DNA from: Patescibacteria group bacterium
GTDB taxonomy: Bacteria > Patescibacteriota > Minisyncoccia > Phycocordibacterales > PALSA-1337
NCBI GenBank assembly: GCA_038065395.1
Contig: JBBTRB010000003.1
Span: 19,851-83,850 of the forward strand
Direction: 5' to 3'
Length of the DNA stretch: 64,000 nt
In this document: positions 1 to 64,000 of the stretch, piece by piece
Numbering within the stretch: the stretch's first letter is position 1
Layout: every line of letters begins with the position of its first letter
The notes under the pieces: generated by a model
What the model was told of the DNA's origin: nothing
What the model saw: only the letters and a program-made list of their open reading frames with translations
The model's database searches: none
Program-made: the position numbers and the translations under genes

Positions 1-743
1 GCATTTTCGATGATTTGTTTGGCTACAGCCCCTTCATCTTCGCTACGAATACGAGCAATGGCTCGGACGACTTCCCTTACATGGGCTGGTTCATTCTGCG
101 TACCACGATATGGTGTTGGGGATACGAACGGACAGTCGGTCTCTGACATGATATGAGTGAGTGGCACCGAGCGCACAACCTCATCATAGTCTTGGGTGAA
201 TGTCAGAACTCCTGTGAATGATACCGTGTTGCCCATCGCAACGATCGCCTGTGCATCCTCCACGGTCCCTGCGAAGAAATGAAAGTTGGCACGGACACGG
301 GAGTGTTCTTTGAGAATAGAAATTGCCTCTTGGTATGCATTGCCTCCCTTTTTGCCGTTGCGGATATGGAGCATCAGCGGCTTATTGACCTTATTGGCCA
401 ACATGATGTGCTGGATGAATATCTCACGCTGACGAGGGATCTCCTCTGGCGTTGAATGGAAATAATCGAGACCACATTCGCCTATCGCTACGACCTTGGG
501 GTGCAAAGCGAACGTCTCCAATACCTCTGTATCAAATGTTTCATCGGTATCAGTAGGATGAATACCGACGGTTGCCCACATATTCTCATGAGCCTCTGCG
601 AGTACGATCGCTTGTTGAGATGATGCAAGACCAGTACCAACCGTGACCATACCAACTCCCGCGGCTCGTGCACGTTCGATCGCCCCCTCTACGTCTGTGT
701 AGTCAGGAAAGTTCACATGACCATGGATGTCGATGCAGTTCAT
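1..743 (-). CDS. TatD-family metal-dependent hydrolase; 3' end lies outside the window
   Basis: Open frame from ATG at 741-743 running off the window start. N-term MNCIDIHGHVNFPDY. Motifs VAIGECGLDY and NEPAHV are typical of TatD hydrolases. Confidence 0.8.
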   Translation of the reverse strand, partial: MNCIDIHGHVNFPDYTDVEGAIERARAAGVGMVTVGTGLASSQQAIVLAEAHENMWATVGIHPTDTDETFDTEVLETFALHPKVVAIGECGLDYFHSTPEEIPRQREIFIQHIMLANKVNKPLMLHIRNGKKGGNAYQEAISILKEHSRVRANFHFFAGTVEDAQAIVAMGNTVSFTGVLTFTQDYDEVVRSVPLTHIMSETDCPFVSPTPYRGTQNEPAHVREVVRAIARIRSEDEGAVAKQIIEN

Positions 744-745
744 TT

Positions 746-2194
746 TTATTTTCTCATGAACAACGGCTTCTCGGGCATCTTGTTTTCTTTGATCAGATTT
801 TGGATAGTGACAGAAGTTTCGGGTAGATATGGTTCCAACATCAATGCGATCTCGAACAGGTTCTTGAGCATGTCGTAGACGTCTTTCTTGGCGGCCTCAG
901 GGTCGACTTTTATTTTCTTGAAAGGTTCGGTGCGCTGAATATGTTCATCGAGCATGGCGATCTTCTGCCAGATCTCGGACATTTTCTTGGAAAGGTCATA
1001 TGTAGTAACAATTTCTCCAACGAGAGCGGGAGTATAGTAAGAAGTCTTCTTATCTTCTTCTGACAATGTGATGCCATATGTCGTAGCCATTTTGAGAATA
1101 CGACTGGTGAGGTTGCCGATGCCGTTGGCAAGGTTGGCATTGTAGGATTCTTTGAACTTCTCTGTAGTGAAAGGACTGTCTTCGAACGCAGTGAGCTCGC
1201 GGAGTACGTAATAGCGTAGCGCATCAGTGCCGTACTCACCTACGAGTTCTAGCGGATCGATCGTATTGCCGAGCGACTTGGACATCTTGAGGCCTCCATC
1301 ACCTGTGATGAAGCCATTGATGACGACAGTCTTGGACGGAGGAAGGTCTGCCGCCATGAGCATGGCCTGCCACATCGCTGCCTGCTGACGGAGGTTGTCC
1401 TTGCCACAATACTGCACCACCCCACCCGTCTGCTGCCACCACCTGTCGAATGAGTCTACGACCTCTGGCCAACCAACCGCAGAGATATAATTCACCAATG
1501 CATCGAACCAGACATACATGACCTGATCTGGATCTCCTGGCACGGGCACTCCCCATGGCATCTTGGTCGATAGACGCGAGATACTAAAGTCTTCGAGACC
1601 ACGTGCGACGAAAGCTTTGATCTCATTGAACCGAAAATCAGGCACAACAAATCGTGGGTTCTGTTCGTAGAGATCGAGGAGCCTCTGTTGGAATGCGCTG
1701 AATTTGAAGAAATAATTCTCTTCATTGATAAGCTCGAGTTCCTGCACGGGATGGAGCGGACAACGACCTTCGACGAGCTCTGAGTCGGTCTTTTCGAGCT
1801 CGCAACCGACGCAGTATTTGACCGAGTAGGACTTTTTGTAAATAAAACCGTTAGCCTTGACCTTGTCCCAAAATGCCGCAGCTGCCTGTTTGTGGCGAGC
1901 ATCGGTGGTGCGGATAAAGTTCACTTCCCTGCGGACACCGAGTGCAGGGATCAGGTCTTTGTATTTTTGTGCCAGACCGTCGACGTATTCTTGGGTATCT
2001 ACATGCTGCTCTTTTGCTTTGCGATATACCTTGAGACCATGTTCGTCGGTACCGGTGTTAAAGAAGACATCGTACCCACCGAGCACATGAAGACGCGCCA
2101 CAGCATCTGCACGGATAAGTTCCATGGCAAAGCCGATATGAGGATCGGCGTTGACGTACGGGAGCGTGGTTGTGATATAGAAAGGCTGTGCCAT
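746..2194 (-). CDS. metG: methionine--tRNA ligase
   Basis: ORF 746..2293 has a class I motif (PHIGFAME at N-term) and KMSKSLGN. The canonical N-term [22 protein letters not shown] begins at the internal ATG 2192-2194. Confidence 0.9.
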
Positions 2195-2275
2195 AACGCC
2201 CAGTCTATCGCAAAAAGATGTTGGTGTACATTCGGATGACGGTATGGTTATATTGAGGCAGAAAGGTTTTGAACT

Positions 2276-2605
2276 ATGAAAATCATTGCTCACGTCTATG
2301 CCTCACAAAGATTGATCAGCTCACGCAAGGAATCCAACCTCGAAAGAAGTAAGTTGCCCAAACTCGGCAGCCATTCATTCGAATCAGGCCACAATCCAGA
2401 CATCACAAGACCAGGGACAGTGGAACATGGATGCATGATATTCTCCTACGAACCAGAGGATTACGACCCTCAGGAAGGAATCCTCCAGGTGCACGCCCAC
2501 CTCCCTGATGGTCGACCGGAAGCCACAATCAGAAGTCTCAGGTTGATCGGGTTTCGTTTCGATGAAGCTACATGCTTCGACCGTTACCACCTGAGAGTGC
2601 TGTGA
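2276..2605 (+). CDS. hypothetical small protein, member A of a local 3-gene paralog family
   Basis: 109 aa ORF with an AAAGG RBS. Shares N-term I-x-V-x-x-IY-PP and C-term DYDP..LP(D/S)..IE.LK...F.EA motifs with 3689..4018 and 2635..2973. Confidence 0.45.
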
Positions 2606-2634
2606 ACGTTGACGTAAAAACAACCAATCAAAGG

Positions 2635-2973
2635 AACATGATGAACCCACTAACAGTTAGAGTCCACATCTATGTTTATGCACCTCCAGGCAAACAATTC
2701 ACCTCTGGAGTAAATCCGTCTATTGGTGAAAGAGTGAAAGATGTTGCAATAACGAATCGTGAGCAACTAGCTCATCTCCTGGATAAATGGATACTGGTCG
2801 ATGGGATTATGTGTGCGATTACCTTGTCGTACGACTGGCAATCCAACAATCTGACCGCTCGATATGCGCTTCCTGATGAAAACACCTTGAGTACGATCGA
2901 GGAACTGAAACTTCAAGGTTGGAAATTCTTCGAGGAGAGACTCAAGCCCTATAGACTACTCAGGAAAGAGTAA
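2635..2973 (+). CDS. hypothetical small protein, paralog C of the same family
   Basis: Start MMNPLTVRVHIYVYAPPGK after an AAAGGA RBS. C-term LPDENTLSTIEELKLQGWKFFEE matches the family motif. Confidence 0.45.
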   Translation, partial: NMMNPLTVRVHIYVYAPPGKQFTSGVNPSIGERVKDVAITNREQLAHLLDKWILVDGIMCAITLSYDWQSNNLTARYALPDENTLSTIEELKLQGWKFFEERLKPYRLLRKE

Positions 2974-2981
2974 ATCGCACA

Positions 2982-3016
2982 ATCCCATCCCAGACAGACA
3001 GGACGGGATTTTTTAT
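2982..3016 (+). terminator. candidate intrinsic terminator
   Basis: Imperfect hairpin atcccatccc...ggacgggat followed by a TTTTTT run. Confidence 0.4.
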
Positions 3017-3028
3017 TGATTATTTACC

Positions 3029-3589
3029 ATGTCAGATCTATACTCTATCCAGAGTTTGCAACTTCAACCAATTCTTGTTCTTATGAAAATTAGCTTGTTA
3101 CCTGCTACGTACGTGGGATGGCGGTCTTTCAATCGGCGAACACTATGTTACGCAGTACTCTCAGCCTTCGTCTTGCTCGGATTCTGGGAACGACGTAATC
3201 ATGAGACCGGAGAAATCCTCGGAAAAGTTACACTGGGTCACTTTGGGATCCCTCGGATCTTTGATGCCTTTGGCATCTTCCTGCTGGTTTTCTTGTTCGT
3301 TGTCACAAGCAGATTGATGCTATACGCAGTTACTACTGCCAATAAACCTGATTCGAAACACCCATCAATTGCTCCATTCCGTATCATGCAAAGGCTTCTC
3401 GTCTACATTGCGTTCCCGGTACTCGCGGCATCGTCGCTCATCAACACCTTCATTATGCAAGATGTGCTAAAAATGTTGGTCGCTGAAGTGTTTTGGGTTG
3501 TTAGCATGTTACTCTTGTATCTTTTCCTGGAACTGCTCATGTTCTTCATACGTAGAGGTGCGTGCATGAAGGATTCACTTCCGAAGTAA
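3029..3589 (+). CDS. hypothetical integral membrane protein
   Basis: 186 aa ORF with multiple hydrophobic segments, located between the paralog genes. Confidence 0.5.
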   Translation: MSDLYSIQSLQLQPILVLMKISLLPATYVGWRSFNRRTLCYAVLSAFVLLGFWERRNHETGEILGKVTLGHFGIPRIFDAFGIFLLVFLFVVTSRLMLYAVTTANKPDSKHPSIAPFRIMQRLLVYIAFPVLAASSLINTFIMQDVLKMLVAEVFWVVSMLLLYLFLELLMFFIRRGACMKDSLPK

Positions 3590-3606
3590 CCAATCCCGCC
3601 TCTCCA

Positions 3607-3630
3607 CAAGCCCTCCGTAGGGCTTTTTTA
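3607..3630 (+). terminator. intrinsic terminator
   Basis: Stem aagccct / agggctt with loop ccgt, followed by a T-run. Confidence 0.6.
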
Positions 3631-3688
3631 TTTACTAGACAAAACTCCCCAACCGAGTAATATACGTTCTGGAAAGGAAAAGTTCATT

Positions 3689-4018
3689 ATGATAATCAAC
3701 GTCGAAGCACTCATCTATCCACCTAGTGAAAAACATAGCAAAGGTGGAACAACTCTTGATGTGGCATCATTCAGTTTTCCACTTGAAATAACCCCGATAA
3801 ACTTCCGTGAAATCATGAGCGGTATGATTCGACATTCAAGTGGCATGACATTTCAGATGGATAATGCCAATCTTGATTATGATCCTACCGAAAGTCTTCT
3901 GAAGGTCTTTGGTATTCTTCCCTCGGAAGGTACGAGTGAAGTAATCGAGGCACTCAAAAGGTTGGATGTGAAATTCAACGAAGCTCGCTGCCGAGCTTAC
4001 GGGATGGAGGGATTCTAA
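3689..4018 (+). CDS. hypothetical small protein, paralog B of the same family
   Basis: 109 aa ORF with RBS ggaaagg. Motifs MIINVEALIYPP ... LDYDPTESLLKVFGILPSEGTSEVIEALKRLDVKFNEARC. Confidence 0.45.
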   Translation: MIINVEALIYPPSEKHSKGGTTLDVASFSFPLEITPINFREIMSGMIRHSSGMTFQMDNANLDYDPTESLLKVFGILPSEGTSEVIEALKRLDVKFNEARCRAYGMEGF

Positions 4019-4051
4019 CCATTGTTTTAAGTTGCCATCTTCCACCACACG

Positions 4052-4079
4052 CACCCCGATGTCATGTCGGGCTTTTTTA
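4052..4079. terminator. candidate bidirectional terminator between converging genes
   Basis: Hairpin cccga-tgtcatg-tcggg followed by TTTTTT; the AI-2E gene on the minus strand ends at 4080. Confidence 0.4.
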
Positions 4080-5099
4080 TTACACCTTCGGCATCTTACC
4101 TTTCTCAACGTCGTTGACATACTCCATACCAGCTGCGGCCAGAGGCACCGCAATGAGTGCACCGAGTACACCTGCGAGCTTCACCCCGATCACAAAAGAG
4201 AGAATAACGATGATCGGCGAGACTCCCACGACTTTGCGTACCACCAGCGGGTAGAAGACATGGTTCTCGAGTTGCTGGATCAGGACATAGAGCACCGCGA
4301 CCAATAGGCCGACACCTATGCCGTACGAGCCAAATGCAACCATCACTGCCGGTATAGCAGCGACGAATGGTCCGAAGACTGGGATGATCTCAAGGAGCCC
4401 TGCAAAGAGTGCCAGGAGGAGTGCATGCTTGATCCCCACAATACTGAGCATGATGTATACCAGTACCCCGACGATGAAGCCGAGTACTACCTGACCTTGC
4501 AACCACAGACCGATCTTCCGACGAGAACGTTTCCAGAGACCGATGATGTATTCGTGATGATGCAGGGGTGTGATAATACGCAGGAAGTCATCGACTCCCT
4601 CACCTTTTGCAGAAAGATAGAATGATAATGCAAAGATCAATACAAAAGAGATCACTCCTCCGGAGACTGCACTCACCGTCTGGAGTGTATTACCATCACT
4701 TACGAAATATGACTGTGCCAAGGCAATGAAGTCTGATATCGCGATCGTCTTGAGACCGAACAGTGACCCGTCACCAAGTGGCCCCCACACTTCTCCGAGA
4801 GAAATAGTAGCCGGAAGGTTGTTGAGGAATTCTAGTAGTTCTCGGATGACACGTGGCACCAGGAAGATCATCGCTCCGAGCAGAAGAAGTATGATGCTCA
4901 CATACATCACCACGACACTGGCGATACGATTGAGGCCTATACGTGCACAACGACGGATCACCGGTTCGATCGCGGAGGCAACCACGATGGCAGCAAGGAT
5001 CGAGAGTACAATATCGAAGAGATAGTATGCCGCAACCACCGAGAGACCAACTGCAAAAAATCTGACGATCGTGCCGGTACTGATAGAGATACGGTTCAT
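4080..5099 (-). CDS. AI-2E family transporter (PerM/YdiK-like permease)
   Basis: 339 aa polytopic membrane protein with the composition and length typical of UPF0118/AI-2E permeases. Confidence 0.7.
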   Translation of the reverse strand: MNRISISTGTIVRFFAVGLSVVAAYYLFDIVLSILAAIVVASAIEPVIRRCARIGLNRIASVVVMYVSIILLLLGAMIFLVPRVIRELLEFLNNLPATISLGEVWGPLGDGSLFGLKTIAISDFIALAQSYFVSDGNTLQTVSAVSGGVISFVLIFALSFYLSAKGEGVDDFLRIITPLHHHEYIIGLWKRSRRKIGLWLQGQVVLGFIVGVLVYIMLSIVGIKHALLLALFAGLLEIIPVFGPFVAAIPAVMVAFGSYGIGVGLLVAVLYVLIQQLENHVFYPLVVRKVVGVSPIIVILSFVIGVKLAGVLGALIAVPLAAAGMEYVNDVEKGKMPKV

Positions 5100-5143
5100 A
5101 ACCCTAGTATATACTCATCTCACGATCACACAAGACGAACGTG

Positions 5144-6421
5144 CTATTTTGCAGCGAAGGTAAAGTCTGACTTGAAGGCAGAATCATCTTTCACATTCCC
5201 TACCATCGCCATATTGAGATGCTGGTCTACGAAGATTTCCTGTGCCAGCTTTTGTATATCCGATGAGGTCACTGCACGAATCTTGGCAATGCTTTCTTCG
5301 AGGGTCTGCACTTTTCCTTTGAGAATCTCTTGTGAACCGACGAACTCCGACCTGGCTTCGGATGTTTCGAGTTCGAGCATGGTTGTACCGATCATGTAGT
5401 TCTTGGCTTTCTCGAGCTCGGCCTCTCCGACAGGTTCTGTTTTGAGACGTATACATTCTTCCATGATCCCTTTGACTGCTTCTCCGAGACGAGATACGTC
5501 TACTCCAGCGGCCAACACCACATTGCCATGGTCGGTATAGGTGTCATGTCCCGCGTTGACGTAATAACAGATGCCGAGTTGGTCGCGCATCTTGGAGAAA
5601 AGTCTCGAACTCATGCCCTTGCCGAGTACCGTCATCATCACATTCATCACCGGGATACGAGGATCGAACAGAGAGAACGAACGAACACCGATAGCAACGT
5701 GGGCTTGGTCAGTCTCTTTGTGCTTTATGACAAAGCGCGGAACATCTTGCTTCTCGATGACTTTGTCTTTGCCTTTCTTGGCAGATACAGAGAGACTTCC
5801 GAACAACTTCTCCACTTGTGTCTGTATCGTGCTCTCATCGAACGAACCTGCGACCACAACAGTAGTTGCCTGAGAGACATAGTGCTCTGAGCGATATGTT
5901 ATGAGCTGCTCTCGGGTGAACGAGCGCACGTGATCTTCAGTACCTGCAATACTCCACCCGGCTGGCTGATCTCCGTGGATCAATGCACTGAGCACATCAT
6001 GCACGTCTCTATGTGGCATGTCCTGATACATACGGATCTCTTCGACGATCACCCCCTTCTCTCGTTCGATCTCCTCTACCGGGAACATTGGGTTGAGATA
6101 CAAGTCCGAGACAATATCGAGAGCCTTGTCGAGTTGTTGTGCAGCGACTTTTGCATAGTAGCCGGTGTACTCCTGACCCGTGAAGGCGTTGTACTGTGCA
6201 CCGAGACCATCGAGCTCTCGAGAGATGTCGGTTGCTTTGGGACGTCGTGGCGTGCCTTTGAAGACCATATGTTCCAAGAAATGAGAGAGACCATTGATAT
6301 TTTTGGATTCATATTTTGATCCGGCTTCAACCATGACCAACACGGTGACCGATGGATTGTCTTTCATCGGGACAGTTATGAGTCGCAGCCCGTTCGGCAG
6401 GATTGTTTTGGTGAAGTTCAT
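5144..6421 (-). CDS. M16 family zinc metallopeptidase (pitrilysin/insulinase-like)
   Basis: Inverted zincin motif HFLEHMVFKGT (HxxEH) near the N-terminus; length 425 aa. Confidence 0.85.
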   Translation of the reverse strand: MNFTKTILPNGLRLITVPMKDNPSVTVLVMVEAGSKYESKNINGLSHFLEHMVFKGTPRRPKATDISRELDGLGAQYNAFTGQEYTGYYAKVAAQQLDKALDIVSDLYLNPMFPVEEIEREKGVIVEEIRMYQDMPHRDVHDVLSALIHGDQPAGWSIAGTEDHVRSFTREQLITYRSEHYVSQATTVVVAGSFDESTIQTQVEKLFGSLSVSAKKGKDKVIEKQDVPRFVIKHKETDQAHVAIGVRSFSLFDPRIPVMNVMMTVLGKGMSSRLFSKMRDQLGICYYVNAGHDTYTDHGNVVLAAGVDVSRLGEAVKGIMEECIRLKTEPVGEAELEKAKNYMIGTTMLELETSEARSEFVGSQEILKGKVQTLEESIAKIRAVTSSDIQKLAQEIFVDQHLNMAMVGNVKDDSAFKSDFTFAAK

Positions 6422-6446
6422 AGAAATGTAAGTTTAACTTTATTTT

Positions 6447-6527
6447 GTCATCCCCATGAAAATGGGGATCCAGGATGTCACCACACTCTGTGGCTAGATC
6501 CTGGATTCCCGCCTTCGCGGGAATGAC
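6447..6527. repeat. RPE-like palindromic repeat element, short form (copy 1)
   Basis: Left arm gtcatccccatgaaaatggggatccaggat, spacer, right arm atcctggattcccgccttcgcgggaatgac. Intergenic between the M16 peptidase start and the glyQS stop. Confidence 0.8.
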
Positions 6528-6529
6528 AA

Positions 6530-7858
6530 CTACTGAATCTTCCCTACCAGATACTCTACCAACTTATCTTCTGCGATACGCTCCTGCGTGCCACTATCAC
6601 GATCGCGTACGGTGACACCTTCTCCTTTTTCGATCGTCTCAAAGTCGACAGTAACGCAAAACGGTGTACCGATCTCATCTTGACGGCGATAACGTTTGCC
6701 GATGTTACCGTTGTCGTCGAAGATAACTCCGGGGATGTTGGCTTTTAGCGTAGAGAATACTTCTTGGGCTTTCTTGATGAGCTCAGGTTTATTCCTGAGC
6801 AGTGGAAAAACTGCCACTTTGTATGGTGCAACTGATGGGGTCAGTTTGAGATAGGTGCGTTTCTCGCCACCCATATCATCCTCGGTATAGGCATCAGTGA
6901 GAACCGCAAGTACGGTGCGGTCGAGACCAAATGATGGTTCGATGCAATGTGGGACGAACCTCTCTTTGCTCTCTTCGTCATAGTATGACAAATCTACCTT
7001 ACTAAATTCAGAGTGTTGCTTGAGGTCGAAGTCCGTGCGATACGCCAGACCATAGAGCTCTTTCTTGCCAAATGGGAAATCGAATTCGAAGTCGATCGTT
7101 CTCTTGGAATAGTGTGCCCTGTCACCGTCGGCAACTTCGAGTTCATGGACTTTGGCAGCGTTGAGTCCCACGTCTTTGGTGAAAGCCAAGACTTCCTGTC
7201 TGAAATGTTCGAAGGTTTTCTCCCACTCTTTTGGGTTGACGAAATACTCGATCTCCATTTGTTCGAACTCACGTGCACGGAACAAGAAATCTCGTGGAGC
7301 GATCTCGTTGCGGAATGCCTTGCCGATCTGTGCCATACCGAATGGCAGTTTCGGATGCAGTGAGTCAAGGATATTCTTGAAGTTCACGAACATACCTTGA
7401 GCTGTCTCTGGGCGCAGATACGACACCGATGAAGAGTCGTTACTTGCTCCGACCTGTGTCTTGAACATCATGTTGAAAGACTTCACCGGTTCCCAAGAAT
7501 TCTTGGTCTCACACTCAGGACAACTATCTGGCAACTGCCAACTCTTGTCTCCTGCTTGTGTGCCGATCTGATCCGCACGAAAACGATGTTTGCACTTTTT
7601 GCACTCTACGAGTGGATCGGCGAAGCCAGAGACGTGACCGGAGGCTTCCCAGGTACGCTGATTCATCAGGATCGCTGCGTCCATACCATACATATCGTCA
7701 CGAGTATCGACGAAACGTTTCCACCAGATCTGTTTGATATTGTTCTTGAGAGCAACTCCCAGTGGCCCATAATCCCAGGTACCAGCCAAGCCTCCATAAA
7801 CTTCCGATCCCTGAAAAATAAAACCTCTGCGTTTACAGAGAGCCACCAACGATTCCAT
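6530..7858 (-). CDS. glyQS: glycine--tRNA ligase (homodimeric GlyQS type)
   Basis: MESLVALCKRRGFIFQGSEVYGGLAGTWDYGPLG is the canonical class II GlyRS N-terminus. Start placed at the ATG preceded by an AAAGAGGA RBS; the ORF extends to 7885. Confidence 0.9.
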   Translation of the reverse strand: MESLVALCKRRGFIFQGSEVYGGLAGTWDYGPLGVALKNNIKQIWWKRFVDTRDDMYGMDAAILMNQRTWEASGHVSGFADPLVECKKCKHRFRADQIGTQAGDKSWQLPDSCPECETKNSWEPVKSFNMMFKTQVGASNDSSSVSYLRPETAQGMFVNFKNILDSLHPKLPFGMAQIGKAFRNEIAPRDFLFRAREFEQMEIEYFVNPKEWEKTFEHFRQEVLAFTKDVGLNAAKVHELEVADGDRAHYSKRTIDFEFDFPFGKKELYGLAYRTDFDLKQHSEFSKVDLSYYDEESKERFVPHCIEPSFGLDRTVLAVLTDAYTEDDMGGEKRTYLKLTPSVAPYKVAVFPLLRNKPELIKKAQEVFSTLKANIPGVIFDDNGNIGKRYRRQDEIGTPFCVTVDFETIEKGEGVTVRDRDSGTQERIAEDKLVEYLVGKIQ

Positions 7859-7892
7859 TGTGTCCTCTTTTTTCATATGTCGCATTGTATAC

Positions 7893-7923
7893 GAAAAAAG
7901 CCAGGACGGGAAGCGTCTTGGCT
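7893..7923 (-). terminator. leader-region intrinsic terminator immediately upstream of the glyQS RBS
   Basis: Minus strand reads AGCCAAGACG-CUUCCC-CGUCCUGGCU plus UUUUUU, about 30 nt before the start codon. Confidence 0.5.
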
Positions 7924-8239
7924 TGGAAAGTCACCCTCCCGTTCGATGTAGTACACCAGCGAGGAACCTTATCCGAAGGAGAACAAATTAACCTTCGGAG
8001 GCAAATGCCAGTAGAACGATCGGAACGGAAGGGTCCTGGTGGACGCCAGGAAAGTGGACCCGTCTTCAGAGAATACATTTTGGAGGTGGCGAGGAACCAG
8101 TCCTGGGATGTTGTCTGAAGACGGGCGGTATCACACTGAGGAGCACAAGATGTTATCACAACTCTGGTGGAGTTGGTCCAAACAACCTCTCGCGTCGTCA
8201 ACCCATATGACACCTAAAGGGTTCAAAGAATCTGACAGC
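7924..8239 (-). promoter_or_regulatory. long structured 5' leader of glyQS; candidate T-box-like attenuator
   Basis: About 345 nt between the promoter and the start, with several perfect hairpins. An alternative helix GGGAGGG...CCCGUCC overlaps the terminator 3' strand. The canonical T-box motif was not confirmed. Confidence 0.3.
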
Positions 8240-8269
8240 AGTATAACCGATATTAGGGATTTGTCAATA
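8240..8269 (-). promoter_or_regulatory. sigma70-like promoter for glyQS leader
   Basis: Minus strand reads TTGACA, a 16-17 nt spacer, then TATACT. Confidence 0.45.
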
Positions 8270-8677
8270 TTTTGCCAGATCTTGGCTCTGATCTTGCATT
8301 TTCCGTATGTCATATGACCACATATCCCCACCCTGCATAGCCATCGATATGAGTGCAACCATGAGGCCAAAATCTCGCACGCCCGTCGGTGTATATCCGA
8401 CCGACATGACTATCCCAGCCATATGGAGAGCCAGAAGCCCTGCAATGATCCTCACCCGAAATCCGACGAGGAGAAGTATCCCTGCAACCACTTCGAAAAG
8501 TCCGTTGAGTTTGATGAATGCAATAGCTGAGAGTGGCAACGAACCTGCCCAGTCAGGCAAGAATCCCGTCCACTTCTCAGGATGAAGGAGTTGTTGCGAT
8601 CCGAACCATACCATGACGAGCGTGATGCCTATACGGAGAACGACAGGAGCATATGACTTGAGCGTACTGGACTGCAT
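8264..8677 (-). CDS. DoxX family membrane protein
   Basis: MQSSTLKSYAPVVLRIGITLVMVWFGSQQL... with several TM segments. Start chosen at the internal ATG 8675-8677 directly after the stop of the upstream gene. Confidence 0.6.
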   Translation of the reverse strand: MQSSTLKSYAPVVLRIGITLVMVWFGSQQLLHPEKWTGFLPDWAGSLPLSAIAFIKLNGLFEVVAGILLLVGFRVRIIAGLLALHMAGIVMSVGYTPTGVRDFGLMVALISMAMQGGDMWSYDIRKMQDQSQDLAKY

Positions 8678-8678
8678 A

Positions 8679-9128
8679 TTATTTGAGTTCGCCGAGATAG
8701 AACTTGGTGAGCACGTTCGCTGGCGCCCCCTGACCACCATGTTGACCATTGAATGCGGCCGTGCCGTCCTTGCCACAGATCGAGAGTATCGCCTGCTCTC
8801 CACCTGGATGGTTACCGATCCATGAAGTCAGGTTGTAAACTTTGGCATTGATAGCACTCCAACAGTCGGTCTTGGATGCATGTGCTCCAACTTCGACCAT
8901 GGAATATGTCTTGACGGTACTTGTAGCTACTATCTGAGAACTTACCGAGACAGGAACCTTGACCGTAGGGATGCTCGTTGTACTGGTTGCAGTAGAAGTA
9001 ACAGGCGTAGTCGTCGCCACATTCTGCTCAACAGGTATAGTAACTGACACCTTGGAATCATTAGTGACTATATAGACACCACCTCCGATAAGGACAAGTA
9101 TGACGATGATTGAAATTATTTTTGACAT
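8679..9128 (-). CDS. membrane-anchored cytochrome b5-like heme-binding domain protein
   Basis: N-terminal TM helix, Thr/Ser-rich linker, and a C-terminal NHPGGEQAILSICGKDGTAAF (HPGG motif). Confidence 0.6.
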   Translation of the reverse strand: MSKIISIIVILVLIGGGVYIVTNDSKVSVTIPVEQNVATTTPVTSTATSTTSIPTVKVPVSVSSQIVATSTVKTYSMVEVGAHASKTDCWSAINAKVYNLTSWIGNHPGGEQAILSICGKDGTAAFNGQHGGQGAPANVLTKFYLGELK

Positions 9129-9140
9129 AAATCTATTATA

Positions 9141-11111
9141 CTATGGGTTTACATTCTCATCCCTCTCTCGATAGGCAGGATCGGTACTAAAGCGAGTGGT
9201 GATAGAGTCATGAGTACTTTCGAGCATACTCCCGGTAAAGTCGTCTATTGCCGTCAGCCGAGACTGATCTACGAGTATCGGCGCCTGCCCTACCAAGTTG
9301 ACCCCCGGCTCAAGAGAAACTTGGAATGCAACCTCTTTCCTCTGCTGTGAACCTGTCGTACCCGCTGGGATGTTACCTACGTCCCAGGTTATGGTGCCCT
9401 TGTTGCTGTCATAGGTGACACTCTCCGACGCGGGCGCTATCTGCCCCATCCATTTTATATATGCAGGTACAGACGCGGTGACTTGTGCATTATGAACGGC
9501 ATTGAAACCACTGTTGATAGTCCATAGTACGGTATAGGTCGTCTCTTGTTCGGCACGTGGAGGTATCGGGCCCGTGTTCGTGAATGGTCCGACTGTACGC
9601 AACGACCGTCCCGACAAACTCACATCAGAAGCGACTTTGATATTCTTGATCGCGGTAGACGTGAGCTTTTCTGGTACACGAGATTCTTGATTGCGGTTAC
9701 CCGAAATATCGACATGCACCGACACGATCGGGTTGGTGAGTGATGTCGCCTTGCTATTGGTCGGGGTTATGGAGAAAGACACCTTGCCACTATCACCAGC
9801 CGAGACCGATCCGAGCTCGGGTACTGAGATCTGATTCCAGACGATCTCGTTGTCGGCAGAACGATACGTACCGAGATCCGGCTGGATCGCAGTCTTGTCA
9901 TACGCATTCCCCGAGAGTCGTGCAGTGATGTTCATGTTGGATATAGGCACCGAGAGGTTGTTGAACCATGCGACCTCGACGCGCGTCGACTCACCGAAAC
10001 GTGCCACGTAATCTTCTTGGGCTTCGTTATTATTGACATACACTTCTACAGAAACGAACGGCTTTTGGATGGAGAGTTCTCGCTCGACACTGGCGTATTC
10101 AGTACCAATATCCTCTGGGTTACGAGAATGTTGTGCTCCAACGCGGAACCGGAAGACGCGCACATCTGTATTCTCTCCTTGGACGACACCTCGTATGGTG
10201 ATGGTGCGTTTCTGGCCAGGAGGTATGTCACCGATCCTCCAGGTATCCTGATCGAATGCCACCTTGGGATCAGATGACAAGAATTGGAATCCGAATGGAT
10301 ACTCCGCCTTGAGCACTACGTTTTTCAAAATTTCGGCAGAATTGGAGGTGACGTCTATATCAAAATCAAACTCCTGACCCGAAGTCACCTCAGTGAAAGA
10401 AGATACATTGAGCCCGATCGGTGACGAACTGATGAGTACGTCGTAGCTGCGTGTCTTGGTGAATACTGCAGAAGACCCTTTGACCGAATACGTGACGATC
10501 ACTTCGATCTGTTTTTGTAGATTCTCTTCACCGAATATCACTGCTTCGACGGTCTTATCGAGAGAGCGACCAGCGGGTATGTCACCGAGGAGTTCTTTGA
10601 AGATCTTGAGTTCTTTGGAAGTATCTTTGGGGTCGATCGTTCCATCAGGAAATGCTACTGCCAGATCCACAACCTGCAGGTCGACGTTGTTCTTGTTGGC
10701 AACCTTGATATCGAACTTGATGGGCTCCCCTCCTGAGACAGATACCGGACCGTTGATGACGATGTCGATATTGTCGGCAGAGATGAGGTTGGCCCCTTGG
10801 AAGAAAAGAAGTGCTCCGACACCGACCGCGATCGCGCAGAAGAGTGCAGATGCAATGAGTAGTTTGGTGAGAAATGACATAGGGATTTTCTCTTTGTAGG
10901 TTTCGTTAAGCTCGACAGGTTCGGACGGTGTCTCTACAGGACGTTCCCATGCAGTCGGCACCTCGGACGTCTTGTCAGAGAATCGTAGCTTGCGTCGCGT
11001 ACGCACATCAGGAGCCGATCGCGAATACAGCGACTTTTTGAGTTCTTCAATACGACCTTCATCCTCAGAGGGCATTGACTCAATTGTATAGTAAAAAGAG
11101 AAACCCGCCAA
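9141..11111 (-). CDS. large membrane-anchored extracellular protein (beta-rich, CARDB/DUF11-like repeats suspected)
   Basis: 656 aa with a single TM near residue 90 followed by a long Val/Thr/Asn-rich ectodomain. Confidence 0.55.
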   Translation of the reverse strand: MAGFSFYYTIESMPSEDEGRIEELKKSLYSRSAPDVRTRRKLRFSDKTSEVPTAWERPVETPSEPVELNETYKEKIPMSFLTKLLIASALFCAIAVGVGALLFFQGANLISADNIDIVINGPVSVSGGEPIKFDIKVANKNNVDLQVVDLAVAFPDGTIDPKDTSKELKIFKELLGDIPAGRSLDKTVEAVIFGEENLQKQIEVIVTYSVKGSSAVFTKTRSYDVLISSSPIGLNVSSFTEVTSGQEFDFDIDVTSNSAEILKNVVLKAEYPFGFQFLSSDPKVAFDQDTWRIGDIPPGQKRTITIRGVVQGENTDVRVFRFRVGAQHSRNPEDIGTEYASVERELSIQKPFVSVEVYVNNNEAQEDYVARFGESTRVEVAWFNNLSVPISNMNITARLSGNAYDKTAIQPDLGTYRSADNEIVWNQISVPELGSVSAGDSGKVSFSITPTNSKATSLTNPIVSVHVDISGNRNQESRVPEKLTSTAIKNIKVASDVSLSGRSLRTVGPFTNTGPIPPRAEQETTYTVLWTINSGFNAVHNAQVTASVPAYIKWMGQIAPASESVTYDSNKGTITWDVGNIPAGTTGSQQRKEVAFQVSLEPGVNLVGQAPILVDQSRLTAIDDFTGSMLESTHDSITTRFSTDPAYRERDENVNP

Positions 11112-11149
11112 CGAACAGTGGGTTTCCTGTTCGGGCGGGTAATGTCGAA

Positions 11150-11455
11150 TTATTCTGCCAGAGGCGAATGGAGCTCAAGCTCCAGCCCCTTACCAGTGAA
11201 GGCGGATAAGACGATGTTGCGGATTGAGTCATGAACACCCCCTCCTGGTTGAAGTAAGCTGAATTTTTTCAGCTCGTCTTCGTTGCTTCCAAACTTTTTG
11301 TAATCAGGATCTCTCTGACAAATCTGAACCAGATCGCTGACCTGAGTCACACCTGGAATTCCACAAGATTCCCAGAGGTGCTTGATTGACATCATCGTCA
11401 CCGTTACCAATTGCTCTGGTTCTTCAGCGCCATTTTTGAGTTTAACTGTTTTCAC
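11150..11455 (-). CDS. hypothetical protein
   Basis: 101 aa ORF with no recognisable motif. Confidence 0.35.
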   Translation of the reverse strand: MKTVKLKNGAEEPEQLVTVTMMSIKHLWESCGIPGVTQVSDLVQICQRDPDYKKFGSNEDELKKFSLLQPGGGVHDSIRNIVLSAFTGKGLELELHSPLAE

Positions 11456-11543
11456 GAAACAATCCTTTTGTTTGATTTTTCTCGGGTGATCCGAGTACTA
11501 TGGTTTCGGTATATATAGTAGCATATATAGTTACTTATGTCAA

Positions 11544-12218
11544 CTACAACTGTGACGCCTGCAAGGAAGCATTGATGATACCGTTCACTTGCACCCGTAT
11601 TGGTGAAAAAGTAGAGAGCAACTCGGCCGAGAGATCGTAGGACATGACGAATGGCTTGGTGACTTCATGGTCACCGATATAGCCGAGCAGGTTCAGGATA
11701 CGGAGCGCAGTGAGAGACTCGAGTTCCGGCAATTTCTCAGCGGGCATATGGCCACTTATTCCGACTGTTGACTCTAGACAGTCAAAAAGTTCTGGATGGG
11801 GATCTTCACCTTGCAGGAGGCGCTTGAGTAACGTGGACATACGGACGAGGAGTTGTGCGTGTATTTTTCTACTGTTTTTTAGTTTGTCATTCCCATGAAA
11901 ATGGGAATCCAGGATATCACCATGTCTTGTGAGCAGATCCTGGATTCCCGCTTGCGCCTCCGCTGCGCTTTGGCTTGCGGGAATGACAGACTGCTGCGCA
12001 CTCGTGAGCCTCCACACTTCTTTGCCCCTGACCAAAGAGAAAATACCGAGTGAATAGTCACTGGTATGGTAGCGGAGTTTCGACTTCTCGAGACGGATGC
12101 CTTGCGCGGCGACCGAGACGAGGCCAAGGTCACGCGTGAAGATCGACAACATCTTCCCTGCTTCGCCGTAGGGGCGTGAACCGATCACAAATCCAGGTGT
12201 AGTATGGATGCTGTACAT
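11544..12218 (-). CDS. recO: DNA repair protein RecO (short form) carrying an in-frame repeat insertion
   Basis: N-term GFVIGSRPYGEAGKMLSIFTRDLGLVSVAAQGIRLEKSKLR matches the RecO OB-fold. Codons 78-111 are encoded by the palindromic repeat. Confidence 0.7.
   Translation of the reverse strand: MYSIHTTPGFVIGSRPYGEAGKMLSIFTRDLGLVSVAAQGIRLEKSKLRYHTSDYSLGIFSLVRGKEVWRLTSAQQSVIPASQSAAEAQAGIQDLLTRHGDILDSHFHGNDKLKNSRKIHAQLLVRMSTLLKRLLQGEDPHPELFDCLESTVGISGHMPAEKLPELESLTALRILNLLGYIGDHEVTKPFVMSYDLSAELLSTFSPIRVQVNGIINASLQASQL
11886..11987. repeat. RPE-like palindromic repeat element (copy 2) inserted in-frame in recO
   Basis: 102 bp (34 codons) beginning on a codon boundary. Arms gtcattcccatgaaaatgggaatccaggat / atcctggattcccgc...gcgggaatgac. 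Encodes VIPASQSAAEAQAGIQDLLTRHGDILDSHFHGND. Confidence 0.8.
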
Positions 12219-12224
12219 CGTCTT

Positions 12225-15200
12225 TTATATTCTCACCGAGAACACTTCACCGTATTCTATAGCCGACAGTCCTGTTGTCTTCTTGATCTCCTGTTCGTAT
12301 TTCATAGCAAGAGGTCGCGCTTCTTCGGTGAGTGTAAGAATCGCCACATCATTCACAGAGAGATTTTTCTCTTTGCGAGCATCTTGGATCTTACGGATGA
12401 GTTCACGGAGATCTCCTTCTTCTTTCAAACTCGGAGTGATAGTGATATCGAGCTCGACATCCTGTGCGATCGAAGTGTCTGTTTTGACTTCTTTGACATT
12501 AACCTCGTCCTTCACAAGTTCGACGAGTTCTGGGGTCAACGATATTTCCTTCCTGACTTTGAGTGTCTGTAGTGGCTGACGAACATTGATCTTGGATTTC
12601 ATACGAGCTTCGAGACCGCGTGAGGCGAGATCACGTACGGTTTGCATATCGGTGATGAGGTTCTTATCGACTATTCCTGCTACTGGCCACTGCTCCAGAT
12701 GCACACTCTCCTTGTCACCTCCTACTTCCTGGTAGAGATACTCTGCGAAGAACGGCGTGAATGGCGCCATGACTTTCGCAAGTGTCACGAGAACATAGTG
12801 AGTCGTCTCCAGTGCATGTCGTGCATCTTCGCCACCATCTTTGAATCGGTCACGTGAACGACGCACATACCACTGTGACAAGTCGGCAATGAAGTCACGT
12901 ATCGCGCGTGTAGGTTCAAGTAACACGTACGCATCCAGACCTGTGGTCACATGCCCCACCAGTTCATCGAGCTTGGAAACAATCCATTTATCTAGCACGT
13001 GCGATGAATTGTTCAATTGTTCCTTTGTTGAATTGTTCCTTGTCCCTTCGTACATCTTATAAAACGTCGTGACATTCGTAACCAAGTTGAACACTTTTTT
13101 GATGATCTCATCGACGGTCTTCTGGTCGAAGTTCTTTGACTCGCCAGGTTGGTTGACCGAGTACATCCAGAAGCGCAATGCATCTGCACCATAGAGATCC
13201 ATCATGTCCCATGGGTTGACCACGTTGCCGATGGATTTGCTCATCTTCTTACCCTCAGCGTCGAGGATATGCCCGAGACAGATGACATTCTTGAATGCCT
13301 TGCCTTTGCCCATGAGTGCACCGATCGCATGGAGCGTATAGAACCACCCACGTGTCTGATCGATGGCTTCGGAGATAAAATCTGCAGGATAGTTGGTGGC
13401 TTTCTTGATCCCCAACAGCTTGCCGTCGATACGATCCTTATTCTCAAAAGGATAATGATCCTGTGCAAAAGGCATCGCCCCCGAGTCGAACCATACGTCC
13501 ATGACTTCTTTGACACGCTTCATCGGAGAACCGCATGAACATGTGAGCGTGACTTCATCTATATACGGACGATGAAGATCGAGTTCGTATTCATGGTTAT
13601 GAGGGAGGATGGAGAAATCCAAGACATGGAACTGTGCATTGTGTATAAAATCCACATCTTTGCGCATGTGCATGGACTCAGATCTATTCCAACCCTTGGC
13701 CGCAGCGAACAAGAGGAATGCGGGCGTCTCATGAGTGACGATCAGGATCTTCTTGCCTTCATGAGTACGTTCCATATCGTACAAAAAGTCACCCATGCGT
13801 TTCTTGATATCGGCGAATGTCTCACCTCCTTCGGGTGCCTGGGTAAATCGGTCGTGACCCTTAAAACCTTTCACAAAATCAGAAACACTCGTCCCATCTG
13901 CAGAACCAGTACCGAGTTCACGGAGACGCTCATCTGTATGCATCGCGCCCTTATCGAGACCCCACGTACTGCGAAGTATTTCTGCGCTTTCTTGCGTACG
14001 CACGAATGGTGACACATATATCATATCGAACTTTTCTTTCTTGAGAGCTTCAGCGGCCACAGTGACCTGAGTCTTTCCTTTCTCTGTGAGATGATGCGGA
14101 ACATCTGCCTTACCAGAAAGGATCGCCTTCACGTTATTCTCTGCCTCTCCATGTCGCATGACATAGTAGGTATTCTTGGGCTTCTGCGCGATCTCTGCCA
14201 CAGATCCTACGACCTGCCTTTTGTCACATCCAGTACATGCCCACACAGGCAGAGGCGTACCCCAATACCGTTCGCGTGAGATCGCCCAGTCTTTGACTTC
14301 TCGGAGCCATTCACCGAACCGACCCTGTCCGATATGAGCAGGTTCCCAAGCAATCTCTGTGTTCTCTGTGACGAGCTTGTCACGGAGCTCGGACATACGG
14401 ATATACCACGAGTCACGCGCAAAATAGATAAGCGGTGTTTTGCAACGCCAACAATGTGGGTAGGTATGCTCGTGTTTCTCTTTATGGAAAAGGAGGCTGC
14501 CCTCTGGGCGGAGCGCCAAGTTCTTGATGATCTCCACGGCAACTTCTTCGCTCTTCACAAACTTACCTGCAAGAAAACCAGCCTCAGACTTGAATGTGCC
14601 GTCATCGTTAACCAGATGATATTTTGGTAAGCCCACCTTTGTGCCAAGCTCAAAGTCGTCTTGGCCATACATCGGCGCGATATGGACGATGCCTGTACCA
14701 TCTTCAGTTGTAACAAAGTCCCCCGCGTATACCTTGAAGGCATTACTGAGCTTGTCTTTCTCTGTGCCGGTCACTCCGTCTTTCAAGAATGGATACAGTG
14801 GTTCATATTCGAGACCAACGAGGTCAGAGCCTTTGAATTCTTTTTCAATTTGATAGGATTCTTTGATCAAACTGAGACGAGTTTTTGCAAGGATGACTCG
14901 GGCGTCCGCGGTCTGATCCTGGATTCCCGTTTTCACGGGAATGACAATCTGGACATACTCAACATCGTTCCCTACCGCCAATCCGACGTTGCCCGGAAGA
15001 GTCCACGGAGTCGTCGTCCATGCCAAAAGAAATGTATTCTTGAATCTTGGATCCTGAATCTTGAACTTAACGTAAACCGACAAGTCTTTGACTGTCTCAT
15101 ACCCCTGCGCGAGTTCATGCGACGAGAGCCCGGTACCGCAGCGCGGACACCATGGTACGACTTTGTAATCCTTATAGAGGAGTTTCTTCTGTTCAACTGT

Positions 15201-15707
15201 CTTGACGATATTCCACAACGACTCGATATAGTTCGGCCTGTAGGTCACGTAGGGATCCTTGAGGTCGACCCAGTACCCCATGCGGTCAGTGAACTTCTCC
15301 CATTCACCGACATATCTCCAGACACTCTCTTTGCATTTCTCATTGAACTTTTCTATGCCGTAGACTTCGATCTCTTTTTTCGACTTGAGTCCGAGCTCTT
15401 TCTCGACTTGGAGTTCCACAGGTAGACCGTGAGTGTCCCAGCCTCCCTTACGACGAACATGGAAGCCCTGCATGGTTTTGTAACGAGGGATAGCGTCCTT
15501 GAAAGCACGAGCCTCGAGGTGGTGGATACCGGGCATGCCGTTGGCTGTCGGAGGTCCTTCGAAGAAGGTGAACTCTCCTTGTGGCGCGTCTTTGTTCAGA
15601 GTCTTGGCGAAGATCCCCTTCTCCTTCCAGGACGCAAGGATACGCTCCTCACGTTCAGCATGAGTGCTTTTGGTATTCTTCTTTTCTGGGGTAACAGGTT
15701 CAGACAT
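12225..15707 (-). CDS. ileS: isoleucine--tRNA ligase with an inserted histidine-phosphatase (PGAM-like) domain
   Basis: 1160 aa with KMSKS, WCPRCGT, TTPWTLP editing and DLHRPYIDE motifs. An extra ~200 aa between the Zn knuckle and DLHRP carries YVMRHGEAENN and SPFVRTQESAEIL. Confidence 0.95.
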   Translation of the reverse strand: MSEPVTPEKKNTKSTHAEREERILASWKEKGIFAKTLNKDAPQGEFTFFEGPPTANGMPGIHHLEARAFKDAIPRYKTMQGFHVRRKGGWDTHGLPVELQVEKELGLKSKKEIEVYGIEKFNEKCKESVWRYVGEWEKFTDRMGYWVDLKDPYVTYRPNYIESLWNIVKTVEQKKLLYKDYKVVPWCPRCGTGLSSHELAQGYETVKDLSVYVKFKIQDPRFKNTFLLAWTTTPWTLPGNVGLAVGNDVEYVQIVIPVKTGIQDQTADARVILAKTRLSLIKESYQIEKEFKGSDLVGLEYEPLYPFLKDGVTGTEKDKLSNAFKVYAGDFVTTEDGTGIVHIAPMYGQDDFELGTKVGLPKYHLVNDDGTFKSEAGFLAGKFVKSEEVAVEIIKNLALRPEGSLLFHKEKHEHTYPHCWRCKTPLIYFARDSWYIRMSELRDKLVTENTEIAWEPAHIGQGRFGEWLREVKDWAISRERYWGTPLPVWACTGCDKRQVVGSVAEIAQKPKNTYYVMRHGEAENNVKAILSGKADVPHHLTEKGKTQVTVAAEALKKEKFDMIYVSPFVRTQESAEILRSTWGLDKGAMHTDERLRELGTGSADGTSVSDFVKGFKGHDRFTQAPEGGETFADIKKRMGDFLYDMERTHEGKKILIVTHETPAFLLFAAAKGWNRSESMHMRKDVDFIHNAQFHVLDFSILPHNHEYELDLHRPYIDEVTLTCSCGSPMKRVKEVMDVWFDSGAMPFAQDHYPFENKDRIDGKLLGIKKATNYPADFISEAIDQTRGWFYTLHAIGALMGKGKAFKNVICLGHILDAEGKKMSKSIGNVVNPWDMMDLYGADALRFWMYSVNQPGESKNFDQKTVDEIIKKVFNLVTNVTTFYKMYEGTRNNSTKEQLNNSSHVLDKWIVSKLDELVGHVTTGLDAYVLLEPTRAIRDFIADLSQWYVRRSRDRFKDGGEDARHALETTHYVLVTLAKVMAPFTPFFAEYLYQEVGGDKESVHLEQWPVAGIVDKNLITDMQTVRDLASRGLEARMKSKINVRQPLQTLKVRKEISLTPELVELVKDEVNVKEVKTDTSIAQDVELDITITPSLKEEGDLRELIRKIQDARKEKNLSVNDVAILTLTEEARPLAMKYEQEIKKTTGLSAIEYGEVFSVRI
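14916..14945. repeat. solo arm of the RPE-like element inside ileS (in-frame)
   Basis: atcctggattcccgttttcacgggaatgac; on the coding strand it encodes VIPVKTGIQD (10 codons). Confidence 0.6.
15041..15065. repeat. 25-nt mini-repeat (CYTGAATCTTRRATCCTRWATCTTG family) inside ileS
   Basis: tgaatcttggatcctgaatcttgaa encodes KFKIQDPRF; similar to two copies in argS. Confidence 0.4.
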
Positions 15708-15758
15708 GGAGTAAAAGTAAAGCTATTTTAGCATATTGGCAAGTTCGAACCTCGCTCC

Positions 15759-17498
15759 TTACATCCTCTCAGGAATTTTGATACCGAGGATCCACAGACC
15801 ATTCCTCATCACCGTTAGAAACGCTTTGGTTACTGCGACGCGATATGCGGACAACGGTTCCTTTTCATCGACAATAACATTCGTGGCGTAGAAGGCATTG
15901 AATGCTCCTGCTAGTTGGATCAAATATCCTGCCACATGTTGCGGTGCATACTCGGCACGTGCACGAGCGATGATATCTGGAAAACGAACTATCAGTCTTT
16001 CGAGAGTACTGACTTGGATAGACGGCATGTCCTGAATCTTGAATCCTGTATCTTGAATCTGTTTTGCCTTCTCCAGAACCGCTCCCGCTCTCACTGCCGC
16101 ATACTGCAGATATGGACCCGAGTCTCCTTCGAATGATACCGACGTCGCAGAATCAAAGATCACGTCACTACCTACGGCTTGACGGAGGATCGTGTATTTG
16201 ATCGCACCGATCGCGATCTCATCACTTACTTTCTCAGCTTCTTCGGGACCAAATTCTCTACCCGAAATCTTTTCTGTTACCAGTTCCTTGATATCATCGA
16301 TCAGACTTTCTGCAGCAATGATATTGCCTTTGCGTGAAGACATTTTCCCTGAAGCAAAGCGCAACATGCCATGACTCATGTGTTTGGTCTTGTCCCCGAT
16401 CTTTGGATTGACCAACGAAAACACTTTCAGAAGTACTTTGAAATAATCACTCTGTTCATTGGCAGTGATGATCACTGACTCATCGAGATCTGGATACAAT
16501 TCGAACTTTTTGCTGTTGAGGCCGAGCTCTTTGGTCTCGTAGGTTGGTAGACCATTGGAAGTGATGAAGACGCGTGTATGCACTCCATAGTCTTCTCCTT
16601 TGAAAATAGTTGCACCCTCACTTTCTATGAATACTTTGCCGAGAAATTCTTTGACGATCTGTACACCCGCATCGGCGACTTCGCTTTCGAAGAAAAAGTT
16701 ATTAAACTTCGTACCGAGACGCGCATAGATCGTGTCAAAATATTCGAGACTCCACTTCCTCCCTTCTTCATACATCTTGTTGATTTCTGGATCAGACTTT
16801 TCGAAGATCTGTTTGTTGATCGCATGTATCTCCTTCTGTGCCACCGCATCGTCTTCGAAAGCATTCGAACCGATCACGTACATCTCACCGAGCCATTTCA
16901 CCTTCTCAGTAATTGTTGAACTCTCTTGAATCTTAAATCCTAAATCTTGCCTCTTGTTTTGTATTGCCCAAATCGTCTTCGCCACATGCAACCCCACATC
17001 ACCCTGGTAACAGGCACGGACAACCTCTGCACCTGATGACTGGACCAGACGTGAAATAGACTCGCCTACTGCGTTCGACATCAAGTGTCCAATATGAAAA
17101 ACCTTGAAAGGGTTTGGGTCGGTATACTCGACCATGACCTTTTTGCTTTTCGAATCAGTCGCCCACCCATATTCCCCGTCACCACTCGCGATCTCCACTA
17201 CCTTCCCCGCAAAGACAGCATCTTTTATCTTGAAGTTGACGAACCCGGGACCAGCGATAGTGATCTGCTCCACAAACTCGAGATCAGCCTTCTCAAGTTC
17301 TGCGACGATCTCTTCTGCCAAAGCACGCGGGCTGACTCCCTTCTTTTTTGCGTACGCCAATGCGACGTTGGTAGCATAGTCACCATGATCCAGGCTCTCT
17401 GGATATTCGAGACGAACTGAGGAAGGGTCCGTAGTAGCAAGGCCTACCCTTGCAAGCGCCGTAACGAGGGCGGCAGTGAGTTCTTGACGCATATTCAT
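15759..17498 (-). CDS. argS: arginine--tRNA ligase
   Basis: 579 aa with HIGHLMSNAVGES (HIGH) and MSSRKG (KMSK) class I motifs. Confidence 0.9.
   Translation of the reverse strand: MNMRQELTAALVTALARVGLATTDPSSVRLEYPESLDHGDYATNVALAYAKKKGVSPRALAEEIVAELEKADLEFVEQITIAGPGFVNFKIKDAVFAGKVVEIASGDGEYGWATDSKSKKVMVEYTDPNPFKVFHIGHLMSNAVGESISRLVQSSGAEVVRACYQGDVGLHVAKTIWAIQNKRQDLGFKIQESSTITEKVKWLGEMYVIGSNAFEDDAVAQKEIHAINKQIFEKSDPEINKMYEEGRKWSLEYFDTIYARLGTKFNNFFFESEVADAGVQIVKEFLGKVFIESEGATIFKGEDYGVHTRVFITSNGLPTYETKELGLNSKKFELYPDLDESVIITANEQSDYFKVLLKVFSLVNPKIGDKTKHMSHGMLRFASGKMSSRKGNIIAAESLIDDIKELVTEKISGREFGPEEAEKVSDEIAIGAIKYTILRQAVGSDVIFDSATSVSFEGDSGPYLQYAAVRAGAVLEKAKQIQDTGFKIQDMPSIQVSTLERLIVRFPDIIARARAEYAPQHVAGYLIQLAGAFNAFYATNVIVDEKEPLSAYRVAVTKAFLTVMRNGLWILGIKIPERM
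16029..16055. repeat. 27-nt mini-repeat copy inside argS
   Basis: Coding strand caagatacaggattcaagattcaggac encodes QDTGFKIQD. Confidence 0.4.
16931..16957. repeat. 27-nt mini-repeat copy inside argS
   Basis: Coding strand caagatttaggatttaagattcaagag encodes QDLGFKIQE; 22/27 nt identical to the 16029 copy. Confidence 0.4.
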
Positions 17499-17650
17499 GT
17501 GGTGATTGTAGCAGAAAAGATCAGTCCTCTGTTACTTGACGTAATTGACATATCATGTAATTATGCTACCGGATTGAACTCTCTTTTGTTTTCCAATTCT
17601 TTCACCACAATAGCCTTTAGGCTGAAACAAGAGAACTTACATAGGCATGA

Positions 17651-18160
17651 ATGAAGATAAAAGTCATCAAACTTGGAACAGAGTGTGAAGACAAGGCCAC
17701 CAAAACCAAAGGTCGTGTCACACACTGGATATGTGATATGGAATATCGCATCGACTATCTGTTCCAACCGCACGGAACAAGCCCAGAAGACGGACAACCG
17801 ATCAAGAAGTTGTATCTGGAAACAGCGCGACTGCAATTCGAAGGTGAACCTTACGAAGAAGTGGAAGTCCCCGTGGAGATCCTTGGTACCCAGGTCACCG
17901 ACAAGGCCAGTGGCTTTACTGGAATGGCGGTATCCTTCCTCAGATCCATCAATGGGTGTTTCCATGTGTTCATCCAGCCATCAACGATCGTAGAGAAAAC
18001 CGGATGCCCTGTCGCCAAAACAGACTTCGACTTGCGAGAATGTGAAGGTGCCATGATCACACAATTACAGACAGAAGAGCTGGAACGAAGCCGAGTCACA
18101 ACGCCTTCGCCGGAGCCCTCTGATCACGACCGATTCCGACTCCGGAATCCTCTGGACTAG
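17651..18160 (+). CDS. hypothetical protein
   Basis: 169 aa ORF with balanced composition, a promoter-like TTGACA...TAATTAT upstream, and a terminator directly downstream. Confidence 0.45.
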   Translation: MKIKVIKLGTECEDKATKTKGRVTHWICDMEYRIDYLFQPHGTSPEDGQPIKKLYLETARLQFEGEPYEEVEVPVEILGTQVTDKASGFTGMAVSFLRSINGCFHVFIQPSTIVEKTGCPVAKTDFDLRECEGAMITQLQTEELERSRVTTPSPEPSDHDRFRLRNPLD

Positions 18161-18185
18161 TCACCCGACATCTCCCCAACACAAA

Positions 18186-18211
18186 CCCCGATATCTGTCG
18201 GGGTGTTTTTT
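18186..18211 (+). terminator. intrinsic terminator
   Basis: ccccga-tatctg-tcgggg followed by TTTTTT. Confidence 0.55.
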
Positions 18212-19409
18212 ATCTCCTCAAAACCTCATCTATCCTCTTTGCAATCTTCCTAAAATCTTTTTCCTTTTTGCCACGAGTCGTCTCTGCAGCAGTGCCGAGA
18301 CGGATACCGGATGGGTCAACTGCGCTGCGCGTCTCACCAGGGATGGTGTTCTTGTTCACGATGATGCCCACCTTCTCTAGTCGATCACTGGCATCTTTCC
18401 CTGAAATACCTTGCCCGCCCATCCAGGTGTCCATGAGGACAAGATGACTATCCGTGCCGCCAGAGATGATCTTCCAGCCGAGAGTCTTGAGTTCATCGGC
18501 CAATGCTGCAGCATTCTTCACCACCTGTGTAGCGTATTTTTTGAAAGCTGGAGTAGAGGCTTCTTTGAGTGCAACCGCTACCGCCGCGATCTGGTTGAGG
18601 TGAGGTCCACCCTGAAGTCCCGGGAATACCGCCTTGTCGATCAGCTCGCCGAAGGTCTGCTCTTTGCCTTTTGAATTTACGATCTTCTTATCAGTTCTTG
18701 AAAAGATCAGTGCACTGCGTGGACCACGGAGAGTCTTGTGTACCGTGGTAGTGACCACATCTGCATATGGGAATGGTGACGGATAGGCCTTGCCCGCAAC
18801 CAGTCCCGCGAAGTGCGACATATCCACCATCAGGATCGCACCACAGGCATCGGCGATCTCACGGAGCTTTTTGAAGTCTACCGTGCGCGGATATGCCGTG
18901 AATCCTCCGACGATGATCGCCGGCTTCTCGGACAGTGCCTTGGTCTTGAGATCTTCATAGTCGATAGTCTCAGTTTTGGGATCAACTCCGAACGGAACCT
19001 GGACCCACACCTTGCCGGTCATCGAAACTTTGTGACCATGAGTCAGATGTCCCCCGTGATCGAGTGACATACCCATGATCTTGCCTCCGAGCGGGACCAG
19101 TGCCAAATACACCGCCAGGTTCGCTGGTGATCCCGAGAGCGCCTGTACATTGACCTGCCACTCTGTAGGACTGAGACTGAATAATTTCAACGCGCGCTCT
19201 TGTGCCAGAGACTCGACCTTGTCGACGACCTGGTTACCACCATAATATCTCTTGCCTGGATAGCCTTCGGCGTATTTGTTGGTCAGTTCCGAACCCAATG
19301 CTTCGAGCACGTCTTTTGAGACTATGTTCTCTGAGGCAATGAGGTTGATGACGCTTTTCTGGCGCTTCTTCTCGGCATCTATGAGCTTTTTGATCTGGGC
19401 ATCTTTCAT
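18210..19409 (-). CDS. glyA: serine hydroxymethyltransferase
   Basis: 399 aa with TNKYAEGYPGKRYYGGNQVVD and the PLP-lysine context HKTLRGPR. Confidence 0.95.
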   Translation of the reverse strand: MKDAQIKKLIDAEKKRQKSVINLIASENIVSKDVLEALGSELTNKYAEGYPGKRYYGGNQVVDKVESLAQERALKLFSLSPTEWQVNVQALSGSPANLAVYLALVPLGGKIMGMSLDHGGHLTHGHKVSMTGKVWVQVPFGVDPKTETIDYEDLKTKALSEKPAIIVGGFTAYPRTVDFKKLREIADACGAILMVDMSHFAGLVAGKAYPSPFPYADVVTTTVHKTLRGPRSALIFSRTDKKIVNSKGKEQTFGELIDKAVFPGLQGGPHLNQIAAVAVALKEASTPAFKKYATQVVKNAAALADELKTLGWKIISGGTDSHLVLMDTWMGGQGISGKDASDRLEKVGIIVNKNTIPGETRSAVDPSGIRLGTAAETTRGKKEKDFRKIAKRIDEVLRR

Positions 19410-20568
19410 GGCGGCATTGTAGCATACCGATACAAAAAGGGGCCCACCTACTCAATCCTGAGAAGATGGGCCTTGAACTAAGAAGTTTTATGCAATCGTA
19501 TTGTTGAACTGAGAGACCCGAAACACTGAAGTCTGTAGATGCATGCCGGTGAGGAACCGTGGCGAGTAGTAAAACCGTAGCAAGATGTCACGGGGCACCT
19601 ATTGTTTCCAATTCAATCAGTCCGTCTCAGATAATACAACTTTCACAAGAATAGAAAAGGGCTCGCTGCACGAATGCAACGAGCCCGAATGCACGATCTA
19701 ACCAAGGATCGTAGTGGAGATGCGGCCCAATGGAACCGCGCAATATCTCGGCACAGACACCAGGAAGGGCGCTGACCGAGCTGCATCAGATTCAAACAAA
19801 GAACCGCACCTCCACATACAACTATAACCTATATGTGGAGAAAGTCAATGATTCAAGCTAGAACTTTAGTACACCTCTACCCCGTTCCACCCTTCGACCT
19901 ATAAAAGAAAGGGGGCTGCCATCTTGCGAATGGCAGCCCTTGTCTATACACATATGCTTTTAGACAGATCGATGCGCCAGAGAGTCCGAGTGATGCGCCG
20001 GGGGCGGTTGAGGGAACCTGAAGAGACCTAGTAGCTATAGGTCGGCATTACTCGGAACGACACGACCAGTCCGCCGACTATAATAGACCCTTCATCCCCA
20101 TGCAGTCAACAGGTTATCCACCGAGTTGTGCACAGGAACAATTCTCCGCAGGTTAAGAGCGTATCCACAATCTTCATATGCGAGGCAGCTTCGAGCGAAG
20201 ACTCGAGCCTTATTCCGGCTAACGAGGAGCGCGTGAATGTATCCTACATTCACAGCGTCCGAGTGAAGACGGGACAAGTGAATCTTATTGGATATAAGGT
20301 GAGAGTTTGAGCGAAGAAGATAACGAAGCAGATGGAGATTGTGGCCTAGCTCTAAGAAAAAAGACCGTCCCGAAGGAAGGTCTTGAGATTGGTCGGTGTC
20401 GAGGTCAGGTCTAACGGAACCTATGCAGCCAGGCTTGGTTGACCCAGGAAGGATCGGTCGAAGTACCCCCATATCTAAGTATTCTCACACAGGTCAAAGA
20501 AGATGGTTGCCACAATGAGCCCTCGACACCGGCCATAGAGAGTAGCGTGTTATGAGGATGAAGTCAAT
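19410..20568. other. ~1.15 kb ORF-poor hairpin-rich region; candidate large structured ncRNA or decayed element
   Basis: Only low-complexity short ORFs. Many perfect 6-10 bp hairpins. Contains one copy each of the 38-nt promoter-like motif (19878) and the 40-nt motif shared with 33783. Confidence 0.3.
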
Positions 20569-20991
20569 CTATTTCCCTGTACTACCAAAACCCCCTTGTC
20601 CTCTCGTTGTATCAGTAAGCTCTGAAACCTCCTCAATTTCCATCTGCTCCACTTTTTGGATAAGAATTTGTGCAACTTTATGACCAGCTTCAAACACATA
20701 TTCTTCTGCAGAAAGATTGATCGTACCAACAAGGACTTCACCCCTATATCCCGCATCAACCACTCCACCCAGTGTTTTGATACCCTCTTTTATAGCAATA
20801 CCACTCTTATCCCAGATCAGCCCCACATACCCTTCAGGAATCTCCAGAGCAATACCCGTACGAACAGCCTTTCGTTCCCCTGATTTCAGAATGGTCTTTT
20901 CCAGAGCATAGAGATCCAGGCCCGCATCATACTCATGTGCACGTGAGGGTAGCTTCGCGGCAGGATCAAGTTTTTTGATACGGAGGATCAT
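20569..20991 (-). CDS. dut: dUTP diphosphatase
   Basis: 140 aa with AGLDLYA, RTGIALEIPEGYVGLIWDKSGIA and GVVDAGYRGE motifs. Confidence 0.85.
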   Translation of the reverse strand: MILRIKKLDPAAKLPSRAHEYDAGLDLYALEKTILKSGERKAVRTGIALEIPEGYVGLIWDKSGIAIKEGIKTLGGVVDAGYRGEVLVGTINLSAEEYVFEAGHKVAQILIQKVEQMEIEEVSELTDTTRGQGGFGSTGK

Positions 20992-21043
20992 GATGCCTTT
21001 ATAGTATCACGACAATACATTTGGAAAATGATATATTTGTGCC

Positions 21044-21955
21044 ATGAAACCTACCGACCAAAGAACTCCCGATTCTCAATATCAACGCTTGCTTCGAGAT
21101 ATCCTAGAAAAGGGTGAACGAAGTAGTAGTCAGCAAGGAGTTGATACCATCAGTCTGATCGGTCCTTCACCACTTCGTTTCAAACTTGAGAATGGTTTCC
21201 CTATTATCAATGAACGCAACATGGCGCCGAAAGAGTCTGACCGGCTACCTGTGACTGTATGGAAGCAGGCTATAGGAGAAATATGCGCCTTTGCAAATGG
21301 TGTACGTACCCAGAAAGGTCTCGAAGAGTTTGGATGTCACTGGTGGAGCTCGTGGGTCACCGAAGAAAAATGCAAAAAGCGTGGTCTTGAAACTGGCGAT
21401 CTCGGACCAGGTTCGTATGGCGCAGCATTCCACGACTTTCCTACTGCCGAGGGTACGCCTTACAATCAATTCCAAAATATCATCGAACAGATCATCGAGT
21501 TCCCTCATCTGAAAACTCATTTCATTTCCCCTTGGATCCCTCAGTACATCATTCGAGGAACAGGTAAACAGCAAAAAGTAGTTGTATGTCCATGTCATGG
21601 CTGGATTCATTTTCGTGTACTGGATAACAAGTTGACCCTTCACATGTTCCAACGTTCCGGAGACGTACCAGTAGGCGTTCCTTCGAACATGGTTCAGTAT
21701 GCGGCCCTCCTTATGATGGTTGCGCAGGTTACCAACACTATCCCTTATGAATTCGTTCATAGCTTTTCGGATGCACATATCTTCGTAGATCAAATCCCTG
21801 CAGTCGAGACGATGCTTGCACGTGAACCAAAACCATTTGCAACCATGAAGATCGATACCTCTGTCAAAGACTTTTTTGAGTTCAGAAAAGATCATTTCAC
21901 TCTCGAAGATTACAATCCTCATCCAGGAATAAAAGGTATTCCTGTTGCAATATAA
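21044..21955 (+). CDS. thymidylate synthase (ThyA) family protein, divergent
   Basis: CPCHGWIHFRV (catalytic Cys), FQRSGDVPVGVPSNMVQY (R, S, D, N conserved), DLGPGSYG and HPGIKGIPVAI. Phosphate-binding Arg positions appear substituted (by-eye alignment). Confidence 0.75.
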   Translation: MKPTDQRTPDSQYQRLLRDILEKGERSSSQQGVDTISLIGPSPLRFKLENGFPIINERNMAPKESDRLPVTVWKQAIGEICAFANGVRTQKGLEEFGCHWWSSWVTEEKCKKRGLETGDLGPGSYGAAFHDFPTAEGTPYNQFQNIIEQIIEFPHLKTHFISPWIPQYIIRGTGKQQKVVVCPCHGWIHFRVLDNKLTLHMFQRSGDVPVGVPSNMVQYAALLMMVAQVTNTIPYEFVHSFSDAHIFVDQIPAVETMLAREPKPFATMKIDTSVKDFFEFRKDHFTLEDYNPHPGIKGIPVAI

Positions 21956-22008
21956 GGGGATAAAAAGCCTTAAATTAAGATGCAAATTAGGATATAATAA
22001 GATTCTCA

Positions 22009-22497
22009 ATGAATCGTTACATAAACCTTGCGAATGTTCGGGAAGAAGAACAGCTGAAGGTCATGGCCGAGATTAATATTCAAGGTCATTGTCCTTTTTG
22101 TACTGAAAATATACAGAAATATCACAAAAAACCCATAATCAAGGAAGGAAAGTATTGGTTTTTAACAGAAAATCAGTGGCCTTATACAAATACCAAACAT
22201 CAACTTTTGGCAATTCATAAAAAACACATAGAACATATTACCGAGATGGAAAAGGAGGCTGGAGCAGAATTAATAGAACTTTTTAACGAAGAATCCTTAA
22301 AAAGAAATATTATTGGTGGTGGAATAGCAATACGATTTGGAACCAATCCAGATAAAGGTAATTATGGCAGTACTGTTGCACATATTCATGCCCACTTAAT
22401 TGAACCAGATTTGGAAGCTCTAAAATCTGATGAATCTTGGAAATTCAAGTTTGGCCAACCAAAAAACTACCAGAAAGGAAAAAGGAAGGATGATTGA
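22009..22497 (+). CDS. HIT superfamily protein, GalT-branch-like
   Basis: HCPFC zinc knuckle plus VAHIHAHLIEP histidine triad; 162 aa. Confidence 0.55.
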   Translation: MNRYINLANVREEEQLKVMAEINIQGHCPFCTENIQKYHKKPIIKEGKYWFLTENQWPYTNTKHQLLAIHKKHIEHITEMEKEAGAELIELFNEESLKRNIIGGGIAIRFGTNPDKGNYGSTVAHIHAHLIEPDLEALKSDESWKFKFGQPKNYQKGKRKDD

Positions 22498-22563
22498 CAA
22501 AGTCTTTTTTCTCTATAGTATTGCGATTGGACTGTAGTAAACAATTGAAAACGAAAGGTATGT

Positions 22564-23160
22564 ATGAACTCTTTGTCACTCCCTGTTATTCTGGGACTTT
22601 CTGAGCATCAGGTTCAGACTCTCGTTAACTGCCGAACACTCAAACAGTATGCGAGCATGATTGCGGATTACTTGGCGGGCAAATGCCCTTTCTGTGATCC
22701 GCTCGACAGTAAAAATCGCATTCTTGTCCAGCACGGGAATACTCCCGAAACTCGCTGGAGAATCTGGGAAAATCCATTCCCACTCAAACACACGAGCCTT
22801 CATCTGGTCATGGCGCCAGAACGGCACGTTTCTCCGAATGCAGATATCCTTCCTACGGACATGGAAGCGATGACGCACCTTTTTCTCTGGGCCAAGAATG
22901 GCTATGGTGCCAGAGGTGGTTGCCTTGCAATGAGATTCGGCCCACCGAACTTCAATGCGGGTAGCGTTCTTCATTTGCACGCCAACATCATTGTTCCTGA
23001 TGGCACAGGTAGAGTCCATGTGACTTTGGCCAAAGAAAATAAAGAGATCACCGAAAATGTTCGACGGATGCATGTTTTCGAACGCCTTCGTACAAACAAA
23101 ACGACTCCGAAATACCTGAGCCCTGATGAGCGTGAACTAGTCAAAGGGCGTCTTGAATAG
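22564..23160 (+). CDS. HIT superfamily protein, GalT-branch-like (tandem paralog)
   Basis: KCPFCDP plus GSVLHLHANIIVP triad; 198 aa. Confidence 0.55.
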   Translation: MNSLSLPVILGLSEHQVQTLVNCRTLKQYASMIADYLAGKCPFCDPLDSKNRILVQHGNTPETRWRIWENPFPLKHTSLHLVMAPERHVSPNADILPTDMEAMTHLFLWAKNGYGARGGCLAMRFGPPNFNAGSVLHLHANIIVPDGTGRVHVTLAKENKEITENVRRMHVFERLRTNKTTPKYLSPDERELVKGRLE

Positions 23161-23177
23161 CCGTTTGGATGACTCTA

Positions 23178-23208
23178 CCTCTTGCGAGAAAATCGCGGGA
23201 GGTTTTTT
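23178..23208. terminator. bidirectional intrinsic terminator
   Basis: cctcttgcga-gaaaa-tcgcgggagg (with G-U pairs) followed by TTTTTT, between converging genes. Confidence 0.5.
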
Positions 23209-24043
23209 ATTTTACATCAACAAAAACAATTTCTACCCCCTGGCTTCGTAGAATACTTTCTCCATCGAGCACTTTATATCCTGTACGATAATAAAGTCGC
23301 CGAATACCTGCATATGCGAGTTGCTTTGCACATGGAGGGCACGGAAACGCTTCCGCGTACACGTCTGCCCCCTTGAGAGATATTCCCTCTTTTGCAGCCT
23401 CAGCCACCAGTCCCGCCTCTGCATGTAGAGCAAGAGATGATTCTAGATGAATCCCGCTTTTAAAATTACTTCGAGGATCACCTTGATCATACGCTATCTG
23501 ATCCGAAGGAACGTATCTGTTGTGCGTCTTGAGGATAACCTTACCATCTTTCACTGCAATAGCCCCCAACCGACGCCACCAATCTTTCGCTTTCACACCC
23601 TCTTCTTCCGTCACGCTCATCATTTTCTTATCAAATTCATCCTCACTTATCGTAATATCTGGAGAAACCTGGATTGGTTCAACTGCGGTTTTTTTATCCC
23701 ATCGAAGGAAAATGGTATCTATTTCTACTCGATTTTTTGAAAAATATCTTTCTTTTATTTCAGACGTCACATCATCATTTGGTATGCATATATGAAGATC
23801 TACAAATTCAGGATTTCCAATGTCCTCCTTATGCAAAATCCTTACATCCTTGAAAAGATTCCAAGCTGAAACAGCTTGTACTATCAATTCTGGATTCAAT
23901 GCTCGAATATCTTTTTTCAAATGTTCAAACTCAGAAATAAAATCTAACCCTACCACGTAGAGAATATTCGCATCTGCATGCTTTTTAAAAAACGTTCTAT
24001 ATCCCTCATGAAGTACAGGAATATATGCAATGATTATTTTCAT
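23207..24043 (-). CDS. CMP/dCMP-type zinc deaminase with an N-terminal domain of unknown function
   Basis: C-terminal HAEAGLVAEAAKEG...PCPPCAKQLAYAGIRRLYY (H(A)E...PCxxC). Start chosen at MKIIIAYIP adjacent to the upstream stop. Confidence 0.65.
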   Translation of the reverse strand: MKIIIAYIPVLHEGYRTFFKKHADANILYVVGLDFISEFEHLKKDIRALNPELIVQAVSAWNLFKDVRILHKEDIGNPEFVDLHICIPNDDVTSEIKERYFSKNRVEIDTIFLRWDKKTAVEPIQVSPDITISEDEFDKKMMSVTEEEGVKAKDWWRRLGAIAVKDGKVILKTHNRYVPSDQIAYDQGDPRSNFKSGIHLESSLALHAEAGLVAEAAKEGISLKGADVYAEAFPCPPCAKQLAYAGIRRLYYRTGYKVLDGESILRSQGVEIVFVDVK

Positions 24044-24044
24044 A

Positions 24045-24668
24045 TTATTTTCTCTTCCCTCCCGTATGTCCCAAGGCATCACTGATCATGTCTGCAAGCT
24101 TGGGAACGATGGCTTTCTCGAAGCGTTTGGCAAGTTTGAGTTGCATCAGACGAATCTTTGCACTTGTAGAAGTAGTTGCGCGTGGTTCCAAGATTTTTAC
24201 CTCTCCACACAACTTTTTCATTTCATTCATTTTGGCCTTACTATACTTTGCAACTGTTTCTTGCGTAACAATGAGTACATCAGGCTGAACAACGCGTATG
24301 AGTTCCCATTGCGGCATTCCCTCTTCTTTAACGGTCACGATGTCGACAGGGCGAAGATGAGTAACCATCTCCAAACGTTCCTTTTCTGGAACCAGTGGAC
24401 GATCTGGGCCTTTGCGGGCACGAACCTTCTTGTCACTATCAACTCCAACCACAAGGAGATCCCCATGCTTCTTGGCTTCTTCGAAGTAACGAGCATGACC
24501 AATATGAACCATATCGTACGTTCCTTGAGTAAGAACGATCCTCAGACCAATACCTTTACAATGATCGACGATTTTCTTGAGATGTTTGTAATCAGAAATA
24601 AAACGCTCATTAAAGTTTGAACCGTGTCCGAATATACCTCCATTAGTGAAAAATCCTTTGGTAGTCAT
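24045..24668 (-). CDS. cytidylyltransferase-like nucleotidyltransferase (HldE domain II / RfaE-like)
   Basis: VLTQGTYDMVHIGHARYFEEAKKHGDLLVVGVDSD resembles the TNGCFDxxHxGH adenylyltransferase core. Confidence 0.65.
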   Translation of the reverse strand: MTTKGFFTNGGIFGHGSNFNERFISDYKHLKKIVDHCKGIGLRIVLTQGTYDMVHIGHARYFEEAKKHGDLLVVGVDSDKKVRARKGPDRPLVPEKERLEMVTHLRPVDIVTVKEEGMPQWELIRVVQPDVLIVTQETVAKYSKAKMNEMKKLCGEVKILEPRATTSTSAKIRLMQLKLAKRFEKAIVPKLADMISDALGHTGGKRK

Positions 24669-24727
24669 GATGGTGTTTATGAGTGTATCTTAACTTATCA
24701 TATTACACCTCATGCTACAATAATCCT

Positions 24728-25237
24728 ATGCAAACCTTCATCATCGCCGCCCTGTCAGCAGATGGATACATCGCTCGAGATGCACGACACGCTTCGCTCG
24801 CCTGGACGAGCAAAGAAGACAAGCGACGGTTCATCGAGCTGACCAAACGCGCTGGAGTTGTGGTGATGGGCTCGACTACCTATGCAACACTCCAGCGACC
24901 GCTCAAAGAACGCGTCAATATCGTCTACTCTACTTCGAAGAAGTTCGAGGGTGCCGAGACGACCAACAAACCCCCTTTCGAACTTCTGGCCGAGCTCAAG
25001 GAACGCGGCTTCAAAGAAGTAGCCATCTGTGGAGGTGCCCATATCTACACCATGTTCATGAAGGCCAAGGTCGTCGACAAACTCTACCTCACCATCGAAC
25101 CGATCATCTTTGGTTCAGGAGTCAGACTCTTCAACGAAGACCTGACCCATCATCTCAAACTCGTTGCCTGCGGACAGACCGAGGGTGGTGCGATCCTTCT
25201 GGAATACGATGTACTTCAGTCAGGAAACGTTGAGTGA
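24728..25237 (+). CDS. dihydrofolate reductase family protein
   Basis: MQTFIIAALSADGYIA...VVVMGSTTYATLQRPLKERVNIVYS matches DHFR N-terminal and NADPH-binding patterns. Confidence 0.65.
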   Translation: MQTFIIAALSADGYIARDARHASLAWTSKEDKRRFIELTKRAGVVVMGSTTYATLQRPLKERVNIVYSTSKKFEGAETTNKPPFELLAELKERGFKEVAICGGAHIYTMFMKAKVVDKLYLTIEPIIFGSGVRLFNEDLTHHLKLVACGQTEGGAILLEYDVLQSGNVE

Positions 25238-25253
25238 TAATGACCCTGGTTTT

Positions 25254-25431
25254 GTCATCCCCGCGAAGGCGGGGATCCAGGAGTAAGGGCGTAGCTACTT
25301 ACTTAACTCTATACAATTACAAAAGTCAGCATCATGTACATGAATGCTGACTTTCTGTTTTCTGTGATTAGATAAACCGATCGAACCATATACTGAAAGT
25401 GATTCTGGATCCCCGCCTTCGCGGGGATGAC
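25254..25431. repeat. RPE-like palindromic repeat element, long form (copy 3)
   Basis: Arms gtcatccccgcgaaggcggggatccaggag / attctggatccccgccttcgcggggatgac flank an AT-rich core with a perfect 9-bp hairpin agtcagcat...atgctgact. Confidence 0.8.
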
Positions 25432-25438
25432 ACGCAAT

Positions 25439-25861
25439 TTACTTCACCTCCACTCCCATCTGTCTTGCAGTACCTGCAACGATCTTCATGGCAGCATCGA
25501 CATCGTTGGCATTGAGGTCAGGCATCTTGCGCTCGGCGATCTCTTTGAGTTGCGCCTTGGTCAGAGTGCCTACCTTGGTGAGGTTCGGTTTGCCTGAACC
25601 CTTGTCTTTCTTGAGGGCTTTGAGGATAAGACTCGAGGTCGGAGGAGTCTTGAGGACGAAGTCGTATGAACGATCTTCGTAGACAGAGATGACCACGGGG
25701 ATCATATCTCCGATCTTGTCTTTGGTGGCATCGTTGAACTTCTTGGTGAAGTCGCCAATGTTAACACCAGCCTGACCAAGGGTCGGACCGAGTGGTGGAG
25801 CTGGGGTTGCCTTGCCTGCTGGGGCGATGACTTTTACTTTCTTTACAATCTTTTTTGCCAT
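25439..25861 (-). CDS. rplK: 50S ribosomal protein L11
   Basis: [35 protein letters not shown]... Confidence 0.95.
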
Positions 25862-25881
25862 AGTAGTAGATGGATATTACA

Positions 25882-26427
25882 TTAAACCTTCTTGACTTGC
25901 AAGAAGTCGAGCTCGACTGGTGTTTCGCGACCGAACATCGAGACGAGCACTTTGACCTTGCCACGCTGAGTGTCGATCTCGCTGACCTTGCCTTCGAAGT
26001 CCTTGAATGGGCCGTCACTGACCTTGATCAGGTCACCTGGCGTGAGGTCGATGGTGTGTTCTGCATTATTGTTAGACATACGGTCGAAGAGTGACTTGAG
26101 ATCCTTTGCGTCGATCGGAACCGGAGAGACTCCTGCGCCGACGAAGCCAGTCACGCGTGGAGTGTTGCGAACTACATACCATGAATCATCGTTGACGATC
26201 ATCTCTACGAGGACGTAGCCTGGGTAGATCTTCTCTTCTTCTTCGACACGCTTGCCAGACTTGATCTTGATCTTCTTCTCTGTTGGGACGATCACATTGA
26301 AGATGCGGTCCTCCATACCGAGAGACTCGATACGCTGTTTGAGGTTGCGCGCAACGGCATTCTCATAGCCAGCATACGTATGGATGGCGTACCAATTGCG
26401 TTCCCCTGTTGAGTGTTGTTTGGACAT
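25882..26427 (-). CDS. nusG: transcription termination/antitermination protein NusG
   Basis: 181 aa with an NGN domain and C-terminal KOW (GDLIKVSDGPFKDFEGKVSEID). Confidence 0.9.
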   Translation of the reverse strand: MSKQHSTGERNWYAIHTYAGYENAVARNLKQRIESLGMEDRIFNVIVPTEKKIKIKSGKRVEEEEKIYPGYVLVEMIVNDDSWYVVRNTPRVTGFVGAGVSPVPIDAKDLKSLFDRMSNNNAEHTIDLTPGDLIKVSDGPFKDFEGKVSEIDTQRGKVKVLVSMFGRETPVELDFLQVKKV

Positions 26428-26442
26428 AGGAATAAAAAGATA

Positions 26443-26619
26443 TTAGAAGAGCAAGGTCAGAAGCTTCGAAAATACGAAGTCTGCAACTCCGAGCAATGCT
26501 GCGGTGAGGATAGAGATAGCAACGACCAAGAGAGTGAAGTTGAGTGTCTGGTTACGACTTGGCCAGACGACATGACTCATCTCGACCTGTGTTTGTTTGA
26601 TGTATTCGTTGAGTTTCAT
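26443..26619 (-). CDS. secE: preprotein translocase subunit SecE
   Basis: MKLNEYIKQTQVEMSHVVWPSRNQTLNFTLLVVAISIL... with a single TM. The upstream ATG options would overlap a terminator. Confidence 0.65.
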   Translation of the reverse strand: MKLNEYIKQTQVEMSHVVWPSRNQTLNFTLLVVAISILTAALLGVADFVFSKLLTLLF

Positions 26620-26638
26620 ATGTGTATGCTCTGTTATT

Positions 26639-26662
26639 AAAAAACCCCTCGGGGGGATTGAT
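26639..26662 (-). terminator. intrinsic terminator
   Basis: Minus strand reads CCCCCCGAGGGG followed by TTTTTT. Confidence 0.5.
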
Positions 26663-26713
26663 ATATGCAGGATATCATTACGAATTGCCGAAGTCAAGCC
26701 TTTATTTTGAGAA

Positions 26714-27124
26714 TTAGCTCAAAAATGTAGCCGCTAATCCGTATACCCCTGGCAAACATATGAGCACTAAAAATAACCAGATTACCACCTTGAGCAACTT
26801 AATTCCTTTCTCTTTGGCTTTGCCATACAGAAGACCTAAAACACTGCCTATCAAGAACCAAGAGATTGAACCGTACACATAATATAATCCGAAATGATTC
26901 AAACGAACTGAGTGAAGCAAGGTCGAGGTGATCATCTCATAGAGAATAAAAGGTAACGCATTTGGAAAAAACATTACAATCAAATCACTGAAGCCTGTAG
27001 GATTTTTGACTCCGGGCAAATTCAACATCCATAAAGAAAATAATATGTTGAGTAATGCGAGACTCATACCCCACCACAACCAATATTTCTTCGATGACAT
27101 GTATTTATTATAACTCTTCGTCAA
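26714..27124 (-). CDS. hypothetical membrane protein
   Basis: 136 aa with 4 predicted TM segments. Confidence 0.45.
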   Translation of the reverse strand: MTKSYNKYMSSKKYWLWWGMSLALLNILFSLWMLNLPGVKNPTGFSDLIVMFFPNALPFILYEMITSTLLHSVRLNHFGLYYVYGSISWFLIGSVLGLLYGKAKEKGIKLLKVVIWLFLVLICLPGVYGLAATFLS

Positions 27125-27197
27125 ACAAAAAACACCCCGACATCATATCGAGGTGTTTTTCCAGTTACGAGTTACTTTTTTCTTGATTACTTGTGAC

Positions 27198-27986
27198 TTA
27201 CTTTATCTCATACGTCACTGTGACTCTCGACACGATCTCCTGTTCCCCTGTTGGGATCATAGGTGCTGCGGCATTCTTGACTGCTGATGCCTCCATCATG
27301 TCACCGCCACGACCGTAGTAGTACGGATTCATATCGTCACTAGAATCATAGAAACTGGTGATGCGGACGATACGGACACCGAGCTGTTTCGAAAGCTCCT
27401 TGGCTTTGGTCTGAGCATCAGCGATAGCCTTTGCACGAGCCTTGGCCTTCACGGTTTCGATATCATCGATCGAGAATGCAAGGTTATTGACGGTATCAAC
27501 ACCAAGTGCGCCGATCGTACTGAAGACTTCTCCAGCCTTGGCGATGTCACGGATTTTGACATCTATGTTCTGACTGACTTCATAGCCGATCAAGACACTC
27601 TTGCTTGGAGGGCATGAGTACATGGTACATACGCCCTGGGTGTACTCGTAATTTGGGTTGATAGAGTACGAGGTAGTCTTGATGTCCTTCTCTGCGATAC
27701 CTGCCTCCTCGAGAGCCGCGAGAGCCGCGTTGATACGCTTGGTAGCGGCTTCTTGTGCGACAGCGACCTGTTTGTTGGTCTCAGTTACACCGAATGAGAA
27801 CGTAGCGACATCAGGGATACTGACTTCTTCGCCTTTGCCACTGACTGATATGCTGTTGAAGACTGGTGTGTCCTTGCCAACATATCCGATAGCCTTGAAC
27901 TCTTTGATAGAAATAACCGCAAGGAATACTGCGAGGAGTATCCCGACCCACATGCCCACTTTCCATACTTTTTCTTGAATATTCAT
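27198..27986 (-). CDS. SIMPL domain (DUF541/BP26-like) periplasmic protein
   Basis: N-terminal TM/signal, then KDIKTTSYSINPNYEY and a C-terminal Ala/Lys-rich helix, typical of SIMPL proteins. Confidence 0.65.
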   Translation of the reverse strand: MNIQEKVWKVGMWVGILLAVFLAVISIKEFKAIGYVGKDTPVFNSISVSGKGEEVSIPDVATFSFGVTETNKQVAVAQEAATKRINAALAALEEAGIAEKDIKTTSYSINPNYEYTQGVCTMYSCPPSKSVLIGYEVSQNIDVKIRDIAKAGEVFSTIGALGVDTVNNLAFSIDDIETVKAKARAKAIADAQTKAKELSKQLGVRIVRITSFYDSSDDMNPYYYGRGGDMMEASAVKNAAAPMIPTGEQEIVSRVTVTYEIK

Positions 27987-28028
27987 ATAGATATATTTAT
28001 CTGGTAATTACGTTCATTATACATGCGT

Positions 28029-28110
28029 GTCATCCCCGTGAAAACGGGGATCCAGGATATGACCACGTCATGTGACCAGAATCCTGGATTCCCGCATACG
28101 CGGGAATGAC
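28029..28110. repeat. RPE-like palindromic repeat element, short form (copy 4)
   Basis: gtcatccccgtgaaaacggggatccaggat ... atcctggattcccgcatacgcgggaatgac; ends 4 nt before the folD stop codon. Confidence 0.8.
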
Positions 28111-28113
28111 ATT

Positions 28114-28965
28114 CTACTTACAGAGATCGAGTACGTTCTCGAAGAGAGCACAGACTGTCATGGGTCCCACTCCACCTGGAACAGGAGTGATCATCGCGAC
28201 AACATCTGCAACTTCTCTCGACACATCACCGACCATCTTCCCTTCCGATGAGGTATTGATACCTACATCGATAACGATCTGGCCTTCCCGCACATGATCC
28301 TTACGAATAAGACCGGCTGACCCGGCTGCCACGATTATAACGTCGGCGGCCTGTGTTTCTTTCACGAGATCTGGAGTGCCCCGATGACATACCGTTACCT
28401 GTGCACCAGCCTGCCTACACATCTCTGCTACCGGAGTTCCTACCAGGAGCGATCGTCCGATAACCGCCACCTTCTTCCCTGAAATGGGTACGTGGTAAAA
28501 CGCCAGCAATTCTCGGATACCTCTGGCTGTTGCGGGCATGACTTTTGCACCTGTAGTCAGACCATCTGCATCCTTTGCAGGGTCGATGTGTGCGATGACC
28601 TTGTCTCGGTTCATATGTGGAGGCAATGGAAGTTGAACTATGAGGGCATGTATCGATGCATCATCATTGCACTCTTGGATTTTGGAAATGAGCTCGGCTT
28701 CAGAAATAGTTTCGGGTAGCTGAATGTGTTTTTCCTGCACACCGATCTTGGCGGCAAATCGTCTTTTTGCATTGATAAAAGCCGTAGAGTCCTCGCGTGT
28801 ACCGACCTGAATGATCGCCAGAGTGGGCACAAAAGAAAGCGCCTCTATCTTCTTGATGAGTTCGGGGACTAGAGCATCACGGACAGTACGACCAGAGAGG
28901 ATGGTTGCGGGCATATGGGAGAGCGTAGCATTAAAATAATGCGAATCAAAAATTAATATATTCAC
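28114..28965 (-). CDS. folD: bifunctional methylenetetrahydrofolate dehydrogenase/cyclohydrolase
   Basis: 283 aa with GRSLLVGTPVAEM and VIDVGIN...GDV motifs. Confidence 0.9.
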   Translation of the reverse strand: MNILIFDSHYFNATLSHMPATILSGRTVRDALVPELIKKIEALSFVPTLAIIQVGTREDSTAFINAKRRFAAKIGVQEKHIQLPETISEAELISKIQECNDDASIHALIVQLPLPPHMNRDKVIAHIDPAKDADGLTTGAKVMPATARGIRELLAFYHVPISGKKVAVIGRSLLVGTPVAEMCRQAGAQVTVCHRGTPDLVKETQAADVIIVAAGSAGLIRKDHVREGQIVIDVGINTSSEGKMVGDVSREVADVVAMITPVPGGVGPMTVCALFENVLDLCK

Positions 28966-29263
28966 TCATTACAATCAAGCTGAGCAGGATCAGAACATAT
29001 GCAATAAACCACAACGGTAAGGACTTTTGGAATAAAGGTTTAGCTGGAACATTTAATTTGGCGTATATTTTATCATTATTCTTTATAAAATATATGCCTG
29101 CATAGAGATCGAGTACAACGTAGATAACTATCCCTAGTAATCCCCATACACCATCTCCGAAATCGATTCCGAATTGAAGCATAGTAAGTAATTTGAATAA
29201 CCCCACAAAACCAAGGGTGAGCAGTATTATACCGAGTGCGATTATAAGTTTTTTACTTTTCAT
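28946..29263 (-). CDS. hypothetical small membrane protein
   Basis: 105 aa with 3 TM segments. Confidence 0.4.
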   Translation of the reverse strand: MKSKKLIIALGIILLTLGFVGLFKLLTMLQFGIDFGDGVWGLLGIVIYVVLDLYAGIYFIKNNDKIYAKLNVPAKPLFQKSLPLWFIAYVLILLSLIVMSEYINF

Positions 29264-29402
29264 AATTAAATTTAAAAATTATCAATCTCTGCCACGTCAT
29301 CCTCTACGAACATATACTAACATGATTCCAGAAAAAGCTTCGTGCACTCATCTTAGCTCCACATCTTCACGCACAGCAAAGGTAGGCCTTGCTACCCTGG
29401 AC

Positions 29403-30338
29403 TCACCTCCCCCACCTTGCGAAAATACCACATGGCAACAGCCTTTTCTCTGGACCGGATTCTTGGAGAGTGAGCTCCCCTATTTCGATCTCGCCACCAA
29501 ACGTCTTCTGGAGAGAAAGAAGGTTGTTCTCATAGGCGATAGCGGAATATCCGGCAGAGTAACCATTGATCAGGAAGAATAGTGGCCCGCCTCGAGCGTC
29601 GTCGAGAGGCTTCAAAAGCTTCTTGCACTCTTCTACTAATGTACGAAAATGCTCTTCGATCTTCCAGACTTCACTGTCAGGTCCGTGGCCAAAAGCCGGT
29701 GGATCCATGATGATGCCGTCGTAGGTACGACCACGTTTGATCTCACGTTCGACGAATGCACGCACATCTTCGACGATCCAACGGATCGGTTTGTCTGACA
29801 GACCAGAGAGTTCGGCGTTCTCACGCGCCCAGGTCACCGCCGCCTTGGAACTGTCGATATGGACCACCTTGGCTCCCGCCTGCGCACAAGCCAAACTCGC
29901 CCCACCCGTATATCCAAAAAGGTTGAGGACTTCTATGTCTTCACTTACGCCTTGCACCTTTTCACTGTCACTTTTTGCTTTTTGCTTTTTGATTATGTCT
30001 TGCAGCCAACTCCAGTTGCTCGCCTGTTCTGGGAAGAGTCCGGTATGTTTGAAAGCCGTCGGCTTGATCCACAGCTTGAGACCTCCGAATTCGATGGACC
30101 ACTTCTCGAGCGGCATGTTACCGCGGTATGCCCATTCGGCCCCACTACTGTCACGGGTAAAATATGCATCAGCCTTTTTCCAATCGGTTTCGGGCAAGGA
30201 CTTGTTCCACAACGCTTGCGGATCTGGTCGCGACAATACATGCGCACCAAAACGTTCGAGCTTCTCCCCTTCTCCAGAGTCGAGGAGTTCGTAGTTGGCC
30301 TGGGATGGGATGGTGAGTATGTGTGAGTTTTTGTTCAT
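29403..30338 (-). CDS. class I SAM-dependent rRNA methyltransferase (RlmI/RlmK-like)
   Basis: LNLFGYTGGASLACAQAGAKVVHIDSS (SAM motif I) and GIIMDPPAFG (motif IV). Confidence 0.65.
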   Translation of the reverse strand: MNKNSHILTIPSQANYELLDSGEGEKLERFGAHVLSRPDPQALWNKSLPETDWKKADAYFTRDSSGAEWAYRGNMPLEKWSIEFGGLKLWIKPTAFKHTGLFPEQASNWSWLQDIIKKQKAKSDSEKVQGVSEDIEVLNLFGYTGGASLACAQAGAKVVHIDSSKAAVTWARENAELSGLSDKPIRWIVEDVRAFVEREIKRGRTYDGIIMDPPAFGHGPDSEVWKIEEHFRTLVEECKKLLKPLDDARGGPLFFLINGYSAGYSAIAYENNLLSLQKTFGGEIEIGELTLQESGPEKRLLPCGIFARWGR

Positions 30339-30477
30339 AGGAGTAAGAGCGAAGGATATGTAATTCTGAGGTAGCCGAGGACTGTCTGAGCGACTATGTG
30401 CCCCTTAGTCGAAGGATGAGTGCGGATTTGGCGAATCCTGAGACTTAGGGGCACAAGGAGCGAGTTCCGCAGGCAAC

Positions 30478-30954
30478 TCAGAATTGCGTGTCCGGAGCTC
30501 CAGAATACTTCGAAAAGATATAAATAGCCAGTCCAGCCAAGAGCGTCGAGGTCGTCGCAGAACCCAAACAATAGAGACAGAAAGACTCGATCACGACCGC
30601 CTGCAAGATGAACAGATAGACCGTAAAGACGAATCCTGGCAATGTTGCATAGAGCACCCATCGGAACAGTCTCTCCTGTTTCGACTCAAGATAGGCGAAT
30701 GTTCCGACCAAGATCAGAACATAGAACAACGCCCCCATCAGTGCCACAGGAATACCGAGCAAGGTCGCATAATCACTGGTCAAGACCTGTTCACATCCGC
30801 CGACCGCACATGGAGGCACGACTCCTGCATAGTGCTTGATGGTCAAATACGCCGCATCAGCGAACCCAAGAAGTGCGATGCACAGAACTGCGATCGTGAA
30901 TTTATGGGGTACTGCTTGTAATCGCCTCGTCAATAAGTTTCTTGAATGATTCAT
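30478..30954 (-). CDS. vitamin K epoxide reductase (VKOR) family protein
   Basis: 4-5 TM segments and a CAVGGC motif followed by TSDYATLLGIP. Confidence 0.6.
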   Translation of the reverse strand: MNHSRNLLTRRLQAVPHKFTIAVLCIALLGFADAAYLTIKHYAGVVPPCAVGGCEQVLTSDYATLLGIPVALMGALFYVLILVGTFAYLESKQERLFRWVLYATLPGFVFTVYLFILQAVVIESFCLYCLGSATTSTLLAGLAIYIFSKYSGAPDTQF

Positions 30955-31561
30955 AGTCGCGAGGATTGGTTATGGCTTTGCCGTTGATAAAGAAGGTGGG
31001 TGTACCACTGACGCCGATAGCTCTACCGTCCGCAAGGTCTTCATCGATCTTTGTTTTTGTTTCGGTACTCTTGAAGTCAGCCTCGAACAAGGCAACGTTG
31101 AGCTTGAGACGTTCTGCGTAGCCTTTGAATACATCATATGCTTGAGATGCAGTGAGTGTCTCCCATGAAGTCTGGTTGTCATAGAGGAGTCCTGCCATAT
31201 CCCAGTATTTGCCTTGTGCCCCCGCTGCCTCTGCTGCCTGAGCGGCGGCGATCGCATTACGATGTTGAGCGAGCGGGAAATGTCTTCCGACAAATCTGAC
31301 CGTCGTCGAAGAGTTCGTCAGGAGGCGCTCGACGATAGGATAAAAAGCTCCGCACGCTGGACATTGGAAGTCGGCATACTCCATGAGCGTCACGGTCGCC
31401 GTATCTGAACCGCGGACATGGTCGGTTGCACGCTCTGCCATCGGAGTACCGAGACTCAAGCCGCCCGTTGACTCTTTGTGCATAGCTACGATGAGGCCCC
31501 AGATAATAAGAGCTAATACCGCCACAAAACATACCCAAAAAATAATTCGTTTGATATTCAT
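30902..31561 (-). CDS. DsbA-like thiol:disulfide oxidoreductase
   Basis: Signal/TM followed by a thioredoxin fold with DFQCPACGAF (CPxC). Confidence 0.75.
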   Translation of the reverse strand: MNIKRIIFWVCFVAVLALIIWGLIVAMHKESTGGLSLGTPMAERATDHVRGSDTATVTLMEYADFQCPACGAFYPIVERLLTNSSTTVRFVGRHFPLAQHRNAIAAAQAAEAAGAQGKYWDMAGLLYDNQTSWETLTASQAYDVFKGYAERLKLNVALFEADFKSTETKTKIDEDLADGRAIGVSGTPTFFINGKAITNPRDYESFKKLIDEAITSSTP

Positions 31562-31581
31562 AATGGTTGGATTATATACGG

Positions 31582-32136
31582 TCAGAGCACATTCGTAAAC
31601 CAGATCAGGCCATATATGCCGAGCATATTCATGGCAAAGGCTATAGGGATGAGTACTGCCACACGGATCTTGGACATCCCCAGAAGCGCCATACCGAACT
31701 CATCGGGCAAAGGCGAGGCGATGATCAGTGCCCCAAGGATCGGTGACAACCACTTCATGAACCCGAGGTGGAACGAAGCCAAGATACGTCGCACCCGTGA
31801 AGGACGAAGTGACTTGGTGATATGCTCCGCAAAGTGATCACGTATAAAAAAGAAAAGTACCAGATCTCCACAGACCGCACCAAGTGCACCCCATAAGGCA
31901 ATCGTATGAGGATCGCCATATTCAGAAATATTAACCAAGGTCACCGATGCGGGTCCGAGAGTGAAAACTGAGGTAAAGAATATACCTGCAAAAAAGCTCG
32001 CCGCAGCAGTGTTGCCAATGAGAGAGATCATCTGGTCAAGCATGCCTGAAGTACTCAAGAAGAGTGCAAGCGCGATACCGATACAGATCAACAAAAAGTC
32101 TTTGATGAGTTCTCGACGAGCTTGGGAGCGCTTCAT
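31582..32136 (-). CDS. hypothetical membrane protein (DedA/VTT-like, uncertain)
   Basis: 184 aa polytopic. Confidence 0.4.
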   Translation of the reverse strand: MKRSQARRELIKDFLLICIGIALALFLSTSGMLDQMISLIGNTAAASFFAGIFFTSVFTLGPASVTLVNISEYGDPHTIALWGALGAVCGDLVLFFFIRDHFAEHITKSLRPSRVRRILASFHLGFMKWLSPILGALIIASPLPDEFGMALLGMSKIRVAVLIPIAFAMNMLGIYGLIWFTNVL

Positions 32137-32141
32137 ATGAC

Positions 32142-32651
32142 CTATAGTATACCAGATGCGATATTACCGATGATAATGCCGATAGCAACCGCGATACCGC
32201 CGACCACCACCATCGTGATCGACTTGGATACAACCGATACGCCCGAGACACGAGCGCTGACCGTACCAAGCAACACCAATGCGCATAGTGAGATGCCGAT
32301 CGATAGCGGGAGCGCCACTGCATGTTCCCAGAACATATATGGAGCGATCACCAAGACACCTGAGATAATATAGGAGAAGAACATGACCCCTGCCCCAAAG
32401 AGCGATTTACTGAGTTTGAGAACACCCTTGCGAGCAAATTCATCAGCAGAATTATCCGACAACAGAGATCCTGCTGCCATCGAGAATGCTTCTACCAAGA
32501 TCAGGATGATGCCTGACAAGAGAATGGTCTCAGTAGCGACATCAGACGTCGCTATACCAGAGACAAACCCAACAGTTGAGACGAGACTATCCTCGACTCC
32601 GAAGACGAAGTTGCGTACTGCATCTGACGTGAGATATGAGCGACGTACCAT
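32142..32651 (-). CDS. VIT1/CCC1 family membrane protein (putative Fe/Mn transporter)
   Basis: FGVEDSLVSTVGFVSGIA matches the VIT-family FGxxDGLVS motif; 169 aa. Confidence 0.55.
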   Translation of the reverse strand: MVRRSYLTSDAVRNFVFGVEDSLVSTVGFVSGIATSDVATETILLSGIILILVEAFSMAAGSLLSDNSADEFARKGVLKLSKSLFGAGVMFFSYIISGVLVIAPYMFWEHAVALPLSIGISLCALVLLGTVSARVSGVSVVSKSITMVVVGGIAVAIGIIIGNIASGIL

Positions 32652-32680
32652 ATGTGTAGTATATCATTCCTTATGAACAC

Positions 32681-33769
32681 TTAGAGCTCGTACTCGAGCA
32701 AGTGTGGTTGATCATCGACGTATGATATCTCGAACAAGATGCGACCGATCACTTGCCCACGTAGCGTCTCTACAGCCACTTCCCAATTGCCGGGCATGAG
32801 GTTCTGCTTCATCGAATATCCTCGATACCCTCGATCATTGCCACCGACGATCGTATACGGGATCTTGTTGATCGAACGCCAACGACTCGCCTCTTCATCG
32901 AAATGTTTCCAATGATGAACAACTTCAACATCGATATCGGTCGGAGCGAATACCGAGCTGTAGACGTAGAGTGCTTGCCCTTCGACGAGATTCACATTCT
33001 CGAAAAGGTCGATCCATGACCAGCGCGAGGGTGTTTCGTGGAAGCCGATATATCCTCGGCCAGTTTTGATCAGTCGTTGATATACACCAGCCTCTTTGAG
33101 AGAGAGTGGGATCGGCGGGATGATGTTGGTGAAATAGAGGATGTTGATCCCGATGAACACTGTGCCGATCGAGTAGAGTAAGAAGTTCCTGCTCTGTGAT
33201 ACATGGCGTGGCACAAAATACGCCAGTATCGCAATGAAGAACGAGACAAGCGCCAGTGCACTGATCCCGCTCAAGAGGAATATCCATGGACCCATCTTCC
33301 CCAGGAGAACAGGGATAAAGAAAATCAAGAAAAAGAAAAGTGCCGTGAACAAGATACTGACTTGGAGTACGAGGCGTGCATAATGTCTCCGCAACATCTC
33401 ATTGGCGATCAAGAGACCAACGAGTACTGCGATCAGAGGCCAGCTGGTAGCGAGTGATCCGCTCCGGAAATAAAAGACGGTGAACCCACTGAACAATGCA
33501 CCGAATGCAAACTGGATGACGAGCGGGATCAGACTGACGACTCTGTGTACGGTCACACTCTGCAGTTTGCGCGTGTCGTAGATATGGAGCACGATGATAC
33601 CGATCGAGACGACACTGAAGTACGTCAGCATGATGATATTCTCGAGGGGCAAGTCGACCCTGCGGAGGGTCAGCGTATCAACGATGAAACCACTCAGCAA
33701 TGCTCCTGCCGAGAGGTATCTATCGTTACGTCGTATCCATTCGTATATATTCTTGATGGTATCTTTCAC
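32681..33769 (-). CDS. hypothetical polytopic membrane protein with a C-terminal soluble domain
   Basis: 362 aa. Confidence 0.5.
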   Translation of the reverse strand: MKDTIKNIYEWIRRNDRYLSAGALLSGFIVDTLTLRRVDLPLENIIMLTYFSVVSIGIIVLHIYDTRKLQSVTVHRVVSLIPLVIQFAFGALFSGFTVFYFRSGSLATSWPLIAVLVGLLIANEMLRRHYARLVLQVSILFTALFFFLIFFIPVLLGKMGPWIFLLSGISALALVSFFIAILAYFVPRHVSQSRNFLLYSIGTVFIGINILYFTNIIPPIPLSLKEAGVYQRLIKTGRGYIGFHETPSRWSWIDLFENVNLVEGQALYVYSSVFAPTDIDVEVVHHWKHFDEEASRWRSINKIPYTIVGGNDRGYRGYSMKQNLMPGNWEVAVETLRGQVIGRILFEISYVDDQPHLLEYEL

Positions 33770-33782
33770 TCTCTAAGAATAA

Positions 33783-33830
33783 CAGATCGTAGAAAATAAC
33801 GAAGCGGATGGAGATCGTGGACTAGCCTCT
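33783..33830. repeat. ~40-nt motif shared with 20315-20358
   Basis: aataacgaagcggatggagatcgtggactagcctctaaag versus gataacgaagcagatggagattgtggcctagctctaag. Confidence 0.4.
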
Positions 33831-34770
33831 AAAGTGCATCTGATGCATCTTCGGCCAAGTCTTCGGCTTCTTTGGCAAGCTCCTCAGCCTTGTCATAATC
33901 CTCGTCATCAAATTCAGATCGCGCATCATCGAGCTTGTCTTTCGCATCGTCATATATGTCTTGTGCTTCGTTGACATCGTCACCATCGTCATCTGCTTCA
34001 CTGATATCATCTCGTGCCTGACTCAATGCTTCCTTGGCACGCTTGATAGCCTTCTCAGCATCGTCTGAACTACCACTAATATCTTCTACGGAATCTTCTA
34101 CATATTTGTCTGCTTTCTCTATAGCCTCTGTTGCTTCGTCGTATTCACCGTCAAAATAGGCGTAGACCGCATCGAGGAATTTATCTTGTGCACGTTCGAG
34201 CTGTTTCTCTGGAGTAGCCACATCTTCTCCATCGTCTTTGGCATCATCGATGTCTTCTTCTGCCTGCTTGATAGCATCACGAACTTTCTTGATCAGATCT
34301 TTGAGTTTGCGTTCTGTAGAACTCGTATTCGAAACTACAGGAACGGCATTGGCTACCGTGGCAGTAGAAGCCGCAGGAGGCGTGACGACAGTCACCGGTG
34401 AAGGCGTGGTAGGGATCACAGGAACCACAGCGACTGGCTGGAGAGAGACTTCATAGAGCTTGCGCGACTGAGGGCCAAAGTTCCCTGTTGCCGGGAAAAT
34501 ACCTTTGGAGACCTGCCACTTGGTCAAAGCCTCTTTTGTCTTTTCGCGGAAGGTGTTGGTTTCTTTGCCTGGTGATCCGGCTCCTTCTGAAGTAATGATG
34601 AATCCGTTTGTATTCAAGAATCTCTGGAGACAACGTACGTCTTCACCGACAGAACCGAGAGTCAGTGTATCTGAAAATATGCAGACCTCTGCAGCATGCA
34701 CTGGTGACGTAGTAAATGCTATTCCTACAACAAGACTTGTAATGATGGCTAATGTGTATGGCTTTTTCAT
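33829..34770 (-). CDS. secreted peptidoglycan-binding domain protein with an acidic coiled-coil tail
   Basis: Signal peptide, then LGSVGEDVRCLQRFLNTNGF...GNFGPQS (PG_binding_1-like) and a long D/E/K/A-rich repeat region. Confidence 0.6.
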   Translation of the reverse strand: MKKPYTLAIITSLVVGIAFTTSPVHAAEVCIFSDTLTLGSVGEDVRCLQRFLNTNGFIITSEGAGSPGKETNTFREKTKEALTKWQVSKGIFPATGNFGPQSRKLYEVSLQPVAVVPVIPTTPSPVTVVTPPAASTATVANAVPVVSNTSSTERKLKDLIKKVRDAIKQAEEDIDDAKDDGEDVATPEKQLERAQDKFLDAVYAYFDGEYDEATEAIEKADKYVEDSVEDISGSSDDAEKAIKRAKEALSQARDDISEADDDGDDVNEAQDIYDDAKDKLDDARSEFDDEDYDKAEELAKEAEDLAEDASDAL

Positions 34771-34793
34771 AATGAGATAAGTATAGCAAATCA

Positions 34794-35048
34794 TTACTCT
34801 TGCAACATAGCCCTGTCACGAGCCTCCAAAGTTGCCTTGGCGTCAAGGGCTCGATCTATCGGATAGAGTATCTTGCCGTCATCTTGCGGTTGTGTCCCCA
34901 CCTTCTGCTCTTCTGCAGTGTCACGTGTACGTTGTCCGATCCGTTCATACTGCTGTACCGCCAGGAAAATGACAAAGGCAGTTCCTAGAAAGATGAGGAG
35001 GATACCTATGTAGCCGCCGGAATATAGTTTCGTATTCGTGTGTCTCAT
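34794..35048 (-). CDS. hypothetical small membrane protein
   Basis: Start chosen at MRHTNTKLYSGGYIGILLIFLG (single TM); the longer ORF extends to 35177. Confidence 0.3.
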   Translation of the reverse strand: MRHTNTKLYSGGYIGILLIFLGTAFVIFLAVQQYERIGQRTRDTAEEQKVGTQPQDDGKILYPIDRALDAKATLEARDRAMLQE

Positions 35049-35393
35049 GCACACATTGTAGCATCTGTAATATCCCCCAGTGTATGTATGGGAATAAAAA
35101 AGAGCCGCCCGTGCGATTCGCATGCAGATGCGAGATGCGCGGGCGGTGCTCTGGTGGGTGTGTGTCTTGCGACACATGGGGATGATGTCCCTTTTACGTA
35201 GACGCGAGGAGCGGCTACGCGGTCAGTACAATAGGTTCAGTGAAACGATTGCCGTTCATGATGCCTGCTTGTTCGAGTGGACCTTTGGTCGACTTGTTCA
35301 GTACAAACTGGTCCGAGGAATATACTACTCCTTCATAAAAAGTCATGCAAGCCCACGTGTGCATATCTCAGTAGCAAGGTCGGACCTTGCTGG

Positions 35394-35972
35394 TTATATG
35401 AGGGCCATCTTCTTCAACTCCTCGATCGCGACTGGTAGCTCTTTCACTCCGTCTGACTCTGTAAAGTGTCCCTTGCCTGACTCGACGATCACCTGAGCAT
35501 CGAGTTTGGCAGCGAACAAATCACGATTTTCCGCCAAGGAAACCTCGGTATCATTATCAGAGAAAATGAGAGTAGCTTTTTTGAGGACCTTCTTGATCTG
35601 AGCAAAGTTGATCGGATTCTCGAGCCATGGTCGTGCAATGTCTTTGTCCTCTTCGGTTTCGAGCTTCGCGAGGGTCAGCCACGGTGCAATGCAGACAACT
35701 CCACCAACATCGGTGATCTCTGGTGCCTGGATGTATCTGAATATCGCCTGACAGCCGATACTGTGCCCAATGAAGAACGTATTCTCATCTGGATACATCA
35801 CAACTGACTCGAGATGGTTGACCCATGCATCGACGGTAGGGCTATGTGAGTTCGGCATCTCGAGCACCGTCGTCTCGAAGCCAAGCTTCCTGCCCTCTTC
35901 ACCTAACCATGCGATCATCGGTTCAGTCGCGCTTCCACCCCAGCGATGTACGATAAATAATCTTTTATTCAT
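35394..35972 (-). CDS. alpha/beta hydrolase (YdeN/RBBP9-like serine hydrolase)
   Basis: FIGHSIGCQAI (GxSxG nucleophile elbow); 192 aa. Confidence 0.65.
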   Translation of the reverse strand: MNKRLFIVHRWGGSATEPMIAWLGEEGRKLGFETTVLEMPNSHSPTVDAWVNHLESVVMYPDENTFFIGHSIGCQAIFRYIQAPEITDVGGVVCIAPWLTLAKLETEEDKDIARPWLENPINFAQIKKVLKKATLIFSDNDTEVSLAENRDLFAAKLDAQVIVESGKGHFTESDGVKELPVAIEELKKMALI

Positions 35973-36051
35973 GGAAAGTAGTATAGCATTTCATATATTA
36001 AAAAATCTCCAGCACTGTTGCTGGAGATTGAGAGAGTACGTGACAACGAGA

Positions 36052-36684
36052 CTACGCCGTGCCATGTTGTGTTGATTCGAGATAGTCAGCGATAACCTTG
36101 TCATACTCGGACGTATGCCGGATCGCTTCGGCAGCAAGATGGTGTCGGAGTTGCCGGCTTGTTGTCGGACCTCTATTGTCGATCATTGCATTTCGGATCA
36201 GGTCGTAATGTTCGATCTTGGAAGCCACGGTTACGAACCTATGGTTCTTTGCAGCACTTCGCAACAACGTAGGTCCACCAATATCGATCTCCTCGATAGC
36301 CTCATCGAATGTGACCCCCGGCTTCTGTATCGTCTTTTCGAAGGGGTAGAGATTTACCACCACCAAGTCGATAGGTTCCATTCTCAGGACATTCACGCTT
36401 TCTTCATCATCACGATGATGACGTCGGTAGAGCACTCCTCCCATGAGTTTCGGATGCATCGTCTTCACTCTCCCACCCAAACACTCAGGGAAACCAGTGA
36501 TCTCAGAGACATCTTCCACGTGGATCCCTGCATCGCGAAGCACCTTCGCAGTGCCGCCCGTGGAGATGATCTTGGTGTCGTATCTTGTTTTCAAGAATTT
36601 TGCGAAATCCACAACGCCCCTCTTATCCGACACAGAGATAAGTGTCGTCGCTATCCGTACAAAACCTTCGTCGATCTCACTCAT
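36052..36684 (-). CDS. stand-alone IMP cyclohydrolase (PurH N-terminal MGS-like) domain protein
   Basis: ISVSDKRGVVDFAKFL...ISTGGTAKVLRDAGIHVEDVSEITGFPECLGGRVKTMHPKLMGGVL...VVVNLYPF...IDIGGPTLLRSAAKN. No AICAR transformylase domain follows. Confidence 0.7.
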   Translation of the reverse strand: MSEIDEGFVRIATTLISVSDKRGVVDFAKFLKTRYDTKIISTGGTAKVLRDAGIHVEDVSEITGFPECLGGRVKTMHPKLMGGVLYRRHHRDDEESVNVLRMEPIDLVVVNLYPFEKTIQKPGVTFDEAIEEIDIGGPTLLRSAAKNHRFVTVASKIEHYDLIRNAMIDNRGPTTSRQLRHHLAAEAIRHTSEYDKVIADYLESTQHGTA

Positions 36685-36773
36685 GACTAACCTTTCGTTT
36701 TGATTGTTTCATGTCCCGAGACGGTATGTCTCAGTCTGACGTATGGATACCACCAAATACCCCCGAGGTCAAC

Positions 36774-37631
36774 TTATCTGAACGTCATTGAGCCTCCCGT
36801 TTTGAGATCGAAGACAAGCTCGCCTTTTGAGGTGAAATGGTATGCAGAAGTATTCCCAAGCAATGTGACGAATTCTGTTTCTTGAGAACCTTCACAGAAC
36901 ATCTTGGTCGAGATCATTTCAGAAAAAATGATCGTGTTCCCCGTAGTCGTTGCATATGACCCTGCCACCTGGTTGCAGTCGGTTGTAGCTGAGAATCTCT
37001 TTTCAGATGAGAATGTTATCGCAAAGGCATCGGTCTTGCGTGGCTTGATCTCTTGTCCATCTCCGGAACGAGCACTGATCCACAACCATTTATTCATCAA
37101 CAAGTTCATCCGTGCAGGATCTGCTTCACCTTCGAAGTTCGGCTCTATCTGCTCGAATGCCATACTCTCTGTATTCAACTTGAGCCACAGAGTCTTGCCG
37201 ACTGACGGCTGAATAGCAAAACTTTCTCCTGCCTTACGATCGGCATAATTCACGATCACCATACTCCCTGTGCCCTTTTCGATCGTCTGGAGCGCGATGC
37301 GGTCACCGAGGAACAACCCTTCCGATCCGACATATCCGCGTTCGGTATTGAGTGCCGCCACTACATAGTAGAACGTGCCACTTCCTCCTGGCTGCTGAGT
37401 GAGAACAAAGATGACGTCCTCTCTGCCGTCAGCATTGAGATCTGTTCGCACCTCATTGCCGAAATAGTCTGCTTCGCCCAGCGTGATACGCTGCCCCTCG
37501 ACGATGTATTCTGCCTCCTTGAAATCCGCAGATGCCGGAGCCTGCTTCTGTTCGTATATGTAGTTGTTGAAGGCGTAAAAGCCGCCGACGAGGATGGCGA
37601 GGGTGATGAGGATGTAGAGTATGGTTTTCAT
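36774..37631 (-). CDS. secreted META (HslJ-like) domain protein
   Basis: Signal/TM followed by C-terminal TDCNQVAGSY...MFCEGS motifs of META domains. Confidence 0.5.
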   Translation of the reverse strand: MKTILYILITLAILVGGFYAFNNYIYEQKQAPASADFKEAEYIVEGQRITLGEADYFGNEVRTDLNADGREDVIFVLTQQPGGSGTFYYVVAALNTERGYVGSEGLFLGDRIALQTIEKGTGSMVIVNYADRKAGESFAIQPSVGKTLWLKLNTESMAFEQIEPNFEGEADPARMNLLMNKWLWISARSGDGQEIKPRKTDAFAITFSSEKRFSATTDCNQVAGSYATTTGNTIIFSEMISTKMFCEGSQETEFVTLLGNTSAYHFTSKGELVFDLKTGGSMTFR

Positions 37632-37641
37632 AGTGAGGTTA

Positions 37642-38163
37642 TTATAGATTATTTTGTAAGATATTTTGTACCCTCTCCAAGATCGACGACTCGTCCATGG
37701 TACTGTTGAGACGAGCCACCTGGGCTTTCATTTTTGGAATGAGAAAGTCGATCGTTTGCCATTGGATCTCACTTTCTTTTTCAGCATCTTCGGTAGCTCT
37801 GAGTTCTGGTTCGAATGTCTTCATTTTTACCAAGAAATATAGCGTGGTCTTTTCGATCGAAATATCTTCGATGGGATAATTCCCCTTGATCGAACCGATG
37901 TAGGTAACAATATCTCCCGTCATCCCGAACTCTTCCTTGAGACCCCGATGCAGAGTATCCTCTATCGACTCGCCCATCTCCATAGTCTCTCGCATCAAAA
38001 TATAGAAGTCTGTAAAATGTCTGAATTTATTTCTTGAAGTTACCTTTTCGAAATAGTGGCAACAGATCTTATTTTCTCCATTGACGATAACAGCACCGAC
38101 CGAAAGATGGTACGGATGTTGTTTCGTCCCTCTGAAATAATTCTCCATACACCAATTATACAC
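37642..38163 (-). CDS. NUDIX hydrolase
   Basis: Nudix box RETMEMGESIEDTLHRGLKEEFG (GX5EX7REUXEEXGU). Confidence 0.65.
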   Translation of the reverse strand: MYNWCMENYFRGTKQHPYHLSVGAVIVNGENKICCHYFEKVTSRNKFRHFTDFYILMRETMEMGESIEDTLHRGLKEEFGMTGDIVTYIGSIKGNYPIEDISIEKTTLYFLVKMKTFEPELRATEDAEKESEIQWQTIDFLIPKMKAQVARLNSTMDESSILERVQNILQNNL

Positions 38164-38177
38164 CCTCGACTATTGTT

Positions 38178-38351
38178 AGTTGCTACTATCCGTCGAGCCA
38201 CCTAGGTTGATCTCGAGTCCCCCCTTATCTTCCCCTTCTTCTTTGCCCATGAAGAATCCTTGCGTATACGCGATCCATACCACGATCGCGATGACGACGA
38301 TCACGAGAATGCCCACCACCATACCTGTACCCGAAGATTCGTTATTCATAT
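38178..38351 (-). CDS. hypothetical 57-aa single-TM peptide
   Basis: MNNESSGTGMVVGILVIVVIAIVVWIAYTQGFF...; below the ORF-track cutoff. Confidence 0.25.
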
Positions 38352-38410
38352 TTTAATTTGATTAAAAGCGAATAATACCTACCATGTATAGTATAGCGTG
38401 GAATGAAATT

Positions 38411-38431
38411 GGGTGCCTAATGGGATTCGAA
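38411..38431. repeat. 21-bp direct repeat of the tRNA-His 3' end (distal att site of the integrated element)
   Basis: gggtgcctaatgggattcgaa is identical to 56965-56985 inside tRNA-His. Confidence 0.8.
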
Positions 38432-38673
38432 GCTTACAGCTTCAGTACACCTTTCGCATTTTCTTCCCTTCTTCGCTAAAGCTTCGAAGTGTCGAAAATA
38501 TGCTCAAGGTCTTCGAATCCCATCCGCAAGGTGCGCAGGCACCTTGCTTAGTCACCCCTACGCAAAAATTCCCACGCGGGAATTTTGCTACGGGGTCGCG
38601 TGGTCGCGCAGGTTAGGACAATATTCGAGAAAATTGATGACGCGACGATCTACATTCCAAGCTTCAAAGATTG

Positions 38674-38712
38674 TTACCCCACACCTGCTCTCACTATATC
38701 TAAAAAATAATC
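38674..38712. repeat. promoter-like 39-nt motif, copy at left end of the island
   Basis: ttaccccacacctgctctcactatatctaaaaaataatc; 38/39 identical to 45677-45715. Confidence 0.5.
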
Positions 38713-38727
38713 TGACTCCCAAAATTG

Positions 38728-39921
38728 TTACAGATCACTTTCAAATTTATCCCTAATTACCTGAAAGCTGCTCATTTCTGTCTGAGACACAGCTTCGCCA
38801 CGAGGAAAATCTGTAGTTAGAGGATTAATAGGTGACCCGTTTTCAAACATGGCATATTGAAGATGGGGACCGGTAGAAATCCCTGTTGATCCTACATATC
38901 CGATCACGTCACCTTGCTCAACCGTTGCTCCGGTCTCTATGTCTTTGGCAATCTTTGAAAGATGAGCATACTGAGTAAGGTAGTTCCCATGTTTAACTTC
39001 AACTGTAATACCCAGACCTCCCTTTGATCCTGCAACGGTCACCTTACCGTCTGCTGTAGCAATAACAGGTGTACCGGAATCAGCTGCATAATCTATTGCA
39101 CGATGCGGAGTAACCTGTTTAGTAACTGGATTGGTACGCTTGTAACTAAATCCTGAGCTTATACGAGCATAATTAAGTGGTGATTTGAGAAACTGGCGAG
39201 CAAGAGACTTTCCTTCTGAGTCATAAAATTTATCATTGAAACGAAAAGCTGTGTATGTTTTGTCGCCGTTTGTGAATTTTGCAGCCAGTATTCTTCCAGC
39301 TCCTGCATCCTTGCCGTCAAGAGTTCGCTTTTCATAGACAACAGAAAAAGAATCCCCTTCGCGTATGTCGGTTGCGAAATCAATATCGCTTGAAAAGACA
39401 TCTGCAATTCCCATGGTTGCCTTGTCTTCGAGCCCTACAGACTGTGCCGCTAAAAATAGAGAGTCGGTGATCGTTCCTCTGGCTGTCGCATTCTCAATCA
39501 CATAAGGGATTTCTTCCTCCGTAGCAACGAAGGCATCTTCCTGCTTTTTTACATGAACCACCGTATCGCTATTTAATGGATACTCCATCGCTGCGAACGC
39601 TTCTTGAACAAATACGAGCTTAAGGACCTTCCCGGCGTTCATTTTTGTAAAATCAAAAACATCCTTCGAGGAGCTAAGGATGGAGTACGCTTGCTCATAG
39701 GGAACATTCATACCAGTCATTACCTCGGCGAAGGTATCTCCTGGTTCAATTTTATACTCTTTCACAATACCCTCAGGTAGATCACTTTGAGGCAACAATT
39801 GAAGCGCCTCACCTTGCTTTGATACTGCTTTTACATTATCCGATGCTCCAATTTTGATGCTAACGAGGGGGATGGTCGCAACAACAGCGAGCCCAAATCC
39901 CCACAGGGCAAATTTCTTCAT
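38728..39921 (-). CDS. M23 family (LytM-like) peptidoglycan endopeptidase
   Basis: HxxxD and HLQYAMFENG (HxH) M23 motifs; N-terminal signal/TM. Confidence 0.8.
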   Translation of the reverse strand: MKKFALWGFGLAVVATIPLVSIKIGASDNVKAVSKQGEALQLLPQSDLPEGIVKEYKIEPGDTFAEVMTGMNVPYEQAYSILSSSKDVFDFTKMNAGKVLKLVFVQEAFAAMEYPLNSDTVVHVKKQEDAFVATEEEIPYVIENATARGTITDSLFLAAQSVGLEDKATMGIADVFSSDIDFATDIREGDSFSVVYEKRTLDGKDAGAGRILAAKFTNGDKTYTAFRFNDKFYDSEGKSLARQFLKSPLNYARISSGFSYKRTNPVTKQVTPHRAIDYAADSGTPVIATADGKVTVAGSKGGLGITVEVKHGNYLTQYAHLSKIAKDIETGATVEQGDVIGYVGSTGISTGPHLQYAMFENGSPINPLTTDFPRGEAVSQTEMSSFQVIRDKFESDL

Positions 39922-39978
39922 AGGCTGTATATTGTAGCGAAAAAAGAAGAGCTTTTCAAGCTCCTAAAAGCCCTTATT

Positions 39979-41916
39979 TTATGAGGTTTTAAACAATCTT
40001 AGTCCGTTAAGTATCACCAGAATCGCCACTCCAGTATCGGCAGCAATGGCAATGCCGAGATTCGATATACCAAAGATGGCAAGGACGATGAAAGCGAGCT
40101 TGGAAATGAGCGCTGCAGTCACGTTCTGCTTTACGGTACGAAGCGCCTTTTTCGAAAGCCCCACAGCGTATGGGATGTTCAGAATATTGTCATTCATGAG
40201 AGCAATGTCAGCCGTTTCAATTGCCACGTCCGATCCCTTTGCTCCCATGGCAATACCGACATTTGAAAGTGCCAAAGAGGGGGCATCATTGACTCCGTCC
40301 CCGACCATCGCCACCGATCCGTATTTGTCTTTGAGCATCTGAATCTTCTTCACCTTTTCATCAGGAAGAAGTGACCCGTGCGCCTCCTTGATGCCGAGAG
40401 TTTCAGCAACGTATGAAGCAGTGTGCTGATTGTCTCCGGTAAGCATGATGGAAGTCACTCCCATTGCGGTAAGTTTCTCAATAGTCTGCTTAGCTTCATC
40501 TTTTATCCTGTCCGAGATAGCAAGAGCGCCCATGATTTTGTCACCTTCACTTACAAGAACCACCGTTTTACCTTCACGCTCGAGTTTCTCTGTCTTTTCA
40601 AGAATCTCCTTAGTCGTGACTCCATGGGCATCCATGAGCTTTAAATTGCCAACACAGTGTTCGAGATCATCACAGACCATGCAGGTTGCTTTACCTCCCT
40701 TACCAGCAATGTTCTGGTAATCCTGCATAGAGTGAGGATTGATCCCTTTTTCCTTTGCGTAGGCAAGGATGCTTTTCGAGAGCGGATGTGAAGAAAATTG
40801 CTCAACGCCGGCAGCGTCTTCAAGTACATCTTTCTCCGTGAAGCCATTAAAAGCGATCACATCAGATATGTAGGGTTCTCCGAGAGTGAGCGTGCCGGTC
40901 TTGTCGAACGCAACAGCTCTGACGTTCTTGAGCTCCTCAAGGTGTTTACCTCCCTTGATGAGTACACCTCGATGCGACGCTCCGCCGATTGCCGATGTGA
41001 TGGCTACAGGAGTGGAAATGACAAGAGCGCATGGACATGCGATGACGAGAAGCGTGATCGCCCTCTCAAGCCATATTACAAAAGGTTCACCAGTTATGAG
41101 AGGCAGCGCAGCAGCAACGATGAGAGCGATTAGAACGACCGACGGCGTATAGTATTTCGCAAAACGATCAATGAATTCCTGTGTAGGGGCCTTTGCCTTC
41201 TGTGCCTGTTCGACAAGGGCTATGATTTTTGAAAAAGTAGAGTTCTTGCTTTCCTTGGTTACCTCTATTTCTAAATATCCATTTTCATTGAGAGTTCCCG
41301 CAAAGACAGTATCGCCCTCTCGCTTGTCCTTGGGAATGGATTCGCCAGTGATAGTTGCCTCATTTACTGCTGATAGGCCTTTGATGACTTTGCCATCGAG
41401 TGGAATGAGTTCTCCAGGCTTTACCTGCACCTTTTGACCGACGATCACTTCACTTACTGGAATAGTCTTTCCATCAAGAAGCGTTGCTGTTTGTGGCGAC
41501 TTATGAAGAAGCGCTTGAAGCGCCCTTCGGGACCTGTCTATACCATAGTCCTCGAAGGCTTCCGCAAGAGAGAAGAAGAAAATGACAGCCGCTGCTTCCG
41601 GAAGTTCTCCGAGATATATCGCTCCGAGCGAAGCGATGACAACTAGGAAGTCGATATTGAGAAATTTCTGTTTTGAGAGTCCCCGCCACGCTCCTTTGAT
41701 GACGTAGATGCCCCCTGAAGCAATGGCGAGGGAGTAGATCGCTGTCACTGTCTCTGGATTGAATCCGAAGAGATTGAGAAAAAAGCCTGTAACAACGGAA
41801 ATCCCCGCAACCCAAGTAAGGAGTTTTTTCCAATTCACACTCAATGACGAAACCGCAGACTTATCTGTCTCGGGTTCGCAATGGTCACATGTGTTGTTTT
41901 GGATTTTGCTTGACAT
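39979..41916 (-). CDS. heavy-metal translocating P1B-type ATPase
   Basis: N-terminal CDHCEP metal site, TM CPC (IACPCALVISTP), DKTGTLT, SSHPLSK (HP), GDGVNDAP. Confidence 0.9.
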   Translation of the reverse strand: MSSKIQNNTCDHCEPETDKSAVSSLSVNWKKLLTWVAGISVVTGFFLNLFGFNPETVTAIYSLAIASGGIYVIKGAWRGLSKQKFLNIDFLVVIASLGAIYLGELPEAAAVIFFFSLAEAFEDYGIDRSRRALQALLHKSPQTATLLDGKTIPVSEVIVGQKVQVKPGELIPLDGKVIKGLSAVNEATITGESIPKDKREGDTVFAGTLNENGYLEIEVTKESKNSTFSKIIALVEQAQKAKAPTQEFIDRFAKYYTPSVVLIALIVAAALPLITGEPFVIWLERAITLLVIACPCALVISTPVAITSAIGGASHRGVLIKGGKHLEELKNVRAVAFDKTGTLTLGEPYISDVIAFNGFTEKDVLEDAAGVEQFSSHPLSKSILAYAKEKGINPHSMQDYQNIAGKGGKATCMVCDDLEHCVGNLKLMDAHGVTTKEILEKTEKLEREGKTVVLVSEGDKIMGALAISDRIKDEAKQTIEKLTAMGVTSIMLTGDNQHTASYVAETLGIKEAHGSLLPDEKVKKIQMLKDKYGSVAMVGDGVNDAPSLALSNVGIAMGAKGSDVAIETADIALMNDNILNIPYAVGLSKKALRTVKQNVTAALISKLAFIVLAIFGISNLGIAIAADTGVAILVILNGLRLFKTS

Positions 41917-41919
41917 TGA

Positions 41920-42117
41920 TTATTTGTTACCGCTCTTGCTCTTTGCGGCAGCCTTTAACTCTTTCCAAAAAGCTTTGTGTATCGACATTGTATCCTTCAG
42001 ATGTTTGCTGACCAACTTCTTAACGTCGGTTTTCGCGTCAGTGAATACCTCTTTGTGAATACGTACCTCTTCGTTGGCGTGATCTTTTAAAGATTTCAAT
42101 ATTTTTTGTATGTTCAT
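41920..42117 (-). CDS. hypothetical small Lys-rich protein
   Basis: 65 aa. Confidence 0.3.
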   Translation of the reverse strand: MNIQKILKSLKDHANEEVRIHKEVFTDAKTDVKKLVSKHLKDTMSIHKAFWKELKAAAKSKSGNK

Positions 42118-42131
42118 AGATTTAAATTAGG

Positions 42132-42788
42132 TTAATAGTTGACGTAATATTTTATCTTGGCATTTGCAGTCAAATCAGACACCCACTGTTGCGCTTCAGA
42201 CTGGAATTTCTGCTGTTTGAGCTGATCGCTGATCTGCTTTCTGAAATCCTCCATCTTCACGTCTTTTGGAAGAGTGGCTTTCGAGTCTTTGATGTATGCG
42301 TCTATCTCCGCTTCGCTCACAGCTACCTTTTCTGCTAGCAATTTTTCAAGCTTCTTTTGGATAGTGATCTGCTCTCGAAGTTTTTCCTCGGTCAAACCCT
42401 GTTGCGCAAGTGCCATTTCAAGTGTTCCGCCTTGAGATGTAACTTGAGTTTTTATCTTCTCAATTTCCGCATCAACTTCTTCTTTTGAGACATCTATTTT
42501 CTGCTTGTTTAATTCGGTCTCGATAAGTTTTTTATCGATGATCGCTTCGAGAGCCTGCTTGCCACCTTGCTTCTCAAGTTCTTTGATAACTGAAAGACGG
42601 CTGATAGGACTTCCATTTACCGTCGCAGCCACAAAGAGTCCTTTGGCAAAGATCAGGGCAATGATGATAAGAAGTACCGCTACTCCAATTGCAATATAGA
42701 GCGGCTTGGGCTTCTTGAATTTCAAATTGACGTAGCTTGCTTTAGGATCATCTTGAACATTTTTGTTTTCTGGTGTTGTATTTTCCAT
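42132..42788 (-). CDS. SurA N-terminal domain-like periplasmic chaperone, membrane-anchored
   Basis: TM anchor followed by a coiled helical domain resembling SurA_N/PrsA. Confidence 0.45.
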   Translation of the reverse strand: MENTTPENKNVQDDPKASYVNLKFKKPKPLYIAIGVAVLLIIIALIFAKGLFVAATVNGSPISRLSVIKELEKQGGKQALEAIIDKKLIETELNKQKIDVSKEEVDAEIEKIKTQVTSQGGTLEMALAQQGLTEEKLREQITIQKKLEKLLAEKVAVSEAEIDAYIKDSKATLPKDVKMEDFRKQISDQLKQQKFQSEAQQWVSDLTANAKIKYYVNY

Positions 42789-42801
42789 ATATATTTAATG
42801 A

Positions 42802-43458
42802 TTAATTATTTTTTGCCTTCTCGATAAGGAGCTTAAATGACTCGTATCCTTTCGGATTTTCTATCTTTTTTCCATCGAGGAAGAATGATGGGGTACCTTG
42901 GAGATTGAGACTGACTGCTTCCTTGTAGCTGTCATCGACTCGCTTCATGACCTCATCGCTTTTTACATCAGTTTTCCATTGCTCAATATTCATCACACCT
43001 GCTTCAATTGCATACTTTTCAAACTGATCTTGGTTTGCGACCGGCTTTTCGCTCCATTCTGACTGCTTGGTAAAGAGGATGCTGTACATCTCCCAGAACT
43101 TACCTTGCTTTCCGGCTGCTTCAACTGCATGCGCTGCTGTTCGGGAATTCTTATGTCCTGGCAACGGAAAGTATCGAACGACTAATCGCATATCGTCTTT
43201 GTATTCCTCTTTAAGCTTGGTAACTATTGGATAGAATGCTCCGCAAGCTTCACATTCGAAGTCGAGGTATTCAACAAGTGTTACCTTTGCGGTGCTCGTC
43301 CCAGAAACCCAATCATTTGCTTTGATCTCAAGTGCCGAAGCTTGACCGGTGTTTGTAGGTTCTACTTTATCTTCCGTCTTCTTGTAGCCTCCTTTCGCCA
43401 GAAGAAAGACGACGACAATCACGACGACGATTCCAATAATGATTTTAAGATTTTTCAT
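42802..43458 (-). CDS. DsbA-like thiol:disulfide oxidoreductase
   Basis: DFECEACGAF CxxC motif in a thioredoxin fold. Confidence 0.75.
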   Translation of the reverse strand: MKNLKIIIGIVVVIVVVFLLAKGGYKKTEDKVEPTNTGQASALEIKANDWVSGTSTAKVTLVEYLDFECEACGAFYPIVTKLKEEYKDDMRLVVRYFPLPGHKNSRTAAHAVEAAGKQGKFWEMYSILFTKQSEWSEKPVANQDQFEKYAIEAGVMNIEQWKTDVKSDEVMKRVDDSYKEAVSLNLQGTPSFFLDGKKIENPKGYESFKLLIEKAKNN

Positions 43459-43903
43459 AGGTATTTTTCTTTAAGCTGATAAATGCAAGCAGGTTAATAA
43501 TAATGAACGCCACCAATGCCATGAATGGAATGGTAATGAAGCCGAACCATTCAAAGAACTTGGTAGTGCATGATACTCCGAGCATGCATGGCGCAATGCT
43601 TTCGGGGAGAATCTTCCAATAAAGCAGGTTGTGGTAAATCGATATTAGAAGACCTGGAAGTGCGAGAGCAAGGACCGAGATGTAGGTCTTTCGGTCATTT
43701 CGAATAATACCTATCGCAACGAGAATCACTATCGGGTACATGGCGATGCGCTGATACCAGCATAATACACATGGTGGCAAGTTCATCACTTCACTGAAGA
43801 AGAGGCTTCCAGCCATGGCGATTCCTGCCTGAAGCAGGATGGCGTAGTGAAGTGTTTCGACTGATATTTTATTGATTAATTTTTTCATAATTTTAATTCT
43901 CAA
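43445..43903 (-). CDS. disulfide bond formation protein B (DsbB/BdbC family)
   Basis: PPCVLCWYQRIAMYP motif; 4 TM segments. Confidence 0.7.
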   Translation of the reverse strand: MRIKIMKKLINKISVETLHYAILLQAGIAMAGSLFFSEVMNLPPCVLCWYQRIAMYPIVILVAIGIIRNDRKTYISVLALALPGLLISIYHNLLYWKILPESIAPCMLGVSCTTKFFEWFGFITIPFMALVAFIIINLLAFISLKKNTYEKS

Positions 43904-44438
43904 CTTTACATACTTGAGGATCGATAATCTTTTTGGCGATCATGTAGACTGCGACTGCAAGCAGGATTGCTCCGATGATTCCAAACTCGCTGCCTCCGAG
44001 CGGTAGAAGCGTTAATATTCCTCCTGCGCCCACAAGCGTAAGGGTTGTGAGGAGAAATGACCCGCAGGCGGCACACCCCACTCCCAAGACTCCGCTTGCG
44101 ATACCAAGAAATCCAGTCGCAACACCTGTTTGTCCGACTTCCCTGATTCTGCGCTTCAGGAAGTAGGTGATCATTGCGATGTACATTCCAAATAGAATAG
44201 CAATCGCAATCGTGTAGGTAGCGGAGAGCGGTGTGAAGTTTGTTCCTATCGAACCCAGGAGACTGAGTGGCAATTGAATCTTACTTACGAAAGGTACATC
44301 CGATGAACTGACTACGCCCGCAACCAGTCGGATATTTGGAAGCCAAACAGCAAGCACAAATACCGACGCACTTACGACAAGTGCAATAACCACATAGGCA
44401 GGTTTGCGGAATACTTTTTGTAAAGCATCAAGAATCAT
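43893..44438 (-). CDS. hypothetical polytopic membrane protein
   Basis: Start chosen at MILDALQKV, abutting the upstream stop; contains GVGCAACGS. Confidence 0.4.
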   Translation of the reverse strand: MILDALQKVFRKPAYVVIALVVSASVFVLAVWLPNIRLVAGVVSSSDVPFVSKIQLPLSLLGSIGTNFTPLSATYTIAIAILFGMYIAMITYFLKRRIREVGQTGVATGFLGIASGVLGVGCAACGSFLLTTLTLVGAGGILTLLPLGGSEFGIIGAILLAVAVYMIAKKIIDPQVCKVEN

Positions 44439-44440
44439 AA

Positions 44441-45172
44441 TTATTTTGATGCAAGATCGATCAATTGCTTTATTGCAGAGATTGGCTGAGCTCCTGAAAG
44501 CGGATACTTCTTGCCATCTTTGCCGACCACAATGCTCCATGGTGTGCCATTGCCACCGGTTGCTTGAGCATTTTCAACTTCATCTTGAATATGCTTATCG
44601 TACTTCGTACTCGTGAGACAAGTGTTGAATTTTGCTGTGTCTAACCCTACGAACTGCGCAATCTTCGGAAGCTCTGCGGGATCGAGTCCATTGTTTGCAG
44701 GTGTGACCTCATAGAGGCGATCCGCAAATTCCCAAAACTTGTCGTTTCCTCCCAACTCGTTGGCGCATTCCATGGCGACAGCTTCCTTCCGGGCCTTAGA
44801 ATGAAGCTGATCGATTGGAAAGTGTCGGTATACCCATGCAACCTTTCCGTCTTTGCCGTAGGTATCCATCACATCATTCATCGTGTCTTGGAATCTCTTG
44901 CAGAATGGACATTCGGTGTCCGAGTATTCGACTATCTTCACTGGTGCGTTTATATCACCTCGAATGTGATCTTTTGATGTGACTGGTGCCATCTGCTCAA
45001 GATCACCCGTTTGCTGTGCCACTTGCTGTTGTTGTGGCTGATTTGCAGTACCTGATGCTGGTGCTTTGCCACCGCTGTAAATTACTGCGCCGGCAATGAG
45101 GGCTCCAGCAATAACTACAGCTATGGGCATTGCCAGCGTATTTTTTTGTATTGTTTCTTTGTTTTCTTCCAT
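44441..45172 (-). CDS. DsbA-like thioredoxin-fold protein
   Basis: DTECPFCKRF CxxC motif. Confidence 0.65.
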   Translation of the reverse strand: MEENKETIQKNTLAMPIAVVIAGALIAGAVIYSGGKAPASGTANQPQQQQVAQQTGDLEQMAPVTSKDHIRGDINAPVKIVEYSDTECPFCKRFQDTMNDVMDTYGKDGKVAWVYRHFPIDQLHSKARKEAVAMECANELGGNDKFWEFADRLYEVTPANNGLDPAELPKIAQFVGLDTAKFNTCLTSTKYDKHIQDEVENAQATGGNGTPWSIVVGKDGKKYPLSGAQPISAIKQLIDLASK

Positions 45173-45236
45173 AGCGACATAAAGTTAATAGTAAAAGCCG
45201 CAGTCCGAAAAACTGACGGCCAGCATTTCTTTGCCA

Positions 45237-45677
45237 CTAGAAAAGTTTAGGGTTTAAAATACCGCTTGAGAAAGCTTCCTTTAGAGGATTCGGGATGGAA
45301 ATCCTGTTTTTTAGGAAAAAGTTTCTGTATAAATTTGAAAGAGGCGGATTGGATGTATAAAAGATTTCACGCACGCCAAGCAATGCAAGCAGAGCGAGTA
45401 GAGAAAAGACGAGAGAAAGTGCTTCCTTTGCCGGAAGGACAGTAAACATATTTTGCCATGCCTGAATGTGCTCCATTGGCGACATTTTACAGATAGAGCT
45501 ATGGCCCGGCATGAACGGACAGTTAATAGGCTTTGGTCCGTAGTGTCCCGCCATTGCAAAATGGGATATTCCAAAAAGAAGAGTGACTAGAGTAAGCCCG
45601 ATGATAGCAAAGGTTAGAATTTTGAGGATTTTTGATCGCACGGTGTTAATTATATATTTTTGTTGGCCAATCGTCAT
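45237..45677 (-). CDS. hypothetical membrane protein
   Basis: 146 aa; the start codon lies inside the 39-nt motif. Confidence 0.4.
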   Translation of the reverse strand: MTIGQQKYIINTVRSKILKILTFAIIGLTLVTLLFGISHFAMAGHYGPKPINCPFMPGHSSICKMSPMEHIQAWQNMFTVLPAKEALSLVFSLLALLALLGVREIFYTSNPPLSNLYRNFFLKNRISIPNPLKEAFSSGILNPKLF

Positions 45678-46090
45678 TACCCCACACCTGCGCTCACTAT
45701 ATCTAAAAAATAATCCTGAACCCCCATTTTACCTGTAAATGCAGGTGTTCACCATTTTCCACCCTTTTTAAATGGGGGTTGACCACCGTTTTTTCACCGT
45801 TTTTAAACGGTGGTTACCCCCACTCTCACTCGCTATCTCGCTCAAAAAGTAGTTCCCGTTAATTTCCCGTTATTACGGGAACTTGGAAAGGCCTACCCCA
45901 CAGTCTCATTCACTATTTCGAGCTACTTCACCGATGACCGTAATCACCGTAATTTTGGACCGGACCAACTCACCTGTTATTCTCCTGTTCTATCAGGTGA
46001 GTACCCGCTAATTCACCGCTAATAAGGGTAGGAGAAACAGGTGCTTATCAGGAGTTATCAGGCTGCAAGGTTTTACCGTAAATCACAGCT
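45677..46090. repeat. non-coding array: three promoter-like motifs, each followed by duplicated 8-10 nt iterons and hairpins
   Basis: Motif copies at 45677, 45826 and 45893. Iteron pairs caccgttttt x2, cccgtta x2, accgtaat x2, cctgttat x2, ccgctaat x2, ttatcagg x2, several with adjacent inverted copies. Confidence 0.5.
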
Positions 46091-46095
46091 TGCGA

Positions 46096-46617
46096 TTATT
46101 TCACCCCACCTTGCTCCGCACTATTTCCAAGAACCTCTTTAACTTTCTGTGCGAGGTCACTCGGATCGAAGCGTCCATGATTGCCCAATCTCAAGAGCGG
46201 CACACCGGCTGATTTGAGAATACGCTCGACTTCATGGTCCCGATCTTGTCTGTCGGAACGCTCATGCGTTTGGTCATCAAGCTCAATGGCGAGCTTCGGA
46301 GCGATGTACGCCCGGTCGCAGAGCACGAAATCTACCGACTTACCGTTGATGTGGCTGAACGCACCGCGCCAGTTCTGGCCGGTTACCTTATGGTCAACGA
46401 TGGTTGGGAGATGCACTTGGGCGAAAATCAGATAGTCCTTGCCGACAGTCTGGACCAAAGCGTCATGGCACTCATGCTCTGCCCGGGAGAGGAAGAAAGG
46501 CTTTCGTTTGTAGAGGTAGCCTTTGGGACCAATTGGACCAGTGCCACCTTTTCTAAAAAACTCAATGAGTGCGATAGCTGCGATAATTATGACTAATAAA
46601 ATAATAAGTTTTGTCAT
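46096..46617 (-). CDS. DUF2726 domain protein
   Basis: FLSRAEHECHDAL...VDFVLCD...LAIELDDQTHE...RDHEVERIL matches the DUF2726 pattern. Confidence 0.6.
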   Translation of the reverse strand: MTKLIILLVIIIAAIALIEFFRKGGTGPIGPKGYLYKRKPFFLSRAEHECHDALVQTVGKDYLIFAQVHLPTIVDHKVTGQNWRGAFSHINGKSVDFVLCDRAYIAPKLAIELDDQTHERSDRQDRDHEVERILKSAGVPLLRLGNHGRFDPSDLAQKVKEVLGNSAEQGGVK

Positions 46618-46621
46618 TGGT

Positions 46622-46960
46622 TTATTTTTGAATCTGCTCGTAGTCCTCTTTGTTCCCGATCATGCGTATGTAGCCGTCAGTACCATCTACAGAAATAGCG
46701 CCGCATGCACATGGAGTCATTTTCTTATGCGTATTCCAGTAAATCTCTGTGCCACACTTTTTACACCTGATGTATGCCTCTTTCTTATTTTTCTTGTTGT
46801 AAGCATCAAACTCGTCTTTGGTGATTGGCCGATAGACTTTATCCATGATCGTCAAAAGTGCCGTCGCCTCGTCCATAGCGGTTTGATCATCGATATCCTG
46901 ACCGGGATTCTCTTTACGCCAGATTGCTTTGTATTCTTCTAGTGCTTGTTTTGAAATCAT
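46622..46960 (-). CDS. hypothetical zinc-ribbon protein
   Basis: CKKCGTEIYW...CACGAIS; start chosen at MISKQ. Confidence 0.35.
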   Translation of the reverse strand: MISKQALEEYKAIWRKENPGQDIDDQTAMDEATALLTIMDKVYRPITKDEFDAYNKKNKKEAYIRCKKCGTEIYWNTHKKMTPCACGAISVDGTDGYIRMIGNKEDYEQIQK

Positions 46961-47056
46961 ATAATTTGGGGTTAGTTTGGTTATTCCTCGAATACTTGCC
47001 GAAAAGCGTACACGAGGGCAAACAGGTGGCAAGAAGGCCTAAGATAAAGGGGTGGT

Positions 47057-47491
47057 TTAACTCTGAAACTCTACCTCAAACGGATACATGCCCATTCCGC
47101 ATGAACCTTGAAGCGTGCCGAGTTTTCCTTCGCCAATATCAATATCCGTTGCTCCTGACTGCGGTAAAGACTTGCTTATATTCAAGCTCGGAATACGAAC
47201 TGATGACGAGCAGTCGAAGGTTCCTTTTGTGTTGAATCGAATGATTGTTGGAATGCCTGCCTTGGCAATACTCTTTCGTGGCTGATATCCGCCTTTAGCA
47301 CTTATCTCTATAATTTGTTTTCCATCAACAATGGTGACATTGTTTGCATTTGCTACCTGTCCGGCATTACCACCACTTCGGGTGAGTATAAAAGCTCCCC
47401 CAATGAGGACCACTGCCACGATAACTGAAATAATAGTTGCTTTCATAAGGACAATTATACTAGAAGTTAAACACTGGCGGTATGACTCCAA
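47057..47491 (-). CDS. membrane-anchored cupredoxin-like protein (putative)
   Basis: TM anchor then a beta-rich domain ending GSCGMGMYPFEVEF (Cys/Met ligand-like). Confidence 0.4.
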   Translation of the reverse strand: MESYRQCLTSSIIVLMKATIISVIVAVVLIGGAFILTRSGGNAGQVANANNVTIVDGKQIIEISAKGGYQPRKSIAKAGIPTIIRFNTKGTFDCSSSVRIPSLNISKSLPQSGATDIDIGEGKLGTLQGSCGMGMYPFEVEFQS

Positions 47492-48479
47492 TTACTACCA
47501 GGCTATTAATAAGATTAAAGAGTGCGAACATGATGACGATCAGTCCTGCAGTCTTGAAGAACACTCCGGCCTTGGAACTCTTTTGAATGCTGAATGAACT
47601 GAAGCTAATAAGGGCAAGGACCGGTAAAGTTCCGAGTGCAAATGCAAGCATGGTAAGTCCACCACTGAGGAAACTCCCCGTTGTTAGGGTGTATAGCTGC
47701 ATTGACTGAGTGAATCCACATGGTAGGAAGAATGTTGCCACACCTACAAGAAACGGAGTGAGAGTATGGTTGAACTTTGAAACCCCGTGTGCATGCTTAG
47801 CAATAAACTTTGGCATTGATGGCTGAAGTTTCTTGGCCCAATGGAAGGTATCAAGAAGATTGATACCGAGGATAAGCATTACGATGCCAATGATTAGACT
47901 CAAGATAAATGTAGCTGAGGTGTTCAGAGTAAAGGCTGAACCAATAGCACCAATTACTCCACCGAGAATAAAGAACGCTACTATTCGGCCACCATGGAAC
48001 ATGAGCTGAGGACGTATCTTGTCACCTTCTTTAGCAAACGTTGCGGACATTGATAGGACCAGGCCACCAACAACCGCCATACAGGTTGAAAGCGAAGCGA
48101 TTATACCGATCACAAATGCTGTGCCGTAGGTCACATTACCTACACTAACAAGATTCACGATTCCCATTTTCTGTAGCACTACGAAGAGTACAGCAAAGCC
48201 CAGTGCTATCGGGACCGCAATTTTGAAGTCTCCCCATTTAGCTATATGCTGCTTTTTTTCAACTGAAACAGTGTAGCCATGAGGCCTCAGCGGTATTGTA
48301 AGATCCTCCGCAATCTGCACTTCCGTCTTATCACCGAACTCTCCGGTGACTTCTACTGAATGCTTTTTAAGACTCGATTTAACATGAGTGATATTAGGCA
48401 GATCGCCAAGCTCGCTCTCGGTCATGAGAACACAAGCGTTGCAGTGCATGCCGTGTACGTGAAAGGTTAATGTTTTCAT
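47460..48479 (-). CDS. HMA domain fused to DsbD_2/UreH-like transmembrane domain (putative metal transporter)
   Basis: N-terminal GMHCNACV (HMA MxCxxC), then about 6 TM segments with FFLPCGF. Confidence 0.6.
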   Translation of the reverse strand: MKTLTFHVHGMHCNACVLMTESELGDLPNITHVKSSLKKHSVEVTGEFGDKTEVQIAEDLTIPLRPHGYTVSVEKKQHIAKWGDFKIAVPIALGFAVLFVVLQKMGIVNLVSVGNVTYGTAFVIGIIASLSTCMAVVGGLVLSMSATFAKEGDKIRPQLMFHGGRIVAFFILGGVIGAIGSAFTLNTSATFILSLIIGIVMLILGINLLDTFHWAKKLQPSMPKFIAKHAHGVSKFNHTLTPFLVGVATFFLPCGFTQSMQLYTLTTGSFLSGGLTMLAFALGTLPVLALISFSSFSIQKSSKAGVFFKTAGLIVIMFALFNLINSLVVIGVIPPVFNF

Positions 48480-48501
48480 GATTTGATAATATTTCTCAGG
48501 A

Positions 48502-48723
48502 TTATATAACCTCTCCTTTTTTCTCAAGCATCATGTGATGGATGGTTGCAATCTGAAGCCATGTTGCGATGAGGATAAGAATTGCCGAACATGCTAATGC
48601 ATCCATTTTTGTAATTCCGAACACTAGATTGTCACCACCACCGATGAGTGTCCCCACAAATGCGATTACTCCAATAAAACCCGTGATAACACTTCCTACA
48701 TGCATTACTTTTGATAGTTTCAT
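48502..48723 (-). CDS. hypothetical small membrane protein
   Basis: 73 aa with 2 TM segments. Confidence 0.3.
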   Translation of the reverse strand: MKLSKVMHVGSVITGFIGVIAFVGTLIGGGDNLVFGITKMDALACSAILILIATWLQIATIHHMMLEKKGEVI

Positions 48724-48753
48724 ATATTTTTATGTTTAATTATTTTAATAAGT

Positions 48754-49362
48754 TTATTTATACCAAGTTGCGTACCAGCCCTGCATTTGCTGAATCTCTT
48801 TTGCCTGGGAGCTAATAATGTTTTTTGCTAGCTGCTGCATTTCGGACTGATTGCTTCCAGGTTCAAGCATGTTCGCCATCATGATTGCCATTTGATGATG
48901 TGGAATCATCTGCTCTATGAATGCCTTATCGAAGTCTTGTGCATTTCTAAGAGCAGTAAGGTCTTCTGACCCACCCATGTGCATACCACCTTGCGACATC
49001 ATTCCGCCCATCATCGCACTACCTTTTGGCACATCTTTTCCAAACCAGTTCTTATACCAGCTTTTCATCTGCTGATTCTCAGATTCTTGTGCGCCTATAA
49101 TCGCCTGAGCCAATGCTTTTATTTCAGGTCGCTTTGCTTTTTCTAAAGCAAGATTAGCCATAGCGATTGCCCCTTCGTGGTGAGGAATCATCTGTTCGAT
49201 AAAGTGCTTATCAAGCGCATTTGCAGTTACAGCATTATTGGTTGAATCTTGAACAGTATTTGTGACAGTCGAGCCGCCACGCATCATTGGGCTGATAAAC
49301 ATCCCAAGAATGAGACCGACCACAATTCCTCCTATAACGAATCCAATTTTATTATTGTTCAT
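48754..49362 (-). CDS. DUF305 domain protein (copper-resistance associated)
   Basis: Duplicated MIPHHEGAI / MIPHHQMAI motifs. Confidence 0.7.
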   Translation of the reverse strand: MNNNKIGFVIGGIVVGLILGMFISPMMRGGSTVTNTVQDSTNNAVTANALDKHFIEQMIPHHEGAIAMANLALEKAKRPEIKALAQAIIGAQESENQQMKSWYKNWFGKDVPKGSAMMGGMMSQGGMHMGGSEDLTALRNAQDFDKAFIEQMIPHHQMAIMMANMLEPGSNQSEMQQLAKNIISSQAKEIQQMQGWYATWYK

Positions 49363-49386
49363 ATATTTTTATAGTTAAGTTAATAG

Positions 49387-49587
49387 TTACTCTCCGGCAT
49401 ACTTCACAGGATCGGCTGTAAAGTGATTCTTGCAGTGGATAGCGCAAAAGTAGTAGGTTTTACCTTTGTAGTCTGCAGTTGCCTTAATGCTGTCTGCATC
49501 AAGCTCCATGCCGCAGACGAGATCGAAAGCCACGTCTGGGTCAGCAGGGTTATGGTTTTTATTATGTTTGTGATTTTTTGTTTGCAT
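49387..49587 (-). CDS. YHS domain protein
   Basis: LVCGMELD...YKGKTYYFCAIHCKNHF. Confidence 0.7.
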   Translation of the reverse strand: MQTKNHKHNKNHNPADPDVAFDLVCGMELDADSIKATADYKGKTYYFCAIHCKNHFTADPVKYAGE

Positions 49588-50021
49588 AGATTTTTAAGAT
49601 TAGAAATAGTAATAGAAGCTCTATGCAACGAAGGACTGTTTTCAAATAACGAAAGCCAACGGGTAATTTTCCGAGGACGACTGAGCTGGCGTTCCGGATC
49701 ATGCCGGACTCGCCAAGATACCAGATTGGTTAAAAGTAAACCCCGATGTTTTATATAGATAAATCCTACGCTTAGAAATAGGGCCAAGAGTAATGCAAGG
49801 AGAAAAATAAACGGAATTGACGGGACCACGCTGAAGAATGAAATGAATGCCTGGATGTGATGGACCGACATCGCCGCAATGTTTTCCGGACATGGAGTAT
49901 TGTCTACGGATGATGCAATACAACCTGTGGAGTGACCAATTCCATGATTCATTGAGGTAAAGCCAAACACCCCTATTACTAGGACACTTGTGATTATTAG
50001 TAATGAGAGGAGTTTTTTCAT
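49404..50021 (-). CDS. hypothetical membrane protein
   Basis: N-terminal ~110 aa hydrophobic with His pairs. The C-terminal part overlaps the YHS gene out of frame and is probably not real. Confidence 0.3.
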   Translation of the reverse strand: MKKLLSLLIITSVLVIGVFGFTSMNHGIGHSTGCIASSVDNTPCPENIAAMSVHHIQAFISFFSVVPSIPFIFLLALLLALFLSVGFIYIKHRGLLLTNLVSWRVRHDPERQLSRPRKITRWLSLFENSPSLHRASITISNLKNLCKQKITNIIKTITLLTQTWLSISSAAWSLMQTALRQLQTTKVKPTTFALSTARITLQPIL

Positions 50022-52348
50022 TATAGTTTTTTAGCTTTAATGCGAAGCGAGTTCGACACGACTGACACTGACGACATGGCCATAGCAAATCCTGCAAAGA
50101 CTGGATTCAAGAGCCATCCGAAAACCGGATACAAAGCTCCTGCTGCAAGCGGTATTCCTACAATGTTATAGATAAAGGCCCAGAAGAGATTCTGCTTGAT
50201 GCCACGCATAGTGATCTTTGAAAGCTTGATTGCTTTCACAAGCTTTGAAATATCTCCACCAAGAAGCGTGATGCCAGCCGATTCGATCGCCACATCTGTT
50301 CCAGTCCCCATGGCGATACCCACATCTGCCTGAGCGAGTGCAGGAGCATCGTTTACGCCATCACCAGCCATAGCAACCACTCGACCTTGTGACTGTAGTT
50401 CTTGAATCTTTTTCAGCTTATCTTCTGGAAGCACATGAGCGACTACGTCATCGATTCCCACTAGAGAAGCAATATATTTAGCTGCCTTTTCATCATCTCC
50501 GGTAAGCATGACTACTTTGATTCCGAGAGCATGGAGATTTTTTACTGCCTCGACCGACTCTGCTTTTATTTCATCAGCTACCATAACAAAACCGAGAACC
50601 TTCTCTTTGGTAGAAAGAATGACTGGCGTTTTACCCTGGGAAGTGAACTCGTTAAGTTTTGCGGTATCAAAGGAAACCTTAAGATCGCTTACGAGCTTAG
50701 CGTTGCCTACAAAGTATTCAGTACCTTTAACTATTCCCTTGAGACCCTTGCCTTGTATACCCTCGAAATTTGAAATGTCTGATGTTGAAATGTTTTTCTC
50801 TTGGGCGTAATTTACAATCGCATGAGCAATTGGATGCTCTGATTTTTTCTCAAGTGAAGCGAGAATTGAAACAAGTTCATCGTCTTTTAAATCAGAAAGG
50901 TTTTGTATATCAACGAGTGTTGGCTTGCCCTTGGTAATGGTCCCTGTTTTATCAACCACAACTGTATTTACTTTATGGAGCTTTTCAAGTGTTGCTGCAT
51001 CTTTAATGAGAATGCCTTCTTTTGCACCTTTACCAACTCCAACGATAATTGCCGTGGGAGTGGCGAGACCAAGAGCACAGGGGCATGCAATGACTAAGAT
51101 TCCCACAAATGATACGAGGCCGAATGAGAGAGCTTGTGAAAAACCAAGATACTGTGAACCGATAATAAGCCATGCTCCCAGGGTCAGGAATGCGATTACC
51201 AAAACTATTGGCACAAAGATTGATGATATTTTGTCAGCGAGTGCTTGAATTGGAGCTTTACTGCCTTGGGCGTCTTCCACCATCTTTATGATCTGAGCCA
51301 GGAGAGTTTCGGACCCGACTTTTGTGGCTTTGAATGTGAATGACCCACTTGTGTTTATGGTTCCAGAAACAACACTGTCTCCAGTCTTCTTTTGTGCTGG
51401 CATCGGCTCTCCGGTAACCATAGATTCATCTACGAATGATGAGCCTTCAGTAATCACACCGTCTACAGGAATCTTTGCGCCTGGCTTAACGATAATGAGA
51501 TCGCCATGCTTTACGTCATTCACTGAAATCTCCATTTCTTTTCCGTCACGAATCACCAATGCTGTTTTGGCTTGGAGATTAAGGAGCTTTTCTATAGCAT
51601 CACCGGTCTTTATCTTTGATCGAGCTTCAAGATATTTACCGAGCGCGATAAAGGTGATAACCACGATCGTCACATCGTAGTATTGATACTCAACATTAAT
51701 AAAAGGCCGGAGAACGTCTTCAAATGCGGTGACTGCAAAGCTGTATAAAAAGGCGGCACTCGTTCCGATACCGATCAATGTATCCATGTTTGCCTTGCCG
51801 TATCGTAGGAACCTGTAAAAACCAAGGAGGTAAGGCTTACCAACTACAAAGAGTATATATGTTGCAAATATTGGAAGAAGATGGTGAAAAAACTCTTTGA
51901 TCGTATAGCTCATTTCTCCGACGACACCATATTGAGCAAGAATGTCCCATCCCATAACGATAGCCGCAAAAATTGCCAAAGGTATTGCCGAGATCACCTT
52001 TGTTCTCATATCAGCTACCTCGGCAAGTTTCTCTTTCTTTGACTGATTGAGTCCAAGGTGTGCAGCATGTTCATCTGCCGACATACCCATATCCTTAGCT
52101 GATTGATCACCATGCTCGTGTGACATCTCCTGGTCCAGAGCAAGAGAGTAACCAAGCGGTTCTATCTTCTTTGAAAGTTCTTGTGCGCTTATTTTTGATT
52201 CATCAAAAGCTACCTTTGCTTTTTCGGTCCCATAGTTTACTTCAGCAGAGTGAACTCCTTCGGTTTTCTTAAAGGTTTTCTCAATGATGCCAGCACAGGA
52301 GGCGCAATGCATTCCTTTTATTCTGTAAGTTTTGGTGGGATGATTCAT
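50021..52348 (-). CDS. copA: copper-translocating P1B-type ATPase
   Basis: [15 protein letters not shown] ([11 protein letters not shown]), [20 protein letters not shown]. Start chosen at [12 protein letters not shown]. Confidence 0.9.
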
Positions 52349-52352
52349 ATTT

Positions 52353-52619
52353 TTATTTACGCTTAAGCTTATAAACCTTAAGAATCTCATCGACCGCTTT
52401 CTTTTCGCTCCCATGCTTCATCTGATGAACAACGTGTGTAGAAAGGTGGTTTTCAAGAACTAGGTTCTCGATTCCTGTAAGCGCCTCCTTGATAGCGGAT
52501 GCTTGAGTAATAATGTCGATGCAATACTTCTCATCCTCAACCATTTTCTGGAGGCCCCTAATCTGTCCCTCAACAATTTTTAATCGACGAATAGCTTTTG
52601 TTTTGATATCTTGTCTCAT
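52353..52619 (-). CDS. csoR: CsoR/RcnR family metal-sensing transcriptional repressor
   Basis: [40 protein letters not shown] with the conserved Cys and His of DUF156. Confidence 0.8.
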
Positions 52620-52723
52620 ATACATACATAATACCCCCTAGGGGTATAGACTGTCAAATCAGTAAATGCAAACATTGGAAAAAAGGCGAATTCGTTGTAG
52701 ATTTGTAGCAAATTACTATTACC

Positions 52724-53365
52724 ATGACTCCAGCTGCCAAAATCAGGTTTGTGAAAAACCGAATTGAAGATCAGGTCGCCATAAGCCCGAAAGGGCCTAT
52801 TGTTCTGCCTGTGCATGATATTTTCACTAATTCTTTTACCTTTCTGGCCAAGGAGCAATATTTGATACTCAAAAAACTTCAGGAGGACGGCTACATAAAA
52901 GGCCTCTTTCCTCTTGAGAAAAAGGAGGTCTGGTTTGAAATGACCGGCAAGCCTCTCGATCCGTTCGGCCTCATCGCCATGAATGCTGCCAAAGGCAGGA
53001 AGCCCGCGCGAGTGGCTGTAAAAGATACTCTGCTCATGACCAAGGAGCTTGAGCCCGACTTCGAGGTGAGCGGTCTTGCCTCATATTCTGACGGGACCAT
53101 TCGCTACAAAGACACGATCGTCCCTCTCCGTGGCCAGATCAAGGATTTGTGCCGCCTGTTCATGCGCAATCCGAAACGGCTTATTACCCGCGAGGACATC
53201 AAGGAGAACATCATCGCCGCCGACAAGCGCAAATCTGTTCCGAAAATCACCATTTCCAAATATGTAAGCGAGCTTCGTAATTCATTGAGAGTTCATTTCA
53301 AGAAAGACGTGATCTACAGCCAGAAAGATGAGGGCTGGTACTTCGACCCGAGCAAAAAGAGCTAG
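52724..53365 (+). CDS. putative winged-helix (OmpR/CadC-type) DNA-binding regulator
   Basis: C-terminal LITREDIKENII...ISKYVSELRNSL...WYFDP resembles a trans_reg_C domain. Confidence 0.4.
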   Translation: MTPAAKIRFVKNRIEDQVAISPKGPIVLPVHDIFTNSFTFLAKEQYLILKKLQEDGYIKGLFPLEKKEVWFEMTGKPLDPFGLIAMNAAKGRKPARVAVKDTLLMTKELEPDFEVSGLASYSDGTIRYKDTIVPLRGQIKDLCRLFMRNPKRLITREDIKENIIAADKRKSVPKITISKYVSELRNSLRVHFKKDVIYSQKDEGWYFDPSKKS

Positions 53366-53466
53366 AAATCCGATTCATTTCTGAATATTGAATGAGCGCA
53401 CTCACCGAAACTGTGAGTGCGTTTTCATATTGAATACGCGCATTACTAATCTAGCGAAATTACTCT

Positions 53467-53739
53467 ATGACAAGAAAATTAAAGCCTCGGTCCCACCAGG
53501 ACGACGAGGCATCAGTGTTTACTACTTACGACCTTGGAGTATCGGCGGCACTCTTGTGCCTCGGGTACAAGCTAATACGCTTGGACCGCGACGATCCTCG
53601 CAAGGCCCTTTTCGTATTCAGGAAAGAAGCGGATATCGATACGTACGCCAATCAGTATTTTTCAGATCAGCTCAAAGTCAAAGCTCGGTCGTTCTTTGAC
53701 AGCATCAAGGCGTTGAAGAATAAGCTCTACTCCGAATAG
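53467..53739 (+). CDS. hypothetical protein
   Basis: 90 aa. Confidence 0.35.
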   Translation: MTRKLKPRSHQDDEASVFTTYDLGVSAALLCLGYKLIRLDRDDPRKALFVFRKEADIDTYANQYFSDQLKVKARSFFDSIKALKNKLYSE

Positions 53740-53741
53740 CT

Positions 53742-54008
53742 ATGCTGCTTTTGGACGTGGACATCAAAAAGTTCCAAGAGCTTTACAAGGCTCGCTTTGG
53801 AATGGACATAAGCAAAGAAGAAGCCTTAGCAAAAGGCACTCAGCTTGTGCGCCTGATGGAGCTCGTCTATAAGCCAATGTCTCAAGAAGAACACGAGCTC
53901 ATCCACAAGCGACGGCTCGAAACGCTTCCCTTACTAGCACATAAATTACAAAATCATGAATCAGAATCTAGAGTCACTTACAATCAAAGACGAGCTCGAC
54001 AAAATTAA
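53742..54008 (+). CDS. hypothetical protein
   Basis: 88 aa; overlaps the start of the next ORF. Confidence 0.3.
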   Translation: MLLLDVDIKKFQELYKARFGMDISKEEALAKGTQLVRLMELVYKPMSQEEHELIHKRRLETLPLLAHKLQNHESESRVTYNQRRARQN

Positions 54009-55317
54009 GGAACGCATTACCCCGCCTGAACCGATCACCCTTGATCAGGTCCGACATGTCCTGGACCTCACCATCAAAAAAGATGATGGAAATAAAATCA
54101 TCACGTTTCTTGCAATGCTTGCTGCATACACCGACAATGCGCAATTCAATATCAGTTTTAATGCTCCCTCATCGTCCGGCAAGAGCTTTATTCCTCTCGA
54201 GATCTCAAATCTCTTTCCACAGGAGGATGTTATGAAGCTCGCCGGGGCATCGCCCACATCATTTCTTCACGAGAGCGGTGTGTATAAAAAGGAAACGAAT
54301 GAGCGCTTTATCGACCTATCAAGGAAAATCATCATCTTCCTCGATATGCCGCATGCAACGCTTTTAACAAAGCTCCGATCTCTATTATCTCATGATGAGA
54401 AAGAGACGAGGCACAAGATTACGGATAAAACGGAGAAAGGCGGTACACGCACAAAGACCGCCGTCATCAGAGGCTTCCCGTCGGTCATATTCTGCTCGGC
54501 CAATGCCAAAATGGACCAGCAGGAAATGACCCGCTTTCTACTTCTCAGTCCTGAAATAAATCAGGAGAAGATACTTGCCGGAATCCACCAGTCCTCTCGC
54601 AAGGAATCCGACAAGAAGAAATATTATAAAGAGCTCAATGAGAATCCTCTGCGTAAAGCGCTAATCGAGCGCATAGCTTTAATCAAGGCTGCCGGTGTCG
54701 ACGAGATTATCATTGAGGACGAGAAAGGCGTTCAGCAAAGATTTCTCGCTCACATACAAAATCCGCAACCGAGAAATCAGCGAGACATTAAACGTATTTA
54801 CTCAATCATCAAATCAGTTGCTCTTTTGAATGTCTGGCATCGCAAGCGCCAAGGCACTACGCTCTACGCATCCGAACTAGACATCGATACCGGCTTTGAG
54901 ATTTGGGATAAGATATCGCTCTTTCAGGAGCTTGAAATATCGCCATACCTCTACGAATTCTATTCGCAGATTATTCTTCCTTTGTGGAATCGGGACCAGA
55001 TCGACGAGTTCGGTGATCCTGTGGCTGAAGAAAAGAAGATAGGCGTTACCCGTCAAGACATGCTCAAGCAATACGCCCACGTCTATGGCGGCAACCTTGG
55101 CATGTTCAGGCTTCGCTATGACTATCTGCCGAACATCGAATCGGCTGGCCTTATCTTCCAGGAACCTGATCCGAATGATCGTCGGCAACTCCTGACATAC
55201 CCAACTATCGCCGCTAAGAGGCTTGAGAAAACGGAGGAAATACATAGTGCGTACGAGCCGGGGGTAAATATTACCAACGTTGAAAATGAGATAAAAGCCG
55301 AGGACGTTCCGTTCTAA
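53956..55317 (+). CDS. P-loop NTPase, putative replication/mobilisation protein of the integrated element
   Basis: Walker A NAPSSSGKS; 453 aa. Confidence 0.5.
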   Translation: MNQNLESLTIKDELDKIKERITPPEPITLDQVRHVLDLTIKKDDGNKIITFLAMLAAYTDNAQFNISFNAPSSSGKSFIPLEISNLFPQEDVMKLAGASPTSFLHESGVYKKETNERFIDLSRKIIIFLDMPHATLLTKLRSLLSHDEKETRHKITDKTEKGGTRTKTAVIRGFPSVIFCSANAKMDQQEMTRFLLLSPEINQEKILAGIHQSSRKESDKKKYYKELNENPLRKALIERIALIKAAGVDEIIIEDEKGVQQRFLAHIQNPQPRNQRDIKRIYSIIKSVALLNVWHRKRQGTTLYASELDIDTGFEIWDKISLFQELEISPYLYEFYSQIILPLWNRDQIDEFGDPVAEEKKIGVTRQDMLKQYAHVYGGNLGMFRLRYDYLPNIESAGLIFQEPDPNDRRQLLTYPTIAAKRLEKTEEIHSAYEPGVNITNVENEIKAEDVPF

Positions 55318-55386
55318 GGGACTTGCAATTACCCCACGAAGAAGGTAACACAGCAACACCCCTTAGAATTAACATTACCCAATTAT

Positions 55387-56973
55387 ATGGCTACAAACGT
55401 TGAATACTTCATGTATGCCCGCAAATCCTCTGAGTCCGAGGATCGGCAGGAGCAATCAATCGAGGATCAGATAAATCGATTAAAAGAACGAGCTAATTCC
55501 CTTGGTATTTCAGTCAAAGAAATCTTGACCGAAGCGAAGTCGGCCAAACAGCCAGGACGACCTGTATTCAACGATATGTTGAACCGAATCAAGAAAGGTG
55601 AAGCTCAAGGAATTCTCTGTTGGCAAATAAACCGCCTCTCACGTAATCCCATTGATAGTGGCGCGCTCTCGTGGATGCTTCAGCAGGGTGCTTTGAAAGC
55701 TATACAGACGATGGAACGAGAGTACTTACCGGAGGACAATGTACTTCTCTTTAGCGTTGAGAGCGGAATGGCGAATCAGTTCATCATCGAGCTCCGCAAA
55801 AACACAAAGCGAGGCATGCATGGTAAAGCAGATCGTGGATGGTTTCCCTCAAAAGCTCCAGCTGGATACGTCAACGAACGACTCGAACACACGATTCAGC
55901 CTGATCCAGAACGTTTCGACCTCATCAGAAGGATGTGGGACCTTATGCTTACCGGAAATTACACGCCAGTGTCGATAGCTGAGATCGCAAGCAAGGAATG
56001 GGGTTATCGGTCCCTGAAAAGTAAGCGGAGTGGCGGAGTCGAGATGGCTCCAAGTGTAATTTATAAAATGTTTAAGAACATTTTCTATACGGGAATGTTT
56101 GAGTGGGGTAAGAAAATCTATAAAGGAAATCATAGACCGATGATCACGCTTGAGGAGTATGATCGAGTCCAGGCTATCTTCGGCAGGACCGGAAAGCCTC
56201 GAGGTCAAACGCACGAGTTCGCATTCACCGGACTTATTCGCTGCGGTCTGTGCGGTGCGATGTATACCGGTACTGAAAAAACCAAGACAATAAAGAAAAC
56301 CGGTGACCTCAAAACATACACCTACTACCATTGTTCAGGCCACAAGAAAGGCGTGCCATGTCCAAAGCGAAATCCAATCAATCTTATTGACCTCGAACAG
56401 CAGATCGAGCTTCTGCTTGAGGAGTACACGATACTCCCCGAATTTCAGACCTGGGCTATTGAGGCTTTGAATCGTAACAACGATAAGGAAATCGAGGAGC
56501 GTACAAAGATTTATGAGATGCAGCATAAGACTGTCGTCGAGTCGCAGACTGAGCTCGATAACCTAACTAAGATGCGTTACCGCGATCTTATCGATGACGA
56601 CACCTTCGTCAAAGAGCGTGACATCTTAAAGGATAAGATTGCCCGATTACAGGCGAAACTCCGAGAAACCGAGGGACGTGCTTCAAAGTGGCTGGACCTT
56701 ACTGAACAGGCGTTTAGCTTTGCCTGCTACGCTAGAAAAGAGTTTATTATGGGCGATCTTCAGCGAAAGCGTGAGATATTCTCATCACTTGGCCAAAACT
56801 TCTATCTCAAAAGTGGCAAAGTCTTTATCACTGGCAATGAATGGTTCCAGCCAATCAAAGAAGCATACCCTGAATTTAGGGCTAAATTTGAGAGGTTAGG
56901 ACTGAGAGAATACGCCTCTGTTGAGGCACGAAATGTTGCTTTTGCAACACTCATTCTCGAATGGGGTGCCTAA
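55387..56973 (+). CDS. large serine recombinase
   Basis: N-terminal resolvase catalytic domain YARKSSESEDRQEQSIEDQ, recombinase domain, zinc ribbon CGLCGAMYTG...YYHCSGH, C-terminal coiled coil. Confidence 0.85.
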   Translation: MATNVEYFMYARKSSESEDRQEQSIEDQINRLKERANSLGISVKEILTEAKSAKQPGRPVFNDMLNRIKKGEAQGILCWQINRLSRNPIDSGALSWMLQQGALKAIQTMEREYLPEDNVLLFSVESGMANQFIIELRKNTKRGMHGKADRGWFPSKAPAGYVNERLEHTIQPDPERFDLIRRMWDLMLTGNYTPVSIAEIASKEWGYRSLKSKRSGGVEMAPSVIYKMFKNIFYTGMFEWGKKIYKGNHRPMITLEEYDRVQAIFGRTGKPRGQTHEFAFTGLIRCGLCGAMYTGTEKTKTIKKTGDLKTYTYYHCSGHKKGVPCPKRNPINLIDLEQQIELLLEEYTILPEFQTWAIEALNRNNDKEIEERTKIYEMQHKTVVESQTELDNLTKMRYRDLIDDDTFVKERDILKDKIARLQAKLRETEGRASKWLDLTEQAFSFACYARKEFIMGDLQRKREIFSSLGQNFYLKSGKVFITGNEWFQPIKEAYPEFRAKFERLGLREYASVEARNVAFATLILEWGA

Positions 56974-57037
56974 TGGGATTCGAACCCATGCTGCGGCTTT
57001 CACAGAGCCGAGTGCTAACCATTACACCATAGGCACC
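56962..57037 (-). tRNA. tRNA-His (GTG) with encoded G-1 and CCA
   Basis: Manual fold: 8-bp acceptor stem with G-1:C73, anticodon loop CUGUGAA, T-loop TTCGAAT, 3' CCA encoded. Confidence 0.85.
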
Positions 57038-57142
57038 ATATAACTACCTGCTCATTTATACCAGATTTACGGCATAAGTACAGATGAGACTATAGTTGAC
57101 TTCCCCTTCATAACGAGTAATGTTGTCATTAGAAAGGCTCTT

Positions 57143-57616
57143 ATGAAAAAAATTGAAAATGCGAAATGGGAGGATATTCTCTTCAAAATCGGTGGAGTGA
57201 TCGGAACGCTAGGTACACAACCTCATGAATTCGAGATCGAATTCATTGATAATGAATTCTATATAGGAGATCTTGAAGGAGGCGGCAACCGACTGATCTT
57301 CCGATCGCCAGCCGTAAGCAAATTCATCACTCCTCAAGGTCATGGAATGGCGATAATTTCTTCCAACCGTGAAGCATGGTTGGAAGATCCTGCGTTTTAT
57401 CAATTTATTTTTTACAGTCTTGATAAAAAAGCCAGTGTACGGAGGATGTGCAAGATTACCTATGCCCGTAGCGAGAGACGCAATGTTTTCAGATCCATAG
57501 AAGTTGGAGAGATGGAATATTTGAAATTCTACAAATTTAAGGAGGTCAAAGATGCTGAGACTTTTATGGAGGCCACTCTCCTGTATCTCAAAATACTCGA
57601 CGCGAGCATCGCCTAA
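57143..57616 (+). CDS. hypothetical protein
   Basis: 157 aa with a terminator downstream. Confidence 0.4.
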   Translation: MKKIENAKWEDILFKIGGVIGTLGTQPHEFEIEFIDNEFYIGDLEGGGNRLIFRSPAVSKFITPQGHGMAIISSNREAWLEDPAFYQFIFYSLDKKASVRRMCKITYARSERRNVFRSIEVGEMEYLKFYKFKEVKDAETFMEATLLYLKILDASIA

Positions 57617-57618
57617 CA

Positions 57619-57643
57619 CAACGAGGACAGCCTCGTTTTTTTG
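57619..57643 (+). terminator. intrinsic terminator
   Basis: acgagg-acag-cctcgt followed by TTTTTTT. Confidence 0.55.
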
Positions 57644-57724
57644 TTTTCACTGAAGTCATTGAAAAAGTAAGTCGTTTCAGCTATAGTGCAGGAAGTCTCG
57701 TTTGAAAGAGCTTAGCGACAATAT

Positions 57725-57808
57725 GCACGGGTGGCGAAATTGGTAGACGCACTACCTTGAGGTGGTAGCGCCCATTTGGGTATGGAGGTTCGAGTCCTCT
57801 CCCGTGCA
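57725..57808 (+). tRNA. tRNA-Leu (GAG), class II with long variable arm
   Basis: Acceptor GCACGGG/CCCGTGC, anticodon loop TTGAGGT, variable arm gcccatttgggt, T-loop TTCGAGT. Confidence 0.85.
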
Positions 57809-57867
57809 CAGCATTTAGTATGCCTGAGGGCAAATCAACTTCTTGACTTGCGTCCAGGGACACAAAA

Positions 57868-57897
57868 AATCGCCCGAGGATCTGGGGCGATTTTTAT
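57868..57897. terminator. bidirectional terminator
   Basis: tcgccc-gaggatctg-gggcga flanked by A-run and T-run; downstream of tRNA-Leu and rplS. Confidence 0.5.
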
Positions 57898-57910
57898 TTT
57901 TCTGTATTCC

Positions 57911-58345
57911 CTATTTTGCCTCCACCGGAGCTTCTGCAGGAGTAGCGACAACTGGCGCCTCTTCTTCGGCATAACTAGCATTCATAGTGCGACGCATCTG
58001 GTGACGGATCTCTTTGGCGGCCTTGCGGCGGACGAAGTAGAGCTTGGCACGGCGGACTTTGGCACGGCGGACCATCTCGACCTCGTCGATCATAGGAGAA
58101 TAGAGTGGGAAAATGCGCTCAACACCGATACCGTCGATGACTTTGCGAACGGTGAAGGTTGCACCAGCTTCACTGCCGTGTTTGCGAGCCATGACGAGAC
58201 CTTCGAAAGCCTGGAGGCGGAACTTGCCCTTGGCTTCTTCGATCTTTTGCCAGACGCGAACAGTATCACCAGGACGAACGTCCAGTTTCTTGCGGAATTC
58301 CACGTTTGCAGGAGAAATAATTGCGGTTGCCATATAGGAGAACAC
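57911..58345 (-). CDS. rplS: 50S ribosomal protein L19 (with C-terminal extension)
   Basis: RPGDTVRV...RLQAFEGLV...[19 protein letters not shown] are L19 signature blocks. Confidence 0.9.
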
Positions 58346-58448
58346 CTTACCATATAGTTATTTTATGTTCAAGTTTTTCCTCATACATAGGCCCTGAAAG
58401 TATCGTTTTCATGAAACATTGTGCTACAATCAATTTCATAAAAACTAT

Positions 58449-59963
58449 ATGAAAAAAGCCAAACTATTCTTCCTCAAGCGCCCGTATATCTACTCGATTA
58501 TCATCCTTATCATGGTCGTCAGTGTCAGTTTTGCTGCATTTGGCGGCAACGACAACGGACACGAGACGCTCACCGTCACCCGGAGCACCTTCAAGCGTCA
58601 GGTCGCCGTATCAGGCAAGGTTGTCGCTACCGAAAGTGCTGACCTCGGGTTCGAACAAGGCGGTCGCCTCGGGTTTATCAGTGCACCACTCGGCACCGTC
58701 GTCAAAAAAGGCGCTGTGATAGCGAGTCTCGAAAATGGCGACGTCCGCGCCGAACTCCTCCAGAGACAGGCCTCCCTCGAGCGTGAAGAAGCCAAGCTCG
58801 CATCATTGACCCAAGGTACTCGTCCTGAACAGCTCCGTATCGACCAACAAACCTACGAAGACGTCACTCAGACATTTGTCACCGCGATGCGTACCGCACA
58901 CCTCGAAGCAGAGAAAGTCCTTATCGAAGAGATCAATACGTTCTTTGATAACGGCTCAAGCGTCAATCCAGATTTCGTTATCACACTTCAGACATACGAA
59001 AAAGAGAATCGCATTGAGAACGGTCGTATCATGGTCGGAGAAAAGGCATCTGAACTCAAAGGGGCTATCTCCGCACTCTCTGTTCCCTACTCCGAATCTG
59101 CCGTAGCAACCGCTGGCAGCATGACTATAGATACTCTCAACTCGATCAACACCTTCATCGCCGATCTTTCACGTACGGTAGACGACGTCAACCTAGACGC
59201 GAGCACACTAGACTCATACCGTTCAACACTCAATGATGCCGAACAAGCAGTGGCCGATGCTCTCGACACTGCACAGACTGCCCGTACTTCATGGAACAAC
59301 GCTCGCGAAAAGCTCTCCCTTTCCAAAGCCGGCACCACCGTCAACGATCTCAACGCTCAGAGTGCCAGCGTCAAAGCCGCTCGCGCTGATGTCGATAGTG
59401 CACAGGCACGTCTACGCAAAACCCTGATCATCGCACCATTCGACGGTACCGTGACTCGCATGGATGTCAAAGTCGGCGAGATCATCGCTTCGAACTCTGC
59501 TGAGATCTCTCTCATGAGCACCGCTTCGTTCAACATCGAGAGCTACGTCCCCGAGGTCCATATCGCTCATATCAAAGTTGCTGACCGCGCCACTGTCACC
59601 CTCGATGCATATGGCGACACCGTCACCTTTGCTGCAACCGTAGCAAGTGTCGATCCTGCAGAAACTGTCCGTGACGGCGTCTCGACGTACAAGGTCACTC
59701 TTGCCTTCGCAGAGCCTGACACGCGCATCAAGTCTGGCATGACGGGCAGTATCACGATCATCACCCTAGAAAAGGACAATACTATCGTCGTACCACAGAG
59801 CGTCATCATCCGACGTGACGGTGACGCATTCGTCCAAAAGATGGTCGATGGATCCCCTGTCGAAACATGGGTGACCCTAGGCGACTCGACCTCTCTCGGT
59901 CAGATCGAGATCGTCGACGGGCTCAACGAGGGAGACGTCATCCTCGTCGCTCCGACGAAATAG
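58449..59963 (+). CDS. efflux membrane-fusion (periplasmic adaptor) protein, MacA/HlyD-like
   Basis: N-terminal TM, long coiled-coil, C-terminal beta-barrel. Start chosen at MKKAKLFF. Confidence 0.75.
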   Translation: MKKAKLFFLKRPYIYSIIILIMVVSVSFAAFGGNDNGHETLTVTRSTFKRQVAVSGKVVATESADLGFEQGGRLGFISAPLGTVVKKGAVIASLENGDVRAELLQRQASLEREEAKLASLTQGTRPEQLRIDQQTYEDVTQTFVTAMRTAHLEAEKVLIEEINTFFDNGSSVNPDFVITLQTYEKENRIENGRIMVGEKASELKGAISALSVPYSESAVATAGSMTIDTLNSINTFIADLSRTVDDVNLDASTLDSYRSTLNDAEQAVADALDTAQTARTSWNNAREKLSLSKAGTTVNDLNAQSASVKAARADVDSAQARLRKTLIIAPFDGTVTRMDVKVGEIIASNSAEISLMSTASFNIESYVPEVHIAHIKVADRATVTLDAYGDTVTFAATVASVDPAETVRDGVSTYKVTLAFAEPDTRIKSGMTGSITIITLEKDNTIVVPQSVIIRRDGDAFVQKMVDGSPVETWVTLGDSTSLGQIEIVDGLNEGDVILVAPTK

Positions 59964-59964
59964 C

Positions 59965-61221
59965 ATGTTTTCACCACTCAACTTCCGCATCGCATTCTTC
60001 CTGGCCGTACGCCAACTGCGTCGCTCCAGCAAATGGACCAACAGTCTGATCATCTTCGTAATGATCCTGACCTTTTTGAACCTGGTCATCGTCTCCGGTA
60101 TCCTGGTCGGTCTCATCCAAGGTGCGATCGAGGCGGTACGTGAACAATATACGAGTGACGTGATCGTCTCCAACCTCAACACCGAGACCTACATCGAGTA
60201 CAGTCCTGACATCATACGCACGATCGAGTCACTCCCCCAAGTCGACGCCCTCTCCGCTCGCTATGTCAGCGGTTCGACACTCGAAGCGAATTACAAATCT
60301 CGCACTGATCCGAACGAAAAGCCGAACACCGCTGGTGCACAGATCGCGGGTATCGACCCTGTTGCAGAAGACGAACTCACCGGGCTTTCTCGATGGGTCA
60401 TCGAGGGTGAGTATTTGCAACCTGGTGACTACGACCAAATACTGCTCGGATCATACCTCATCAAGAAATACATCCCCGTCGACAATCCAGGCTTCAGTGC
60501 ACTCGATGATGTCGGTCCTGGTAGCAAGATCCGTATCAAGATCGGCGACGTCGAACGTGAAGTCACGGTCAAAGGTATCCTCAAGAGTAAGGTCGACGAA
60601 GTGAGCTTCAAAGCGTACATGGTCGACTCACAACTCCGCGGCATGATCGGTCGCAATGACTTCAACGTCGATGAGATCGCTATCCGTCTCAAGCCAGGAT
60701 CAGATCCTGTAGTAGTACGCGACACTCTCCTGCGCAACGGAGTCGGCACCTATGCCAAGGTCCAGACATCTGCCGACGCTCAACCCAAGTTCATCAAAGA
60801 TATCCGTGACACCTTCGCACTGCTCGGCAACATGATCAGTTCGATCGGCCTCGTTGTAGCTTCGATCACCATCTTCATTGTGATCTTCATCAACGCCCTG
60901 ACTCGACGCAAGTTCATCGGTATCCTCAAAGGTATCGGCATCAACGGCCAAGCTATCGAACTTTCGTATGTGATGCAGTCGATCTTCTATGCCTGTATCG
61001 GTTCGGCAGTCGGCCTGGTCTTGCTCTATGCCTTCCTGCAACCATTCATTGCCGCTCATCCGATCAACTTCCCTTTTAGTGACGGCATCCTGGTTGCACC
61101 ACTCTCGGGAACCATGCTCCGTATCAGTCTCCTGGTCTTCGCTACGATCATTGCTGGGTACATCCCCGCAAGGATGATCGTGCGCAAGAACACGCTCGAC
61201 TCGATCCTCGGTCGCAAATAA
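59965..61221 (+). CDS. ABC transporter permease (FtsX/MacB-like)
   Basis: N-terminal TM, large periplasmic domain, 3 C-terminal TM segments. Confidence 0.75.
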   Translation: MFSPLNFRIAFFLAVRQLRRSSKWTNSLIIFVMILTFLNLVIVSGILVGLIQGAIEAVREQYTSDVIVSNLNTETYIEYSPDIIRTIESLPQVDALSARYVSGSTLEANYKSRTDPNEKPNTAGAQIAGIDPVAEDELTGLSRWVIEGEYLQPGDYDQILLGSYLIKKYIPVDNPGFSALDDVGPGSKIRIKIGDVEREVTVKGILKSKVDEVSFKAYMVDSQLRGMIGRNDFNVDEIAIRLKPGSDPVVVRDTLLRNGVGTYAKVQTSADAQPKFIKDIRDTFALLGNMISSIGLVVASITIFIVIFINALTRRKFIGILKGIGINGQAIELSYVMQSIFYACIGSAVGLVLLYAFLQPFIAAHPINFPFSDGILVAPLSGTMLRISLLVFATIIAGYIPARMIVRKNTLDSILGRK

Positions 61222-61230
61222 TATACATAT

Positions 61231-61914
61231 ATGATTGAAGTCAAAAATCTCTACAAAACATTCAAAAACGGACAAGTCGAAACGACCGTCCTCAAAGACA
61301 TCGATTTCAAGATCGAGGAGGGTGAATTCATCGCTATCATGGGACGCTCCGGTGCCGGCAAAAGTACCTTCATGTACCAACTCAGTCTGCTCGACGAACC
61401 GACTCGAGGACAGATCACGATCGACGGTATCCGTACAGATACGATGAGCAACGAAGCCAAGACGCTGTTCCGTCTATCTCGACTCGGCTACGTGTTCCAA
61501 GACTACGCGCTGATCCCCGAACTCACTGCCGCAGAGAACGTAGCTCTTCCCCTCCTGATGCAAGGTATGCCAACCAAAAAGGCGTTCGAGACTGCCAAGA
61601 AGGCCCTCAATACGGTCGGTCTCAAAGATCATATGAATCAACTCCCGAGTCAACTCTCTGGTGGCGAGCAACAGCGCGTGTCTATCTCTCGTGCCATCGC
61701 GCATAACCCTGACATCCTCTTTGCTGACGAACCGACCGCCAACCTCGACAACGAATCCTCTCGCACGATCATGGGCATCTTCAAAGAACTTCATAAGCAG
61801 GGCCAAACGATCATCATGGTCACTCACGAACCTGAGTATGGTGAGATGGCCGAGAAGATCGTTACTCTCGATGATGGGCAGATCGTTAAGGTGAAGAAGT
61901 CCGCCTCCGCATAA
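61231..61914 (+). CDS. ABC transporter ATP-binding protein
   Basis: Walker [10 protein letters not shown], signature LSGGEQQR, Walker B ILFADEPT. Confidence 0.9.
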
Positions 61915-62037
61915 AGCTCCGGCATGACGAGGAATTAGCCCCACTACGCCAAGGCTTCGCGGGATGTATAGAGTATAAAAAGCCCCATCCTTCGGTCGCG
62001 TGTGCGAATGAGGGATGGGGTGTTTGATTGGTTCAAA

Positions 62038-62769
62038 TTATCTGGAACCTGTAGGAATGACCAGCCCTGGTTCATACTGTGCGAAACCGGCAAAGACCAT
62101 CTGTCTATGCACGTAACTCAAAGACAAAAATGTTTTCGTCAGCAGTTCCGACTTGATCCAGGTGAGAAGATCTTTTGGCTCACCGTAAGCAACCAGTGGG
62201 AAAAAGGCTACCGAGGGAGAGATCTGACAACCTTCTGTAGTTAACGTTATGGTTTGAAGAAGACGAGAGCGTCCCGCAGCATTGCCAAAAACTTCTGCTG
62301 AGTAATACGTGAATTTCCCTATCGCTTTACTCAGACGACTTCTCACAACTTCAAAATCAGTCGATGTTGCAGAACGCTCTCGAAAGTTGGAGGATTCTTC
62401 AAGGAAACTGAAGAGACCCGCATCATCTTCCTCTTTTGTGAAAATTTCGAAAAACGCCGTGATTACACCCTCCACAGAGAGAACGAGCCCTGGAGTCTTC
62501 ATTATTGTACGATGCACCCAAGGAGCAACATGATCGTACTTGAGACCCCATGTCGCAAGGCAATCTGCGACATACAAACTATTACTCGACCTTGAACGAT
62601 CACTAGCAAGAAACCCGACGGATTCTTCTATCATGTTCTCAGCAGTCTTTTCAGTCGAAGCAACTACCAGATCATGGACAAACCATCTATCCGGATGTTT
62701 ACTCTGCATCCACATTTCACGAATCGCTTTTGCAGCGCCGATTTGATCTTTTCTAAGTACTGGTTTCAT
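62038..62769 (-). CDS. hypothetical protein
   Basis: 243 aa. Confidence 0.45.
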   Translation of the reverse strand: MKPVLRKDQIGAAKAIREMWMQSKHPDRWFVHDLVVASTEKTAENMIEESVGFLASDRSRSSNSLYVADCLATWGLKYDHVAPWVHRTIMKTPGLVLSVEGVITAFFEIFTKEEDDAGLFSFLEESSNFRERSATSTDFEVVRSRLSKAIGKFTYYSAEVFGNAAGRSRLLQTITLTTEGCQISPSVAFFPLVAYGEPKDLLTWIKSELLTKTFLSLSYVHRQMVFAGFAQYEPGLVIPTGSR

Positions 62770-62909
62770 ACCAACCTTTCTGATCCTCTCGGATCTCTTG
62801 CAATCCCCTCTCGGGGATATTATGTATGTTCTTGCTCTCGCAAGAGGCTTACAACGTGCAAACCTGACTGAACTCTATGCTTTTTCGGGAAGATGTCAAA
62901 TGCGGTTGT

Positions 62910-63095
62910 GTCATCCTCGCGCAGGCGGGGATCTAGGAGCAAGGGCATGGCTACTTATTTAATATCTATACAACCACAAAACATTAGATACTATCCCTGT
63001 AAGTAAATGCCGAACCTATCACATTTATTATTTACATAGCCTAAGTCGACTATATACTGGGAGTGATTCTGGATCCCCGCCTGCGCGGGGATGAC
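62910..63095. repeat. RPE-like palindromic repeat element, long form (copy 5)
   Basis: gtcatcctcgcgcaggcggggatctaggag ... attctggatccccgcctgcgcggggatgac. Inner termini aagggcatggctactta... and ...atatactgggagtg match the 25254 copy. Confidence 0.8.
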
Positions 63096-63118
63096 ACAGG
63101 ACAGAGAGATATGTAGGT

Positions 63119-63904
63119 TTACTTCATCTCAATCCCCAACTCCTTGAGCGCACCACTCATATCCTCTGGCAAAGGTGCAGTGACGGTGATACGTTCTCCA
63201 TCGAGAGCAGTGAATGAGACCACGTGAGAATGGAGTGCCAGACGTTCGAAACCAAAAAGGTATGGTCTCTTGGGTGCATAGAGACTGTCCCCTACGACAG
63301 GATGGTTCACTGCGGTTAGATGCACACGGATCTGATGCGTGCGACCAGTCTTGGGTTCTGCTTCGATGAGGGAGAATCTTTTGCCGAGATCTGGCGAGAC
63401 ATCTGCTGGTATATCGTGGTACGTTCCCGTCCACAATCTGGTCCAATAGGTCTCTGCTTCACGAGTCTCGCCACGAGTACCGCGTTGTGCAGACCATTTG
63501 CGAAAGTCACTACCACTACGACCGATCGGACGGTTGATGGTGCCGAACTCTTCTTGGACTTCACCCCAGACGAGTGCCAGATATTTTTTGAGGATGGTAC
63601 GATCTTGGAATTGTGCCTTGAGAGAGTCGTAGCCTTCTTTGGTCTTGGCGACGATCAGTGCGCCGGAAGTTTCTCTGTCGAGGCGATGCACGATGCCCGA
63701 ACGCTCGATGTCGTCACCCTCGATCGATCGTGCAGTCTCGCCCACACCTTTGGATTCTGGGAAGTTTACAAGTATCCAGTCAGTCAGGAATGGCCCAGTG
63801 GCTTTGCCATCTCCATGTACCATAAGATGCGCCGGTTTGTTGATAACGGCACAATGGGCGTCTTGGTAGAGGATTTCTATGGGTAGGATGTCTTTATTGC
63901 TCAT
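63119..63904 (-). CDS. RluA family pseudouridine synthase
   Basis: HRLDRETSGALIVAKT catalytic Asp motif. Confidence 0.85.
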   Translation of the reverse strand: MSNKDILPIEILYQDAHCAVINKPAHLMVHGDGKATGPFLTDWILVNFPESKGVGETARSIEGDDIERSGIVHRLDRETSGALIVAKTKEGYDSLKAQFQDRTILKKYLALVWGEVQEEFGTINRPIGRSGSDFRKWSAQRGTRGETREAETYWTRLWTGTYHDIPADVSPDLGKRFSLIEAEPKTGRTHQIRVHLTAVNHPVVGDSLYAPKRPYLFGFERLALHSHVVSFTALDGERITVTAPLPEDMSGALKELGIEMK

Positions 63905-63954
63905 ATCATGAATATACGCTAGTCTATAAGTCAGCGCAAAGTTTCACGACGTAT

Positions 63955-64000
63955 GCGCGATTAGCTCAGTTGGTAGAGCAGCGCTTTTACACAGCGAAGG
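63955..64000 (+). tRNA. tRNA-Val (TAC), 5' part only (runs off window)
   Basis: GCGCGAT acceptor, D-arm TAGCTCAGTTGGTAGAGCA, anticodon loop TTTACAC. Confidence 0.6.

Follow-up and report, generated by a model that had tools for sequence, protein, structure and literature searches.

Rickettsia palindromic elements (RPEs) are reportedly inserted in frame in protein genes. They are palindromic mobile elements of 100–150 bp that add to the length of the encoded protein. In phase-variable contingency loci, non-triplet simple sequence repeats (SSRs) within the coding sequence serve as frameshift switches of dispensable genes. Heptanucleotide units are the commonest class of long SSRs in prokaryotes, and polymerase slippage was proposed as their source (Mrazek et al. 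2007, as cited in PMC4679880 and PMC4692102). As represented in the same two papers, the long SSRs of Mrazek, Guo and Shah (2007) consist of head-to-tail units with an over-representation of the 7-nt length; they are mainly intergenic, and the coding ones have units that are multiples of three. Species-specific 7-nt units were described for the cyanobacterial STRR, for TAACTGA in Beggiatoaceae, Cyanobacteria and Bacteroidetes (PMC4679880), and for GGGAATC and GGGGA(T/C)T in Xanthomonas and Nostoc (PMC4692102). Such families contain 2–6 or more copies, sometimes arranged in inverted pairs, and are phyletically scattered and variable in length and sequence between close relatives (PMC4679880, PMC4692102). 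They are mostly intergenic, regulatory or G-quadruplex roles were proposed for them, and GGGAATC is under-represented in coding regions (PMC4692102). The tandem repeats of Borgs, which are archaeal extrachromosomal elements, are near-perfect, fast-evolving and located within ORFs, have independent origins at many sites and create low-complexity, disordered protein segments (PMC9879509).

In the window (the whole analyzed stretch of 64,000 nucleotides from a Patescibacteria group bacterium), three arrays of a 7-nt unit were found within 1.9 kb of each other in the aminoacyl-tRNA synthetase (aaRS) genes argS and ileS. The following features are considered below:

12225–15707, minus strand: ileS, isoleucine–tRNA ligase, 1160 aa, with one array (ORF, Pfam, PDB matches)
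13007–13041, minus strand: non-triplet tandem duplication in ileS, 16-nt unit AGGAACAATTSAACAA present twice, IleRS aa ~889–900 (TRF, sequence)
15033–15068, minus strand: heptanucleotide array in ileS (TRF, repeat family D6, lag-7 scan, translation, PDB alignment, IleRS arrays in relatives)
15759–17498, minus strand: argS, arginine–tRNA ligase, 579 aa, with two arrays (ORF; Pfam Arg_tRNA_synt_N, tRNA-synt_1d and DALR_1; homologs)
16028–16062, minus strand: heptanucleotide array, argS site 2 (TRF with periods 7 and 14, D6, lag-7 scan, translation, AlphaFold, relatives)
16921–16957, minus strand: heptanucleotide array, argS site 1 (TRF, D6, lag-7 scan, translation, AlphaFold, orthologs)
29963–30002, minus strand: fourth in-frame heptanucleotide array, (CAAAAAG)3, encoding ..IIKKQKAKSD.. 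(TRF at 29971–29991 with 100% matches, lag-7 scan, translation)

The argS product is identical to NCBI MEK7646240.1, and IleRS contains an inserted His_Phos_1 domain according to Pfam. The fourth array, hosted by a 311-aa ORF (29403–30338), belongs to the same class of features as the argS and ileS arrays and to another family. The site of the 16-nt duplication is a hot spot of heptamer arrays in relatives.

On the coding strand, the ileS array reads TTCAAGA TTCAGGA TCCAAGA TTCAAGA AT and encodes (K)FKIQDPRFKN at IleRS aa ~213–224. Site 2 of argS (ACAGATT CAAGATA CAGGATT CAAGATT CAGGACA) encodes QIQDTGFKIQDM at ArgRS aa ~480–492, and site 1 (CAAGAGG CAAGATT TAGGATT TAAGATT CAAGAGA) encodes KRQDLGFKIQES at aa ~181–193. 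All three are head-to-tail (CARGATT)4–5 arrays of about 28–36 nt, and the boundaries given for them above are those of the lag-7 scan. TRF called period 7 at 15038–15065, 16033–16060 (period 14 as well) and 16924–16948, with 3.6–4.0 copies at each site, and the direct repeat family D6 comprised 15038–15063, 16030–16055 and 16924–16949 with 88% identity to the reference copy. Three units (21 nt) correspond to seven codons, translated as FKIQDS(G/R). Since 7 and 3 have no common factor, the same cyclic peptide is obtained from every reading frame, and because each unit contains a TGA on the complementary strand, read-through is possible in the coding orientation only.

The first-pass annotation had described these stretches as a mini-repeat of 25–27 nt inserted twice in argS and once in ileS. 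The three repeated stretches do exist, far above chance (TRF, family D6 and a 21-mer search), and the peptides QDTGFKIQD (16029–16055), QDLGFKIQE and KFKIQDPRF were confirmed by translation. However, QDLGFKIQE is encoded at 16923–16949, 8 nt away from the position given for it (16931–16957); the reported 22/27 identity of the argS copies fell to 5/27 at the original positions and reappeared as 22/26 in the correct register (16030–16055 vs. 16924–16949). Instead of a 27-nt element, each copy is an array of a 7-nt unit, and this tandem structure on its own accounts for the likeness among the copies. No weight was given to the common "AATCCTG/GGATCC core", which is a 6–7-mer; a 6-mer is expected ~30 times in 128 kb (two strands). 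What was upheld is that a single repeat at the DNA level, not a conserved protein motif, recurs in the three stretches, and that it is in frame at unrelated places in two proteins.

A search of the window for AATCTTG repeated three times (21-mer, up to 3 mismatches) gave 4 matches vs. 0.00 expected, all at the three array sites. For AATCYTR repeated twice (up to 1 mismatch), 8 matches vs. 0.42 expected were found, 7 of them at these sites; a AATCGTGAATCTTG match at 48149 was considered as an array and dropped as a lone two-unit match. The lag-7 scan required at least 16/21 matches, a threshold loosened after a stricter initial one had given no arrays, and it revealed 4 arrays at period 7 in the window vs. 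0–1 for other periods from 4 to 15 and 0 in shuffled sequences.

In the AlphaFold model of ArgRS (pLDDT 91), aa 183–195 and 483–497 form coil between helices. Site 1 falls in the loop between helices 170–182 and 196–216 (coil, mean pLDDT 70 for residues 181–190) and site 2 in the linker loop between helices 461–482 and 498–516 where the DALR domain begins (residues 481–490: mean pLDDT 63); both blocks are among the lowest in the model. PDB alignments have variable, gapped regions at the array positions. The ileS array starts on the conserved "KFKI" strand, whose counterparts are VKFKV in 8c8w and VRFPL in 1ile ("KFK[IV]" is conserved in 8c8w), and extends into a variable loop ahead of WTTTPWTLP. 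On the basis of the model and the alignments, each array occupies a structurally permissive surface loop, two of them in ArgRS and the third in IleRS. The loops at sites 1 and 2 have the lengths of those in P0016 and L001, and the IleRS loop is within the range spanned by 8c8w and 1ile. Since loop length is unchanged relative to orthologs or solved structures without an array, the arrays replace sequence and are not inserted; this applies to all three sites, and the KFKI of ileS is the conserved IleRS strand itself. The "inserted" of the first-pass annotation is not supported.

The arrays can now be compared with the systems mentioned above. They resemble RPEs in that repeated DNA is translated as an extra or foreign stretch of peptide on the surface of essential proteins, whose function is kept, but they are short tandem repeats, detected as direct repeats only, and add no residues relative to array-less orthologs at any of the three sites. 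As in the long SSRs of prokaryotes, at least three 7-nt units are arranged head to tail, and they are more frequent than expected by chance and than other unit lengths; unlike those, they lie in frame in hot spots of essential aaRS genes. The units are species-specific, as in the STRR, TAACTGA and GGGAATC families, and CAGGATT differs from GGGGATT at two positions. However, CARGATT has no G-tracts and is translated, and all three arrays lie inside ORFs. Borg repeats are likewise near-perfect, fast-evolving tandem repeats within ORFs that create low-complexity regions at many sites independently; they differ in their host and in their longer units, and a 7-nt unit is not divisible by three. Phase-variable loci share the non-triplet SSR within a coding sequence, but here the hosts are single-copy essential synthetases, which could not be turned on and off without lethal effect, and no ortholog examined had an array out of frame. 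Literature searches for CAAGATT/CAGGATT arrays and for FKIQDS and IQDSRF as text strings gave no relevant paper, as did a search for tandem repeats and aaRS in Patescibacteria, and heptamers are not treated by Lin and Kussell (2012).

The 7-nt periodicity persists in orthologs at 57–74% identity, with a unit that depends on the lineage. Eight orthologs keep it at site 1, as do no fewer than 12 more distant ones whose units are different; the units are CARGATT-like in L001, L003, L004 and L126, AAGGATC/AAAAATC in L125 and AAAATTY in L127. At site 2, a perfect CAAGATA x3 was found in L129, CARGATT-like units in L130, TGGAGAC x3 in L004 and AGTCACA x3 in L126, and heptamer arrays other than that of the window occupy this loop in L129, L130, L004, L126, L196, L197, L205 and L255. 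The position of the ileS array carries arrays in L001, L004, L204, L216, L218, L228, L231 and L254. The arrays therefore turn over between relatives, with homogenized lineage-specific units in the same loops. Synonymous sites are near saturation gene-wide (the fraction of identical codons at identical residues is 0.47), and perfect units must consequently be recent. For the site-1 motif this fraction is 0.60, a difference that is suggestive only. Six or seven orthologs share the site-1 peptide (D/E)SGFKIQE (P0002, P0006, P0010, P0021, partly P0003 and P0117), and its Gly codon is GGA in 7/7 cases vs. a GGA usage of 22–33%; both could also result from selection, acting either on the peptide or on the DNA. 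The refuting condition of the first-pass annotation, conservation of the peptides in ArgRS orthologs that lack the DNA motif, gave a divided answer: several orthologs do conserve the site-1 peptide, but their DNA is also periodic at 7 nt there. The closest relatives found were at most 74% identical, the members of the 90% cluster were identical at the arrays, and a metagenome scan for close strains gave nothing above 71% identity.

In 80 argS loci of related Patescibacteria (587 kb), 87 period-7 arrays were found vs. 19 for period 9, 21 for period 12 and no more than 12 for each of the rest (period 14 was set aside as the double of 7). There was no enrichment at period 21. Stop-free spans of 150 codons or longer contained 73 of the 87 arrays, and 49 of 69 distinct arrays (manual count) fell on recurrent hot spots of argS or ileS: aa 63–80, 177–200 and 474–494 in ArgRS and aa 209–225, 885–904, 1006–1018 and 1045–1061 in IleRS. 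A control of 100 kb of E. coli including ileS and argS had no period-7 arrays. Such arrays are a pervasive class in Paceibacterota-like Patescibacteria and occur in the same few aaRS loops in many species, dozens of related bacteria from candidate phyla.

Arrays of one genome shared a unit in 10 of 14 multi-array genomes vs. 4.2 expected (p = 3e-4), mostly where the arrays were within 5 kb of each other, and the first-pass wording "family" is fair to this extent, as arrays at separate sites within a genome have a common unit beyond chance. The heptamer was also found in frame in unrelated proteins, named by conserved motifs and not by database matches, namely LeuRS (L024, L093, L110), SecA (L017), GatA (L069), MurB (L113), MurF (L045) and LpxB (L029), as well as in intergenic arrays and hairpins in many phyla. 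A scan of a genome collection for CARGATT arrays gave at least 120 loci vs. ~2 expected by chance (arithmetic estimate). In viral contigs, CARGATT was not special among heptamers: (CARGATT)3 occurred at 27 loci, a permuted heptamer at 25 and the reversed unit at 8. The wide phyletic spread of CARGATT may only reflect heptamer SSRs in general.

We consider it probable that the arrays are heptanucleotide microsatellites within coding sequence, turning over in concert in permissive loops of ArgRS and IleRS. They would be old residents of these loops, their periodicity being kept by concerted evolution through copying, by strand slippage or template switching, between units and nearby arrays, while selection against frameshifts and stop codons would filter the changes. 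The encoded peptide would be a tolerated low-complexity linker and not a functional motif, with no descent from a hairpin-arm element. What counts against the microsatellite reading is that simple slippage is a 7-nt change, i.e., a frameshift in an essential gene; the tests gave no explanation for the in-frame origin and the homogenization of 4–5 near-perfect units, and purely local slippage does not predict the sharing of units within a genome. The conserved site-1 peptide with its GGA codons and the ordinary frequency of (CARGATT)3 in viral contigs weigh on the same side. We tentatively entertain, as a rather doubtful proposal, that the 7-nt microsatellites, as long-term residents of the loops, were spread and homogenized between nearby loci not by one-unit slippage but by local templated copying, for instance template switching or short-tract gene conversion in 21-nt-compatible steps. 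The original idea of the first-pass annotation, that a very small DNA module, mobile or copied and possibly related to the hairpin-arm element, pastes a pre-formed heptamer array into permissive sites, is unlikely. The close spacing of three same-unit arrays and the sharing of units beyond chance fit it, and an in-frame array cannot grow by single units, which favors a ready-made block of at least three units. A solo hairpin arm is present in frame in ileS (14907–14950), 85 nt from the array, as a true insertion of ~10 aa and a better analogue of RPEs than the arrays are, and the arms end in ..GGGRATC CAGGAT, resembling two heptamer-type units. However, the arrays have no defined ends, inverted repeats or target duplications and lengthen none of the three loops. 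The very different units in the same loops of other species fit in-place turnover, and the ileS array opens on the conserved F-K-I codons, so that its unit looks locally derived. The arm core (ATYCCC-N4-12-GGGRAT, flanked by ..GTCAT and CAGGAT) gave 12 matches in the window, mostly arm copies and all outside the arrays. In 847 kb of loci with (CARGATT)3 from other genomes it was found 3 times, only once within 150 nt of an array, and there were no arrays among the 25 longest of 222 inverted pairs. Derivation of the arrays from the hairpin-arm element, and with it their placement as a degenerate sub-family of the arms, was rejected for want of a core, of defined ends and of co-occurrence.

Selection on a peptide motif, in which FKIQ(D/E) or a K-hydrophobic-K-hydrophobic-polar-polar-polar pattern has a function (putatively RNA contact, partner binding or a beta-hairpin) and the DNA periodicity is a by-product, appears quite improbable to us. 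The conservation of the site-1 peptide is consistent with it, different units at the same hot spots give similar Lys-rich alternating peptides (KFKVQSS, KLKVESL, SKIKDQK), and the IleRS "KFKI" overlaps a conserved strand. On the other hand, the loops are low in model confidence and hypervariable between orthologs, and unit identity reaches synonymous positions, peptide selection being unable to produce perfect repeats such as CAAGATA x3 in L129 and AAAGTTC x4 in L197. The heptamer's presence in intergenic arrays, hairpins and unrelated proteins across many phyla, and an enrichment at period 7 with none at period 21, also argue against a peptide motif. A cis-acting nucleic-acid signal (a protein-binding site, clustered GANTC methylation sites or an mRNA translation or decay element) is very improbable. 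DNA periodicity is kept at orthologous positions despite saturated synonymous sites, and each (CARGATT)n unit contains one GATTC (GANTC), as read from the sequence; however, the units at a given site differ widely between species, with no common recognition sequence conserved, and an Rfam scan of the window gave two tRNAs only and no family at the arrays. The GANTC-cluster idea was dropped, the site being missing from unit variants; one of the copies in the window has only a single GAATC. Chance similarity or low-complexity noise, for which nothing speaks beyond the shortness of each copy, was rejected as next to impossible in view of the 21-mer matches, the period-7 excess in the window and in the 587 kb, and the conserved orthologous sites.

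Essential genes are expected to lose non-triplet microsatellites, since a single slip shifts the reading frame, yet 7-nt arrays are the dominant class of tandem repeats and lie inside aaRS genes, at conserved hot spots, in many species of candidate phyla. In marker proteins, the array segments lead alignments and phylogenies astray, and they give rise to spurious "shared motifs" between unrelated proteins, e.g., FKIQDSR and FRIQDSG; the arrays could also serve as strain markers. If confirmed genome-wide, they would provide a system for asking why 7 nt is favored in prokaryotic SSRs and how the units are homogenized without length change, and would account for part of the odd low-complexity loop insertions in the proteins of these bacteria. 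If the reading by templated copying is true, these bacteria would possess an inherent mechanism for overwriting the surface loops of their core proteins with a unit specific to the genome.

In the window, ileS and argS adjoin each other on the minus strand. The encoded ArgRS is identical to the NCBI protein MEK7646240.1; this protein and the ArgRS homologs assign the window to a MAG of Patescibacteria (Paceibacterota/Parcubacteria-like). Period-7 tandem arrays were found at three sites in these genes using TRF, and a fourth heptamer array was found in another ORF.

Host genes and heptamer arrays in the window
12225–15707, minus strand: ileS, 1160 aa
15759–17498, minus strand: argS, 579 aa
15038–15065: period-7 array in ileS (TRF)
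16033–16060: period-7 array in argS, site 2 (TRF)
16924–16948: period-7 array in argS, site 1 (TRF)
29963–30002, minus strand: (CAAAAAG)3, perfect and in frame (..IIKKQKAKSD..) in a 311-aa ORF (29403–30338)

The mini-repeats noted at the three ileS and argS sites by the first-pass annotation are real. A repeat search assigned the three arrays to one direct repeat family, at 88% identity to its reference copy. When 3 mismatches were allowed, a consensus of three units gave 4 matches versus 0 expected, all at the array sites. The second argS copy had been placed 8 nt off, QDLGFKIQE being encoded at 16923–16949. The reported likeness of the two argS copies holds in the correct register (22/26 identical), but not at the coordinates originally proposed (5/27).

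As the sequence directly shows, each copy consists of 4–5 head-to-tail heptamers, CARGATT in the coding orientation and AATCYTG on the plus strand. Three units make 21 nt, or 7 codons, and because 7 and 3 have no common factor, the cyclic peptide FKIQDS(G/R) is identical in each frame; therefore, "FKIQD/E" recurs in unrelated parts of the two proteins. The complementary strand carries TGA in each unit, so an ORF is possible only in the CARGATT orientation. A lag-autocorrelation scan of the 64-kb window (at least 16/21 matches) revealed period 7 as the sole enriched tandem period, with 4 arrays versus 0–1 for periods 4–15, and shuffled window sequence gave no period-7 arrays. The (CAAAAAG)3 array belongs to the same feature class with a different unit. 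Note that ileS also contains a 16-nt tandem duplication (AGGAACAATTSAACAA x2; 13007–13041, minus strand; IleRS aa ~889–900) with an 8-nt period inside; its loop holds heptamer arrays in about 10 related genomes.

In the AlphaFold model of ArgRS (mean pLDDT 91), residues 183–195 and 483–497 form coil between helices, and the 10-residue blocks of the two array loops are among the model's lowest in confidence (mean pLDDT 70 and 63). These regions are gapped and poorly aligned to solved ArgRS structures. The ileS array begins on the conserved IleRS strand preceding WTTTPWTLP. Comparison with the solved IleRS structures 8c8w and 1ile (the latter reading "VYVRFPLKEPKK..." at this position) shows that "KFKI" is ancestral protein sequence and that only the loop after it is free. 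The repeats had been described as inserted; loop length at each of the three sites equals that of orthologs or structures without the array, and thus there is no insertion. In addition, IleRS contains a complete histidine-phosphatase domain (aa 515–682; Pfam His_Phos_1, E = 4e-33) within its catalytic domain, an architecture also precomputed for the IleRS of four loci from related genomes (L001, L003, L125 and L131).

The window also contains a MITE-like family with arms of ~31–35 nt of the form TGTCATYCCC-N8-GGGRATCCAGGAT, mostly in inverted pairs with 21–124 nt between them.

MITE-like arm sites
14907–14950: solo arm, in frame in ileS
6446–6529: arm site
11884–11990: arm site
25253–25432: arm site
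28027–28112: arm site
62907–63098: arm site

The solo arm encodes IPVKTGIQDQ, a genuine insertion of ~10 residues relative to both solved IleRS structures. A link between the arrays and this element, as proposed initially, is not supported: the arrays have neither hairpin core nor inverted ends, and arm-type cores are almost never present in heptamer-bearing genomes elsewhere. The "core" said to be common to arrays and arms is a mere 6–7-mer without statistical weight.

The DNA of eleven argS orthologs (57–74% identity) was collected. The 7-nt periodicity of site 1 was kept in 8/8 orthologs compared, and L001 and L004 carry an array at the ileS site as well.

Units at the argS sites of the window and of loci from related genomes
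L001, site 1: CAAGATG CAAGAAT CGGGATT CAAGATT
L004, site 1: GAAGATT CAGGATT CAGGATA CAAGATT
L125, site 1: AAGGATC/AAAAATC, homogenised variant
L127, site 1: AAAATTY
Window, site 2: CARGATT-type units
L129, site 2: CAAGATA x3, perfect
L130, site 2: CARGATT-like units
L004, site 2: (TGGAGAC)3
L126, site 2: (AGTCACA)3

Across argS, the proportion of identical codons at identical residues was 0.47, and synonymous sites are near saturation; the perfect repeated units are therefore not relics and must be renewed. In one related genome (L002, GCA_001189105.1), the IleRS gene was called as two ORFs of 399 and 651 aa (13269–13362 compared with L001), whereas the matching JGI contig, with an identical ArgRS, has a single 1144-aa IleRS gene; either a frameshift in ileS or a difference in assembly could account for this.

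A metagenome scan yielded 80 argS loci from relatives, 587 kb in all, which contained 87 period-7 arrays, versus 21, 19, 18 and 12 for periods 12, 9, 14 (the double of 7) and 6, and at most 8 for the rest. In 100 kb of E. coli K-12, with its own ileS and argS among the genes covered, the same periodicity scan gave no period-7 array. For 73/87 arrays in the related loci, the surrounding stop-free span was 150 codons or longer. After removal of duplicates, by our own count, 69 distinct arrays were left, 49 of them at recurring hot spots of ArgRS (aa 63–80; 177–200, site 1; 474–494, site 2) or IleRS (aa 209–225, the ileS copy; 885–904; 1006–1018; 1045–1061). The units were diverse, for example, AAAGTTC, GAAAGTT, AAAAGTT, AAAGATC, AAAAATC, CAATTTT, CCAATTT, AAATTCC, ACACGCT and AATGATC. 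Antisense-orientation arrays (AATCTTR-type) were found in frame in the IleRS C-terminal region of two relatives (L216, 9513–9554; L220, 6065–6099), encoding LKLKSKILNLKS and NHESRIMNLES; unit substitutions there abolish the in-frame TGA or TAA that a perfect array would have.

Different sites had a common unit far more often within one genome than between genomes. Among 14 multi-array genomes, 10 had a pair within one mismatch (4.2 expected, p = 3e-4) and 6 had identical units (1.1 expected, p = 1.5e-4), which is not predicted by slippage alone. At separations below 5 kb, sharing was 25–46%; beyond that, it was 1/22. The window agrees: its three CARGATT arrays lie in a stretch of 1.9 kb, and the array 13 kb off has another unit. 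In this sample, which covers only the argS–ileS neighbourhood, the pattern suggests that nearby arrays are copied or converted from one another.

A (CARGATT)3 scan of species-representative genomes found at least 120 loci. The matches listed fall in many phyla, with Acidobacteriota, Bacteroidota, Gallionella, Nitrospirae, Microcystis, Vibrionaceae and several Patescibacteria among them. Many of these arrays lie between genes, frequently with an inverted heptamer array as partner; others are in frame in housekeeping enzymes (LeuRS, SecA, GatA, MurB, MurF and LpxB), which were given these names on the basis of conserved sequence motifs, not of database matches. LeuRS, so named, carries the array in L024 (Tannerella) and in L093 and L110 (Paceibacterota); in L024 and L093 it lies directly after NWIG(R/K)SEG, the position homologous to the window's ileS array. 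Intergenic arrays of Bacteroidota and Acidobacteriota (Pyrinomonadaceae) are often followed by an inverted heptamer array, the two forming long hairpins (L040, L043, L048, L056, L061, L090, L096, L112), and are intermixed with further heptamers, for example, TAAGATT, CAAGAGT, GCAAAAT and CCGAAAT. In viral contigs, (CARGATT)3 occurred at 27 loci and a permuted heptamer at 25, so the CARGATT unit is probably not special in itself.

The best-supported reading is that the three copies are coding heptanucleotide microsatellites, members of the known 7-nt SSR class. They occupy permissive loops in essential genes, where concerted evolution would keep them periodic, with filtering for reading frame and against stop codons. 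A selected peptide motif is an unlikely, minor rival: (D/E)SGFKIQE is conserved at site 1 and its Gly codon is GGA in 7/7 cases versus 22–33% usage, but the units are identical at the DNA level, the loops are hypervariable with low model confidence, and intergenic copies of the heptamer exist. The peptide of these coding microsatellites is most probably tolerated as a linker. Slippage by one unit, a frameshift in an essential gene, would not by itself account for the in-frame origin, persistence and homogenisation of 4–5 near-perfect units, nor for the common unit of neighbours.

According to the summaries in PMC4679880 and PMC4692102, Mrazek et al. (2007) reportedly found heptanucleotides to be the commonest long SSRs in prokaryotes. 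These two papers describe the published heptamer families as lying mostly between genes, and PMC4692102 states a deficit of GGGAATC within coding sequence, whereas the window arrays are in frame within essential genes. A literature search for CAAGATT/CAGGATT arrays, FKIQDS-type peptides and heptamer SSRs inside Patescibacteria genes found nothing. Taken alone, the finding in the window is modest; it leads to a lineage-wide, counter-intuitive pattern.

Follow-up and report, generated by a model that had tools for sequence, protein, structure and literature searches.

A histidine phosphatase domain nested in the isoleucyl-tRNA synthetase of Patescibacteria, with a free counterpart between argS and ileS

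Related synthetases, phosphatases and fusion proteins

Few enzymes have been studied as thoroughly as aminoacyl-tRNA synthetases and, to our knowledge, no hydrolytic domains other than the editing domains have been described as nested in the catalytic core of the class Ia members. The CP1 editing domain of IleRS, ValRS and LeuRS resembles the histidine phosphatase domain described here in being hydrolytic, in being nested in a connective peptide of the Rossmann fold and in providing a second active site. Its fold is, however, a different one and its reaction is the ester hydrolysis of mischarged tRNA, whereas phosphoryl transfer to a histidine is predicted for the phosphatase. Moreover, CP1 is universal in the family, whereas the phosphatase insert is confined to certain lineages, and a free gene can take its place.

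The best matches of the host protein in sequence and fold, including the best solved structures, are to IleRS2 (PDB 8C8U/8C8V/8C8W, 1ILE; PMC10485003), with which it shares the domain order of HUP, CP1/editing, CP2/zinc knuckle, KMSKS, anticodon domains and type-2 C-terminus. In IleRS2, however, ~5-9 residues lie between the CP2 cysteine pairs, where the IleRS analysed here has ~200 residues and a second enzyme. The closest solved relatives of this insert in sequence and fold are PhoE (YhfR) of Bacillus stearothermophilus (1EBB/1H2E; E 5e-15) and the phosphoserine phosphatase PspA of Hydrogenobacter thermophilus (4IJ5/4IJ6; E 1e-11), which have a similar fold (TM 0.74-0.76), the same catalytic residues and the same compact size of ~200 amino acids, but are free-standing and, at 24-32% identity to the insert, provide a resemblance only.

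A curated precedent for an IleRS with an extra enzymatic domain is NF040702 ('isoleucine--tRNA ligase, N-acetyltransferase domain-containing'), whose GNAT domain is located, by profile offset, in the CP1 region and thus away from the CP2 knuckle; the protein analysed here reaches 299.8 bits with this model, below the cut-off of 1999. Besides GNAT, a transposase-like domain has equally been observed nested in IleRS. The combination of a branch-1 histidine phosphatase with a nucleic-acid enzyme is represented by PRK07238, the bifunctional RNase HI/acid phosphatase of the mycobacterial Rv2228c type, which is, however, an end-to-end fusion with another partner and not a nested insertion, and whose phosphatase part matches the insert with 75 bits, below the cut-off of 326. 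As far as we know, no natural substrate has been agreed upon for the phosphatase part of that fusion either.

A phosphatase domain in the zinc knuckle of IleRS

The window, the whole stretch of 64 kb of DNA that was analysed, originates from a metagenome-assembled genome and contains a single ileS, with no second ileS found in its 64 kb (Table 1).

Table 1. Features of the ileS locus and of its product (positions in the window; residues of the IleRS)
Feature	Residues	Position	Strand	Remark
recO		11544..12218	-	6 nt downstream of ileS; within the conserved argS-(php)-ileS-recO-DUF11 block
ileS		12225..15707	-	1160-aa type-2 isoleucyl-tRNA synthetase with nested phosphatase domain, single ORF; TIGR00392
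argS		15759..17498	-	51 nt upstream of ileS, same strand
IleRS N-terminal part	1-505	14193..15707	-	first half of Rossmann/HUP fold, CP1 with editing domain, CP2 up to first half of zinc knuckle
GXHH (G60-I-H-H63)	60-63	15519..15530	-	motif; non-canonical form of the class I HIGH signature
WTTTPWT	230-236	15000..15020	-	CP1 editing-site motif, invariant among homologues
GTGIVH	337-342	14682-14699	-	CP1 editing motif, invariant among homologues
First cysteine pair, CP2 zinc knuckle	C491/C494	14226..14237	-	invariant; directly upstream of the insert
Branch-1 histidine phosphatase domain	506-706	13590..14192	-	Pfam match residues 515-682 (13662-14165)
R518-H519-G520	518-520	14148..14156	-	phosphate-binding Arg and predicted nucleophilic His
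R570	570	13998..14000	-	second catalytic arginine, SPFVR motif
E597	597	13917..13919	-	predicted general acid; counterpart of the Glu in 'DERLREI' of PhoE by alignment
H659	659	13731..13733	-	second catalytic histidine
IleRS C-terminal part	707-1160	12225..13589	-	DLHRPYID, WFDSG, second Rossmann half, anticodon-binding domain, DUF5915 C-terminal domain
Second cysteine pair, CP2 zinc knuckle	C723/C725	13533..13541	-	directly downstream of the insert
KMSKS	821-825	13233-13247	-	motif

The original prediction that a complete histidine-phosphatase domain is inserted into an IleRS is borne out by profile searches. The ileS product, encoded by 1160 codons without an internal stop codon, matches the NCBIfam ileS equivalog model TIGR00392 with 876.5 bits (cut-off 621.4) over two stretches, one on either side of the insert. 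Equally, its Pfam match to tRNA-synt_1 is cut in two by a match to His_Phos_1 (PF00300; E=4.2e-33, 115.1 bits, cut-off 21.7, covering positions 2-170 of the 194-position profile), the profile chosen beforehand for the check, so that its absence is excluded. The insert, predicted at 13590-14190, corresponds to residues 506-706 of one uninterrupted ORF, and its placement between the CTGC zinc knuckle and DLHRPYID agrees with the alignment to the IleRS of T. thermophilus (1ILE), whose residues 478-488 span ~9 residues where ~200 residues are present here. All strings quoted with the prediction were recovered, namely CTGC at residues 491-494, VMRHGEAEN at 516-524, SPFVRTQESAEIL starting at 566, ILIVTHETPAF starting at 654 and DLHRPYID at 710-717. 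It is therewith confirmed at the level of the sequence that a surface loop, the tip of the CP2 zinc knuckle with its ~9 residues, has given way to a phosphatase domain of ~200 residues, and such a phosphatase insertion is far beyond chance.

Judged from its motifs, the host IleRS is intact, as GXHH, KMSKS, the editing motifs and both zinc sites are all present, with G60, H62, H63 and K820-K824 invariant across 43 homologues and with the type-2 C-terminal domains Anticodon_1 (906-1048) and DUF5915 (1038-1152) identified by Pfam. The GXHH variant of the HIGH signature has been documented for IleRS2 (PMC10485003). With the MupA and MupB models the protein scored 776 and 751, below the cut-off of 1900.

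A metagenome-assembled genome as the source might raise the suspicion that a separate phosphatase gene has been joined to ileS by a collapsed frameshift or missing stop codons, an error considered already with the prediction. However, IleRS sequence is found on both sides of the domain in the same frame, the codon usage and composition of the insert are like those of the rest of ileS, and hundreds of further, independent assemblies, taken from four sources, show the same architecture, with the exact protein present on 5 contigs from three sources. This recurrence refutes an assembly or gene-calling artefact, the probability of which is negligible.

The full RHG / R / H catalytic set that had been claimed is indeed present (R518, H519, R570 and H659). 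In 155 domain copies from all contexts, R518, H519, R570, E/D597, E629, R637 and H659 are ~100% conserved, and the catalytic residues are kept near-totally in copies down to ~30% identity at a mean column identity of 58%, while the insert is, its active site apart, the least conserved region of IleRS. Conservation of catalytic residues against such a variable background bears the signature of selection on catalysis. The domain might instead be a structural, dimerising or ligand-sensing element for which the phosphatase chemistry is irrelevant; PhoE and dPGM-type proteins form dimers, two to four tandem phosphatase copies occur in some IleRS and ValRS, and the low conservation outside the active site would fit as well. 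Near-total conservation of every catalytic residue in the 155 copies argues against such a non-catalytic module, which we regard as very improbable.

Modelling of the domain alone with AF2 gave a phosphatase-type fold with a pTM of 0.81; in the full-length model (pTM 0.60) the nested domain has a pLDDT of 85-95. The best Foldseek matches of the domain model are PspA, PhoE, GpgP and CobC (probability 1.00, TM 0.74-0.76, rmsd ~3.3 A), and the modelled fold is accordingly of the small-phosphatase type (PspA, PhoE, CobC) with a poor fit to mutases. The insert reaches the cut-off of no named NCBIfam subfamily (ribazole_cobC 79.7 versus 162.9, PspA 59.4 versus 350, SixA 41.3 versus 74.5 with only the N-terminal ~70 residues matched), so that substrate specificity is not transferable from the named families. 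The PADLOC library of defence systems gave no match. One PHROG family of unknown function matches and is not informative.

The VMRHGEAEN motif fits the PROSITE-style phosphoglycerate-mutase pattern, which we take to be [LIVM]-x-R-H-G-[EQ]-x-x-[WN], and dPGM_arch is the best NCBIfam phosphatase-type match of the insert, which might suggest that the cofactor-dependent phosphoglycerate mutase of the cell has been fused by chance to IleRS. The dPGM models, however, stay below their cut-offs (dPGM_arch 80.8 versus 225, GpmB 42 versus 261, PRK01112 30.6 versus 320); the catalytic Glu is followed by the motif E-[ILV]-x-x-G (E-hydrophobic-x-x-G) as in PhoE, in place of the E-R-H-Y-G of mutases; and superposition of the domain model on mutases gives an rmsd of 6-7.5 A compared to 3.3 A for phosphatases. 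Furthermore, a genome with a ValRS-nested form of the domain encodes a cofactor-independent phosphoglycerate mutase and enolase nearby. On profile score, post-Glu motif and rmsd the identity as a glycolytic mutase was rejected, and it is highly improbable.

Free, nested and fused forms of the phosphatase

Both domains are present in all 120 of the 120 nearest homologues of the protein, and the arrangement flank-insert-flank was found in at least 80 species-representative genomes of Patescibacteria. A search of 1.84 billion representatives for relatives of the insert yielded, among the best 150, 99 IleRS that carry the domain at this very position. The genomes of relatives, which had been proposed as a check for a shared fusion or a separate gene, provide both: in other Patescibacteria, a free phosphatase gene of ~190 amino acids is situated between argS and an insert-free ileS (9/9 contigs), and the argS-php-ileS genes are spaced by gaps or overlaps of 1-3 nt, often with overlapping stop and start. 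At Paceibacteria-type nested loci the synteny is kept without a separate phosphatase copy (71/71). The free and nested states are thus distributed in a complementary manner, with the phosphatase always at one place per argS-ileS locus. As the separate phosphatase gene of the relatives adjoins a synthetase gene, the two seem to belong together; recO and a DUF11 protein gene, which are unrelated, are however also within the conserved argS-ileS block, so that adjacency alone is no proof of a functional link.

In ValRS, too, this phosphatase occurs as a nested domain, in a loop other than that of IleRS, and the architecture is conserved across dozens of clusters. A singleton has it fused to the C-terminus of ArgRS next to the anticodon-binding domain. 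A single TsaC-phosphatase fusion was found as well, and a scan of metagenome contigs for further TsaC fusions recovered no more than the phosphatase half, either within IleRS or in an argS-php-ileS arrangement; as a single case, this fusion is given little weight. Among the 150 closest relatives, fusion partners are only class Ia synthetases or TsaC, with no other large protein. The phosphatase has been built into ValRS independently of IleRS. Capture of a neighbouring gene as the origin of the ValRS fusion was considered and rejected, as no phosphatase gene lies next door in the unfused relative.

Neighbour-joining trees were calculated for IleRS, with the insert removed and ValRS as outgroup, and for the phosphatase domain, with PhoE as outgroup. 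They indicate at least two switches between the free and nested states and do not settle the order of the states; the basal placement of one free-state group has 41% support. An initial domain tree was star-like and several of its 'free' sequences were gene fragments, and its topology was left unused.

These distributions bear on whether a general small-molecule phosphatase might simply have been carried along in a frozen argS-ileS block, fused or nested neutrally in drift-prone small genomes and expressed thanks to the essential gene that took it up, while being mechanistically unrelated to aminoacylation. Conservation of the unrelated recO and DUF11 genes in the same block, metabolic phosphatases as the closest characterised relatives and the adjacency, from which fusions to ArgRS and IleRS could easily arise, are all in line with this scenario, and IleRS loops may simply be permissive, given the GNAT and transposase-like domains nested in this enzyme. 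Against it, the ValRS fusion is located in another loop and another lineage, with an unfused relative that lacks a neighbouring phosphatase gene; the partners among the 150 closest relatives are all a class Ia synthetase or TsaC; and the phosphatase has been retained at one place of the argS-ileS locus through at least two switches of state. We consider such passive carriage rather unlikely.

Possible roles of the phosphatase beside aminoacylation

We infer phosphatase activity and a functional tie to aminoacylation, and regard as the most likely reading, somewhat more probable than not, a bifunctional enzyme in which a phosphatase with a diffusible substrate is kept alongside class Ia synthetases. 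The host IleRS would charge and proofread tRNA-Ile normally, while the nested domain, a fused form of the separate ~190-aa phosphatase encoded between argS and ileS, would most likely hydrolyse a terminal phosphoryl group via a phospho-His519 intermediate, with the phosphate held by R518, R570, N525 and H659 and with E597 as the acid. Since the attachment point varies or is absent, substrate channelling to or from the synthetic site would not be involved; the phosphatase may rather act on a diffusible substrate or in trans, kept in fixed stoichiometry with, or proximity to, class Ia synthetases. Of the functions originally suggested, hydrolysis of Ap4A and proofreading are chemically unlikely for the phosphatase domain, as its fold removes terminal phosphoryl groups.

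The pyrophosphate released by these adenylate-forming enzymes is the leading guess for a substrate, albeit an unlikely one when taken by itself, followed by a nucleotide or another small phosphomonoester as further guesses. No branch-1 histidine phosphatase that hydrolyses pyrophosphate was found in the literature, and the substrates of the close relatives that have been characterised are all ordinary small phosphomonoesters, with which a generic housekeeping role fits equally well. The 64-kb window contains housekeeping genes only, with no pyrophosphatase, kinase or toxin among them.

A more far-reaching proposal, tentative and on balance doubtful, is that class Ia synthetases throughout much of the Patescibacteria require a dedicated phosphohydrolase as their partner, which would constitute a new accessory activity beside editing. 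It would be supplied either as a translationally coupled gene at argS/ileS or as a third active site in IleRS and ValRS, and might perform a step that is taken care of elsewhere in other bacteria, or that these can do without, such as the local removal of pyrophosphate or a phosphorylated by-product, or the dephosphorylation of tRNA or synthetase.

Processing of tRNA ends, another function suggested initially, would mean that the domain frees the CCA end of a 3'(2')-phosphate or pyrophosphate and so restores charging after, for example, nuclease damage or toxin-mediated pyrophosphorylation. Toxins of the RelA/SpoT homologue type do pyrophosphorylate tRNA CCA ends, and a blocked 3' end would be a problem shared by all well-supported fusion partners, which bind tRNA acceptor ends. 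Processing in cis is weakened, though, by how much the attachment point of the phosphatase differs (CP2, near residue 886, the ArgRS C-terminus or, in the free protein, none). Equally, TsaC, found as a partner only once, is not a tRNA-binding protein, the domain lacks a basic character, its mean net charge being about -1.4, known defence systems gave no match and no RNA-end enzyme surfaced among the sequence and structure matches of the domain. We know of no branch-1 histidine phosphatase that acts on RNA ends, and hold a phosphatase of tRNA ends to be improbable.

Alternatively, inhibitory phosphates might be removed from class I synthetases or another translation factor as a safeguard against kinases that target the KMSKS region. 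Branch-1 histidine phosphatases include the protein phosphatases SixA, Sts-1 and PGAM5, and some class I synthetases are phosphorylated by kinase toxins, GltX by HipA for example; action in trans would, in addition, be compatible with any attachment geometry. However, the closest relatives of the domain in sequence and structure are small-molecule phosphatases, the match to SixA is partial, and neither a kinase in the conserved argS-ileS neighbourhood nor a PADLOC match was found. A protein phosphatase therefore appears distinctly improbable.

Whatever its substrate, a second, unrelated and apparently active enzyme resides in the class Ia core across a whole bacterial radiation. If the phosphatase serves aminoacylation, a requirement for translation in ultra-small, host-dependent bacteria would have been overlooked; if not, the locus would be a clear case of essential genes in streamlined genomes that absorb their neighbours into permissive loops. 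Existence of a natural split version renders the question experimentally tractable by comparison of the free, fused and nested forms.

The fusion had been put forward as not known to be described, and this stood, as full-text searches of the literature recovered no description of a phosphatase-IleRS fusion, and no phosphatase is mentioned throughout the text of a 2026 preprint in which 96,219 IleRS architectures were annotated. New here are equally the free gene between argS and ileS, the C-terminal ArgRS fusion and the nesting of the same phosphatase in ValRS. The architecture is, nevertheless, already present in database annotations, yet unstudied. Automated pipelines label such proteins 'class I tRNA ligase family protein', and in metabolic reconstructions of Patescibacteria the nested domain may be miscounted as a phosphoglycerate mutase. 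One such protein carries the JGI label 'valyl-tRNA synthetase/broad specificity phosphatase PhoE'.

A type-2 synthetase with a phosphatase on its zinc knuckle

The ileS gene of the window encodes a single chain, evolving under purifying selection, that holds both a complete isoleucyl-tRNA synthetase (IleRS) and the entire active site of a phosphatase; in relatives the two occur split. The original prediction, an IleRS with a PGAM-type phosphatase inserted at 13590-14190, is borne out, as the insert corresponds to residues 506-706 of an uninterrupted reading frame with Pfam and NCBIfam matches, and all strings then cited are found in the protein. The Pfam tRNA-synt_1 match covers residues 23-509 and resumes past the insert, His_Phos_1 (PF00300) matches residues 515-682 (E=4.2e-33; 115 bits, gathering threshold 21.7), the remaining matches are to Anticodon_1 and DUF5915, and the ileS equivalog TIGR00392 scores 876 bits (cut-off 621). 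The host is complete, with KMSKS at 821-825, the editing motifs WTTTPWT and GTGIVH in connective peptide CP1 and a first zinc site CPRC/CWRC, and its closest solved structures are IleRS2. Its HIGH motif is the non-canonical GXHH variant G60-I-H-H63, whose G60, H62 and H63 do not vary among 43 homologues that carry the insert; this signature has been shown to give IleRS2 hyper-resistance to mupirocin (PMC10485003). By all sequence and fold tests applied here, the host belongs to IleRS2 and the insert to Pfam His_Phos_1.

In the junction-region alignment with Thermus thermophilus IleRS (1ILE), 1ILE residues 401-478 correspond to 431-508 of the window protein and 488-569 to 709-799, so that a loop of about nine residues has been exchanged for about 200; the matching gap in Priestia megaterium IleRS2 is at residues 477-481. 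Upstream of the replaced loop lies one cysteine pair of a zinc knuckle, C491/C494, and downstream the other, C723/C725, all four residues being invariant in 43 homologues; the published IleRS2 HUP borders (residues 40-168 and 513-632; PMC10485003) place the insertion site in connective peptide CP2. As the junctions are short on both sides, the phosphatase domain sits directly on the knuckle.

An assembly artefact is ruled out by recurrence across contigs, homologues and species and by the host-like composition of the insert. The identical protein occurs on 5 contigs from three sources, and PF00300 and IleRS domains occur together in all 120 best homologues from NCBI, JGI, ENA and Logan (61-100% identity, 1064-1242 aa). 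Searched exhaustively with only the insert as query, 1.84 billion representatives yielded 12,189 matches; 99 of the best 150 have the domain at the same site between IleRS flanks, whose identity goes as low as 37-45%. The full flank-insert-flank segment was found in at least 80 species (scan with one genome per species), which by record title comprise Nomura-, Zambryski-, Yanofsky-, Jorgensen- and Sungbacteria and other Paceibacteria-type groups, and at 29-34% identity also Peregrinibacteria/Peribacteria. Insert GC content and codon usage are indistinguishable from the host (codon-frequency cosine 0.876 vs 0.880 +/- 0.016 for control segments).

No study of the IleRS-phosphatase architecture was found, and databases show it under generic names. 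The CP1 editing domain, a hydrolase nested in the same enzymes, the NCBIfam IleRS with a GNAT domain and the mycobacterial RNase H/acid phosphatase fusion are the nearest conceptual precedents, yet none is the same thing. Many insert-bearing IleRS and ValRS are named 'class I tRNA ligase family protein' by the NCBI pipeline instead of isoleucine/valine--tRNA ligase, and metabolic reconstructions may count the nested domain as a phosphoglycerate mutase.

Catalytic residues and fold of the nested domain

No part of the protein is less conserved than the insert, whose mean column identity is 0.58 vs 0.75-0.87 in the IleRS core. Despite this, R518, H519, N525, R570, E597, E629, R637 and H659 do not vary among close homologues, and across 155 copies of the domain from every context their conservation stays at about 100%, with position 597 being E or D. 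AF2 models the domain with pLDDT 85-95 within the full protein and pTM 0.81 alone. The best Foldseek matches are PspA, PhoE, a riboflavin-pathway phosphatase, GpgP and CobC (TM 0.74-0.76, rmsd about 3.3 A), and PhoE is the nearest solved protein by sequence (E=5e-15). From sequence and model, the domain looks catalytically competent and a phosphatase rather than a mutase. A glycolytic mutase (dPGM) was rejected on the dPGM_arch score (80.8 vs 225), the rmsd of 6-7.5 A upon superposition on true mutases and the PhoE pattern of the residues following the catalytic Glu; in one genome, cofactor-independent PGM and enolase are encoded near a ValRS-nested form. Equally, the insert is not assignable to CobC (79.7 vs 162.9), PspA (59 vs 350) or SixA, and as none of the NCBIfam subfamily cut-offs is reached, specificity is not transferable. 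The phage protein family phrog_12933, of no known function, matches insert and free phosphatase with E values of 1e-21 to 1e-25; a histidine phosphatase of this kind is thus also encoded by some phages.

Free, nested and fused states

A free-standing phosphatase family of about 305 members (about 190 aa, about 30-37% identity to the insert) occurs in Patescibacteria; the JGI name of one member, P0274, is 'isoleucyl-tRNA synthetase'. The order argS, phosphatase, ileS, small ORF, recO and DUF11/CLIPPER protein was seen in all eight contigs looked up and an independently found ninth; in one contig, argS and phosphatase are separated by a few additional genes. Gaps of 1-3 nt or stop/start overlaps indicate co-transcription and probably translational coupling. 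The adjacent ileS is insert-free (928-966 aa where called intact). On the Nealsonbacteria-type contig L083, an RVT_1 reverse transcriptase lies together with a bAvd-like accessory gene between argS and the free phosphatase (3597-4959), a pairing that is the hallmark of diversity-generating retroelements. The window has the same block of argS, ileS with internal phosphatase, recO, small ORF and DUF11 protein, and this synteny is kept wherever flanks reach in the 80 species loci of the nested form. Since exactly one copy, nested, is present in 71 of 71 Paceibacteria-type loci and ileS is insert-free at free loci, the states are complementary, with the phosphatase beside or inside ileS, in one place per locus.

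Neighbour-joining trees were bootstrapped 200 times. For IleRS (without insert, ValRS as outgroup), no replicate recovers the free or the nested state as monophyletic, and the IleRS of the free-state locus L091 clusters with nested-type IleRS in 96.5%. In the phosphatase tree, the free genes of Nealsonbacteria type, seven in all, group together in 95% of replicates, and that of L091 joins them in only 40%. By these trees, the two states have interconverted at least twice, with the direction left undecided.

In a different lineage, the ValRS of Magasanik-/Falkowbacteria-type Patescibacteria nests the same subfamily (P0228, P0389-P0446; L090 6001-9168) after 'DTWFSSG...LGWP', a loop other than the IleRS site, which is a second, independent fusion. 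Dozens of clusters, 45-64% identical, retain this architecture; close relatives are without phosphatase, and no adjoining phosphatase gene was found at the unfused ValRS relative. In one case (P0259), ArgRS carries a C-terminal phosphatase with no linker, the product expected if the argS stop codon were lost in the operon. Some IleRS carry a second copy near residue 886 (P0193), and two matches lie inside ileS at seven of nine Peribacteria/Peregrinibacteria-type loci (L072-L080; L072-L079, about 4500-8950). In five such IleRS looked at closely (1465-1491 aa), the CP2 site holds two phosphatase domains in tandem, both RHG/RHA; these proteins have lost knuckle cysteines and DLHRP motif, and gave no canonical KMSKS string by regex. 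Further forms are P0169, in which the N-terminal part of a ValRS precedes four copies in tandem, and a TsaC (Sua5/YrdC)-phosphatase singleton (P0251), of which a second example was looked for and not found. The IleRS-like P0208 (1066 aa) combines a REP-associated tyrosine-transposase-like segment (326-472), phosphatase (680-854) and GNAT (921-1065); together with NCBIfam 'ileS_w_GNAT' it suggests that, in some bacteria, entire foreign domains can be accommodated in the loops of IleRS, but could alternatively be a chimeric gene call.

Possible role and genomic surroundings

By analogy with histidine phosphatase superfamily chemistry, the domain would be an active phosphohydrolase working via phospho-His519, presumably with the same function whether free, fused or nested. 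The variable attachment (CP2 knuckle, near the anticodon domain, ValRS loop, ArgRS C-terminus or none) makes it improbable that a substrate is precisely channelled to or from the synthetic site; action in trans, or on a substrate that diffuses freely, would fit better. Tandem copies aside, every protein fused to the phosphatase in the 150 closest relatives is a class Ia synthetase or, once, TsaC. These partners, the persistence at the locus through state switches and the independent ValRS fusion make a functional tie to these ATP-to-AMP+PPi enzymes somewhat the favoured reading. The main rival reading, which we consider rather improbable, is a housekeeping phosphatase with no such tie that became trapped in a frozen block of genes, where recO is conserved too; tRNA-end repair, protein dephosphorylation, a non-catalytic role, a glycolytic mutase or an artefact are less likely. 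Pyrophosphate, the shared product of the partner synthetases and chemically feasible for a phospho-His mechanism, is a long-shot guess for the substrate; no branch-1 precedent for its hydrolysis was found in the literature.

Features of the window discussed in the text
Feature	Position	Strand	Remark
MetRS	746-2293	same as ileS
Class II synthetase with HGTP anticodon domain	6530-7885	same as ileS
DUF11 protein	9141-11111		window block
recO	11544-12218		window block
ileS with nested phosphatase	12225-15707	(-)	single long ORF, 1160 codons, no internal stops
HIGH-motif variant	15519-15530	(-)	IleRS signature motif
argS	15759-17498		window block
SHMT	18210-19409		folate/one-carbon and pyrimidine cluster
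ThyA	21044-21955		folate/one-carbon and pyrimidine cluster
dCMP deaminase-like	23207-24082		folate/one-carbon and pyrimidine cluster
DHFR-like	24683-25237		folate/one-carbon and pyrimidine cluster
FolD	28114-28965		folate/one-carbon and pyrimidine cluster

Four aminoacyl-tRNA synthetase genes (MetRS, class II enzyme, IleRS, ArgRS) lie on the same strand within 17 kb (746-17498), followed by a folate/one-carbon and pyrimidine cluster. A large serine recombinase (528 aa) lies near a DsbD_2/HMA membrane protein and two P-type (E1-E2) ATPases, of which the larger has a heavy-metal-associated domain (39979-41916, 47460-48527, 50021-52414 and 55387-56973 for the four genes); together they may represent a mobile metal-resistance region; GC content falls to 0.42-0.45 around 42-54 kb.

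Follow-up and report, generated by a model that had tools for sequence, protein, structure and literature searches.

A conserved bipartite motif in tRNA-integrating islands of Patescibacteria, a candidate site of the element-encoded MCM-like helicase

The motif that recurs in the window, a 64-kb stretch of a Patescibacteria genome, is best read as a conserved cis-acting site common to a family of elements that integrate and replicate themselves, and as a candidate origin-type binding site for Rep453, an MCM-like AAA+ helicase encoded in the same island. We give this reading, which draws on sequence comparison, a probability of roughly 0.45. The islands appear to form a tRNA-integrating, self-replicating family that is widespread in the CPR/Patescibacteria and apparently undescribed.

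The motif and its copies

The core is a bipartite, polar element of 29 nt, TTTACCCCACC-N5-ACTCACTATWTCT, and does not extend into the A-rich right-hand end (TAAAAAATAATC) of the 38-nt motif first described. The strict form of the core (ACCCCAC-N9-CACTAT, 13 fixed bases) has four matches in 64 kb, all on the plus strand (38676, 45679, 45895 and 46103), for a chance expectation of about 0.002 occurrences. These copies score 28–32 bits with a 29-nt position weight matrix (PWM) trained on related loci, and a shuffled window gave no hits at 10 bits or above. The copies at 38674–38712 and 45677–45715 are identical at 38 of 39 positions, and no such match appeared in 100 shuffles.

All accepted copies (Table 1) lie inside an island of about 18.4 kb (38597–56967) integrated into tRNA-His. 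Among the five copies of the original prediction, those at 38673, 45676, 45814 and 45892 were retained, but the one at 19878 proved to be a chance resemblance, and the copies at 46100 and 55240 (degenerate and inverted) had not been listed. The 38674 copy had been placed at the left end of the island, which was essentially right. The variant c3 has a canonical counterpart in two relatives (L056 and L067). Among six related elements, pairwise identity is 0.93 for c2 and 0.94 for c4 vs 0.44–0.77 for the spacers, reflecting purifying selection within the lineage. The copy at 55240 falls within the last codons of the Rep453 gene and precedes the start of the recombinase by 119 nt; it is here that the motif is near-universal across the family.

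Table 1. Positions of the island features and motif copies in the window
Feature	Position	Strand	Remarks
attL crossover core GGGGT	38592–38596		Left, tRNA-His downstream terminator; right, island start
Recombinase C-terminal piece, detached	38597–38712	+	About 38 codons; RVVAQVRTIFEKIDDATIYIPSFKDCYPTPALTISKK, then stop
Motif copy c1	38673–38712	+	32.4 bits; 78 nt inside attL; at end of the recombinase's detached C-terminal exon (...CYPTPALTISKK, stop)
Cargo module between c1 and c2	38713–45675	-	146-aa ORF through M23 peptidase; DsbA/DsbB and Cd/Zn-type P-type ATPase genes
Motif copy c2	45676–45715	+	32.3 bits; minus strand adjoins ATG of 146-aa membrane ORF (GTGGGGTAATG)
Hairpin A	45720–45779		ACCCCCATTT...AAATGGGGGT; nested CCTG/CAGG hairpin; internal direct copies of 5' arm; plus strand -23.3 kcal/mol, z -2.9; minus strand z -0.8
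Hairpin B	45781–45814		X-X-X' layout: CCACCGTTTTTT, CACCGTTTTT, then AAACGGTGG; z -2.6 and -4.9 on the two strands; 0.88 identity among relatives
Motif copy c3	45814–45840	+	Variant, 1-nt insertion, ACCCCCAC...CGCTAT; loose-pattern match
Hairpin C	45852–45882		GTTCCCGTTAATTTCCCGTTATTACGGGAAC; z -2.6; 0.91 identity, nearly invariant among relatives
Motif copy c4	45892–45920	+	28.3 bits
Hairpin D	45969–46001		CTCACCTG...CAGGTGAG; 5' arm repeated internally; z -3.4; 0.88 identity
Motif copy c5	46100–46128	+	31.5 bits; overlaps last 10 codons of minus-strand DUF2726 gene (..GNSAEQGGVK, stop)
DUF5659 gene	53467–53739	+	Core gene, in 44/80 loci
88-aa ORF (p88)	53742–54008	+	Core gene, in 42/80 loci
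Rep453	53956–55317	+	453 aa; MCM-like AAA+ helicase, C-terminal winged helix; candidate motif-recognising protein
Degenerate inverted motif copy	55240–55268	-	15 bits; plus strand reads ATACATAGTGCGTACGAGCCGGGGGTAAA
Large serine recombinase (LSR), cut short by integration	55387–56973	+	Ends ..LILEWGA, stop, at tRNA-His junction
tRNA-His	56962–57036	-	
attR crossover core GGGGT	56963–56967		At tRNA-His 3' end

The gene for the LSR spans attP and is split on integration, the recombinase losing about 38–40 of its last residues, and the detached tail runs on from ..LILEWG in unsplit relatives. The island recombinase has weak matches to the CcrA/B/C families. The DUF5659 and p88 genes usually stand before rep in the family. 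Circular contigs of the elements were sought and none was found. Rep453 has 1980 homologues, many of them 720–750 aa long with N-terminal Toprim or Prim-Pol/PriCT-1 domains. In its AlphaFold model (pLDDT 80, pTM 0.78) the C-terminal winged helix bears a weak resemblance to MarR, and residues 425–453, the region in which the motif is read as protein, are disordered (pLDDT <50).

Association of the motif with rep

The association with Rep was tested on 80 metagenome loci picked by the Rep453 protein profile alone, with the motif playing no part in selection, and 76 of them were testable, having sequence beyond rep. Counting a motif as associated when it scored at least 14 bits between -150 and +200 nt around the end of rep, it was present at the 3' end of rep in 70 of the 76. 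The link between motif and Rep is one of co-occurrence and position, rep itself having been the search bait. Usually a single copy is present, which along the rep strand reads ATAGTG..GGTGGGGTA, often with an inverted partner 17 nt away (an inverted pair is found in 33 of the 70 loci with a motif) and sometimes with a third copy 42 nt further; where several loci have three copies, their starts are 38 nt and then about 33–45 nt (mostly 42) apart. A distal copy stands just past the recombinase stop codon, which becomes the left end of the island when integrated.

In 44 loci the rep-end copy is read as N-S-E..G-G-V, and its synonymous positions hardly vary: AAT in 42/44, AGT in 44/44, GGT for Gly in 37/37 and GGG in 40/40, with Val encoded by GTA or GTG only. 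Such near-fixed positions, in a tail that is disordered in the model of the window's Rep453, point to selection on the motif at the DNA level. Codon invariance does not extend to the first arm of the pair (Pro codons CCT 16, CCC 13, CCA 9 and CCG 3), and hence the single copy is more universal than the pair. Across Reps of 47–93 % identity the core hardly changes, so that only one case of covariation between protein and site is available, namely L210, where the Rep is distant (37 % identity) and both arms are altered in the same way, GGTGGGGGGT and ACCCCCCAC.

A genome-wide scan, the kind of check proposed with the original prediction, gave 119 hits to the core. The extended consensus is also fitted by 57 of these, which come mostly from Patescibacteria MAGs, and a Rep453 homologue is encoded at 14 of the 119 loci.

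A candidate site of the initiator helicase

If Rep453 is the protein that recognises the motif, it would contact both blocks, much as Orc1/Cdc6 does on ORB with a winged helix and an AAA+ element, and binding would be followed by helicase loading and the start of replication on the excised circle. The rep-proximal site would then have decayed in this island, and the four or five well-kept direct copies, together with the conserved hairpins (45676–46128), may now act as an origin region, main or auxiliary, in the manner of the P4 crr. An element-encoded recombinase or regulator had been suggested earlier as the binding protein. The idea of a site for a protein of the element holds in spirit, as the motif tracks the MCM-like helicase, but a recombinase site is not supported: GGGGT is all that the motif has in common with the reconstructed attP and attB, and the motif is moreover kept in 7/7 loci without an LSR homologue downstream, while one motif-bearing locus has a tyrosine-integrase-like gene in place of the LSR.

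Several observations speak against an origin, the absence of circular contigs and the lesser universality of the pair among them. The rep-proximal copy in this island is weak (15 bits) whereas copies far from rep are perfect, and the copies here and in L108, L117 and L101 are dispersed among cargo genes in one orientation, whereas origins normally have clustered sites. A role as a boundary or in recombination would account for this dispersed layout no less well.

Motif copies at boundaries of cargo modules

Motif copies mark the boundaries of cargo modules. With one motif copy included, the module that lies exactly from c1 to c2 measures 7,003 bp, the spacing of the repeat, and it is missing from three relatives (L056, L067 and L111), in which a single motif copy joins the left flank of c1 to the right flank of c2. 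In L018 there is no DUF2726 gene beside c5 and a motif variant is found at that junction. In L108, L101, L117 and L034 copies in the same orientation lie between successive cargo genes, after the terminator of the upstream gene and before the promoter of the next, and on the cargo strand the motif has stop codons in all three frames.

All of this favours a site at which cargo is inserted, deleted or swapped next to the recombinase gene, either by some site-specific activity or by homologous recombination across the conserved 29–46 bp, with the motif at the rep/recombinase junction as the border of the core module. As the primary role of the motif we consider it unlikely, though it deserves to be taken seriously. 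A single copy is not palindromic, unlike a conventional dimer site of a serine or tyrosine recombinase, and resembles neither attP nor attB of the element; the DUF2726 indel lacks two flanking copies, and most Rep-selected loci have one distal copy and no array. Exchange driven by homology alone would leave the invariant blocks with a free spacer, and the codon invariance in rep, unexplained. Under the initiator-site reading the motif could serve as a seam for module exchange as well, as with the 7-kb c1–c2 module, because it is the sole non-coding sequence common to otherwise mosaic relatives.

Regulatory and RNA-level explanations

An operator or insulator for a small regulator of the element (DUF5659, p88 or a 213-aa winged-helix protein), through which recombinase and cargo promoters would be controlled together, is rather improbable. 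Gene-oriented copies do precede start codons by 0–145 nt (c2 at the 146-aa ORF, a copy 33 nt before csoR in L034, and copies before three consecutive genes in L108) or about 60–300 nt ahead of the recombinase, and DUF5659 and p88 are core genes. However, the distance is not fixed, ranging from about 3 to >60 nt to the -10 in relatives as well as over the above span to the starts; the motif is kept in 10 of 11 loci without detectable DUF5659 or p88 upstream, and just 2 of the 80 loci have the 213-aa winged-helix gene. The copy beyond the recombinase stop codon points away from any controllable genes, save as an antisense or outward-reading site.

Action at the RNA level seems very improbable. 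On this view the rep/recombinase mRNA would carry a sense copy (AAUAGUG..GGUGGGGUA) that pairs with the complementary copy in the recombinase 3' UTR, or binds a factor, and recombinase expression would come under this control in the excised form alone, in which the gene is whole. The circular form would indeed have inverted copies on both sides of the recombinase gene, and the codon-level invariance fits an RNA constraint equally well, but paired copies show no complementarity between their variable spacers, the copies in the cargo region come after terminators on the cargo strand, and no known RNA family was matched.

The 38-base motif is most likely not a promoter. It had been proposed as a dedicated promoter for small hairpin RNAs, and a plus-strand promoter, sigma-70-like or phage T7-like (CTCACTATA), now has next to no credibility, its attractions being a superficial TTACCC...TATATC arrangement, the hairpins that come after the motif in the array and, as a lead only, the identity of ACTCACTATA with the T7 promoter from -10 to -1. 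No copy passes a sigma-70 consensus scan on the plus strand, the spacing of the two conserved blocks is unlike that of -35 and -10 boxes, and a search of the island genes found no single-subunit RNA polymerase. The motif is translated in rep and the recombinase tail (as YPTxxLTIS or NSE..GGV), the neighbouring island genes are all on the strand opposite to the proposed promoter, and relatives have canonical TGnTATAAT promoters at variable distances downstream of the motif. The hairpins are followed by T-tracts when read on the minus strand but not when read on the plus strand, and the distribution of the motif goes with the replication gene across phyla.

The hairpins of the array

The array hairpins are conserved among relatives, and seven of the eight strand/hairpin folds have z between -2.6 and -4.9, the exception being the minus strand of hairpin A. 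A search of the array for Rfam families gave no match. The order of motif then hairpin, originally described as consistent, holds in the array and recurs in about one-third of unrelated copies, of which 18/58 fold strongly on the side of CACTAT vs 6/58 on the other. The 19878 site, outside the island, has only 19 of 39 ungapped matches to the 45677 copy and a PWM score of -3.7, and 181 positions in the window match the 45677 copy at least as well. Its hairpin is a typical minus-strand intrinsic terminator that runs from 19939 to 19913, with an 11-pair stem, a 5-nt loop and the tail CCTTTCTTTT, the TATAAAAGAAAG being the complement of the T-tract. It ends a small, unrelated transcript, and the resemblance is due to chance.

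Relation to known systems

Among primase-helicase replicons (P4 alpha, pRN1 ORF904 and SaPI Rep), primase, helicase and C-terminal winged helix are likewise combined in one protein or operon. Initiator sites lie in or just 3' of rep, with a second cluster at a distance, in P4 (ori/crr), SaPI (ori) and pRN1 (downstream region), and the motif here is also in the 3' end of rep with a distant second cluster. Their iterons are short (6–8 bp) and tightly clustered, whereas the unit here is 29 nt, bipartite and polar, lies within coding sequence and in some elements is dispersed among cargo genes. The archaeal ORB is bipartite and polar, about 25–35 bp long with a G-string and inverted copies, and is recognised by the AAA+ protein Orc1/Cdc6 via a winged helix and a second contact. 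The motif shares the bipartite, polar form with a G-string and inverted copies, and Rep453 is also an AAA+ protein with a winged helix, but there is no sequence relationship and the likeness is one of functional analogy only.

The PeSL of T4-type phages, in which a stem-loop and a conserved motif are repeated between small cargo genes and modular shuffling has been proposed, is the nearest precedent both for the pairing of motif and hairpin and for a module-boundary role. The PeSL motif is, however, a true sigma-70 early promoter, whereas the motif here does not pass as a promoter and has separate promoters downstream of it.

SCC/SCCmec elements are likewise integrative islands with large serine recombinase(s), an MCM-like helicase (Cch in SCC) and resistance cargo, the island recombinase has its weak Ccr matches, and short direct repeats subdivide composite islands. 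They differ in that SCC targets rlmH and not a tRNA gene, that internal repeats of SCC are att-site copies whereas the motif is unrelated to attP/attB, that attP here lies within the recombinase gene, which integration splits, that the hosts are CPR bacteria, and that sequence searches of phage and plasmid collections detected no relatives of Rep453. An attP within the integrase gene, with pieces of the recombinase gene at both ends of the integrated element, is shared with SSV1-type integrases, but those are archaeal tyrosine recombinases, whereas the enzyme here is a bacterial large serine recombinase that gives up only its C-terminal end.

Motif copies in the window

The two long copies of the motif, at 38674-38712 and 45677-45715, lie 7,003 bp apart and are identical at 38 of 39 positions, confirming the likeness claimed for them in the original prediction. 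The strict core (ACCCCAC, block 1, and CACTAT, block 2, separated by 9 nt) is present only four times on the plus strand of the 64 kb, and a 29-nt weight matrix derived from related loci gave these copies 28-32 bits; in a shuffled control window no match reached 10 bits. A fifth copy includes a 1-nt insertion, and the matrix added an inverted and degenerate copy (Table). All true copies fall within one island.

Position 19878, proposed as a further diverged copy, has to be removed from the list, as it shares 19/39 ungapped matches with the copy at 45677, a level equalled or bettered by 181 positions of the window, and has a matrix score of -3.7. The hairpin beside it conforms on the minus strand to the definition of an intrinsic terminator, namely a GC-rich stem with a loop of 3-8 nt and a T-tract directly after it, and closes an approximately 165-nt unit starting at a promoter-like site (tandem unit 1 in the Table), and the TATAAAAGAAAG at 19878 is the complement of the T-tract of this terminator.

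Table. Positions of the motif copies, island features and other elements in the window
Feature	Position	Strand	Remarks
Strict motif cores	38676, 45679, 45895, 46103	+	ACCCCAC-N9-CACTAT
Fifth motif copy	45814-45840	+	1-nt insertion
Degenerate motif copy	55240-55268	-	inverted; 15 bits
Block-1 fragment	55327-55335		TTACCCCAC; isolated, without CACTAT block; between rep stop and recombinase start
Hairpin units	45720-46095		approximately 10-11 nt; loose consensus YCACCGTTWTT; two direct and one inverted copy
Crossover at attL	38592-38596		GGGGT
Crossover at attR	56963-56967		GGGGT
attP junction sequence			contains GGAATGGGGTCGCGTGGTCGC
Empty attB junction sequence			contains TTTTGCTACGGGGTGCCTAATGGG
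Island cargo		-	CsoR/CopA, DUF305, DsbD-like, cupredoxin, DUF7695, DUF2726
Island cargo, further		-	146-aa membrane ORF, two DsbA, DsbB, SurA-like, Cd/Zn-type ATPase, M23 peptidase
Island core		+	DUF5659, 88-aa ORF, 453-aa ORF (Rep453), 528-aa LSR
Partial tRNA-His 3' end	38407-38431		24/25 identical to 56960-56984
Palindrome	52631-52647		ATACCCCCTAGGGGTAT; between divergent csoR-copA operon and 213-aa winged-helix gene
Tandem unit 1	20109..20080 -> 19939..19913	-	MFE -63.2, z -4.1
Tandem unit 2	19848..19821 -> 19686..19659	-	MFE -82.5, z -7.3
MITE/REP-like repeats	6439-6529, 11878-11968, 14890-14950, 25248-25436, 28021-28116, 62904-63098		dispersed; arms TGTCATCCCCGCGAAGGCGGGGATCCAG

Island ends and the split recombinase gene

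The window sequence was also matched in CAYHKE010000001.1 (GCA_964357315.1) and in Hainich groundwater assemblies. The reading frame of the large serine recombinase (LSR) enters the 3' end of tRNA-His, where the protein ends in ..LILEWGA*. In many relatives, an ORF ending in W-G-R-(I/V)-V-x-x-V-R-T...Y-I-P-D-L...* stops a few nt before the motif, and window positions 38597-38712 encode the corresponding peptide, RVVAQVRTIFEKIDDATIYIPSFKDC-YPTPALTISKK*. When 56967 is joined to 38597, a single open frame of 565 codons is restored. Database proteins include two with the contiguous LSR state, P0125 (..LILEWGAIVEYVRTGFENRGDSSVIIPDFK) and P0121, and three, P0131-P0133, that are left-junction fusions to unrelated upstream sequence. 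Because both contiguous and split LSR proteins exist and the joined frame is open, attP falls within the LSR gene, with the crossover at GGGGT. The sequences of attL and attR were used to reconstruct attP and attB.

The LSR homology ends between -14 and +3 nt from an opposite-strand tRNA in 14 of the 19 metagenomic relatives (loci within L128-L207) whose LSR alignment extends to residue ~526-531, the tRNAs being Asn (6), His (4), Trp (2), Gly (1) and Glu (1). Hence, the split gene is a trait of the family: integration at tRNA 3' ends leaves the last ~40 LSR codons at the opposite end of the island, and the split could act as a directionality switch.

A 25-nt tRNA-His repeat at 38407-38431 was considered as the left end and rejected. 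The left end was set at 38592-38596 instead, since this is where the LSR C-terminal exon begins and unsplit homologues run through the point without a break. The repeat, which is ~165 nt outside attL, was probably left by an earlier integration or excision at tRNA-His. Signs of tandem accretion were seen in two related loci: L164 (Ga0210006_1000625) carries a second, unsplit and divergent LSR gene (2-1126) that ends at a motif copy upstream of a complete element, and L011 has two ends consisting of LSR exon plus motif (238-353 and 2129-2244), 1.9 kb apart.

Association of the motif with rep

A genome-wide scan, as suggested in the original prediction, was performed with ACCCCAC-N9-CACTATWTC and found the core well beyond the window, at no fewer than 119 loci in 185,579 species genomes. 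Among the 119 matches listed, the unspecified positions also fit an extended consensus, TTTACCCCACCCTGCTACTCACTATTTCT, in 57, which are mainly from Patescibacteria MAGs and in part from other uncultured phyla. In the 119 loci, tblastn detected Rep453 homologues in 14 and LSR homologues in 10. Viral contigs included three loci with the core pattern, two of them family-like, and no match in a single-protein Rep search; a Rep profile search of the same contigs recovered one distant relative. The phage and plasmid collections had no match to the motif pair or to Rep453, no circular contigs were found when these were sought as evidence for an episome, and a limited full-text literature search returned no account of the motif or of the element family.

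In order to retrieve relatives independently of the motif, a Rep453 protein profile (A3) was used, and it yielded 80 metagenome loci. The motif was present within -150 to +200 nt of the rep end in 70 of the 76 with sequence beyond rep, almost always including one copy that reads ATAGTG..GGTGGGGTA on the rep strand. An inverted partner is found in 33 loci, the pair having the fixed geometry ACCCCAC-N9-CACTAT-N17-ATAGTG-N9-GTGGGGT, and several loci have a third copy, usually 42 nt further on. Extra copies in these loci are mostly single, in opposite orientation and 5-11 kb upstream; where this could be checked, the distal copy follows the detached LSR exon and marks the left end of the element. 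Comparing the rep-proximal and distal copies within elements for covariation gave no information, as the core hardly varies.

In 44 loci, translation of the rep-strand copy gives N-S-E..G-G-V, and the synonymous positions of the copy are fixed (AAT 42/44, AGT 44/44, Gly GGT 37/37, GGG 40/40, Val GTA or GTG only), a pattern of codon use indicating that the constraint is on the DNA, not the protein. The codons of the partner arm, read Y-P-T, are not invariant, and thus the single rep-strand copy is the universal unit. The flanks of the motif are A/T-rich. In a distant Rep453 homologue (IMG/VR contig, 37 % identity), both arms of the motif are changed alike, to GGTGGGGGGT and ACCCCCCAC.

Searches of Rep453 against local Pfam, PHROGs and NCBIfam models found no match. 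Its homologues at E <= 1e-10 number 1980, and many of these are 720-750 aa long with N-terminal Toprim or Prim-Pol/PriCT-1 primase domains. In the AlphaFold model (pLDDT 80, pTM 0.78), an AAA+ core precedes a winged helix (residues 366-416) that weakly resembles MarR, and MCM helicases were the best Foldseek matches (E 1e-7). Residues 425-453, which cover the stretch encoded by the motif, are disordered in the model (pLDDT below 50).

The motif was retained in 10 of 11 loci that have no detectable upstream DUF5659 or 88-aa ORF, and in one locus a tyrosine-integrase-like gene replaces the LSR and the motif is present. The original prediction had also raised a site for an element-encoded recombinase or regulator. 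Recognition by the recombinase did not hold, as the motif is kept in 7/7 loci lacking a downstream LSR homologue, shares only GGGGT with attP and attB and gave local alignment scores of 17 or less; an LSR att or pseudo-att site was rejected on both grounds. A single motif copy also lacks the dyad symmetry about a central dinucleotide that such sites have. The broader idea of a site for an element protein stands, in that the motif tracks rep.

We tentatively read the motif, by analogy, as an origin-type recognition site for the MCM-like initiator helicase of the element (probability approximately 0.45). Linkage to the putative initiator gene is constant and independent of LSR, DUF5659 and the 88-aa ORF, and multiple copies occur in a defined, often inverted geometry. 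Rep453 as the initiator helicase would recognise the motif; both binding and a role in replication are proposals. The P4 alpha protein with its ori and crr sites offers the analogy for an origin, SaPI and pRN1 origins that are next to rep offer one for the position at the rep end, and the ORB sites of archaeal origins are bipartite and polar, like the motif.

Mosaic seams and possible operator or capture-site roles

The motif is also found at module boundaries. In L056, L067 and L111, a single copy lies between the left flank of the 38676 copy (LSR exon) and the right flank of the 45679 copy (hairpin array), whereas the window has an extra 7-kb module (146-aa ORF to M23) and a duplicated motif. 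The DUF2726 gene adjoining the 46103 copy is missing from L018, and same-orientation copies separate successive cargo genes in L108, L101, L117 and L034. These single-copy joins and copies between cargo genes indicate that the motif also marks mosaic seams. A recombination seam as its primary role is nevertheless unlikely; the use at seams may be secondary, arising from the motif being the only conserved non-coding sequence.

An operator is a still less probable identity. Minus-strand transcripts starting after GTGGGGTA would support an operator or promoter. A CsoR operator was considered, as TACCCC/GGGGTA resembles CsoR boxes, and rejected on the grounds that the geometry differs and most elements have no csoR. 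The palindrome at 52631-52647 does, from its sequence, look like a CsoR operator, and a similar box is present in the csoR promoter spacer of L034.

It is marginally more doubtful again that the motif is a dedicated capture site at which cargo modules (promoter, one or more genes, terminator hairpin) are inserted serially 3' of the recombinase gene, with exchange catalysed or targeted by the replication protein or another factor. This would amount to an integron-like cassette platform built from different parts, namely a split-gene serine recombinase, an MCM-like helicase and a non-palindromic bipartite site. An integron array has a tyrosine recombinase, IntI, and attC sites that are palindromic and contain a GTTRRRY core; attC and attI were rejected as there is no IntI gene and the motif is not palindromic and lacks this core. 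IS200/IS605-type or REP-type ends and ssi/sso signals were rejected because no matching enzyme genes are present.

Array hairpins and transcription signals

The order of motif then hairpin, put forward in the original prediction as consistent, was upheld in the array and in a tendency among unrelated copies (strong folds on the CACTAT side in 18/58 versus 6/58), and fails at 19878, where there is no motif. Hairpins A-D of the array were stable in 7 of 8 strand and hairpin folds (z -2.6 to -4.9), the minus strand of hairpin A giving z -0.8. They have an X-X-X' layout, in which the 5' arm is repeated once within a 13-17-nt loop with a period of ~10-11 nt. Across six elements (the window, L116, L018, L067, L111 and L056), conservation of the hairpins equals that of the motif: pairwise identity was 0.88-0.91 for hairpins B, C and D, 0.93 and 0.94 for the motif copies at 45679 and 45895, and 0.44-0.77 for the spacers. 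Pairing in hairpin A is kept by a switch of partners, CCCCCATTT/AAATGGGGG in the window versus CCACCATTT/AAATGGTGG in L067 and L111. In L067, both direct copies of one hairpin unit share an A to G change, which suggests that the direct repeats evolve in concert and not by simple stem maintenance.

The outer stems around these loops were not called by a terminator consensus scan; T-tracts follow two array hairpins on the minus strand, and clear bidirectional terminators adjoin the CACTAT side of the motif in unrelated loci. Candidate roles of the hairpins are as a terminator, an insulator or a DNA structure at the origin. Rfam searches brought only two tRNAs in the window to the gathering score and nothing better than E 0.66 in the array, and it is very improbable that the motif acts at the RNA level.

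That the motif is a dedicated promoter driving small hairpin RNAs, as originally predicted, can scarcely be sustained, since there is no sigma-70 match on the plus strand and the motif is translated in two genes. A consensus sigma-70 scan of 38000-47000 (hexamers 16-18 nt apart, -10 hexamer with A as second and T as sixth base) listed none of the copies as a plus-strand site. Even TTTACC-16-TATWTC, the best reading on the plus strand, is missing the invariant final T of the -10, the conserved blocks are not at -35/-10 spacing, and copies sit within the coding ends of rep and the recombinase, not between genes as a sigma-70 promoter requires. A minus-strand promoter with ribosome-binding site was suggested by the copy at 45679, which contains TATAGT and directly adjoins an ATG. 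As a general role this was rejected, because distances to the start codon range from 0 to 145 nt, separate promoters lie downstream and no -35 is conserved. In relatives, read in the orientation of the cargo genes, terminators precede the motif and TGnTATAAT or TTGACA-17-TATAAT promoters follow it at variable distance. A T7-like promoter, suggested by CTCACTATA identity, was rejected given the wrong orientation relative to the genes, the position in coding sequence and the absence of a single-subunit RNA polymerase gene from the island and related loci in Pfam, PHROGs and NCBIfam searches.

Relationship to known elements

Of the described systems, SCCmec is nearest in architecture, as both combine a serine recombinase, an MCM-like helicase and cargo, here an LSR and Rep453 in an integrated cargo island. 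However, SCC integrates at the 3' end of rlmH via Ccr-type att sites and this island at a tRNA 3' end, the matches of the island recombinase to Ccr are far below family cut-offs, and Rep453 matches Cch by fold only. The split LSR gene is a bacterial, serine-recombinase counterpart of the split integrase gene of archaeal SSV1/SSV viruses.

The analysis defines a compact and widespread core module, made up of DUF5659, a small ORF, an MCM-like winged-helix helicase, a 29-nt cis site and a tRNA-targeting LSR, together with exact attL and attR junctions, reconstructed attP and attB and a candidate origin sequence. CPR/Patescibacteria account for a large part of bacterial diversity, and to our knowledge there are almost no genetic tools for them and few characterised mobile elements. 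If the motif is an origin bound by Rep, rep plus motif is a candidate minimal replicon, and the recombinase plus attP is a candidate integration system for these bacteria. The cargo also shows how ultra-small bacteria of groundwater package metal resistance (Cu and Cd/Zn ATPases, Dsb proteins) and exchange it with one another.

Other repeats in the window

Two tandem units of ~165 nt, each with a sigma-70-like promoter and an intrinsic terminator, occupy 19650-20109 on the minus strand, and folding shows strong structure in both (Table). They had no Rfam match at E <= 1, an Rfam search of 19300-20200 was likewise without a match, and they are candidates for unannotated small RNAs of this CPR genome. 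A MITE/REP-like palindromic repeat family, unrelated to the motif studied here, is also dispersed in the window; the arms at 25253-25280 and 25405-25432 are 100 % complementary and 124 nt apart.
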